The position numbers and the translations under genes were made by a program. Positions 1-42,634 of a DNA stretch of 42,634 bases are shown here, in pieces (the first letter of the stretch is position 1; each line of letters starts with the position of its first letter). Origin of the DNA: a virus. Its lineage: Duplodnaviria > Caudoviricetes. The stretch spans positions 1 to 42,634 of the IMG/VR virus record IMGVR_UViG_3300035102_000151. The stretch is one strand, 5' to 3'. Under the pieces are notes generated by a model. It saw only the letters and a list, made by a program, of their open reading frames with translations, did no database searches and was not told the origin of the DNA.

Positions 1-2
1 TA

Positions 3-98
3 GATGAATTGATTAAATTGATGAAAAAGGCTGGAAAATATTTTAGTGAAACATGTAAATCTTTTCAACATAAAAAAATAATAGATGTTGAAATTTAA
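3..98 (+). CDS. 3' end of a hypothetical protein (partial)
   Basis: Open frame DELIKLMKKAGKYFSETCKSFQHKKIIDVEI-TAA running in from the window edge and followed by a terminator. Confidence 0.55.
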   Translation, partial: DELIKLMKKAGKYFSETCKSFQHKKIIDVEI

Positions 99-132
99 AT
101 AAGAGATAAAATATAGATTGCTTCTTTTTAAT

Positions 133-165
133 AAAAAAGGCTAATAAAAATTATCAGCCTTTTTT
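133..165. terminator. bidirectional rho-independent terminator
   Basis: A6-GGCT(A)AT...AT(C)AGCC-T6 hairpin between convergent genes. Confidence 0.75.
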
Positions 166-172
166 CATTTTC

Positions 173-406
173 CTAATTATTTTGAGGGTTAGGAATTTAA
201 TTTGGTTGAAGTTGTTGTCGATTTTGTTTTGAATTTTGTGATTGCTGTTGAATCATATTGTTTAATAAAGTACCAAATTTATTAAATGTATCTGCTAAAT
301 CATACAAATTTTTTTGAATTTTATTAATTTTTTGTAATCCATTTAAGATTTCTTGCATATTTAAAACTTGTTCTGTTTAATTTTGATTTTGTTGATTATT
401 ATTCAT
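173..406 (-). pseudogene. Gln/Asn-rich small ORF interrupted by two in-frame TAA (or a 53-aa ORF at 197..358)
   Basis: AGAGG SD and ATG at 406. In-frame TAA at 377-379 and 197-199, TAG at 173-175. An internal ATG at 358 gives MQEILNGLQKINKIQKNLYDLADTFNKFGTLLNNMIQQQ... Confidence 0.4.
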
Positions 407-429
407 ATTTACCTCTTTTTATAATTTTT

Positions 430-918
430 TTAATCAATGTTTATATTTTTAATTTTTTTATTATCTTTAATACCATTAGTTTTATATATTGTAATAGTTA
501 AAATACCATTCTTTAAATTAGTTTTGATATTTTCTAAATCAGAATTTTCTGGTAAAATAATTGACCTGATAAATTTAGATTTTTTAATTTCATGACAAAA
601 TTGTTTTTGAATAATTTTTTTATCATTCTTTTTTGCTTTTTCTCCTTTAATTTTTAATATTTTTTCATCTTCATTTAATTCAATATTAATTTCATTTTTT
701 TCTAATCCAGGAACAGTTGCTTCAATTTCATATTCTTTTTCATATTCATTAATATTAAATTTAGGATACCCAGTTGAACTTAATAGTTTAATACTATTAT
801 TATCTGGAATATCAAATTTTGGTCAGAAATCATTAAAAAAAGTATCTGCTGCTGAAATGAAATCATCTTTTAATAATGGAAATAAGGGGGAATTAAATTT
901 TGTTAATTTTGTAGTCAT
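430..918 (-). CDS. small heat-shock protein (Hsp20/alpha-crystallin), 162 aa in code 4
   Basis: Motifs YPKFNINEYEKEYEIEATVPGLEKNEINIE, FIRSIILPEN and NGILTITI. One in-frame TGA at 823-825. AGGAG SD. Absent from the ORF track. Confidence 0.9.
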
Positions 919-998
919 TTTTTTTCTCCTTTTTTGTTATTTATTAATAAATTAACAATTTTAAGTAGTACAAATAATTGTTTCTACTTTTTCATAAA

Positions 999-1006
999 AT
1001 AAATAT
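999..1006 (-). promoter_or_regulatory. putative late promoter ATATTTAT
   Basis: Same motif found upstream of each TGA-containing structural operon. Confidence 0.45.
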
Positions 1007-1046
1007 ATATTAAAATTAAAAAAATATATATTTTTTTTAAAATTTC

Positions 1047-1075
1047 TTGGTTTTTAATAAAAATTTTTTTATATT
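1047..1075 (+). promoter_or_regulatory. sigma70-like early promoter
   Basis: TTGGTT-17 nt-TATATT, a spacing repeated exactly at 9 sites. Confidence 0.75.
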
Positions 1076-1108
1076 ATACATAATAAATATTTAAAAAAGG
1101 AAATTTTT

Positions 1109-1423
1109 ATGAATTGGGAAATATTATATAAAGAAGGTGAAAAAAAAGAATTTTATTTAAATGTTTTTTTCGATTTTTCTCCTGATGAAGATTATGATAA
1201 ATTTACTATAAATGAAATTTACTATAATAAAAAAATAGTAAAAAATATTTCAAATAAAAATATGAAAAAAATTATTAATTTACTTGAAATTGATGAAAAT
1301 AATATTGAAGATGTATTTTTTAATAAATTAAAAGAAGATTATGAAGATTATATTGGAGAAAGTGCATTTTCTTCAACTTATGGAAATATTGATAATTGGT
1401 TAAAAGGAATAAGAATTAATTAA
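1109..1423 (+). CDS. hypothetical early protein
   Basis: ORF with AAGGA SD just downstream of the promoter. Confidence 0.75.
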   Translation: MNWEILYKEGEKKEFYLNVFFDFSPDEDYDKFTINEIYYNKKIVKNISNKNMKKIINLLEIDENNIEDVFFNKLKEDYEDYIGESAFSSTYGNIDNWLKGIRIN

Positions 1424-1452
1424 ATTAATAATAAAAAAAGAAGAAAAATATT

Positions 1453-1815
1453 ATGTTAGTTAATATTAATAAATTATTACAAATTGAAGAATATATTGAT
1501 GATTATGATATTTGGATGCCAAAATATCATAAAGAAATTAAAATTCCTATTTTAAATATAATAATTAGAAAAGAAAATGTTGATAAAAGGTGGTTTGGAA
1601 TAAATTGTATAAAACAATGTATAAATCATTATAATAAACAGAATAATAAAATATATTTTAATTTTAAAAATAATAAATTTTATTATAAACCATATTTAGA
1701 ATATATTTTTCAAGATAATATAATTATTAAAGAATATTTTAATTCTAAAAAAGAAGTAAGAATTAAAATTAAAGAATTACAAAAAAAATATTCAAATTTA
1801 AAAAATAAATTATAA
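1453..1815 (+). CDS. hypothetical protein
   Basis: 120-aa ORF in operon. Confidence 0.7.
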   Translation: MLVNINKLLQIEEYIDDYDIWMPKYHKEIKIPILNIIIRKENVDKRWFGINCIKQCINHYNKQNNKIYFNFKNNKFYYKPYLEYIFQDNIIIKEYFNSKKEVRIKIKELQKKYSNLKNKL

Positions 1816-1859
1816 ATTTTATTATAAAAAATATAAATAAAAAAAATGAAAGTTAAATT

Positions 1860-2357
1860 ATGAAAGTAAGAAAGTATATTAAAGATATTGTAGAATATGT
1901 AAATTTATGTAGAAATCCACATGTTAGTGTTATAGTTGAAAGTCCAAGTTTAGGTGTAACCACATGTTATTACAATAATAAAGAAAAAATTGTAATTAGT
2001 AATATTATTCAAAAAAGAATTAAAAACGGTAATTTTTATTTTATAGAAGAGGAGCCAAAAATGCAAGAAATAATATTAAATCCACCAAAATCAAAAGAAT
2101 TAATTATTAATGATATTATAAATATTGATCATATTGGTTTTATTGAAAATAATGGTATAAAAGGATATATTGATCATATTGGAGGTTGGTTTTATATGGC
2201 TATTAGTGTTCAACAGTGTTATGGGGTATGTAATAAAGTATGGTTAAGTTCAAAAGAAAGAAATATTAAAGATTGTTTAAAATATATTCTTAATGATATT
2301 CAAGCAGCATACAAATTTGAAAATAGAAAAGAATTATTTAGATGGCTATCTGAATAA
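1860..2357 (+). CDS. hypothetical protein
   Basis: 165-aa ORF in operon. Confidence 0.7.
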   Translation: MKVRKYIKDIVEYVNLCRNPHVSVIVESPSLGVTTCYYNNKEKIVISNIIQKRIKNGNFYFIEEEPKMQEIILNPPKSKELIINDIINIDHIGFIENNGIKGYIDHIGGWFYMAISVQQCYGVCNKVWLSSKERNIKDCLKYILNDIQAAYKFENRKELFRWLSE

Positions 2358-2398
2358 CAGAAAAAGAAATAATCAAAAACAAAAATTAAGAAGTTTTT

Positions 2399-3625
2399 AT
2401 GTTTGTAATGTATAACAAAAAAGAACAAAAATTTCCAGTAAAAATTTGGGTAAATGATAAAAATGATATTGAATTAGGAGCAATTGAACAAATAAAAAAT
2501 ATGTCTAACTTACCTTTTATACATAAACATATTTCAATAATGCCAGATACTCACCAAGGATACGGAGTTGTAATAGGAGGAGTATTAGCAACAGAAAATG
2601 TAGTTATACCAAATGCTGTAGGATCTGATATTGGATGTGGTATGTGTTTTATAAAATCTGATTTAAATTATAATAAAGTTTCAAATGATACATATAAAAA
2701 AATTGTTGAAATAATTAAAAGAAAAATTCCAGTAGGTTTTGCTCATCATAAAGAATCACAAAGCGAAGAAAATATGCCAGATGGATCTAAAATAATTAAT
2801 CATTTTAGTGGTCAATTAAATAATTCAATAATATTAGAAGAATATACTAAAGCATTATATCAATTAGGAACTTTAGGTGGCGGAAATCATTTTATTGAAT
2901 TACAAAAAGATGAAAATGATAATTTATGTATTATGTTACATTCGGGATCAAGAAATTTAGGATATAAAGTGGCTAAACATTATAACAATCTTGCTATTGA
3001 TTTAAATGAAAAATGGTATTCTTCAGTACCAAAAGAATATGAATTAGCATTTTTACCATTAAATTCAAAAGAAGGACAAAATTATTTATTAGAAATGCAA
3101 TATTGTTTAGAATTTGCATTAGCAAATAGAAAATTAATGATGTATAGAATTATGGATATTGTAAAAAATTGTATTAAAAAATATGATAAAAAACATATTG
3201 GTTTTGATTCTAATATTTTAAATATTGCTCACAATTATGTTGATATGGAAAATCATTTTAAGAAAAACGTATTGGTTCATAGGAAAGGCGCTACAAGAGT
3301 AAGAAAAGATGAAATGGGTATAATTCCAGGTTCACAAGGAAGTTGTAGTTATATTGTAAAAGGATTAGGAAATAAAGATTCTTTTATGTCTTGTTCTCAT
3401 GGAGCGGGCAGAATTATGTCAAGAACCAAAGCAAAAGAAAAATTAAATTTACAAGACGAAATTAATAAAATGAATAAACAAGGAATTATTCATTCGATAA
3501 ATAACGAAAAAGATTTAGATGAAGCAGATGGAGCATATAAAAATATTGATGAAGTAATGGAAAATCAAAAAGATTTAGTTAAAATTATTCATAAATTAAA
3601 ACCAATTGCAGTAATAAAAGGATAA
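2399..3625 (+). CDS. rtcB: RtcB family RNA 2',3'-cyclic phosphate/5'-OH ligase
   Basis: Motifs MPDTHQGYG, VGSDIGCGM, LGTLGGGNHFIE, HSGSR, HRKGAT, IPGSQG, SCSHGAGR, DEADGAYK. Confidence 0.96.
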   Translation: MFVMYNKKEQKFPVKIWVNDKNDIELGAIEQIKNMSNLPFIHKHISIMPDTHQGYGVVIGGVLATENVVIPNAVGSDIGCGMCFIKSDLNYNKVSNDTYKKIVEIIKRKIPVGFAHHKESQSEENMPDGSKIINHFSGQLNNSIILEEYTKALYQLGTLGGGNHFIELQKDENDNLCIMLHSGSRNLGYKVAKHYNNLAIDLNEKWYSSVPKEYELAFLPLNSKEGQNYLLEMQYCLEFALANRKLMMYRIMDIVKNCIKKYDKKHIGFDSNILNIAHNYVDMENHFKKNVLVHRKGATRVRKDEMGIIPGSQGSCSYIVKGLGNKDSFMSCSHGAGRIMSRTKAKEKLNLQDEINKMNKQGIIHSINNEKDLDEADGAYKNIDEVMENQKDLVKIIHKLKPIAVIKG

Positions 3626-3629
3626 AAAT

Positions 3630-4025
3630 ATGTGTTTAAAAACAAAAGAAAAAAATCCAAAAATAGCAAAAGAAGATATTGTAGTATATGTTATTCGGGA
3701 ACATCGAATTTATTATAATCATCATATATTTTCTCCATTTTTTAATTTTTATTGGAATAAAAACGAATTATATACTTCATCATTATTTCAAAATAAAAAC
3801 GAAATGGATAATAAAATATTTTATGGTTTTCATTCTTTTATAACTTTAAAAGATGCTAAGAAAATGTTAAGAAATAGATTTAATTTTTGTACTTTTTTTT
3901 ATTATAAAATACATAAAGCAATTATTCCAAAGGATAGTTTATATTGGACTGGAAAATTTAATACAATTTTTAAAAGAAATTCATATTGTTCTAATAAATT
4001 AATATTAAAAGAAATTGTTAATTAA
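3630..4025 (+). CDS. hypothetical phage protein
   Basis: MCL...IAKEDIVVY...GFHSF...AIIPK pattern, which I recall from small phage proteins. Operonic. Confidence 0.75.
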   Translation: MCLKTKEKNPKIAKEDIVVYVIREHRIYYNHHIFSPFFNFYWNKNELYTSSLFQNKNEMDNKIFYGFHSFITLKDAKKMLRNRFNFCTFFYYKIHKAIIPKDSLYWTGKFNTIFKRNSYCSNKLILKEIVN

Positions 4026-4384
4026 TGAAAAAATTACTAAAATTTTATATTAGAAAAAATAAAAATTCAATAAAAGATATCAATTTTGAATTAAAAGAAA
4101 AGATTTTTTATATCATTGATAGATATGTAAAACAATATTTTACATATACTAAAAAAGGAAAGAAATTTAATTTTTTAGGTATATTAAATGAAGATATTGA
4201 TAGTATGAATGATGAAATTAATTATGAAATTTTTATTAATAATTTTTTAAATGATAAAAATTTAACTTATGCTGATATTGATTTATTATTAATTGAATTA
4301 AAAAATCATTTATCTAAAGATCATATTTTATTTAAATCTTCTATATATAAAAGAATTCAAAAAAAGTTATATAAAGATGAATAA
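4025..4384 (+). CDS. hypothetical protein
   Basis: TAATG-coupled ORF. Confidence 0.7.
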   Translation: MKKLLKFYIRKNKNSIKDINFELKEKIFYIIDRYVKQYFTYTKKGKKFNFLGILNEDIDSMNDEINYEIFINNFLNDKNLTYADIDLLLIELKNHLSKDHILFKSSIYKRIQKKLYKDE

Positions 4385-4411
4385 AGATAAATAATTAAAA
4401 GGAGACTTATT

Positions 4412-4996
4412 ATGCCAACAGGATATACTTATTATATTTTAAAAGGATGTACATTTAAAGAATATGCTTTAAAATGTGCGCATGCATTCGGGGCAAATTT
4501 AGAATTAAAAGATAAATCAATAGATGAACCTATTCCAGAATATAAAGTGGATTCTTATCATTTAAAAGAATTAAATAAAGCAAAAAAAGAACTAAAGAAA
4601 TTTAAAAAATTAACTTTCAATCAAAAACTAAAGAAAATAGATGAATATAATGATAAGGAAATAGAAAATTACAATAAAAAATTAAAAGAATATTATGAAA
4701 ATAAAAAGAAATATGAATTTATGTTAGAAAAAGTTAAAAATTATAATCCACCAACAGAAGATCATATTGGATTTAAAAAATTTATGAAAGAACAAATTGA
4801 AAGTTCAATGGAATGGGATTTAAATTTACCAAAATTTCCAAAATCAATTTCTATAAAAGAATGGGAAAATAAAGAATTAAATAGTATAATTTGGGAAATT
4901 GATTATCATAAAAAAGAATATGAAAAAGAAAAACAAAGAGTAAAAAGAAATAATAAATGGAATAAAAAATTGGTTGATAGTTTAGAGGATGAATAA
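4412..4996 (+). CDS. conserved phage coiled-coil protein (MPTGYT N-terminus)
   Basis: AGGAG SD. MPTGYT...TFKEYALKCAHAFGA...PPTEDHIGFKKFM. Confidence 0.85.
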   Translation: MPTGYTYYILKGCTFKEYALKCAHAFGANLELKDKSIDEPIPEYKVDSYHLKELNKAKKELKKFKKLTFNQKLKKIDEYNDKEIENYNKKLKEYYENKKKYEFMLEKVKNYNPPTEDHIGFKKFMKEQIESSMEWDLNLPKFPKSISIKEWENKELNSIIWEIDYHKKEYEKEKQRVKRNNKWNKKLVDSLEDE

Positions 4997-5032
4997 AAAT
5001 ATAAAATAAATTAAAATTTTAATAAAAAGTTC

Positions 5033-5061
5033 TTGTTTTTTATTATAAACTTCCTTATATT
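5033..5061 (+). promoter_or_regulatory. sigma70-like early promoter within a ~90-bp repeated promoter/SD cassette
   Basis: TTGTTT-17 nt-TATATT followed by ATGTAAATAAG...AAGGAG. Confidence 0.8.
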
Positions 5062-5101
5062 ATATATGTAAATAAGGTTAATTAAAAAAGGAGATTTAAA
5101 A

Positions 5102-5362
5102 ATGAAGTTACAAACAAAAAATGAAGTTGTACAAAATATTATGCATGATATTGAAAATTTAAAATTTGTCGATTATCATATTTTTCCAACAAAATATAAT
5201 AATTATTTGGATAATATCAATTGTAAAATCACTGAAATTTTAATTAAACATAAAAATGAATTAGAAGAATTATCAAAAGAATATATCAAATTAGCAGATA
5301 AAACTGCTATGTGGGATAAAGTAGGTCAAACTTATTATGAATGTAAAAGGAGGATTAAATAA
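5102..5362 (+). CDS. hypothetical early protein
   Basis: AAGGAG SD. Confidence 0.75.
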   Translation: MKLQTKNEVVQNIMHDIENLKFVDYHIFPTKYNNYLDNINCKITEILIKHKNELEELSKEYIKLADKTAMWDKVGQTYYECKRRIK

Positions 5363-5670
5363 TGTTTAAAAAATTATTTTCAAAAGAAAAAGAAATTGAT
5401 AATCGTGAATTTAGAAGAGCAATTTATCATTTTTCAAGATGGTTTTCAGAAAAAATTAATATTCATTATATTGTTAATGTAAAAACCATAAAAACAAAAA
5501 ATCAAATAAAAGTAATAATTGAAACTCATTTTCCTGGATTATTAATTGGAAAAAAAGGAGAAGTAATTAAACTTTTAGAAGCATTTATACAAGAGGATGT
5601 CGGTATTAAAAAAGGTATTATTATTGTAGAAGTAGTTGAATCTAAATTATGGATGAATTTGTATAGATAA
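5362..5670 (+). CDS. stand-alone type-II KH-domain protein resembling the ribosomal protein S3 KH domain
   Basis: IKVIIETHFPGLLIGKKGEVIKLLE (GxxG loop; compare S3 IHTARPGIVIGKKG). AGGAGG SD. Confidence 0.75.
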   Translation: MFKKLFSKEKEIDNREFRRAIYHFSRWFSEKINIHYIVNVKTIKTKNQIKVIIETHFPGLLIGKKGEVIKLLEAFIQEDVGIKKGIIIVEVVESKLWMNLYR

Positions 5671-5695
5671 TAAGTTGATTAAAAAGGAGAAAAAG

Positions 5696-5920
5696 ATGAA
5701 TTTAAATAAATATAAAGAATTAACAACAGATCAAATAAATTCAGAAAAAAAGATACAATTAATCAATTTAAAAATTGATTTATTAACAGAAATGTCATTA
5801 ATTAATAATGAAGCCATAATTACGAATTTTGTTAATGATAATTTTTTAAAAGGAAGATATTTTCAAACAGAAAAAATTATAAATATAATTGACTGTAAGT
5901 TAAAAAAATTAGATAATTAG
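5696..5920 (+). CDS. hypothetical protein
   Basis: ATG at 5696 after AAGGAG, preferred over TTG at 5675. Confidence 0.7.
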   Translation: MNLNKYKELTTDQINSEKKIQLINLKIDLLTEMSLINNEAIITNFVNDNFLKGRYFQTEKIINIIDCKLKKLDN

Positions 5921-5942
5921 AAAATTAAAATAATTAATTATG

Positions 5943-5973
5943 AAAAAAGGACTAATTTTATTAGTCCTTTTTT
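5943..5973. terminator. rho-independent terminator (copy 1)
   Basis: A6-GGACTAAT-TTT-ATTAGTCC-T6. Confidence 0.85.
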
Positions 5974-5997
5974 ATTTAAAAATAATTTTTTAAATAA

Positions 5998-6005
5998 ATA
6001 TTTAT
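5998..6005 (+). promoter_or_regulatory. putative late promoter ATATTTAT for the endonuclease
   Basis: Late motif on the plus strand ~46 nt before ATG 6052. Confidence 0.4.
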
Positions 6006-6051
6006 ATTAAATATTATAATAAATTCAGCAATTTAAATAGGAAAAAATAAA

Positions 6052-8031
6052 ATGAATAAAGATTTAAAATGTAAAATCTGTAATAAAAAATTTAAAAATA
6101 CAGGATGACTATCAAGACATTTAAATAAAGAACATAAAATATCATTTCAACAATATTATGACAAATATTTTTTAGAAAATAAAAATGAAAAATATTGTAA
6201 TAATCCATCATGTAATAATAAATCTAATTTTAAAAATTGAAAAGGATATTCAAAATATTGTTCTTCAAAATGTGCAAATGAAATAATAAATTCTGATAAA
6301 AATGTTATAAATAAAAAAATACAAAATATGAAAAAAACTATAAAAGAAAAATATAGGGTGGATAATATATCTCAATCAAAACAATGAAAAAATAAATGTA
6401 AAAAAACATGAAATAATAAATCTAAAAAGGAATTAAAAGAAATTTCAAATAAATCCAAACAAACAAAATTAGAAAAATATGGAAATGAAAATTTTAACAA
6501 CATAGAAAAAAATAAACAAACAAAATTAGAAAAATATGGAAATAAAAATTTTAATAATAGAAATAAATTTAAAAATACTATGTTAAAAACTTATGGTGTA
6601 GAATGGGCAATGCAATCAAATGAAATAAAAGAAAAACAATTAAATACATTAAATGAAAAATATGGAGGAATAGGATTAAAATCTAATATAATAAAAGAAA
6701 AAATACAAAATACTAATTTAGAAAAATATGGTTCTAAATCCGCTTTAGGTAATAAAAATATTCGCAATAAAATAAAAAATACAATGCAGGAAAAATATAA
6801 TGGAATAGGATTTGGTTCTGAAATAATTAATAGAAAAATACAAAATACTAATTTAGAAAAATATGGTAATAAATTTATTTCTAAAAGTGAAATTATAAAA
6901 AATAAAATTAAACAAAATAATTTAAAAAAATATAAAGTTGAATATTTTACTCAATCTTTATATTATAAAAGAAAAAGATTTGAAAAAAGATATAAAAGAT
7001 TATTAAAAAATAAATTTATTAAACCATTATTTAATTTAGATGATTTTTCAGGAATTGATAAAAATTATAAATTTAAATGTTTAAAATGTAATAAAATTTA
7101 TAAATCTACTTTTATAAATCATAATCATTTACCTTTATGTTCTAATTGTTTTAAATTTGATGGAAATATATCAAGTTATGAAAAAGAAATTAGATTTTTT
7201 ATTGAAAATGAATTAAATATAAAAAATATACAATATAATAAAAGATTAATAAATAAAAAAGAATTAGATATTTATATACCAGATTTTAATTTAGCGATTG
7301 AATTAGATGGAATATATTATCATTCAGAAATTTCAGGAGGAAAAGATAAAAAATATCATTTAGAAAAAACCAAATTATGTAATAAAAAAGGAATTAAACT
7401 ATTACACATATGAGATATTGAATGAATAAATAAACAAGATATTGTTAAATCTATTATTAAAAATAATTTAAATATATATGATAAAAAAATAGGAGCCCGA
7501 GAATGTCAAATTAAATTAATTATTGATAATAAAATAAAAAATCAATTTTTAAATAAAAACCATATACAAGGTGAAGATAAAAGTTCTATTAAATTAGGAT
7601 TATTTTATAAAAATGAATTAGTTAGTTTAATGACATTTGTAAAATCTAGATATAATAAAAATTATGAATGAGAAATTTCAAGATTTTGTAATAAATTAAA
7701 TTATGTTATAATTGGTAGCGCTAATAAATTATTTAAACATTTTATTAAAAATTATAATCCAAAATCAATTATAACATATTCTGATATAAGATTTTTTGAT
7801 GGTAAAATTTATGAAAAATTAAATTTTGATTTTTTAGAAGATACAAATCCAAATTATTTTTATATTAAAGGAAATAATATTTATTCGAGAATTTATTTTC
7901 AAAAATATAAATTAGAAGAAAAAATAGAATATTTTGATAAAAATTTAACAGAATGAGAAAATATGCAACTGAATAAATTTGATAGAATTTGAGATTGTGG
8001 AAATAAAAAATATATATGAAAAAAGGACTAA
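6052..8031 (+). CDS. Hef-like homing endonuclease (C2H2 Zn finger, KYG repeats, Zn ribbon, PD-(D/E)xK/DUF559-like nuclease), 659 aa in code 4
   Basis: CKIC...HLNKEH, LEKYG repeats, ELDIYIPDFNLAIELDGIYYHSE, LLHIWDIEW, RIWDCGNKKY. About 9 in-frame TGA at Trp positions. Confidence 0.88.
6457..6867 (+). repeat. coding KYG repeats in the endonuclease
   Basis: aaacaaacaaaattagaaaaatatggaaat x2 and aaaatacaaaatactaatttagaaaaatatggt x2. Confidence 0.75.
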
Positions 8032-8049
8032 TAAAATTAGTCCTTTTTT
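8019..8049. terminator. bidirectional terminator (copy 2) between endonuclease and sheath
   Basis: A6-GGACTAAT-AAA-ATTAGTCC-T6. Confidence 0.85.
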
Positions 8050-8071
8050 ATTTATTAATTAGAATTATTGA

Positions 8072-10342
8072 TTACGCACCAGGAAATGTAGCACCTGTTG
8101 GCATAATATTAAATTCAATCGGAATAAATTCTGCTACTTCTGTAGGTTGTAATCAAATTCTTCCTCTCATTATATTTCTATCAATATCAGTATTTGAAAT
8201 AGTGGTATCATCGCTCATTTCAACTTGAAAATCATATAATCCATTTTCATTTTTAATATCATTTAAAATTGGATTAACTAAAGATTTAAATCTATTTCAT
8301 GTTTGAACATCACTTTGTTCAAATACTAAATATCTTGTTACTGATGCTATTAATTTTTTTATTTTTAATAACATTCTTCTAATATTAACTCTATCTAATT
8401 TTTTATTTGTTGTTCCCGCTAATAAAGTTTTTTGTCCTCAAACTACTGGTGAAATAGTATTTGGAAAACTCGCTATTGGATTAATTCTTGCTTCATATAA
8501 TTTATCTCTATCTGTTTGATATAATCTTTTATATGTTGCAATAGCATTTGTTAATCCACCTCTTGTTAAACCAGCCGGTGCATATCATTCATGAGCCATA
8601 TTATCATTATATGCTAATACCCCGGGAATTAATACTGAAGGTGGAACTCACACATTTTTATTATTTTCTTCATCTTTAATTTTTACATAAGGATAATAAG
8701 TTGCAGCATATGAATTATCAATAGGTTGAATTGTTTTAATAACAGTATTTATACTATCCTCTTTAGGACCTGGATCAATAACTGCTAAAGCATCTCCTCT
8801 ATCTCTACATTTATCCATTAAATAAGAAGTAACTGCACTATGTTGTCTATGATTACATTCTGGAGTTACCATTAAATTAACATCAAATTCTTCAGGATTT
8901 CCAACAGTATCAATTGCTTTTCTATATTCAACAGATCCAGAAGTAGTTGCTGTTGTAAATGTTGATTGGCTTACAACTGCTAATCTTGGATCATATCCAT
9001 CAAATCCATTTTGAAATCCAAAGGAAAATTTTAGTTTTGTAGAATCTGTATTTGCTAATACTAAACTACCAGAATAAGTATTATTAACATATTCAATACA
9101 ATTAGATAATAAGAAATCAGTACTTGCATTTGCTGCATTTGTTGGTAAAAAAGTATGATAATTATCAACATTAGCGGCAGTAAAATCTTCACCGAAATAT
9201 ACTTTATCATCATATTCACTATTATATGATTGTGATAATTGATATACTGGATCTGGAGTATTTGAATTATATTTCTTTAAATTTTTAAATCCAAAAGGTA
9301 CTGCTTCTTTTGGTATTGTATTTAAATTTTTCATATCAATTCTAATATATTCAGAAATATTTTCATAATCTCCATAAACAGTAATTTTACCTTCAGAATC
9401 TGTTACTGTATATTGATCACCAATTCTTCTTGCAATATAATCTGGAGAATTTTCATTTAAATCTAAATTACTAAATGTTTCAAGAATAACAGGATTAATA
9501 TCAGTATCATTATATTCTCTTACAATTAATGTAAATTTACCATAATCAGAATTAGCAATATCATCTGCTGGTTTTATATCAGAAATACTTATTTTAATTT
9601 CTTGATTTGCTGCAGTTCCATCTGCTAATGTTTGAATATCAAATAATTCATGATTTGTAGTTCCAAAAGTTTGAGATATAATAGTAGGGCTACTTGCATT
9701 TGAAAATCCATTAGTTGTTATTGCCGCAGATGTGGAAGAAGTAATTGAACTTTCAGTTAATGTTCCATTACCATCGATTCCTGCTAATGATTTTGATACT
9801 TCAGCAGAATATACATGATCTAAATAAACATCATAAGTAGTATTTTTTGGATTTGTTCCAATAATATTACCTAAATAATTTGTATCTGTATTTCTTAATG
9901 AAACATTTGAAAAAGTAGTTTCACCACCAGATTGACTAACATATAAATCAAAATCATCTAATGTTAAAGTAGAACCTGTTACTTTCATATTGATTGAAGC
10001 ATCTGATCCATAGGTTGGTCTAATTACTGCTAATAATTCACTACCAGAAGTAATTTCTCCTACATTATTATATGTAAAAGCACCGCCACCTAATACTCTT
10101 ACGAATGTCATATTTCCTGCATTTTCTAAATAATCTTTTGCTGCATATGAACATAAATATTCAGAATTAACATTCCCAAACCATTTTTTAAATTCAGTAA
10201 AATTATTTACTATGGTAGGTTTAAATGCAGGTCCTTTTGGTGAACGACCAATAATTGCTCCTCCAATTTCGCCTAATGCTTGAGGAAGAAATCCTTGATC
10301 CTTTTCTTGTGTAAATACACCAGGACTTACCATTTTTGCCAT
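8072..10342 (-). CDS. gp18: contractile tail sheath protein (T4 gp18-like), 756 aa in code 4
   Basis: SPGVFTQEKD...GPAFKP N-terminus. Reading through TGA gives VWVPPS, EWYAPAGLTRG, INPI, VWGQKTL, LDRVNIRR, FEQSD..TWNRF, IWLQPTEVAEFI. Confidence 0.96.
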
Positions 10343-10388
10343 TATTTTTCTCCTATTTTTAAACAGTTAATTTTATTATTATTCTATT

Positions 10389-10396
10389 ATAAATAT
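10389..10396 (-). promoter_or_regulatory. putative late promoter (ATATTTATAATAGAAT)
   Basis: Extended sequence identical to that upstream of the scaffold/capsid operon. Confidence 0.65.
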
Positions 10397-10477
10397 ATAT
10401 TAAAAAAATCAAAATTAAGTTTTTTTTAATTTTTTTTAATATTTTTTAAAAATAAAAATATTTATATGATTTTTTTC

Positions 10478-10506
10478 TTGTTTTTTAGTAGTTTATTTAT
10501 TATATT
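10478..10506 (+). promoter_or_regulatory. sigma70-like early promoter
   Basis: TTGTTT-17 nt-TATATT. Confidence 0.75.
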
Positions 10507-10536
10507 TAATATGTAAAAAATAAAGGAGTATTGATT

Positions 10537-10770
10537 ATGTATTTTATAGGAATTTTATTATTTATATTAGTAGTTGGTTCATATTTTTACTTTAATTATG
10601 AACATAAAAATAAATCCCAATATACTTTATCATTAATACTTACATTACTATTTAGTTTAACAGGATTTATTGGATTAATAATATTTTGTATTTCAGTAAT
10701 TATATTAGATAGAAAAAATCCATTTAATGGGGTTATTAAATTGATTAAATTAATAAATAAGGATAAATAA
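10537..10770 (+). CDS. small membrane protein (2 predicted TM helices)
   Basis: Two hydrophobic stretches and a basic C-terminus. AAGGAG SD. Confidence 0.7.
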   Translation: MYFIGILLFILVVGSYFYFNYEHKNKSQYTLSLILTLLFSLTGFIGLIIFCISVIILDRKNPFNGVIKLIKLINKDK

Positions 10771-10772
10771 AT

Positions 10773-10955
10773 ATGCTTGATATAACATTTGTTTTAGAAA
10801 CAACTTTTTTAGAAGATTTTACTGGCAGTCAAATAAAATTACCAGCAATTCCAAAACAAGGAGAATATATTGAAATACATAATCAATATTATCAAATTAA
10901 AAAAATTATTTATTGTTCAAATAGTAAATTAATAATGCTTATTTTAAATAAATAA
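10773..10955 (+). CDS. hypothetical protein
   Basis: 60-aa ORF, LPAIPKQGEYIEI. Confidence 0.65.
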   Translation: MLDITFVLETTFLEDFTGSQIKLPAIPKQGEYIEIHNQYYQIKKIIYCSNSKLIMLILNK

Positions 10956-10977
10956 AAAATCCTCCTTAAACATAGAT

Positions 10978-11015
10978 GGGCTGGTTTTCTAAAGCACTTT
11001 TACCAGCCCTTTTTT
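10978..11015. terminator. terminator hairpin between convergent genes
   Basis: GGGCTGGT...ACCAGCCC-T6. Confidence 0.75.
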
Positions 11016-11747
11016 CTAATCAAAAACTTCATTAAATATAATTTTATGCGGTGTAAATTTTTTAATAATATTCATTTTATTATTTTTATATTTATTATAA
11101 ATTTGAGTTTCCACCATAAATAAAAAACTATTAGTTATAATTCTTAATTCATCAGTAAAATCCTCAATATTTGATTCATCACTAATACTATCAATTTCTC
11201 ATTTAAGATTAAATTTATCATTAGATACAATTCTACCTTTATTTTTATTAACAATAAATTGTTCAATTAAAGAATTCATAGATGTAATATATCTTGTTTG
11301 TAACCTTATTTCATATTCAATTTCTATTGGTGTTGGAGGTTCTATTTGAACAATATATTTATTTGGAATTGAATTATCTTCTCTTCTACTATAATCATTA
11401 TATTTATTTTCTTTTGGAATTCCTTCCATAATAGTAACAAAATTTCTTTTTTCTGGTATATAATATTGTTCTGGTAAAAAATTAACATTACCTCTTCTAA
11501 TCATTATAATTGGTAATATAATTTGTTTTTTATTATCTCTTAAACCTTTATCTTCTTGTAACTGTTTTCATCTTTCTGGAGTAGATAAAATAATAGGAAC
11601 TTTTACTTTATTATTATTTTCAATTACATGTAAATCTAATTCATTATTAAAATAATCTAAAATTGTTTTATCAATATTAGAAAACAATTGTTCATTATTT
11701 TGTAATAAATCTTTTTTTGTAATTTTTATTTCTTTTGATCTATCCAT
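11016..11747 (-). CDS. tail completion/terminator protein (T4 gp15-like), 243 aa in code 4
   Basis: VPIILSTPERW...LRDNKKQIILPIIMIRR...PTPIEIEYEI...MNSLIEQF. Position next to the neck genes. 2 TGA. Confidence 0.75.
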
Positions 11748-11763
11748 TTATTTCCTTTTTAGT

Positions 11764-12357
11764 TTATATTATATCATATTCACATAATATAGGTTTTTTT
11801 GAAATTCTTATTACTTCTCATTCATCTTCACCTAATTCATATAATCCTAAAGTGGCTAAAAAGTTTGCATTAAATAATAATTCCTTTTTTGGAAATTTTG
11901 CTTTTAATAAAACTTTTATTTTATTATAATCATTTACTGTAGTAATAAATCTTCTGGCTTCAATTTCTTTAGTTGTTCAACTTTGAATTTCTGAATGAGG
12001 ACTATATAAAAATTTTCCATTATTTTTTTTAACATTTTCTTTTATTTCTTCATTGGTTTTTAATGTACTTCTATATAGGATATTTGTTTTTGGTTTTAAA
12101 ACTTCAGGATAACTTGACATACATTTTTGTAATTGTAAAAACGCCTTTTTTAATGAAGGCGGTTTTTGATCTCCATCTCATCTACCATTAATTCAATCTT
12201 TTAATAAATATCAAATTTGTTTTTCAGTTTTTGTATCATCTTCAACATGTTGTCCATATCATTTTGAAAATTCCCCAAATAATGTTTGTCCAAATTGTTT
12301 AATACAAGCAGATGATTTTGCTTCTTTTAAAATAATATTTTTTAGTTTAATATTCAT
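11764..12357 (-). CDS. putative R-S-E type ADP-ribosyltransferase, 197 aa in code 4
   Basis: ILYRS...IQSWTTKEIEARRF...GEDEWEVI motif order. 6 in-frame TGA. TAATG-coupled to the upstream gene. Absent from the ORF track. Confidence 0.65.
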
Positions 12358-12812
12358 TATCTTCTTCCTATTATATTAATTTGAGATGAATCAGAAGATT
12401 TAGTTTCGATTTGAATATTAATTTTTTTATCTGGAAGTCCTTCTAAATTTTTAATATCAAATACTTTTGTTATTTCAAAATATTGATCATCTCAATACAT
12501 AAAATCCCCCTCTTCAGGAAAAATACTATAATCAGATAAATATTGTTTTTGAGAATAAATAATTAATTCTCTTGTTTGCGATAATCCAGAATTTGTTGCT
12601 AATATTTCAGGTTCTAAAAATTCAATTAAAGCATTAAATTTAATTCCAGGATAAAATACTTTAGTTGAGGATTCTCCATAAATATTACTTTCCCTTGTAT
12701 ATTCTGAATTAATTTTATAAAAAATAATTGATTGTTTAATTACATCATTAATTAATTCTCTTGTAATTCCATCAATAAAATTTTTTTCTTTATTTGACAT
12801 AAAAATAGACAT
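12357..12812 (-). CDS. neck/head closure protein (T4 gp14-like), 151 aa in code 4
   Basis: NIYGES, PEEGDFMYWDDQYFEI. Confidence 0.75.
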
Positions 12813-12813
12813 T

Positions 12814-13206
12814 TTAAAATCTTTCTAATAATATTTCTTTAGGTTTAAAAGTATTATTTAAAATTGATTTAATTTTATCAATTTTATTATTTTTCATTTC
12901 ATTAAAATTAGTATTATTTAACATTAAAATTTTTAAATCATTTATATAAATAAAAGTAATACATGTATCTTCATTATAATATCTCATCTTTTTTAAAATA
13001 TCTTTATGTAAAGAACAAGAAGCAGTTCAAACATAATAGTTCAAACTATGTATATTAATATAACCTCTTATTTCTCCATAACATAAAACATTTGAATTTT
13101 TGTTATCTTTAAATAATTGTAAAATATCATTTTTATTAGGATTTTTAAAAATTTCTACTAAATTATTTTTTATATAATATGAATAAATTCATTTTTTATT
13201 TAACAT
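12814..13206 (-). CDS. hypothetical protein, 130 aa in code 4
   Basis: Fills the gap between the neck genes exactly when 2 TGA are read through (MLNKKWIYSYYIKNNLVEIFKNPNK...). Confidence 0.7.
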
Positions 13207-13213
13207 TCAAATT

Positions 13214-14386
13214 CTACCTAATTGTTGGTAATAAAGGAAATTGTCCTAATTGCTGATATAAATTATCTTGTAATGTACTATCTTTTTGTGATAAAGTTTC
13301 AATATTTGTTTTTTCTAATAAATCAAATAATTCTTCTCTTAATTTATTTTTCATTTCATTAGCATCAGAAATTAAAGCATCTCCATCTAAAGAAATTTCA
13401 TTTCCAGGTATAGGCAATGATGCAAATTTTCTTCTAATATTTCCTAATTCTTCTTTTGCTAATGCTAAAGTATATTGTCTAATTCATGTTTTACCCATAC
13501 TATTTATATCAGAATATTGCATATTATCATATGGTACATTACTAATATCTGAAACTAAATTATCACTGCCAGAATTTCCACTTGTATCATCATTAATTAA
13601 TGGATTATCATTATCTACTGTATATCTAAATCATAATTTTGTATTTTCTGCAGGAATTGGAAATATTTTTATTTTGTTATTAATAATTTCATAACTATAA
13701 CTGGATTTTCTCATTAAATCAGATAATTCAATAGCATTTGCTCTTAATACATCTTCAAATAAAGGAAATACATAATACATAGTTCTTGTATCTGCTGGAT
13801 AACTTCCTCCTACTTGTTCAATAATATTATTGCTTCCTAATAAGAAATCTGATGCTGGTGAATATGCTCTTCCCATAGCAGAACCAGGTCTAAAATGATA
13901 TACATCTCTAATTGTAATTCTTTTATTTGATTCTGAAATATTTCCTCATAATGCTTGAATATCATAATCTTGTTGACCAGATATTAAATTAATACTTCCA
14001 CTTTTTCAATCAATTCTACCACCAGTTCCAACCTCGGATGCTACAGAATCTCCATATCTATGTAAAAAAGTAAATTTGTTATTTGGAAATTTATGAGTAT
14101 AATTACTACCAGATGTTGGAGTTCCCATATAATTTAACATTCAATCTTGAAGATTAGAATTATTTACAAACGAACTATATTCAGATATAGATTCTTCAAA
14201 TAAATCATAAGTTTGCTCTCAAGACAGTTCCACTTGCATTATTGGTCAACCTAATTTACGAGCAATTCATTTTGCAGTTCTTACAGCATCATTTTTAAAA
14301 GAAGATTCATTATCATAAAATCCATAAGATGTTGAACCACTTACTGTTGGATAAGATGTTGCAGAACCAGAAATATAATTAGCCAT
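13214..14386 (-). CDS. gp13: neck protein (T4 gp13-like), 390 aa in code 4
   Basis: KWIARKLGWPIMQVEL, TWIRQYTLALAKEELGNIRRKFASLPIPGNEISLDG. About 8 TGA join the track fragments. Confidence 0.88.
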
Positions 14387-14391
14387 ATTTT

Positions 14392-14724
14392 TTATTCCTT
14401 AATTTCTAATAGATTATATATTTGAGTTTTTACCATTTTTCTAATATATTTTTCTAATAATCTATAACCTATTTTATTTGATATTTTTCGTATTTTTTCT
14501 TTATTTAAAGGAATGCCTCCTTGATTTCCCATAGGTTCATGTGGTAATTCTGCTTTAAAATTTTCTGGGCATAAATAATTTACTACATAATATCCTAATC
14601 TTTCAGTTAAATTTGCAGATTCTCGTTTGTAAGTTTCAAAATCACTATAAATAAAATTTGGGCCGTCATCTACTGCAAGAGCATTATCACCAGTAAAAGA
14701 TACTTCATTTAATTTTCTATTCAT
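14392..14724 (-). CDS. hypothetical protein (possible virion protein)
   Basis: 110-aa ORF in the late operon, no Trp codons. Confidence 0.75.
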   Translation of the reverse strand: MNRKLNEVSFTGDNALAVDDGPNFIYSDFETYKRESANLTERLGYYVVNYLCPENFKAELPHEPMGNQGGIPLNKEKIRKISNKIGYRLLEKYIRKMVKTQIYNLLEIKE

Positions 14725-15109
14725 TTATTTTTCCTTCTATTTCTTCAATTTTTTTAAATAATTTTTGTTTAACTTTTATTGGAGTTTTATTGATTTCATG
14801 TTCTCAAATGTCTATATAATTTAATTTATGTATTTTTGCCAATTGTTTTTTATATATATCATTTGTTTTACTTTCTAATTGAATTTTATTTAAAACATGA
14901 TACATCGATTTATTTCCATGTCAATAGTCTCCCATTACTTCAATTACTAATTTATATTTAGGTAAATAAAAATCATAATATTTTGTTCCCAATTTAAACT
15001 GTCTTTTATAATAAAAACCTCATTGTCTTAACATTTTACCAAATCTATTTTCTAATTTGCTGGTTTTTATAATTTTTCTTTTTTTATATTTTTTAAAATT
15101 TAGTTTCAT
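14717..15109 (-). CDS. Vsr/DUF559-like endonuclease, 130 aa in code 4
   Basis: SKLE...YDFYLPKYKLVIEVMGDYWHG...ND..K...IWEHEI. 3 TGA. Confidence 0.85.
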
Positions 15110-15117
15110 TTTCAATA

Positions 15118-15125
15118 ATAAATAT
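15118..15125 (-). promoter_or_regulatory. putative late promoter (ATATTTATTATTGAA)
   Basis: Same 15-mer at 20857 and 31216. Confidence 0.65.
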
Positions 15126-15149
15126 TTTTATAAAAAATAATATTAATGC

Positions 15150-15178
15150 TTGTTTTTTATTAATAAATTTATTATATT
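15150..15178 (+). promoter_or_regulatory. sigma70-like early promoter
   Basis: TTGTTT-17 nt-TATATT. Confidence 0.75.
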
Positions 15179-15211
15179 TACTATATAAGAAATAAAAAAG
15201 GTAATTAAAAT

Positions 15212-15565
15212 ATGGCGAAAACAAAATTATTAAATTTAAGAAAGAAAAAAATAGTTTTTGATGAAAATAATGAAGATTATATTTTAACTACAAAAAATGA
15301 TATTCTTTCAGATTTAAGAGATTTTTTATATAATATGAAAGATGGAATTGATTTAGATGATGTATATTCTATTATTTTAAAAAATGGTAAATCGATTTAT
15401 TTAAGTCAATATGATGATATTAAAAAATTTAAAAAGAATATGATTTCAAATATTGCTCATGTTTTATGGATTAGCCCGGATGGTGCTTTTATTTTTTATA
15501 ATCCAAAATATAAAAAACAATTAGAAAAATATGCGGGAACATTTAAAATAATGGATAATAAATAA
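15212..15565 (+). CDS. hypothetical early protein
   Basis: ORF with AAGGT SD behind the promoter. Confidence 0.75.
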   Translation: MAKTKLLNLRKKKIVFDENNEDYILTTKNDILSDLRDFLYNMKDGIDLDDVYSIILKNGKSIYLSQYDDIKKFKKNMISNIAHVLWISPDGAFIFYNPKYKKQLEKYAGTFKIMDNK

Positions 15566-15566
15566 A

Positions 15567-15971
15567 ATGACCAGAATTAATTTAGTTAAACCCATTGATT
15601 TAGCAGATCAACATTTATTGGCAGAATATAGAGAACTACCAAGAGTATTTACCTATGTTAAAAAATATGGAATTCCTAATGATATTCCTGATAAATTTAA
15701 ATTTGGAAAAGGATTTTTAAAATTCTTTACAAATAAGTTAAATTTCTTGATACAAAGATATAACCAAATAGTTATAGAGTTGGAGAAGCGAGGATACTCA
15801 ATACAATATAAGGAATTAAAGCCGTATTGTTATGGTTTAGCAAAAAGAAAAGAACAAATAGAATATACTCCAAGCAAGGAAGAAATAGAATTATCTTTAG
15901 AAAGAATAAATGAAAAATTAAATATGAAACCTAATTTTTATAGTTATTATGGAGAAAAATATTATGAATAA
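15567..15971 (+). CDS. denV: pyrimidine dimer DNA glycosylase (T4 endonuclease V)
   Basis: MTRINLV...LADQHLLAEYRELPRVF...FKFGKGFLKFF...ELEKRGY. Confidence 0.95.
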   Translation: MTRINLVKPIDLADQHLLAEYRELPRVFTYVKKYGIPNDIPDKFKFGKGFLKFFTNKLNFLIQRYNQIVIELEKRGYSIQYKELKPYCYGLAKRKEQIEYTPSKEEIELSLERINEKLNMKPNFYSYYGEKYYE

Positions 15972-16932
15972 ATTAAAAGTTGATAAAGTAGAATTAAATG
16001 ATGAAGAATTTTTTAATCAAGTTAGAATTACAGAATCTGGAAAATATTTAATTGATGGTGAAATAGTAGAAGTTGATTATCATGAAAAAAAATTTCCTGT
16101 AAAAAATATAAATAATATAAAAAAAATAACTTTAACAACTTATATTCGATATTATACTAATAGGGAAGATGAAAATAAAATCTTAACAATTGATGAATAT
16201 AATAATAAAAAACAAGAACTTTTATTAAAATCAGAATATATTGAGGATCAATACGATTCAGAAAATGATTATAGAAAATGGAATACTATTGAAGATGAAT
16301 TTGAATATAAGAAATTTATTAGAGATTGGATACCAGTTAAAAACACTATTCAAGAAATAAGTGAACCAATAAAAGTTGAAGTAATAGAACATAATATTAA
16401 AAATGATAATCCTTTCATTCAAAATTATTTTTTAAATGGAAAAGATAAATTTAATGTTTATCAATATAATAGAATATCAGCAGTAAAAAATATTATTAGA
16501 AATAAATTTAAAAAATTAGGAATGAAATTTATTGAAAATATAAATTATCAAAATACTAATAAGAAAATGGTTTGGGGTAATTCAACTCATTCTGGTGTTA
16601 GATATTTAGTAGCTTTCGGAAACTATATTTTTAAGGATGATAATGTAAGAGAATATGAAAATAATATAATTGGAAATTATGAAACATTAAAAAATCGATA
16701 TAATGAAGATAAAAAATATTTAGAAAATTATATTCAAAAAAGATATGATTTGCATTTTAAAGAAAAAATTAAAATTGATTTTGAACATGTTTATAAACGT
16801 TTGAATACTATTCATTCAAGTATTTTAGAATTAAATGTTTATAAAATAAACGAAATAGATAAATCAGTAGTTTTAAATATAATTAATGATTTAATAAAAT
16901 ATATAGAAAACGGTGAATCAAATGAAAAATAA
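15964..16932 (+). CDS. hypothetical protein
   Basis: Long ORF, ATG 15964 after GGAG. Confidence 0.8.
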   Translation: MNKLKVDKVELNDEEFFNQVRITESGKYLIDGEIVEVDYHEKKFPVKNINNIKKITLTTYIRYYTNREDENKILTIDEYNNKKQELLLKSEYIEDQYDSENDYRKWNTIEDEFEYKKFIRDWIPVKNTIQEISEPIKVEVIEHNIKNDNPFIQNYFLNGKDKFNVYQYNRISAVKNIIRNKFKKLGMKFIENINYQNTNKKMVWGNSTHSGVRYLVAFGNYIFKDDNVREYENNIIGNYETLKNRYNEDKKYLENYIQKRYDLHFKEKIKIDFEHVYKRLNTIHSSILELNVYKINEIDKSVVLNIINDLIKYIENGESNEK

Positions 16933-17155
16933 AAAATATAGAATTATAAAAAGAACTACAACTGAAACAAATAGAGTTTATTATTATATTGAAGAAAAAA
17001 AATTTTTATTTTGGGAATATTGGAAAGGAATAAAAAAATTACTTAATTATAATGAATGTAATGCTGAATTAAAAACATTTCATACTATTGAACAAGCCAA
17101 AGAGTATTTAAAAATATTAAAAGATGAAATATTAGAAGAGGTAATAGATGTTTAG
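16922..17155 (+). CDS. hypothetical phage protein
   Basis: KYRIIKR...YYIEEKKFLFW...FHTIEQAKEYL. Confidence 0.75.
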   Translation: MKNKKYRIIKRTTTETNRVYYYIEEKKFLFWEYWKGIKKLLNYNECNAELKTFHTIEQAKEYLKILKDEILEEVIDV

Positions 17156-17423
17156 AGCCAAATATGAAATAATAGAAGACAATAAAGATTTTATTTTATT
17201 AGATAATATTGATTCTGCAGGAAAATCCATTACAAATGATGCTGAAAATATAATTGAAGATTTAATTAAAGCATCTAATGTTGATATAAATAATAAATTA
17301 GTTTATTATATTGATACAGAAGGAAGAGTAGATATTTTAAAACATAATAATATTAAATTTACTGGTTTTAAATTTGGATTTAATAATTATAAACAATTTA
17401 TAAAATATTATTATAATAAATAA
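17148..17423 (+). CDS. hypothetical phage protein
   Basis: SITNDAENII...YYIDTEGRVD. GAGG SD. Confidence 0.8.
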   Translation: MFRAKYEIIEDNKDFILLDNIDSAGKSITNDAENIIEDLIKASNVDINNKLVYYIDTEGRVDILKHNNIKFTGFKFGFNNYKQFIKYYYNK

Positions 17424-17434
17424 AAATAAATATT

Positions 17435-17746
17435 TTATATTAATTGTCTTTCTAATTCTGTTAAAGGGCGTTTAAATAATGTTATATTTTGTATTACCCC
17501 ATTTATTCTATTTTCTATTGTACTATTTACTATTTTTGATAAAGTTATATCATCGGTTGGGGTCGTAGTACTAATTAAAGTATTATTTAAGTAAGTTTTT
17601 ACTATTCCATTATCAGCATTTATTAATAAAGTATATTCTATATTTTCAGAAATTTTTTCTAATTCGTTACATCAATAATCTCCATTTGTATTACTTTCAA
17701 CTATTAAATCTCCATTTGTATTAATTCTTATCATAATCAAATCCAT
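17435..17746 (-). CDS. LamG/ConA-like C-terminal fragment, 103 aa in code 4
   Basis: ...VKTYLNNTLI...INGVIQNITLFKRPLTELE. 1 TGA. May be the split half of the upstream gene. Confidence 0.55.
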
Positions 17747-17784
17747 TATTAGTTTTTATCAATTTCATTTTTTTTTTATTTCTT

Positions 17785-18120
17785 TTATGTATATTCTTCT
17801 GGTATATCATTTGAATTACTTAATATATCACCGTTTGTAAGTTTGGCAATTTTAAATTTAACTAAAATAGCCCCTTTTTGTTTTGTAATAGTTGTTTCAG
17901 GAAAACTTCCGTAAACAATTGGATCTATTCTTAAACCACTATTTCTTAAAATATTAATTCTTTGACCAAGATAATCGTATGTAATTCCATTTTTTTTACA
18001 AGTTTTTCCTATTATTCAAATTTCAGAATTTACAATTTCGATATTAAAATCAGTAAGTTGACTTGGAAATCCCATTGTTTCATCATTACCTATTGGAAAA
18101 GCTCCGATTACAACAGCCAT
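17785..18120 (-). CDS. hypothetical tail-module protein, 111 aa in code 4
   Basis: TAATG-coupled start MAVVIGAFPIGND. 1 TGA. Confidence 0.65.
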
Positions 18121-18437
18121 TATATCAATCCTTCTATTTCAAGACGTTCTATAAATTCCTGCCGCGTTTCTTCCATCTCATTCCATTGAAAATCTTTCCA
18201 GAGTTCTTTATCCGTTGTGGCTGCCGCTTTCATATCTCTGTCCCATTGGCGGCATTCCTCAAGATATTCATTGAATTCTTCCCAACCAGAAGCCTGTTCT
18301 CGAAGATTGTTAAACTTATTTTCATCATCAGCAGAATATTTCTGTCGTATTCTCCTGACAACCATTCTATCGATTTGAGACTTTTCAGGAATATTGATAT
18401 TCCTGACTTCATCTCCTTCTTTCACATATTTATACAT
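18120..18437 (-). CDS. small protein after the receptor-binding gene (possible fibre assembly chaperone)
   Basis: IRQKYSADDE...WEEFNEYLEECR. Part of the higher-GC, TGG-only cassette. Confidence 0.7.
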   Translation of the reverse strand: MYKYVKEGDEVRNINIPEKSQIDRMVVRRIRQKYSADDENKFNNLREQASGWEEFNEYLEECRQWDRDMKAAATTDKELWKDFQWNEMEETRQEFIERLEIEGLI

Positions 18438-18447
18438 ATTATTTTCC

Positions 18448-19659
18448 TTATGTTACCGCATTAATATCACCAACGTAAGCGGAACGAAACCCCAGAGAGT
18501 TGAAGGCATTCGTGGCCCCATAGGGCAAATAGAGATTGAACAGCCCCGCGCTGGAACCAAGACTCCAATTGGCGCCCCGTATGGGGACGTTTTCTTCACC
18601 GACATCAGGCTTGCGAAAGTAATCATTGCCAAAGTCCGCCAGTATATCAGAATTGGCAATTAATGCCAATTTTTCAGCATCATCAAGCGAATAGGTTCCA
18701 GCAGTAAGAAAATTCGTTCTATTTTCTTTACTAAAATATTCGTCTGCCAACGAGTTCCACTCGCCAATCTTCTCCCACGGTGCTCCGGGAGCAGTGGCAA
18801 TATCTTTTAATTGTGCAGGAGTAGCAATTGCTGCCTCATTGTTTGGTATGATATAGGCGTCTTTGCCGTTATTGGCACCGGGGCTCTGCAATCCCGAAAC
18901 CAGTTCCCAAATATTACCAACAAGATCATATATGCCATCTACTGTGGAGTTATGTGCTGTGAGCGGCCCACCGCTACCGTTCCGCCATCTACCAAAGAAT
19001 GGCGCGCCATAAGTACCGCCACTACTGCCGAGTGTCAGCGTGGGATTCAAAGGAGAACCTGTTACGCCTTTGGCATCAAGGTCTCTTCCATAATCATTAT
19101 TTCCATAGGGGTAACCGGAAAACAATCCGTCTTTTATCATTTGGTAACGCCAGATAGCAATTGCAGCCCACTCCGCGTTTGTCATCAGATGGAAGCAGTT
19201 CCCCGCCGCCCTCATAGCTGCACTGTTTTTTCGGTCGCATAAATCTACTGCATTGTTGAAATCAATATAGGTCGCTGGGTCTTGATATGGCAATGAAGCG
19301 GCAACATAGTTACTATTGTCTGTATATCCAGCAGAAGTATCAACAATCTCTCCAGTTGTTTTATCAATTACTACATTTGGAAAGTTTGAAATCCAAACTT
19401 CTGAATGCTCAACTCCATCCCAAATAAATGCGGGGTGTGCCTGACTTGAATAGAAGCCATTCGTTGGATCCCAATTGAACTTGGAATAACAGTAATGAAC
19501 GCTTGGAATCCCGAATTGGTCATATAGAACTTTTGTTTTTGGTAAACTGTTAAAAAAATTCAATCCAGGAAAACTACCATCTGCCATCAATGGAAATCCC
19601 TTTTCCTTTATTAGAATTTTTTGATATAATTCTTTTATTTTCCCATCAAGTAAAGCCAT
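18448..19659 (-). CDS. C-type lectin fold (FGE-sulfatase/Mtd-like) protein, putative DGR target and receptor-binding protein
   Basis: HPAFIWDG, HLMTNAEWAAIA, GIYDLVGNIWE, C-terminal RGANW...AGLFNL...LGFRSA. AGGAG SD. Confidence 0.88.
   Translation of the reverse strand: MALLDGKIKELYQKILIKEKGFPLMADGSFPGLNFFNSLPKTKVLYDQFGIPSVHYCYSKFNWDPTNGFYSSQAHPAFIWDGVEHSEVWISNFPNVVIDKTTGEIVDTSAGYTDNSNYVAASLPYQDPATYIDFNNAVDLCDRKNSAAMRAAGNCFHLMTNAEWAAIAIWRYQMIKDGLFSGYPYGNNDYGRDLDAKGVTGSPLNPTLTLGSSGGTYGAPFFGRWRNGSGGPLTAHNSTVDGIYDLVGNIWELVSGLQSPGANNGKDAYIIPNNEAAIATPAQLKDIATAPGAPWEKIGEWNSLADEYFSKENRTNFLTAGTYSLDDAEKLALIANSDILADFGNDYFRKPDVGEENVPIRGANWSLGSSAGLFNLYLPYGATNAFNSLGFRSAYVGDINAVT
18478..18579 (-). other. 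putative DGR variable region (VR)
   Basis: 34 consecutive codons with no third-position A. NNY codons at positions that are AAY in typical TRs. Confidence 0.7.
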
Positions 19660-19672
19660 GATTACTCCTATT

Positions 19673-20407
19673 CTATCTCGTAATATTTATGTTTATTTCG
19701 GTTATATTTAAATCTGAAGTTGTAAAGTCAAGAGGGAAATCTCAAATTTCTGGTTGTGCTACATTAATTCCATTTTCATTTAAAAAAGTAACTACCCCTG
19801 TTGAAATTATATTTTCTGTTGTATAGTCCACTTCATCATAATTTAAAAATTTTCTAATTTCATTTGGTGTAGATTGTGGATGATTTGCTATTCATTTTCA
19901 TTCTAAATTTGATATTTCTTCTGTAATTTCTATAATATTAAATATATTACCATTAAAATAATTTCCATCTGCAAATCCCAATTCAAGTTCCCCATCAATT
20001 AAATCTGATTGACTAATTCCTATAAATCATCAATCTAAAAATTGTTTTTTATAAATTAATACTGATGAAGCAAACCCCGTTAAAGATAAATTTCCATTAA
20101 TTCATTTACCAAAAATTGTTTCATTAATATTAAATAACGATTCATTATTTGTATTAGGTTTAAAGAAAAATCCAATAGATTTAATTGATTGATTTTTACA
20201 TGTAACTGTAGCACTGCCGTTAAAATATATTGATTTAAGACCATAAATTGTAGCATATTTTCCATTAAAAATATCTTTTCAATCTATTTCTAAATTATTT
20301 GTTACTGTTGGTAATCTTTGACCTAAAGATAAATAAGCATCTTCATATGCTTTATTAAAAATATTATATGTAGATCTTCTTTTTATATTATTTTTTAAAT
20401 TTAACAT
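19673..20407 (-). CDS. LamG-like tail/baseplate-associated protein, 244 aa in code 4
   Basis: Open throughout with about 7 TGA. SIGFFFKPNT...DWWFIGI...YFNGNIFNI. Confidence 0.7.
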
Positions 20408-20418
20408 CTTTATAAAAT

Positions 20419-20814
20419 TTATTTTCTATATGCTTGAATTATTCCTTCATTTAATTCTATTTGTATATAATCCCCAATATTTAAATCCCCATAAGGTAAA
20501 TTTAAATACCCTCCTGTATTATAATTACCATTACTAGCAAAATCATCACCAACACTTGAAGAGGCTTTATAATTAGAGGCTTCTAATGTTTTTATAGCAT
20601 ATCAACTACCTGATATTATTTCGCTTCCACTTGCAATATCAAATCCATATTGTCCATATCCTTTTTGATCTTCAATATATATTGCTCCATTGGTATTAAT
20701 TTTTATCGGACTAAATAAAGAGGATGTTAAATGAGGATCGGTGGCTCCTTCTATTACAATAGTATTAGCAGTTTGACCTTTTGTTTTTGGAATAAATTTT
20801 CTTGATATAGACAT
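20419..20814 (-). CDS. hypothetical structural protein, 131 aa in code 4
   Basis: Track ORF extended through 1 TGA to TAA. Confidence 0.75.
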
Positions 20815-20856
20815 ATTTTTTATTTCCTATATTTTTTTATTTTTTTAATTTCAATA

Positions 20857-20864
20857 ATAAATAT
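20857..20864 (-). promoter_or_regulatory. putative late promoter
   Basis: ATATTTATTATTGAA. Confidence 0.6.
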
Positions 20865-20890
20865 TTTTATAATTATTTTTTTTTTATTAA

Positions 20891-23800
20891 TTATAATTCT
20901 ATTTCAAATTCAAAATCTATTAAAGCATTTGTATTATTTTTTATAGTTTCTGGAGAATCTAATAATTTACCTGCATATATAGTTCCTCCACCAGGAGATT
21001 GCAAATATAATTTTTTAATATCAATATCTCCCCCAGATTCATTTCTAATTGTTCTATGTACTTTATGAGAAATTGAATATGGATTTAAATCAAATCAATA
21101 TACTTTTATTCTATTACCTATATATGGTCAAAAAACTCCTGAACCATTATTATAAACAATTTCATTAGAAATTGATGATATTGAAATTTCATCTAATGTA
21201 GCATAAAAATCCTCATTTGGAAATAAAATATATTCAAAGTTTTTTGTACTTAAATCTAATCGAAGAATTTCTGGATAAGTTTCTATTACTTGTTGTAATA
21301 ATCCATCAGTTCATAATCCTCATCCTATTTCATTATATCGACCGAAAGAAATTAAATGTCATTCGTTCCCATCATTAATTTCAGTTTCATAAAAATTTAT
21401 AGGAGAACCATCTATATGAGTTATAAAAGTTGCTCGTGAATCATTTCAATTAATTTTAGGATATCCAAAATTATTTATATATATAGATATAGTGGATGAT
21501 TGAACAACAGAACCATTACTTAAATTTTCAGAATACAATTTTAAATTAAATAAATCAAAATTACTATTTTTTAAACCAGTATCAGATCCAACAGTTTTTA
21601 TTCATATATGAATAAAATTTGAATCATTAGTCATAGGATTAATTCATAAATCTTTTACTGGAATTTTATTTTTTATAATTAAAGGATTACCATGAGTTCC
21701 TGTATATCCATAATTTGAAAATCCCGAAGATCATTTATCAAGATTTATTCCATTATAGTTATTATGTATATCTTTTAAATCAGAATCAAATTTAAAATAA
21801 CTAATTAAATTATTAGTTGAAATAATAGAACCACTAATACTTCCTGAAATATAAGTTCTTCCGCTTCCAGAATTATATGAATCTAAAATTTCTTCATCTG
21901 TTAATATTCGTTTTCAAATTGATGTTTCATCTAAACTACCTGAATAATCAAAATTTGAAGGAGTACTTATTTCAGTTCCAACAAATAAATCATTTGTAAA
22001 ACCCGTAGAAGAAACATATCCATTAATTTCTTCTATTCCATTTTTAAATATTTTACAAATATTATTAAAATAATCTAATGTTATTACAATATAATATCAA
22101 GTATTATAAGATAATGAATCAATAGAAATTACTGGATTAGTACTATTTATAAAATTTAATTTAAAAAAATCTATATCTATATCTGATGTTTCTATAGTTA
22201 TTTTTCAAGAATTTTCTTTATAGAATAATGTACCAAAATTATAAGAAGGAGGTAAAGGTTTTATTCAAAAAGAATACGTATAACTCATATTATTTGTGGT
22301 ACCTTCTTGTCCAATAAATTCAGAATCAAGTAATTTTATTCTTTGAAAATTATTATCAATTAAAAATGAATTATTAATTATACCAGAATTAAATCTATTA
22401 TCATATTTAAATTCAAAATTATCTATAATTTTATTATTTAAATTTTTATTCATATCTCAATAACTATAAATATTTTGAATATTATATCCTTCTGGGGTTC
22501 CTTGATTAAGTCCTTCTATTTTTAATTCATAATAATAATCACTTCCTGTTGCTAATCATTGAACAGATAATAAAGTAGGTTTAGTTCAAGTATCAATATA
22601 ATAATCAGATCCATTTACTGTATATTCATAATTTTCAATTGGATATTTATATATACGAGTTTTATTATTTTCTGATATTAAATTATTTGAAAAATCTTTT
22701 ATTCTTAATGTAACATCAATATAATTAGCAAAACTATCTGGATGTAATGCAATTAAATGGGATAAAATATAATATTTATTTTCTATTAATTCTTCATTAC
22801 TTATTTTTTGTTTAATATATTCAATAGAATTACTTAAAATTGGCTGTATTTCATATCCATAATTTTCAAAAGATGCTAAACTTTGATAAATATTATCTAT
22901 TACTATTCAAGATGAACAACTAATTATATATGGAGTTGCTCAATATGGATTATGTAAATAAGAAGTTAATAAATTAGAAGTTTTATCTGAATAATCTTCA
23001 TCTGTAGATTCATTACTAAAATAGAGTAATTCTCCAGTATTTTTTCCATGTTCAATTGGATTTTCTGGAATTGATTCTTGACTTGAAATAGGATCATTAT
23101 CAATAGATAAAATTATTCCTTGATTTTCATCTCGTAATCCGGCAATTTGAATTTTATTTGTTGTACTTATTCCATTAAATAAATCTGATAAAAAATCTGC
23201 AAAATTTTGTAATAAAATTCATTGATTGCTTTCATTTTTATTTATTCTAATTTCATAATTAATAGTTACATTATCATCTGGCATTAATATAAATGGTGAA
23301 GACAATAAATCTCTTGCCATTAAAATTGAAAATCTATTAAATTGTACACCACTATCACTATTATAAGAATCTTGGGTAGGAACAGATCAAAGAGTTATAT
23401 CATGAATAGTTTGAGTTATTGAAGAAATATTAGTAAAAGTTTTAGAAATTTTTCAATATAAATAATTATTATCATCATCTTCTAAAAAATCTGAATATAA
23501 AACATCATTAGTATATGAAATATCAAATCTTGAAATAAGACCACCAGGATAACTTAAAATATTATTATTATGATTATAAGAATCATCATAATCCCCTGCA
23601 TATTCTAATTGTCCATTAATTGGATGACAACTGGAATAATCTCCTAATGAAACAGGTCTATTACAATTTCCTAAATGAATTCCCCCTCCCCTTGAAAGAG
23701 AATCTCCTCTTTTAGTAGGATCTAAACATAAAAGACTTTTTATTTCACTTTGAGTAATAGTAACATTTCGGGTTCTTCAAGGATAACGAAAAAATATATT

Positions 23801-23992
23801 AAAAAGATCGACTCCTTTTATACTGGTAATTGAATTATTAGCAAATAAAGATACTAATAATTTATGAAATTGATAAACAAAAGAATCTGATTTTTTTTCA
23901 TAAATTTTTTTATAATTTCCAGTTTTATTTATTTTTCCATAACTTACATATAATTCTAAATTTTTTAATATATTTCCACCGTTAAAATTCAT
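20891..23992 (-). CDS. large baseplate/tail-fibre-like protein with LamG domains, 1033 aa in code 4
   Basis: Single frame joins the track fragments. YSFWIKP...NTWYYIVIT...GSLDETSIWKRILTDEEI. Paralogous to 23992..25584. Confidence 0.8.
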
Positions 23993-25584
23993 TAACCAAC
24001 TTTCATTTTAAAATTAAATTTTATATATAATACTTCATCATTTGAAACAGTAACTGGGGTATCTAATAATTTACCTCCTATGGGGTTATAAGATTCTTCG
24101 GCTCTTAAATAAATTTTTCTAACAGTAATATCCCCCCCAGATTCATTATGTAATAGTCTATATACAGATCCCATTTGATCATTTGCTTGAGTTTTTATAT
24201 CTTTTATTTTTACAATATCTCCTGAAGATCCAGATAGAAAATTTATTTTTAATTTATTATTTGTTTCTGTTGCTTCTCATGCTAAACTTGATGTTATAGC
24301 ATTAGTACTTCCAGTTTTTAATAAAAATAAATTACTATTATAAATAGTTGAAGTATTTTCATTATTTCTAATTTCTAATTTTGTATAAATAGGATTAGTA
24401 TTTGATGATGAAGCATAACTAATTAAATCAGAATTATAACTATTACTAATAATTAAATTAGAAGCATCTGTCATAATATATGCATTATCAGTATTTAATG
24501 TAACTTCGTATTCATTTGTATTAAAAGACATTGAGCAATTATTAATTGATCAATTTCCAGTATTATCAACAGAACAATTATCTGAAATATCTCCCCCCCT
24601 TGATCCAGAACTATCATATCAATCTCATTCTCTTAAATGTTCATTGCTATAATAAACTAATTCTCCAGTTCCTTTTCCATGCGGTATTGCTCCTGCCATA
24701 CCACTTTCATCTTTTATAATTGAATTAGAATCAGTCGATGGTACTATTCCTCGTACTAATCGTAAATCTGTCAATTTAAATTTATCCTCTTCATTAGTAT
24801 CATTTGTTCTCATTAAATAAACTATATTATAAAAAAACTTATATATTCAATATCAATTTCCTAATTCATCTGGAGTTAATCTTATTTGATATGAAACTGT
24901 TTTTGTTTCATTATTTGGTATTGTAAAAGTGGTAGATAAAATATCTCTTGCTAATAAAAATCCCATTCCTGGCGAGGGCGGAGTGTTTATGGTATTTCAT
25001 AAATATAAATATCTATAATAAATAGAAGAAATTAATCCTAATTCAGATACTTCAATATCTTCACCACTGTGATTTGTAAAATCTCTTGTTATTAATCATG
25101 AATAATAATTAGGTTGAATATTTATTGGGTTTGATACATTTCTTTGTCCATAAATTAATTGTCCTAAATCAGTTCCATTTTGTATAAAATTTTCTAATCT
25201 AACATCATTCATTTTTACTGGAGTAGTTCCAGTACCAAGTGAAATACAATTATAGTCTATATCCGCAGAGCTATAATCTAAGCATAAAGCAGTTGACTCA
25301 GGGCCTGTAGTATAATCTCACCTTCACTGTACATCTTTTTGAATTAAATCATCATCAAACCCACTAAATTTAAATGATAAATTTCTTCAATAAAACATCA
25401 TTACAGATATAAATTTATGAAAATTAGTAACAAAAGAATGTCCTTCTTCTTCATATTCTTGAATATAATTTCCATTTTTATCTTTATGACCATATCCAAT
25501 ATAGATTTTTGGATTTATAGTATTAGTTATTTCTATTAATTTAGATGATTTATTTGATAAATTTATATTACTTTTAAAATTCAT
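23992..25584 (-). CDS. baseplate/tail-associated protein, 530 aa in code 4
   Basis: Four track fragments share one frame and are separated only by TGA. LGTGTTP...FTNHSG...ELGL...LLARD. Confidence 0.8.
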
Positions 25585-25592
25585 TTTATTCC

Positions 25593-26066
25593 TTAACTAT
25601 TTGTTTGAATTTTTCAATAAATTGTTAATTGATCAGTATTTTCTAATGGAACTGCTGAAGCAAAAATATAATCCGCATATCCAACATTAAAACTACTTGA
25701 AGCATTTTCATAATTAACCCCCATACTGGCGCTTAACATAAAATTACTTCCTGAAGATATATGTACTCCTTTTCATGTATGATAATATAATCCAGTTTCA
25801 TATAATGATGAGGAAGTTTCTAAAATTGATCCTGAATTATTAATTAAAAAAATTCCATCCTTTCCTTCAGTTGGAGGATTTGATGATTGTGATTCAAAAT
25901 ATCCATTTATTCCCATAGATTGACTAACATTTATTGTATTTGTTTCCATACAATTTCTAACAAATAAATTTAAAGCTGTATTAATACTATTATGATCTTC
26001 TTCTATTATTTGATCATTTTTATAAACAGTAACAGTTCCTTTTAATTTTAATTGTTCATTATTCAT
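25593..26066 (-). CDS. hypothetical structural protein, 157 aa in code 4
   Basis: LKGTVTVYKND...DQLTIYWKIQ. 2 TGA. Confidence 0.75.
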
Positions 26067-26110
26067 ATTTTAATTTCCTTTTTTTCTAAAAATTTTTACT
26101 ATTCTTTTTT

Positions 26111-26118
26111 ATAAATAT
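26111..26118 (-). promoter_or_regulatory. putative late promoter
   Basis: ATATTTATA in the intergenic gap. Confidence 0.45.
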
Positions 26119-26137
26119 TTTATTATTTTTATTTATA

Positions 26138-26869
26138 TTAAAATATTTCTTGTCCATTTATTTTTTTAATATTAGTTAAATATTTTCCGTTTATTTTTTT
26201 AATGTTAGATAATGGTATATTATTTACTTTATTAAATTTTAAAAATTTACCTTGTCCATCATTATATAAATCTTCAATTTCACTAGTCGATAATACTCTA
26301 TTTCATATTCCTACTTCATCAATTTTTCCATTTGTTCAACCAAATTCAGGAGGATCGGAAAATCCAGAAGTTCCAATACAATCAATAGTATTATTACTTT
26401 TTATTGGGGTTGAATAATTAAAACTACTTTTTTCTTCATTATTAATCTGTAAGGAAATTTGATATTTATTTCATGTAGCAGTAATCATATTTCATTCATT
26501 AATATTTAATGAAGAACCAGTTAATTGAAAATAATCTGATGATATATTTCTTACTGCAATATATGATTGACTTGTATAATTTCTTGTACCAATGCTTAAA
26601 TAATTATTTTTATATAAAGAAAGAAAATTTTGATAAAATTCAGTCGTACCACCTTTAAAATAACACCAACAATTAATAGTAAATGATGTTAAATTAGAAA
26701 TTTCATTAATTACAGAATAACTACTTGAACCGTTATAATTCAAACAATTGTTATATATACCCGATTTAATATTAGTATTATAAGTAGATCCAGTTATTAA
26801 ATTAATACTATCTTTAATGGTTGAATCGTTTAATGAATAATAACTTATTAATCCATCTTGTAATGACAT
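26138..26869 (-). CDS. LamG/concanavalin A-like domain protein, 243 aa in code 4
   Basis: GLISYYSLN, FTINCW, NEWNMITATW, GKIDEVGIWNRVLSTSEI. C-terminal NIKKING repeats. Confidence 0.88.
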
Positions 26870-26881
26870 TTTTTTATTCCT

Positions 26882-27343
26882 TTATATTAATTCTATATAT
26901 TGACTAGAAGGATCAAAATATAAACTACTTGTATTAAAACTTCTTCCAATTTCTCTAACAATTTCATTAGAACCAGTTGGTTCATAATTTTGAATACTTC
27001 CTGTGTCAGTTCCTACATAATATTTACTACCAGTTTCTAAATTAGTAAAATTTTCAAAATAACCTCTTAAAAATATTGAACTACTATAATATGATAATCC
27101 TAATAATCCATCACATTTACTACTTGAAATTGCAGTAGCATTATATCATATATTATCATTATTTAAATAAACTAAATTATTATGATTTACTGTACTATGA
27201 GTTGTTTGCCCTATTAAATATTCATTTTTTAAATATTTTGTTTGTATTTTAAAATTTAAATTATCATTAGTTTCAACTACTATCATATCAGTATTTCTTA
27301 CAATATTTAATCCATTTAATTCACTTATTTTTTGATCCGCCAT
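26882..27343 (-). CDS. putative virion fibre/decoration protein, 153 aa in code 4
   Basis: MADQKISEL N-terminus. LVYL...W...G.KYYV...G.I....P......V..IG pattern. Confidence 0.7.
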
Positions 27344-27357
27344 TTTTTATTCCTTTT

Positions 27358-28893
27358 TTATTCTTCGTCTACTAATAAAATTCTACTATTATCATCTGCT
27401 AATAATATAAAACTATCATTTGCTAATTTTAATTTATTTCCTGTGGTTTCTTTTTGATATGTAATTTCATCTGATAAAATTAAAGTTTCAATTAATCTAT
27501 ATTTATCTCTAATTTCTATAAAGGTATCATTTAATATTATATTTTCGTATAATCTATAATTATCTCTAATTTCTAAAAAATTATCCGATATTATTAAATT
27601 ATCTTCTTTTGATTTAATTAAATTAAAATTTAATGTATCATTTGTATTTATAATATCTTCTTTTGATTTAATTAAATTAAAATTTAATGTATCTAATGTA
27701 TTTATATTATTATTAAAAGTATCATTGTGAATAATATCTTTTCTTTGTTTATCTGCTAATAATAAATAATTAGTAATAAAAATAGGGCCTTGATATTGAA
27801 ATATATCATATAAATATAAATTTTCTTCTATTAAAAAATTTGGTTGATTAATTGTAATAGAAAATAATGAACTTGGATTTCAATTATAATGAATACTTGA
27901 AGTTTCTGAAATTAATTCAAAGTCCATCATATTAGTATTGATACTTGATGATGAATTTTGTATTCTGGAAAAAGATTGACTTGTTTCAAAATAATTATCT
28001 AAAGAAATAGTAAATTCAATTTTATCTGAAATTTCAAATGTTTGTAATTCATATGTCAAATAATTTCGAATTTGATTAATAACAAAAGAAGGATCTGCCG
28101 TAAATACTTCTTCAATATCTCCATATTTAATATTTCCTTGTTTATCTTTTGCATAAGATCTATAAAAATATGTTGTTAATGAACTTAAATTTAAAGCAGT
28201 AAATTTATGACTTCCATCTCCAAGACTTCCACTTGTCATTATTTTTTTTTCAAAATTTGTTAAAGTTAAATAAGGATAATCATTATTATTAAGTATTGTT
28301 GCATTTTTATTAAATATTAAAATATTTGAATATCTAATTAAAGTATCATCGATTATAGATTTTACATAAAATCCATATTTTTGTCCATTTTTTAATCCAT
28401 TTCAAAAAATAAATCCTGTTTCACCGGAATTAATATTTTCTGCTATTCCAATTAATTCATTTGTTATATAATTATAAAAATATAAATCCGCTTTTATTCC
28501 AGTATAAGTAATATCTGCACTTAATCTTACTGGACTTTCATGCGGAGGAGATAAAAATTGATCAGAATCATACGGGGTATAATAATTTATTTTTTCTGAT
28601 AAATGCAAATATTCATTAATATTAATAATAAAATTTGTTTTTTCAATATATTCTTCAGTATTAATAGCAGTTAAATTTGTAGGAGCAAAAGATTCAACAT
28701 CTTCTAATTTACTTACTAATAATCCTACTTCTTGTAAAGGTCTTGCCCCAGCATTATTAATTCTTGATTCCACATTTGAAATAAAATTTTGACCAACTTT
28801 TCCTCTTGATAAATCAGGTTCCGTTGTTATATCATACCAAGAATCCCCTCAGTATCAATTAAAAAATTCTGATTGTTTCATATAGTCTGACAT
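27358..28893 (-). CDS. structural protein with FN3-like segments, 511 aa in code 4
   Basis: TAATG-coupled start MSDYMKQSEFFNWYW. LNLSSLTTYFYRSYA...YG. Confidence 0.75.
27500..27700 (-). repeat. coding tandem repeat (~54-57 bp unit)
   Basis: atcttcttttgatttaattaaattaaaatttaatgtatc is exact at ~27601 and ~27655. ttatctctaatttcta occurs twice upstream. Confidence 0.8.
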
Positions 28894-31175
28894 TAACTTA
28901 CCTCGATGTATTCTCCATTATAATTAACTTTAATTCGTGTATCATCAATATCACAAATAAAACAATCTGCAATTCTACCTTTATACTTAAATTGTATAGT
29001 GGAATTTAAAGTAAAATTATTTTTAGTTCAGGTTCCCTTATAATCTTTAAATTCTAATACTGATCCAGTAGGTAAATTAGATGGAATAGTTAAAGTAACT
29101 TCATTATCTGAGGTATCTACTAAATAACTACCGGTATAAATAGTATCATTTGATTTTTTTAAATATCATTTAGGTCAATTTATATAACTTCCAGAAGATA
29201 TTATATTTCCTCCACTTGAACCAGTTTCAAATCCTATAAATTCATGATAATTAGAATATAATTGTAATAAATTATTATCAAAAGAATTTATATATTCACC
29301 AGTATCATCTTTTAATAAAATTTTAAAAGAAACAATATCATTATTAATTTGATTTGGCATTAAATAACTGGTACTGTAAGTTTTTACAATTTCATCATCT
29401 ATTGTATCTACCCCTAATAATTTTCAATTTTCAATTGTTTGATTAAAATAAGTATTTCTATAAAAATTAATATTATCTACTGTTAAATAATTTTTTTTAT
29501 TAGGGTTCGGAGTTGCTGGAGGATTATAAGCAGGATCTGCTGGAGGAGTTATTCTGGGATAATTATTAAATACAATTTCTAATTTAATTTTATTAATTAA
29601 TTCTTCCTCATTACTTAAATCGAAAGTAAATTCATTTGTTGTTCAATTTTCAATTGCTTTATTTTCTTCAGTTTTTCATATTTCATAACCTCCAGTAATA
29701 CTATTATATTTTAATAATCTTGCTCTATATCAATAAAATACATTAGAACATTTTGAATCAATATTTAATTTATATTCTTCTGGAAAAACATAAAAAGGTT
29801 CAGATGTAATTATATTTACATAAGGAACAGTAGGAAAACTTTCTGGTCTGTTTGGTCCTTTTAAAGAAAAAGAATTTTTATCACTATCAAAAGGGGAATT
29901 TGAATCTATTTGTCAATTACCTTCAACATCTTTAAAAGATAAAGTATTTAAATTTACTTGATTTCATCCTTTAAAATAATTATTTTTATTATTTCCTCTA
30001 AAATGTCCAATTTCTTCTAATAAATTATTTTTTTTTCTTTCAAATTTTCTATATAAAATAATATTATCTAAATCTATTCTATAAGAAGGCGGAGGTAAAC
30101 AAGAAATAATTAATTTTGTATTAATGGCGTTTTCATTATTTAAATTAAATTCATATAGAAATTGATTTCAATTATTATCTAAATCTGGATTATCATTTAA
30201 ATTACTTCCAGAATAAATAGTAGCAATATTATATCAAAATGAATATTCTTCATCATATTCATTTTGTTTATACAATGAAAAATTAACATTATATGAATTA
30301 TAACCGGGCATTGAAGATGATATATTTTCATTAATTCTCCCTTGAAATTTTAAATAATATGAACCAGAATATACACTAAAAGGAGTTTTTTGAGATAAAG
30401 TATAAATATTTTCATTTGACCCAGTTGGAGATGAAAAATATAAACTTGTTGGATGATCTATATCTAATTCTCCATTTATTTCAGATTTTATTCAATTATT
30501 ATTTTCTACTTCCCATCCTAAAGGATGAATTATATTATTTTTAAATCCTTCTGCTGCAAAATGTCCATTAATAATTAAATTATTTGAAGTTAAACTTGTA
30601 TTATTTAATATTTGATAATAAACTTCTATAGAATTTAATTTACCTGAATAAACTTCTAAATTACTTAATCTTATAATAGCATAACTATTTCCATTATCAA
30701 TATTTTCAGAAATACTATCAATTTGTGGATAATTTATAAATACTGGGGTAGATGAATTTTTAATATTTTTATTAATAACAATATCGGATTTTCAAATAAC
30801 ATTTAAATTATTTAATCCCCCAACTTTTTCAGAATACCCTTTAGCAGTTCCTGCTGCATAAATTGTTGCAATACCATTATATAACCTATCATCAATTTCA
30901 AATCAAACAATTCATCCAGGTTCTGTTATTTTACTTTTAACCCCATTACATTTAATAGGATTTCCAATAGAATCTTCTATTTCAATAAATATTTCACTAT
31001 TTTGTACTAATTTATTTGAGCCATAAACAATAAAATTATGTCTACCTTTACTATATTCTTTATTTGAAAATCCATAAATTTTAAAATATTCTGAATTTGG
31101 TTCTTTATCTAAAATTTTGTATTTTTTATTTTTTAAATTTCATTTTTGAAAAGTTGTTATAAGCCCAGTTGACAT
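28893..31175 (-). CDS. large structural (baseplate-like) protein, 760 aa in code 4
   Basis: GGAG SD and late motif upstream. Frame length is divisible by 3 and includes track fragment 29175..29360. Checked codon by codon only for the N-terminal third. Confidence 0.72.
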
Positions 31176-31215
31176 GAATTATTTTTTTCTCCAATAATAT
31201 TTTAAATATTCAATA

Positions 31216-31223
31216 ATAAATAT
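31216..31223 (-). promoter_or_regulatory. putative late promoter
   Basis: ATATTTATTATTGAA. Confidence 0.6.
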
Positions 31224-31279
31224 TTTTTTATAGTTTTTTAACATGAAAGAAAAAAAATTAAAATTTTAATAAAAAGTTC

Positions 31280-31308
31280 TTGTTTTTTAATAAAAAATTC
31301 ATTATATT
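31280..31308 (+). promoter_or_regulatory. sigma70-like early promoter (repeated cassette)
   Basis: TTGTTT-17 nt-TATATT, flanks nearly identical to 5011-5104. Confidence 0.8.
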
Positions 31309-31346
31309 TATAATGTAAATAAGATAATTAAAAAGGAGAATTTAAA

Positions 31347-31580
31347 ATGAATATTAAAATAGAAACAAGTTTTAAAAATGGATTTCCGGAATCAATGATA
31401 TATATTAATAATATAATTAAATATATTTGGGCAGGAATAGGAAATGAAAAACATTATTTAATAGATGATAATGGTAATACAATTTATTTACCAATTAAAA
31501 TTATTAAAAAATTAACATATTCAAGAAAAAAAGAAGATATTGAAAAATATTTAATAAAATATATTATAAATAATTTATAA
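31347..31580 (+). CDS. hypothetical early protein
   Basis: AAGGAG SD, own promoter and terminator. Confidence 0.75.
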   Translation: MNIKIETSFKNGFPESMIYINNIIKYIWAGIGNEKHYLIDDNGNTIYLPIKIIKKLTYSRKKEDIEKYLIKYIINNL

Positions 31581-31604
31581 TATTTATTTTTTATTTTATA
31601 AAAT

Positions 31605-31639
31605 AAAAAAAGACCATATATTTTTATATATGGTCTTTT
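31605..31639. terminator. bidirectional terminator ending the tRNA array
   Basis: A7-GACCATATAT...ATATATGGTC-T4. Confidence 0.8.
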
Positions 31640-31695
31640 GGGTATTGTAAATAAGATTAAAAAGGAATATAACTATGAATTTAAAATAAATATAG

Positions 31696-31767
31696 TTGCA
31701 GTGACGAGATTCGAACTCGTAATCTTGGGAATATGAGTCCCTTATCCTACCATTAGACCACACTGCG
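31696..31767 (-). tRNA. tRNA-fMet (CAT)
   Basis: Cloverleaf, C1:A72 mismatch, GGG/CCC in the anticodon stem. Confidence 0.85.
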
Positions 31768-31829
31768 ATTTTTAATTTCTTCTATTTTTAAATATCTTTT
31801 CTCAAATATAAATATAATTTACATAAATA

Positions 31830-31858
31830 AATATAATAATTTCATTTATAAAATACAA
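31830..31858 (-). promoter_or_regulatory. sigma70-like promoter for tRNA-fMet
   Basis: TTGTAT-17 nt-TATATT. Confidence 0.7.
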
Positions 31859-31907
31859 GTATTAATTTTATAAAAATTTTTTTAATTCCTTTTTATTAAT
31901 ATATTAG

Positions 31908-31979
31908 CAGGCAATAAAGGATTTGAACCCTTAGAAAACGATTTGGAGTCGTTTATGTTACCAATTACATCAATCACCT
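31908..31979 (-). tRNA. tRNA-Trp (CCA)
   Basis: AACGA-CT CCA AA-TCGTT anticodon arm, U11:A24. Confidence 0.9.
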
Positions 31980-31986
31980 ATTTTAG

Positions 31987-32072
31987 CGGAAGAAGAAGGA
32001 TTTGAACCCTCGGGATATTTTATATCCAATGCATTTCAAGTGCATCACCATAAACCACTCGGACATTCTTCC
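31987..32072 (-). tRNA. tRNA-Ser (TGA anticodon)
   Basis: ATGCA-CT TGA AA-TGCAT, long variable arm, G73. Confidence 0.9.
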
Positions 32073-32079
32073 TTTATTG

Positions 32080-32152
32080 TGGAAGCAGTGGGAATCAAAC
32101 CCACCACATCAGCAGTGCAAATGCCAATCGCCCTCTTGGTACATGTGCCCCC
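32080..32152 (-). tRNA. tRNA-Ala (TGC), atypical D-arm
   Basis: G3:U70, TT TGC AC loop, C8 instead of U8. Confidence 0.75.
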
Positions 32153-32159
32153 ATATTTG

Positions 32160-32230
32160 TAGACTTGGATAGAATTGAACTATCATTTTAGGTTTATAAG
32201 ACCTACATTCTTCCATTGAATTACAAGTCT
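32160..32230 (-). tRNA. tRNA-Ile (TAT)
   Basis: TAGGT-CT TAT AA-ACCTA, A73. Confidence 0.85.
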
Positions 32231-32240
32231 ATATAAAAAG

Positions 32241-32323
32241 CGGAGATACTAAGACTTGAACTTAGACAAACTTTCGTTTGATTCCTTAGCAAGGAATTGC
32301 TATACCCGTTAAGCGATATCTCC
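32241..32323 (-). tRNA. tRNA-Ser (GCT)
   Basis: ATTCC-TT GCT AA-GGAAT, long variable arm. Confidence 0.88.
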
Positions 32324-32334
32324 ATATTTTTTGC

Positions 32335-32617
32335 CTATTTTATTTCTTCTTTCCATTTTTTATCATTTAACCAACATTCTATTGGATTTAATTTTTTATT
32401 ATTACCATTTTTACAATAAACTCAATATTTATATTGAAATATACCACAATTTTTTTTAAAAAAAAATTGTAAGTATTATATGTTCATTTTCACTTTGAAA
32501 AGATATTATATTTTCAATATCATTTTCTTTTGATTTGATTGCTGATATTAAATTAAATTTATATTTTTTTGAAAATTCTATAAATTTTTCTAAATATTGT
32601 CTTTGTTAATTATTCAT
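32335..32617 (-). pseudogene. disrupted small ORF inside the tRNA array
   Basis: ATG AAT AAT TAA, then an open frame to a T9A8 run. A one-base shift continues to ...NPIECWLNDKKWKEEIK-TAG. Confidence 0.4.
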
Positions 32618-32651
32618 AATTAAAACTTTCTTTATAAATTATTGAATCTCG

Positions 32652-32722
32652 CGGAGAAGGTCGGAATTGAATCGACTTTATTAGGGCGACAACCTAACGC
32701 CTTTCCAAATGGCTACATCTCC
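32652..32722 (-). tRNA. tRNA-Asp (GTC)
   Basis: TTAGG-TT GTC GC-CCTAA, G73. Confidence 0.85.
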
Positions 32723-32727
32723 ATTAG

Positions 32728-32801
32728 TACTGCTACCGAGATTTGAACTCGGAATTACAGGATTGAAAGCCCTGTGGCTTAACCATTTTGCCCATAGCAG
32801 T
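32728..32801 (-). tRNA. tRNA-Glu (TTC)
   Basis: CAGGG-CT TTC AA-TCCTG. Confidence 0.88.
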
Positions 32802-32811
32802 ATTGATATAG

Positions 32812-32893
32812 ATCAACCGGTGAGATTTGAACTCACATTGTCTTTCGACGGCACATTAACAGTGTGCTGCTCTAACCATTAAGCGACGGTTGA
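32812..32893 (-). tRNA. tRNA-Asn (GTT) with long variable arm
   Basis: GCACA-CT GTT AA-TGTGC, V-arm GTC-GAAA-GAC, U1:A72. Confidence 0.85.
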
Positions 32894-32900
32894 ATTATTT

Positions 32901-32973
32901 GGTGACCAATGGAATTTGAATCCATATACTACGGGTCACAGCCGTAGGTTTTAACCAATTAAACTATGGTCAC
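32901..32973 (-). tRNA. tRNA-His (GTG)
   Basis: TACGG-CT GTG AC-CCGTA, C73. Confidence 0.88.
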
Positions 32974-32975
32974 AG

Positions 32976-33047
32976 TACCCTTATTAGGATTCGAACCTAA
33001 ATGGCTGGATTAGAAATCCAGAATTCTTTCCATTGAATTATAAGGGC
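32976..33047 (-). tRNA. tRNA-Arg (TCT)
   Basis: CTGGA-TT TCT AA-TCCAG. Confidence 0.9.
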
Positions 33048-33050
33048 ATG

Positions 33051-33123
33051 AACCCTATATTAGATTTGAACTAATATTTTAAGATTCGTAATCTTAATTT
33101 CTATCCAATTGAATTAATAGGGC
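33051..33123 (-). tRNA. tRNA-Arg (ACG)
   Basis: TAAGA-TT ACG AA-TCTTA. Confidence 0.85.
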
Positions 33124-33171
33124 TTTATCATTATATTTATCTTTATGTCAAATAACAAATTTAATTATTAG

Positions 33172-33245
33172 CAGATCTGGATGGATTCGAACCACCGAAT
33201 GCCTGGATCAAAGCCAGGTACGTTAGCCCACTTCGCCACAGACCT
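33172..33245 (-). tRNA. tRNA-Gln (TTG)
   Basis: CCTGG-CT TTG AT-CCAGG. Confidence 0.9.
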
Positions 33246-33249
33246 GTTT

Positions 33250-33534
33250 TTACTTTGTTAATAATATATCAAAATTATTATCTATTATTTCTTTAAATTC
33301 TGAATCTAATTTTATTTGATTATTAATAAATTCATTTAATTTTTCTTTATTTTCTTTATATTCAAAAAACCATTCTTTTATAAATTTATCTATTGTTTTT
33401 ATTGAAATATTATTTTTATATTTTCTTAAATAAATATTCCAATATTCTTCTAAATTACATTCAATATTACCTTTTTCAATATCATCAAAAACATATTTAA
33501 ATGATTTATCAAAATATTCTTTTTCTAAATCCAT
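33250..33534 (-). CDS. hypothetical protein within the tRNA array
   Basis: 94-aa ORF. Confidence 0.7.
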   Translation of the reverse strand: MDLEKEYFDKSFKYVFDDIEKGNIECNLEEYWNIYLRKYKNNISIKTIDKFIKEWFFEYKENKEKLNEFINNQIKLDSEFKEIIDNNFDILLTK

Positions 33535-33559
33535 TATAAATTTCTTTATATATTAAAAG

Positions 33560-33631
33560 AGCAAGATTTCAGACTTGAACTGAAATTAATGGATTACAAA
33601 ACCATCGTTCTACCAATTGAACTAATCTTGC
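33560..33631 (-). tRNA. tRNA-Thr (TGT)
   Basis: TT TGT AA loop, cloverleaf. Confidence 0.85.
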
Positions 33632-33639
33632 TTTTATTG

Positions 33640-33715
33640 AGCGGCTGGTGGGACTCGAACCCACAACCTTTAGATTGGAAGTCTAACACTCTGGTACCAA
33701 TTGAGTTACAACCGC
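33640..33715 (-). tRNA. tRNA-Gly (TCC)
   Basis: TTAGA-CT TCC AA-TCTAA, U73. Confidence 0.92.
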
Positions 33716-33764
33716 ATTTTTTATTCATAATATTAAAAATCTTTTTATTAAATTTATTATTTTT

Positions 33765-33793
33765 AATTTAATAATTTTTTAATTAAAAAACAA
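33765..33793 (-). promoter_or_regulatory. variant sigma70-like promoter for the tRNA array
   Basis: TTGTTT-17 nt-TAAATT. Confidence 0.5.
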
Positions 33794-33803
33794 GATATTT
33801 TTT

Positions 33804-34037
33804 TTATTCATTATTCCATTTTACTTTAAATTCAACAATATCATCTATAATATCTGATATTAAATTTGGAGATTCTAATAATAAATCATCATCTTGCATT
33901 AGTATTTCTCCACAAAAACATTGATTATCTAAACAAAAATTAATGATTTTTTCAACAATATTATTTTTCTTTTCTTCATCAATTTCAAATGATAATGTTG
34001 CATCTCCGTCATAAATTTTAAATGTTTTTTGTTTCAT
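33804..34037 (-). CDS. hypothetical protein
   Basis: 77-aa ORF in operon. Confidence 0.7.
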   Translation of the reverse strand: MKQKTFKIYDGDATLSFEIDEEKKNNIVEKIINFCLDNQCFCGEILMQDDDLLLESPNLISDIIDDIVEFKVKWNNE

Positions 34038-34045
34038 TTTCTTTC

Positions 34046-34405
34046 CTATTTATTAATTATTCCTTTATCAATATTTAAACAATTATTGTCATTTATTCTA
34101 ATATCATTCGTTTTACCAATTATAAAATTAATAAAATTTTCAGATTTTAAAAAATATTCTAATGAAGATATTAAAATATGATTAATATCTAAATTTTTTA
34201 TTGGATATTTTATTTTAATAAATTTTTCAATATTAAACATAACAATTTCAAATCTGGTTGAAAAAATATTAATATTTAATAAATATATTAAATCTTTTTT
34301 TATTTCTTCTTGATAAAGATTTCTAATTTGTTTTATATTGTTATTAAATCTTTTATCATAATTTTCATTTAAAAAAGTTAAATAATTTAATATTAAATTT
34401 TTCAT
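34046..34405 (-). CDS. hypothetical protein
   Basis: 119-aa ORF in operon. Confidence 0.65.
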   Translation of the reverse strand: MKNLILNYLTFLNENYDKRFNNNIKQIRNLYQEEIKKDLIYLLNINIFSTRFEIVMFNIEKFIKIKYPIKNLDINHILISSLEYFLKSENFINFIIGKTNDIRINDNNCLNIDKGIINK

Positions 34406-34406
34406 T

Positions 34407-34658
34407 TTACCATTTTATAATAAATTCTTTAGTTACACTATTAAATATATATGTATATCCTGCTTGATTTAAATATTTTAATTCTTTTTTTGATAGTGGG
34501 GTATTACATCCAGTATTTATTGTAACCGAATAAAATCCTTTATTACTTTGTTTTTTTATTTCACCCATTATAAATCTAAATTCTTGACTATAATGTTTTC
34601 TTTGATTGGCATTTAATCTTGCTTCTTTTGCAGTAAATAATTTATATTTCATTTTCAA
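34407..34658 (-). CDS. hypothetical phage protein
   Basis: LFTAKEAR...IKKQSNKG...LNQAGY...IIKW. AAGGA SD. Confidence 0.75.
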   Translation of the reverse strand: MKMKYKLFTAKEARLNANQRKHYSQEFRFIMGEIKKQSNKGFYSVTINTGCNTPLSKKELKYLNQAGYTYIFNSVTKEFIIKW

Positions 34659-34676
34659 TTTCCTTTTTTTAATTAG

Positions 34677-34760
34677 AACATTAGGTGGGATTTGAACCCA
34701 CGACCTTTTCAGGTTTACTGGTTTTGCAGACCAGCGCCTTAACCACTTGGCTACTAATGC
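34677..34760 (-). tRNA. tRNA-Cys (GCA) with long variable arm
   Basis: CTGGT-CT GCA AA-ACCAG, 16-nt V-region with ACCT-GAAA-AGGT hairpin, U73. Confidence 0.85.
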
Positions 34761-34780
34761 AAATATAAAAAATAATTTTT

Positions 34781-34987
34781 TTAAAATCTTGGTAAAGGTT
34801 TTTCAATTAATCTATATTTTAAACATAAATCAAATAAATAATTTTTGAATACTATTTTATTATCCATTCTTTTTTTATTTGAAATCATAGTATGATTAAA
34901 TTTAATTTTATTAATTTTCAATAAATTTTTTAATTCATCTATTGAATAATTTTTTGCTCTTTTAATATTTTTTGGTTGAATTTTCAT
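34781..34987 (-). CDS. hypothetical protein
   Basis: 68-aa ORF, AAGGA SD. Confidence 0.65.
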   Translation of the reverse strand: MKIQPKNIKRAKNYSIDELKNLLKINKIKFNHTMISNKKRMDNKIVFKNYLFDLCLKYRLIEKPLPRF

Positions 34988-34999
34988 AATTTTCCTTTT

Positions 35000-35650
35000 T
35001 TATTTGGTTTTTAATGTAAAATATTTTATTTCTTTTTTATTCCAATGAAAAGTATTAATACCGAATAACCAAGCATATTTTAAATATTCTATTTCATTAT
35101 CAATATAAAATATATTATCATATCTTTGATTTTGAAATAATAATTGTTTTATCTTTTTTATTTTTCCTTTATTTGCATAAATTTTATTAGGAATTGAAAA
35201 ATCTTTTTCAATAAACCATTGCAATTTTATTGTTGGATTTGCTGTACATATATTTGTTTCAATTCTTTCAATGCATAAATCATATAAATATTTAAATTTT
35301 TTATCTGTTATAACGCCATCAAAATCTAACATTAAACAATTTTTTAATCCTCGCATTAGTTCTATATTAGGAAAAAATTTATTTCTTTCTAATTTTACAA
35401 TTTTATTAGAATTAGAATATTCATATTCTCTTGAAAAATGATGAATTTTTCTAATTCTTTGAGTCATATATTCTATATATTCAAATAAAGTCATATCTAA
35501 TTTATTTAAATAAAATTCTATATCAATACTTTTTCTAATAAATATTTCTGTAAAAATATGTTTAATATGAATTACTTCTCTTCTTACTAAAAGAGTTTTT
35601 TGTAATCCATATTTTGAAATTAATTCTGGAAGATTAGTTAAGTAATTCAT
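35000..35650 (-). CDS. HAD-superfamily phosphatase-like protein
   Basis: LMLDFDGVIT (motif I), ICTA (II), K (III), FYIDN (IV). Confidence 0.75.
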   Translation of the reverse strand: MNYLTNLPELISKYGLQKTLLVRREVIHIKHIFTEIFIRKSIDIEFYLNKLDMTLFEYIEYMTQRIRKIHHFSREYEYSNSNKIVKLERNKFFPNIELMRGLKNCLMLDFDGVITDKKFKYLYDLCIERIETNICTANPTIKLQWFIEKDFSIPNKIYANKGKIKKIKQLLFQNQRYDNIFYIDNEIEYLKYAWLFGINTFHWNKKEIKYFTLKTK

Positions 35651-35653
35651 TTA

Positions 35654-35806
35654 TTATTCACTTATGTTTTTTAAAATAACTTTAAATTCAGAAAATGAAA
35701 CTTTTTCTTGTTTAATCCACATATATAACATTTTTAATTTTGGTGTTTGACATTGAAATTTATTTAATCTATTACTTAATTCTTCTACTTTTTTAGGGCT
35801 ATACAT
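35654..35806 (-). CDS. small hypothetical early protein, 50 aa
   Basis: AAGGAG SD after the promoter cassette. KLKMLYMWIKQEKVSFSEF. Confidence 0.7.
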   Translation of the reverse strand: MYSPKKVEELSNRLNKFQCQTPKLKMLYMWIKQEKVSFSEFKVILKNISE

Positions 35807-35842
35807 TCTGAAACTCCTTTTAATTATCTTATTTACATATAT

Positions 35843-35871
35843 AATATAAGGAATAAATATATAATATCCAA
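35843..35871 (-). promoter_or_regulatory. sigma70-like early promoter (repeated cassette)
   Basis: TTGGAT-17 nt-TATATT-ATATATGTAAATAAG. Confidence 0.8.
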
Positions 35872-35898
35872 GAACTTTTTAATAAAAAATAAAATATT

Positions 35899-36207
35899 TT
35901 ACCACCAAACAATACCGGCACCATTACATGTTCTACATGTTTCTCTAATAACAGTTGAAGACCAATTAAAACCATTAGAATCATAAAATCCACTGGGTAC
36001 TGTTTTAGTACCATGACATACCGGACAAACATGAGGTTCTTTATTACAATTATTAATTACATATATTTTATGAAAAATAAAATGGGTTGTTGAAAATGGA
36101 AAAGAATTTAAATTATAATCAAAATTAATATTATCATCCTCATAATTATATATTTCTAAATCGTCTTTTTGTAAATAATATCTATATCCAGTTTCAATAG
36201 ATTCCAC
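35899..36207 (-). CDS. DnaJ-type CxxCxGxG zinc-finger protein (start uncertain)
   Basis: CPVCHGTK...CRTCNGAG. Confidence 0.65.
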   Translation of the reverse strand: MESIETGYRYYLQKDDLEIYNYEDDNINFDYNLNSFPFSTTHFIFHKIYVINNCNKEPHVCPVCHGTKTVPSGFYDSNGFNWSSTVIRETCRTCNGAGIVWW

Positions 36208-36369
36208 TTCTATATCAGAATAATATTTTATACCAAAAAGATTTTCAATAAATAAACATTTTTTTTCAATAATTTTAACTAAAATATTTTTTATTTGGTT
36301 TCCAGTTTTCCTTATGCTGTAATATTTCTATTTCCATTTTCATCTAAATTAAAACTAAAATCTATTATT

Positions 36370-36969
36370 TTATAAATCATTATATCTTCTTTTATATAAT
36401 TTTTTTAATACTTTTTTCTTATTAATATTTCTTCTATTTAAACAATGATAAATAGCATCATTATATGGTATTTTATAATCTTGTTTTAATTTTATAATTT
36501 CATTAGTTACGGCTTCTATTTCTCGATAATCATTTTTATAATCATTATAATTACAAATACTAAAACTTTTTGGTATTAATTTAAATTGTAATTTATGTGT
36601 TAATTCATGCTCAAAAAATAATAAAATTTCTCGTCTAATATATTCAATTGAATCAAAATTATATTTGTCTAATAATTTATTTTCATTAAATTTTAATCTA
36701 AAATTATCAATATCTTTTTTATTTAATTGTAAAATTATTTCATTAGTATTTTCATTATAATAGCCTTTTATTAATTTTGTTTCATTTTTTTTCTGAAAAA
36801 AAGGTTTAAATTTAATTTTTAAATCTTTTAATCATTTTTTATATTTTCCTTGCAAAGATGAAATGTTATTAATATTAAATTCAAAAGTATATTCTTTTTT
36901 ATATTTTAAAAATTGTAAAATTTTATTAGTTAATTGATTTGCTATATTTTTTGTTCTAAATTTATACAA
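36370..36969 (-). CDS. putative zincin metallopeptidase (HExxH), ~199 aa in code 4
   Basis: GYYN...EHELTHKLQ...REIEA. TTG start, 1 TGA. Absent from the ORF track. Confidence 0.65.
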
Positions 36970-36972
36970 AAA

Positions 36973-37398
36973 TTAATCCCACCAATATTTCATATTGTTA
37001 TTAATTAATTCCCATATATTATTCCAATTTCTTTCTTCTAATTCTTTACATTTATCATAATAATTATCAATATCTTTTTCAAATTTAATTTCAGAAAACA
37101 TATCATTATTAGAAATAATATTCATTTTAGGTTCTTTTAATCCTAATAATTTAATTTCATTAAAATATTTTGAATTTAAATCATAATCAATTCTTCTTAT
37201 AACTTCTTTTAAAATTCTTAATTTTGGAATTTTTGTTTCATCAATCTCCATTCCATATTTATTAATAAAATTATAGGTTAATTGTAAAGATTTTTTAAAA
37301 ATTTCTAAATTATAATTATAATCGAATTCCCGAAAATTTCATAATTCGTATCTAAAATTATATATATTTTTAAAAAATTTTAATACATTTTTAATCAT
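36973..37398 (-). CDS. hypothetical phage protein, 141 aa in code 4
   Basis: Track ORF extended upstream through 1 TGA (ELWNFREFDY). Ends in WWD. Confidence 0.75.
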
Positions 37399-37401
37399 TT
37401 T

Positions 37402-37611
37402 TTATCCTTTATTAAAAATATCATTCATAAAATCAGGTAACTCATAATCAACTTTATTATTATAATTTTTTTTCTGTTTTTTATTTAATCCAGATAAATT
37501 AACAAAATAATTGAAACATTTCTCACAATAAATTGTTTCATTTCTTGAATATGAACCTACTTCAATCTTTGCTATAAGTGTATTACAATGACAACATCTT
37601 AATTCTTTCAT
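37402..37611 (-). CDS. small zinc-finger protein
   Basis: LRCCHCNTLIA...YCEKC. Confidence 0.7.
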   Translation of the reverse strand: MKELRCCHCNTLIAKIEVGSYSRNETIYCEKCFNYFVNLSGLNKKQKKNYNNKVDYELPDFMNDIFNKG

Positions 37612-37637
37612 AACTATATCCTTTCATATATTAATTA

Positions 37638-37666
37638 AATATAATGAATATATGAATTAAATACAA
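37638..37666 (-). promoter_or_regulatory. sigma70-like promoter
   Basis: TTGTAT-17 nt-TATATT. Confidence 0.7.
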
Positions 37667-37675
37667 GAATTATTT

Positions 37676-39433
37676 TTATTTCTTACCCCATATATATTTT
37701 TTATTTCCACAATCTCAAATTCTATCATAATTATTTAATTGCATATTTTCCCATTCTGTTAAATTTTTATCAAAATATTTTAATTTATTTTTTAATTTAT
37801 GTTTTTGAAATTGATATCGTGAATAAATCATACCTTTTTTAAAATATAAATAATTAGGAGAAGTATTTTCTAAAAAATTAAAATTTAATTTATTATAGAC
37901 TTTTCCAGTAAAATATCTTTTATCCGCATAAGTAATAATTGATTTTGGATTATAATTTCTAATAAAATATTTAAATAATTTACTTGCTCCACCTAAAATA
38001 ATAAAATCTAATTTATTACAAAATCTAAACATTTCATATTCAATCTTTTTATTAAATCTTGCTTTTCCAAATGTCATTAAACTAACTAATTCATTTTTAT
38101 AAAATAATCCTAATTTAATTTGACTATTATCAGATCCTTGAATATGATTATTTTCTAAAAAAATATTTTTTAATTTGTTATTTTTAATTTCTTTTACAAT
38201 ACATTCTCGGGCTCCAATTTTAAAATTATATTGATTTAAATTATTTTTAATAATAGATTTAACAATATCTTGTTTATTTATTCATTCGTGATCCCAAATA
38301 TGTAATAATTTAATTTCTTTTTCTTCGCATAATTTAGTTTTATTTAAATGATATTTTTTATCTTTTTTTCCATTGATTTCAGAATGTCAATATAATCCAT
38401 TTAATTCAATTGCTAAATTAAAATCTGGTATATAAATATCTAATTCTAATTTTGAATTATTAAATAATTTAACATTATTTTTTGTTTTTATATTTAAATT
38501 ATCATTTATAAAAAATTGTATTTCTTTTTCAATAATTGAAGATCCTAATTTTAATTTTTTTATTTTAAAACAGTCAGGACATAATGGCAATCTATTTTGA
38601 TTTATTAAATTAGATTCATAAATTTTATTACATTTTAAACATTTAAATTTATAATTTTTATCAATTCCAGTAAATTCATTTAATTGAAATAATGGTTCAA
38701 TAAATTTATTATTTAATAATCTTTCATATCTTACTTTAAATACTTTTTGTTTATATTCATCTGATTGAAAATAAAATTCCGTACCATATTTTTCTAAATT
38801 TATTTTTTTTAATTTATTTTTTATTTTTTCAGTTTTCATTGGATTATTCACCCCATATTTTTTAATATTATTTTCTTTTCTAATATTAAGTATATCAGAT
38901 GAACAAGTGGGGGCATTACCTCCATATTTTTTATTACATGTTATTTTTGATTTATTTCTATTATTAAAATTTTCATCTCCATATTTTTCTAATTTAGTTT
39001 TTTTATTTTTTTCTATATTATTAAAATTTTCATCTCCATATTTTTCTAATTTAGTTTGTTTAATTTTATCTTTAAATTTTTGTAATTCCATTATATTATT
39101 AACATTATATTTTTTTTGTATTGTTTTTTTAGTATTTTCTTTTATTTTTTGTTTTGTTTTTTCAGTATGTTTTTTATTAAAGGTAGATAATCTATAATAA
39201 TGAGATTTAATTGTCATGTGTTTAGAATATCAAGGCCCATTTGGTAATTTTTTATTAAATTTTAATTCAGCCCCACATCCACAAGCACAGGTAGGTTTAA
39301 TACCATCAAAGAAAAATCTAACAATATAATCTTCATAATCCATATTATGAACATTTTCAATATGTTTTATAAAATTTTTATTAAATCCTTTTCCACAAAT
39401 TTTACAAATAAATTTAAATTTTTTTTCTATCAT
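37676..39433 (-). CDS. second Hef-like homing endonuclease, 585 aa in code 4
   Basis: CKIC..H, CACGCG, KYG repeats, ELDIYIPDFNLAIELNGLYWHSE, RIWDCGNKKY. Three track fragments joined by TGA. Confidence 0.88.
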
Positions 39434-39454
39434 AATTTCTTTTTTTTAATATTA

Positions 39455-39483
39455 AATATAATGAATTTTTAAATAAAAAACAA
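39455..39483 (-). promoter_or_regulatory. sigma70-like promoter
   Basis: TTGTTT-17 nt-TATATT. Confidence 0.7.
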
Positions 39484-39492
39484 GAAGAAAAT

Positions 39493-39523
39493 AAAAAAAG
39501 CCCAATAAAAATATTGGGCTTTT
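39493..39523 (-). terminator. terminator after the major capsid gene
   Basis: GCCCAATA...TATTGGGC followed by T7 on the minus strand. Confidence 0.85.
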
Positions 39524-39553
39524 GTAAAATAAACTATATATGTAGTATATGAT

Positions 39554-41110
39554 CTATATAATATTAAGATCTCTGCATACAATTTTTCCATAGTAATGAG
39601 GTCTGATCATTTTCTTTGCGCTTCTTGTCATCATTCCACGTCTTGGTGTGAAATCAGTAGGATCAAGAACTACCGGTGTACTCATAATAGGAATATACGG
39701 AGCATAAACAGCACCAGTTTGCAAGAAATTATTTCCTCTAAAACCTAACAATATTTCATCGCTTCTAAAATAAGGATTTTTATAAACGGTTAATTCTTTA
39801 CCAAGATTACCAATTTTTTCAATTCCCATATTATAAGAAACTTTAGAAACATCTCCATCATAAGAAGTAAATCCTCTTTGTAATGATTCTAAAATAGTTG
39901 CTACATCAGTACCGACCATCATCCAATTAGCACCACCCATTAAAGTTCTTTTATGGATTTTATTACTAACTTTTCTGATTTTTTGAATTAATGTCTGGAA
40001 CCATTCCATTTGTGTACCAGTAAAAGTACCAGGACTTGAAATATAAGCACCATCAGAATCAACAAAACTATTAATTTTTGCTGACCAATAATCTTTTTCA
40101 ACTACATTCTGTCTAATCATTTCAATATTTTCCATATCGATTTCAAGAGCAATGTAATCAGACATAATATTTGCAAGTTCTGCTTCAGCATCAATACTAT
40201 GATAAGCATTTAAGTCCTGAGTCAATTCAGGTGTCCATTGCGCTTTTAATTTTCTGGTATTAGGTGAAATTGCTTCACTTCTTAAATCAATTTTGATTTC
40301 AGGAATAGAACCAACACCAGTTTGACCTGCTTCAAAATCTCCTCTATTTGTAGCAGAAGTTGTTTTAACATATTCTACTGTGGTAAGAGTTGAATCATCG
40401 GCACCAGAAGCAAATAAATATACATAAGTATTATCTGAATAAGCATATTGTCTATACAATGTATCAACATTTGTATCTGTTACTGCAATAGCACTTGGTA
40501 AATCACTATCTACACCAGATAAGGCTGATTGAGCAATTTTAATTTTCTTATAATGATTTGCATTAGCAGCAACCGATGCTGACAAGGTTGAACTATAATT
40601 AAAATCTGATCATGATGCAGATGTCATAACAGCAGTTACATTAGATGCACTAACATAATTTTTAGTATATGAATAATCTCAATCATATAAATTACCAGAT
40701 AAAGTTGAACTTGATACCTGACCAAAAATACTATCTCCGTCAGAATAGATATTTGAATTTGTAGGTTTATCAGTATCATAAGCAAATTCTAACCAAAATA
40801 CTAAACCCGAAGGCATAGACATTGGCTGTACAGACATAATATCTTGTGAAACAACTTTGCCCATTGTACGTCTAACTAAAGGAAGTGCAATATCTGACCA
40901 ACCTTCTTTATTAGCGCTTGTTTGTGTTAAAGATGCTTCATCAATCAATCTTTTAGCCTGGTTTTCTAACAAAATAGCCATATTATTGACTTCATATTCT
41001 GTATCTAAACCTTCTAAAAGACCTGTTTTTTCCCATTTTTCAACCAGATTTCTGGTTGCAGCATATTGGGAATGTTGTTTGTAATCTTCCATTAATAAGT
41101 TAAGATTCAT
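39554..41110 (-). CDS. gp23: major capsid protein (T4 gp23-like), 518 aa in code 4
   Basis: LVEKWEKTGLLEGL, ALPLVRR, VQPMSMPSGLVF, RKLKAQWTPELTQDL, IDAEAEL, GAVYAPYIP, DFTPRRG. 2 TGA (40679 and 40610). Confidence 0.96.
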
Positions 41111-41133
41111 TTTTTTAATCTCCTAATTTTTGA

Positions 41134-42255
41134 TTATTTTCAGTTCCCAATTCCTGCTAATTTTTGATTTCTAAGTTTTTCGTCCATACTAATGAATTTA
41201 TTTTCATTAATTACATCTTCATTTTCAACAAGTGTATTTCTTTCTGGTCTACTTGACCCTTCTTCAAATGCAAGAATTTTCTCTTTTTTAATGTTTTTAG
41301 TTTGTTTTTCTTCTTTTTCTTCTATCACTTCTAAATTAAAAGCGTCTATTAAAGTTTCATAAGTAAGTTTTAATTGTTCGATATCTTTTGCTTTATCAAA
41401 TGCATTGATAATTTTTTGCTTTTGATTATCGTCTAATTCGCCTGAAGAAGTTAACATATTTGCATATTTTAATTTTTCATTTAAAAATGCTGTTGTTTTT
41501 AAACTTTCACTTAATTCTTCAAATTTTTCTTCAAATTCTTTAATTTTGGCTTTTAATTCTTTATTTTCTTTTTTAATTTTTTCTTTGTCGTCATCTTCAT
41601 CGTCTTCTTCGGATTCAGATTCAAGTTCATCATCATCTTCTTCATCATCTAATTCTTTGTCGTCTTCATCATCTTTATCGTCTTCTAATGCTTCTGATAA
41701 TTCTTTTAAATCAATTTCAAATAATTCTTCTTCATCAGATTCATCTAAAGTTTCTTGTTTTAATTCTTCTATTAAACTATCTAAATCAAAATCTGTAGAT
41801 TCTTCAATTTCATCATTTTCATCTTCTTTTTCTTCGTCATCTTCTTCGGCTTCATCTAATTTATCATCTTCGTCGTCTTCTTCATCTAACTTGTCATCTT
41901 CATCTTCTTCTTTTTTAACTTTTTTAGATTCTTTTACTTTTTTCTTTTTATCATCTTCAACTTCTTCATCATCTTCTTCGTCTAACTCTTCATCATTATC
42001 AACATCGGCTTCTTCTTTTTTACATGATTTTTTTTCATCTAATTCATCATCTTCTTCTTCGACTTTTTTAGATTTTTTTTCTAATAATGAATTATAAATT
42101 TTTTCATCTTCTTCTTTTAATGCTTTTTCTAATTCATCTTTTACTTGATTAGAAAATCTTTCATTTAAAAAATCTGTTGCTTTTTTTAAAGCCTGTTCTT
42201 GGATTACTTCAGCATCAGCAATTGCTTCATCTAAAAATTTTAAATCTTTTGTCAT
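41134..42255 (-). CDS. acidic prohead scaffold/core protein, 373 aa in code 4
   Basis: Extremely D/E-rich, coiled-coil, LNEKLKYAN, C-terminal QKLAGI, directly upstream of the capsid gene. TGA is followed by AAA TAA. Confidence 0.85.
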
Positions 42256-42381
42256 AATATTTACTCCTGAATATTATCAATAACTAAATTAAATTAGTTA
42301 ATATATTTTTATTAAATTATAATATGAACTACTTATATTAGGTTTATTAAAGTAGTATTTTTCATTTTCTTTTATTCTATT

Positions 42382-42389
42382 ATAAATAT
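42382..42389 (-). promoter_or_regulatory. putative late promoter (ATATTTATAATAGAAT)
   Basis: Identical to the sheath upstream element. Confidence 0.65.
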
Positions 42390-42438
42390 ATATTAAAAAA
42401 TTTAAAAAATATTATTTTAATAAAAAAATAAAAAAAGT

Positions 42439-42470
42439 AAAAAAAAATCCTATATTTCTATAGGATTTTT
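42439..42470 (-). terminator. rho-independent terminator
   Basis: AATCCTATA...TATAGGATT followed by a T-run. Confidence 0.7.
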
Positions 42471-42512
42471 AAAAAATTGTATATTTATGTTAAATTATTT
42501 AGTAATAATTTT

Positions 42513-42632
42513 CTAATTAATAATTTTATTCAAATCATTACTTAATTTTGAAGATTTTAAATCAATAATAAATGCATTTCTAAATTTATATTGTTCAGCA
42601 AAATCCATTTCCAATATATCTATTCTTCTTTT
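42513..42632 (-). CDS. 3' end of a hypothetical protein (partial)
   Basis: Open frame from the window edge (KRRIDILEMDFAEQYKF...) to TAG. Confidence 0.45.
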   Translation of the reverse strand, partial: KRRIDILEMDFAEQYKFRNAFIIDLKSSKLSNDLNKIIN

Positions 42633-42634
42633 AA

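Follow-up and report, generated by a model that had tools for sequence, protein, structure and literature searches.

Does a phage genome keep two uses of the TGA codon, one for each class of its promoters? The question is raised by a stretch of 42,634 nucleotides (IMG/VR record IMGVR_UViG_3300035102_000151, positions 1..42,634; hereafter the window), which is part of the genome of a large T4-like myovirus.

Code assignment and organisation of the window

The ORF coverage of the window (ORFs of at least 60 amino acids) rose from 0.57 to 0.91 under code 4 and reached only 0.62 under code 15; the code-4 gain exceeds the 10% increase in coding density used as a criterion by Borges et al. In-frame TGA codons stood opposite tryptophan in alignments, as is demanded of code-4 phages. 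Codons 565 and 586 of the tail sheath gene were opposite tryptophan in 118 of 119 and 119 of 119 homologues, respectively, and in the neighbouring contig G005 tryptophan was among the residues opposite TGA in 22 of the 33 alignment columns listed. Judged from these alignments, TGA is a tryptophan codon in the window. The capsid protein was 43.6% identical to that of Flavobacterium phage vB_FspM_immuto, and the cultured phages nearest by capsid were Flavobacterium and Microcystis phages. The hosts of such phages use code 11. No terminase gene was found in the window.

The labels 'early' and 'late' derive from promoter motifs and gene content. CTTG-N20-TATATT occurred 9 times in the window, in 9/9 cases between genes, where 30 Markov simulations gave an expectation of 0.3 and a maximum of 2. 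We infer that TTG-N20-TATATT is a host-type promoter read by the host RNA polymerase. The late-type motif, ATATTTAT, is weak by count alone (55 seen, 40 expected, simulation maximum 52). It is nevertheless backed by its position, since 5 of the 8 late operons have it 48-54 nt ahead of the start, and by the sequence TATTTAT, which 87 of 102 distinct relatives carry no more than 120 nt ahead of their sheath gene. The window contains the following features:

197..1006, minus strand: Hsp20 gene (1 TGA) and a small ORF, late-type motif
1047..5920, plus strand: two early-type operons, 10 genes, promoters at 1047 and 5033; 0 TGA, 18 TGG
2399-3625, plus strand: RtcB gene, within these operons
5362-5670, plus strand: gene for a uS3-like KH protein, within these operons
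5998..8031, plus strand: homing endonuclease gene, late-type motif; 10 TGA, 1 TGG
8072..10396, minus strand: tail sheath gene, late-type motif; 5 TGA, 1 TGG
10478..10955, plus strand: early-type promoter and two small genes without Trp codons
11016..15125, minus strand: late-type operon of 7 genes (endonuclease, gp13-like neck, gp15-like sheath stabiliser and others); 22 TGA, 0 TGG
15150..17423, plus strand: early-type promoter and five genes including DenV; 0 TGA, 6 TGG
17435..31223, minus strand: tail/lectin late-type operons, motifs at 20864, 26118 and 31223; 70 TGA, 3 TGG in the 11 genes outside the insert
18120..19659, minus strand: GC-rich insert, two genes (GC3 0.37), one resembling phage tropism-determinant/FGE-type proteins
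31280..31580, plus strand: early-type promoter and one gene; 0 TGA, 1 TGG
31695..34760, minus strand: cluster of 16 tRNAs, 15 by default ARAGORN and Rfam, tRNA-Ala (TGC) at a relaxed threshold
31907..31979, minus strand: tRNA-Trp(CCA), anticodon stem fully paired, U11-A24 pair
33250..39483, minus strand: early-type operons, 12 genes, promoters at 39483, 37666 and 35871; 6 TGA, 18 TGG
37676-39433, minus strand: homing endonuclease gene within these operons, with 4 of their 6 TGA
39496-39523: terminator-like hairpin between the minus-strand early-type operons and the capsid operon
39554..42389, minus strand: acidic scaffold-like gene (1 TGA) and gp23-type major capsid gene (2 TGA, 7 TGG), late-type motif
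42508..42634, no strand given: 127 nt that recur unchanged inside contig G005 (L259:2570-2696)

TGA and TGG in the two promoter classes

An earlier note on this DNA had counted 25 tryptophan codons, all TGG, in 18 plus-strand genes behind TTG-N20-TATATT. This was reproduced exactly: the TGA:TGG ratio was 0:25, and 16 of the genes ended at TAA and 2 at TAG. The 24 genes behind ATATTTAT did use TGA for most tryptophans, as had been claimed (111:12), and it was present in 22 of them. Comparison by promoter class, which the note had asked for in advance, gave 6:43 for the whole early class (30 genes, both strands) against 111:12 for the late class (p=5e-23). In a gene-level permutation over the 43 Trp-bearing genes p was 5e-5, the floor of 20,000 shuffles. 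Restricting the test to the first genes of operons, which are free of operon-end choices, left 4:9 against 39:3 (p=2e-5) in the window and, out of sample, 3:23 against 20:1 (p=4e-9) in G005, where a promoter class was assignable for just 35 of about 80 genes. Structural genes are thus recoded and early/replication genes are not, the pattern that Borges et al. use as a criterion. The base following TGA showed no bias (p=0.28).

The A-ending share of Lys, Glu and Gln codons was 0.93-0.98, alike in both classes, so that composition does not explain the early 0:25, and the argument of the note against drift under a uniform code 4 holds. We consider it probable that the virion and other late-promoter genes use TGA for tryptophan while genes behind host-type promoters nearly exclude it, most likely because UGA is at first a stop codon in the infected host, until the phage turns on its decoding as Trp.

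It might be argued instead that the host uses code 4 throughout and that early genes favour TGG for efficiency or are recent arrivals from a standard-code genome. No early gene in the window ends at TGA, as this would predict, but the early genes are fully AT-adapted (GC3 0.07-0.09, compared with 0.37 in the GC-rich insert), and still none of the 25 Trp codons of the plus-strand set is TGA. In G001, a relative with 36% GC, TGA is likewise avoided by genes such as those for DNA polymerase and RNR, and TGA is concentrated at the ends of early genes (see below). A code-4 host is therefore very improbable.

Exceptions in both classes

The statement that early genes avoid TGA 'completely' holds only for the plus-strand set, because three minus-strand early genes carry it, exceptions already reported within 36370-39433 and found to be real: 37676-39433 (4:3), 36973-37398 (1:4) and 36370-36969 (1:0). 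TGA-free genes make up 27/30 of the early class, and early-class genes hold 8 inner TGA codons, 6 in the window and 2 in G005. Both homing endonucleases of the window carry TGA.

That late genes 'require' TGA is true of 22/24 in the sense that they contain it; exceptions that the note had not listed are the major capsid gene and the insert. The capsid gene avoids TGA, with 2:7 as against 109:5 in the other late genes (p=4e-7). The GC-rich insert within the late operon (18120-19659) has 0 TGA and 14 TGG and is likely to be a recent arrival from a standard-code genome. Its tropism-like gene has no template repeat in the window or G005. The insert protein had just two relatives among genome contigs (28%, Endozoicomonas and Tannerella), and those of RtcB reach only about 40%; both are uninformative on the host.

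The TGA share of late genes in the window is 0.90, at or below the neutral A-ending level of 0.93-0.98, so that the only selection demonstrated is one against TGA, in early and capsid genes. Hence the proposal that late TGA acts as a translational gate is not borne out: the late share is about that expected from AT drift, and the capsid gene avoids the codon. An adaptive form of the proposal, in which late TGA is positively selected to block premature virion proteins and TGA in a sigma gene also delays late transcription, is compatible with the explanation preferred above, and we regard it as possible but doubtful. The presence of TGA in 22 of 24 late genes speaks for it, as does a parallel between the homing endonucleases and the Agate intron endonuclease described in the main text of 10.1101/2021.08.26.457843. 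The neutral share and the capsid gene speak against it; further points on both sides are given below.

Related contigs and the code of the host

Through its 127 nt of identity (42508..42634 = L259:2570-2696), G005 extends the sequence of this phage, or of one very close to it, by 49.5 kb. It was the sole match in promoter-pattern scans for relatives, and single-protein scans found no close ones. In G001 the structural genes were 27:54 and the replication/metabolism genes 4:181 (p=4e-12), with a late TGA share of 0.33 compared with a neutral A-ending share of 0.62-0.73. The glycosyltransferase orthologues were 26:1 in G005 and 1:27 in G001, so that how far recoding extends depends on lineage and GC content, which is difficult to reconcile with an adaptive gate.

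Among 160 viral loci, seven carried TGA in frame within the region matching the capsid or sheath, and most relatives use the standard code. The window lies in a separate sheath clade (100/100 support), of which all three members with DNA examined are recoded; a second recoded member, G002, falls outside this clade. G006, a complete standard-code relative, had no stop in 17 matched segments. Two 20-kb stretches of G006 showed a code-4 coverage gain.

In the early genes of G005, 6 of 8 TGA but only 1 of 24 TGG lay in the last 10 codons (p=2e-4), and several of these TGA formed TGA-TAA ends or overlapped the next ATG. G001 had one ATGA overlap and one TGA-AAA-TAA end. When window and G005 were pooled the tail test weakened to p=0.064, because the early TGG of the window are themselves tail-rich (10/43). 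The position of TGA at early-gene ends in G005 and G001 suggests that the host stops at UGA, and to that extent the code-11 host of the earlier note is favoured.

A host with code 25 (UGA=Gly; Gracilibacteria or Absconditabacteria) would give early genes a reason to avoid UGA in both roles, with the phage later turning Gly to Trp. TGA-avoiding phages have been matched to such hosts (PMC10746230), and TGA 144 of the capsid gene is opposite glycine in 106 of 119 homologues. However, this site is tryptophan in 9 of the 12 nearest homologues, no glycine is among the residues listed opposite TGA in further alignments, no early TGA falls at a Gly site, and terminal TGA and ATGA overlaps suit a stop better than glycine. 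The chance that the host uses code 25 is accordingly slight.

Search for the decoding machinery

No credible tRNA with a TCA anticodon was found in the window, G001, G002 or G005 (13-71% complete by CheckV). The searches used ARAGORN (default, relaxed and intron-aware), Rfam, and a custom scan for an anticodon arm plus a T-arm, which recovered 2 of 3 known CCA tRNAs as a control. A relaxed 'tRNA-SeC(tca)' call at 21766-21853 was rejected, as it falls within a tail gene and shows none of the features of a tRNA. The 92 kb of window and G005 contained no UCA tRNA, RF1 or TrpRS, the RF-1 and tRNA-synt_1b families were found in 0 of 7 and 0 of 4 fragmentary records, respectively, and a Jade-type module (RF1, TrpRS and suppressor tRNA beside the lysis cassette) was not seen in the fragments examined. 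According to the main text of 10.1101/2021.08.26.457843, a TGA suppressor tRNA was detected in 35% of code-4 genomes; such a tRNA is thus not obligatory.

Decoding might do without a cognate suppressor if the phage tRNA-Trp(CCA) read UGA near-cognately, aided by modification or late RF2 inhibition. The tRNA clusters of the window (16) and G001 (28) are both internal to their contigs and lack TCA; the tRNA-Trp has A24 in the window and C9 in G001, at the sites of the read-through mutations G24A and A9C (PMC13092985, text in part); and a uS3-like KH protein is common to the window and G001 and to no other searched locus. Yet these are common bases, since 2,414 of 3,438 bacterial 4-bp-stem tRNA-Trp genes carry A9C and/or G24A in the same source. 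The identical D-stem with A24 in standard-code G006 shows that it is no mark of suppression, and a Hirsh-type A24 was rejected as non-diagnostic. The anticodon stem of the window tRNA-Trp is paired to the top, which excludes a Blastocrithidia-like 4-bp tRNA-Trp(CCA) there, and a gene with 22 TGA demands very high read-through (0.5^22 is about 2e-7). We consider near-cognate reading unlikely.

A sigma-like gene in G005

A sigma-70-like gene of G005 (L258:7217-7939) follows a variant promoter, TTG-N20-TAAATT, and codon 154 of its 240 is TGA, where the nearest relatives have tryptophan. Pfam Sigma70_r2 matched 5 of 11 aligned members (best E 1.7e-4), the G005 protein itself being unmatched. The G001 orthologue had Atlas feature matches of 0.97-0.98 to sigma-named clusters, and the top Foldseek rows were sigma chains, with a best E of 0.11. 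The late sigma factor of phage T4 is gp55. By analogy, the predicted sigma may be a late factor directing polymerase to the late motif, and its recoding could tie late transcription to the code switch. The in-frame TGA is a point for the adaptive gate, while the G001 orthologue without TGA is a point against it. In the most far-reaching version, which we think improbable, the sigma for ATATTTAT would be cut after region 2 by UGA until suppression, making promoter class and code one cascade. UGA decoding would then need no UCA tRNA and would depend instead on a CCA tRNA that is modified, a tRNA-like RNA that escaped recognition, or a protein that blocks RF2, for which the uS3-like KH protein would be a candidate.

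A model for a probable code switch

In the preferred explanation, a switch from stopping at UGA to reading it as tryptophan, genes behind TTG-N20-TATATT would be transcribed at once by the host RNA polymerase. An inner TGA in these genes would cause truncation and be purged, whereas one at the very end would be harmless. An early product would then beat RF2, most likely a UCA suppressor tRNA-Trp encoded in the unseen part of the genome and charged by the host TrpRS. Genes behind ATATTTAT would be translated only after the switch, and AT mutation pressure would convert most of their Trp codons to TGA. UGA is probably still the slower codon, which would account for the TGG kept in the capsid gene. 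Any block on premature virion proteins would be a by-product of the switch.

Significance and comparison with known systems

These results probably extend temporal stop-codon recoding to a subsurface T4-like lineage. The promoter-class comparison is a clean test with an internal drift control. With this control, the data read less as selection for stops in late genes than as selection against stops in early ones, a point relevant to the question of recoding as an adaptation for regulation. Should the recoded sigma prove to be the late one, it would form a single-codon checkpoint. In public collections, code-11 gene calls cut short the capsid, sheath and sigma proteins (P0003, P0121, P0257).

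The temporal model itself, with standard-code early and recoded late genes, is already published (Borges et al. 2021, main text of 10.1101/2021.08.26.457843). What is new is the non-gut T4-like clade, the promoter-class test and the sigma-like gene with an in-frame TGA in the neighbouring contig. Literature searches for TGA recoding in environmental or huge phages and for a sigma factor with an in-frame stop gave no match, and no recoded oil-reservoir phage was among the literature matches listed; the Borges supplements and subscription papers may list this clade.

As described in that main text, phages of the Agate, Jade and Sapphire type share with the window TGA=Trp, recoded structural and standard replication/early genes, recoded modules dispersed along the genome, homing endonucleases that are recoded as well, and a suppressor tRNA that often goes undetected. 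Their survey covered gut microbiomes, whereas the window phage comes from oil-field/subsurface metagenomes and has no Jade-type RF1/TrpRS/suppressor module in the sequence seen. The words 'promoter' and 'sigma' are absent from the main text of 10.1101/2021.08.26.457843, which thus contains no promoter-class test or recoded sigma. The TAG-recoded crAss-like phages (Peters et al., PMC9523058, text in part) also read a stop as an amino acid in late structural proteins, but they are gut podoviruses with TAG=Gln, annotated suppressor tRNAs and peptide evidence, whereas the window is known from sequence. The Hirsh G24A/A9C and 4-bp-stem tRNA-Trp(CCA) readers of UGA (PMC13092985, text in part) resemble the window in A24 and G001 in C9; the fully paired anticodon stem of the window differs from the 4-bp type. 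In code 25 phages of Gracilibacteria and Absconditabacteria TGA=Gly in about 90% of genes, whereas TGA in the window aligns with tryptophan and aromatics. Finally, the capsid identity with vB_FspM_immuto (43.6%) and the TATTTAT upstream of the relatives' sheath genes connect the window with a large family of aquatic gp23-type myoviruses, which mostly use the standard code, whereas the sheath clade of the window is separate and recoded in all three members examined.

Genome context and the reading of TGA

The window (42.6 kb, 22% GC, 13% complete by CheckV) is a fragment of a large contractile-tailed phage. Its virion genes encode a gp23-type capsid, a sheath, gp13- and gp15-like neck proteins and lectin-type tail proteins, and it also carries RtcB, DenV, Hsp20, homing endonucleases and 16 tRNAs. 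The closest cultured capsids are those of Flavobacterium phage immuto (43.6%) and a Microcystis phage; 25-43% of sampled words were present in four sequencing runs that carry no source flag (three oil-field, one subsurface metagenome). Further loci were:

32079-32150 (-): tRNA-Ala(TGC) that carries a G3-U70 pair and an unusual D-arm, found at a relaxed threshold and missed by both default ARAGORN and Rfam
35899-36310 and 32340-32610 (-): two ORFs seemingly frameshifted or broken within T/A runs, which appear to be assembly errors or pseudogenes

ORF coverage of the window was 0.91 under code 4 (TGA as Trp), 0.62 under code 15 and 0.57 under code 11, the standard code. Sheath TGA 565 lies opposite W in 118/119 homologues and TGA 586 in 119/119; the remaining three sheath sites face W or aromatics in close relatives, and capsid TGA 167 faces W in 98/119 homologues. 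A rival reading as Gly (code 25), taken from a portion of PMC10746230, could draw on capsid TGA 144, which is opposite G in 106/119 homologues yet opposite W in 9/12 of the nearest. Against proteins of G006, a complete standard-code relative, W was the commonest residue opposite TGA in each recoded record. Judged from these alignments, TGA is Trp in this phage. A second TGA=Trp phage (G002, L247-L253) belongs to the same family but lies outside the clade of the window; it carries three tandem Gly-type tRNA-like genes (L251:1817-2058), and a search of it for a suppressor tRNA found none.

Promoter classes and TGA usage

The early motif, CTTG-N20-TATATT, is a sigma-70-type -35/-10 pair with a spacing of 17 nt, and its 9 sites in the window (0.3 expected) are all intergenic. 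The late motif ATATTTAT is barely enriched (55 against 40 expected) but is placed 48-54 nt 5' of 5/8 late operons, and TATTTAT occurs upstream of the sheath gene in 87/102 distinct relatives (the number for four control words ranged from 7 to 62). With T4 late promoters as the model, ATATTTAT is probably the late promoter of this phage family.

An earlier note held that early genes avoid TGA, and its 18 plus-strand early genes indeed gave 0 TGA:25 TGG on recounting. With 12 minus-strand genes added, the early class stood at 6:43 and 24 late-motif genes at 111:12. The Fisher test which that note had proposed gave p=5e-23, or 9e-18 with a TGG-only insert put into the late class, and gene-level permutation gave p=5e-5. 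With the count restricted to the leading gene of each promoter motif, the ratios were 4:9 early and 39:3 late, all four early TGA falling in one homing endonuclease. The split by promoter class is real and statistically strong. Because Lys, Glu and Gln codons are A-ending at 93-98% in both classes alike, early genes are fully AT-adapted and yet avoid TGA. The insert is:

18120-19659 (-): insert of two GC-rich genes within the tail operon, 0:14

A late operon can thus function with genes that write Trp solely as TGG. Its 403-aa protein falls in a 26-30% similarity range with phage tropism-determinant/FGE-type proteins; no template repeat was found nearby.

The same split in related contigs

A scan with the early-promoter pattern retrieved G005 (49.5 kb), whose interior is 100% identical over 127 nt to the right end of the window and whose promoter elements are 78-92% alike. 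G005 comes from this phage or from one very close to it; there is a branch at the junction, and the part with the sigma gene is not on the path directly continuing the window. Here the ratio was 8:30 for 20 early-promoter genes against 25:1 for 15 genes with the late motif (p=8e-10). Of some 80 genes, about 45 fell in neither class, and operon ends were set by judgement; the first-gene-only test is therefore cleaner (3:23 against 20:1, p=4e-9). In G001 (105 kb, 36% GC), a member of the 100/100 sheath clade of the window, 14 structural genes gave 27:54 and 35 replication/metabolic genes 4:181, the classes being assigned by Pfam function and synteny. Other loci of G005 were:

L257:5083-18816: large sugar-modification cluster with GT1, GT2, NeuB and cytidylyltransferase, 66 TGA:3 TGG across 14 genes, which suggests late expression and perhaps a role in virion glycosylation
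L258:12000-16200: block at 33% GC, against 20-23% for the contig; it looks foreign, and its radical SAM gene uses only TGG
L259:321-2419: RNA-ligase-like gene ending inside an intein domain, followed by a TGA-rich, late-motif endonuclease gene

Gate or drift

The earlier note had proposed a translational gate, with late genes requiring TGA. TGA has a share of 0.90 among late Trp codons in the window (A-ending share 0.93-0.98) and of 0.33 in G001 (A-ending share 0.62-0.73), in neither case higher than the A-ending level. The capsid gene stands at 2:7 against 109:5 for other late genes (p=4e-7), its invariant Trp sites being written TGG, and the capsid match in a further relative, G003, at 0:11. 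Orthologous glycosyltransferases gave 26:1 in G005 and 1:27 in G001. From these observations, selection can be seen acting against TGA, in early genes and in the capsid, and none is visible in its favour.

In early genes of G005, 6/8 TGA fall within the last ten codons, against 1/24 TGG (from 19 complete genes; p=2e-4), in the forms TGA-TAA, TGA-GGA-TAA or an overlap with the next start. G001 early genes show one ATGA overlap and one TGA-AAA-TAA end. A terminal TGA of this kind may be a stop with a backup or a Trp that the protein can spare; either way, it implies that UGA terminates translation early in infection. The six early TGA of the window are all internal and add nothing to this argument, and pooling window and G005 gave p=0.064. 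In standard-code relatives TGA ends 56/606 long ORFs. Early genes of the window have 10/43 TGG within the last ten codons, which make up 7% of codons; these are possibly former TGA stops turned to TGG before a backup TAA.

A probable switch to UGA decoding

Searches for a UCA tRNA, RF1 and TrpRS in the window and the records of its relatives found none. In the survey of Borges et al. (10.1101/2021.08.26.457843), a TGA suppressor was detected in only 35% of code-4 genomes; since, in addition, most of the genome lies outside the sequence covered, a suppressor that escaped detection is our first choice, at somewhat better than even confidence. Near-cognate decoding ranks second. A24 of the window tRNA-Trp was rejected as a Hirsh-type suppressor because standard-code G006 has an identical D-stem; such bases are common in bacterial tRNA-Trp (PMC13092985, in part). 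Two other elements were seen:

5362-5670 (+), also G001 L245:5243-5551: early-class stand-alone KH domain resembling that of ribosomal protein uS3, present in the window and G001 and in none of the other loci searched
L259:7768-7893 (G005): tRNA-like element in which a loop of 60 nt replaces the anticodon loop; it sits between two early promoters and a long gene lacking TGA

A recoded sigma-like gene and known systems

A sigma-like gene of G005 lies in the following order:

TTG-N20-TAAATT promoter variant
L258:6764-6831: tRNA-like RNA (acceptor stem, one long hairpin, T-arm, D-arm absent) directly behind the promoter; folding z=-3.4, no Rfam match, no TCA in the loop
small gene whose codon 4 is TGA
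L258:7217-7939: 240-residue protein, for which sigma-70 evidence is weak but concordant

Codon 154 of the last is TGA. At this position the three nearest full-length relatives have W, as does G001, and 68/81 more distant matches have Y. Its code-11 product has 153 residues (P0257), and a relative, P0262, stops at the same position. If this protein were the late sigma, transcription of late genes would have to await the code switch. The G001 orthologue lacks TGA, so the sigma TGA is not a clade-wide rule.

The same model, recoded endonucleases included, appears in the sections of Borges et al. (10.1101/2021.08.26.457843) consulted. Its TAG version is backed by proteomics (Peters et al., PMC9523058, in part), and in jumbo phages recoding is concentrated in hallmark genes, according to an excerpt of PMC13037316. 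To known recoding the present analysis adds a lineage with its habitat, a promoter-level test and the sigma lead.
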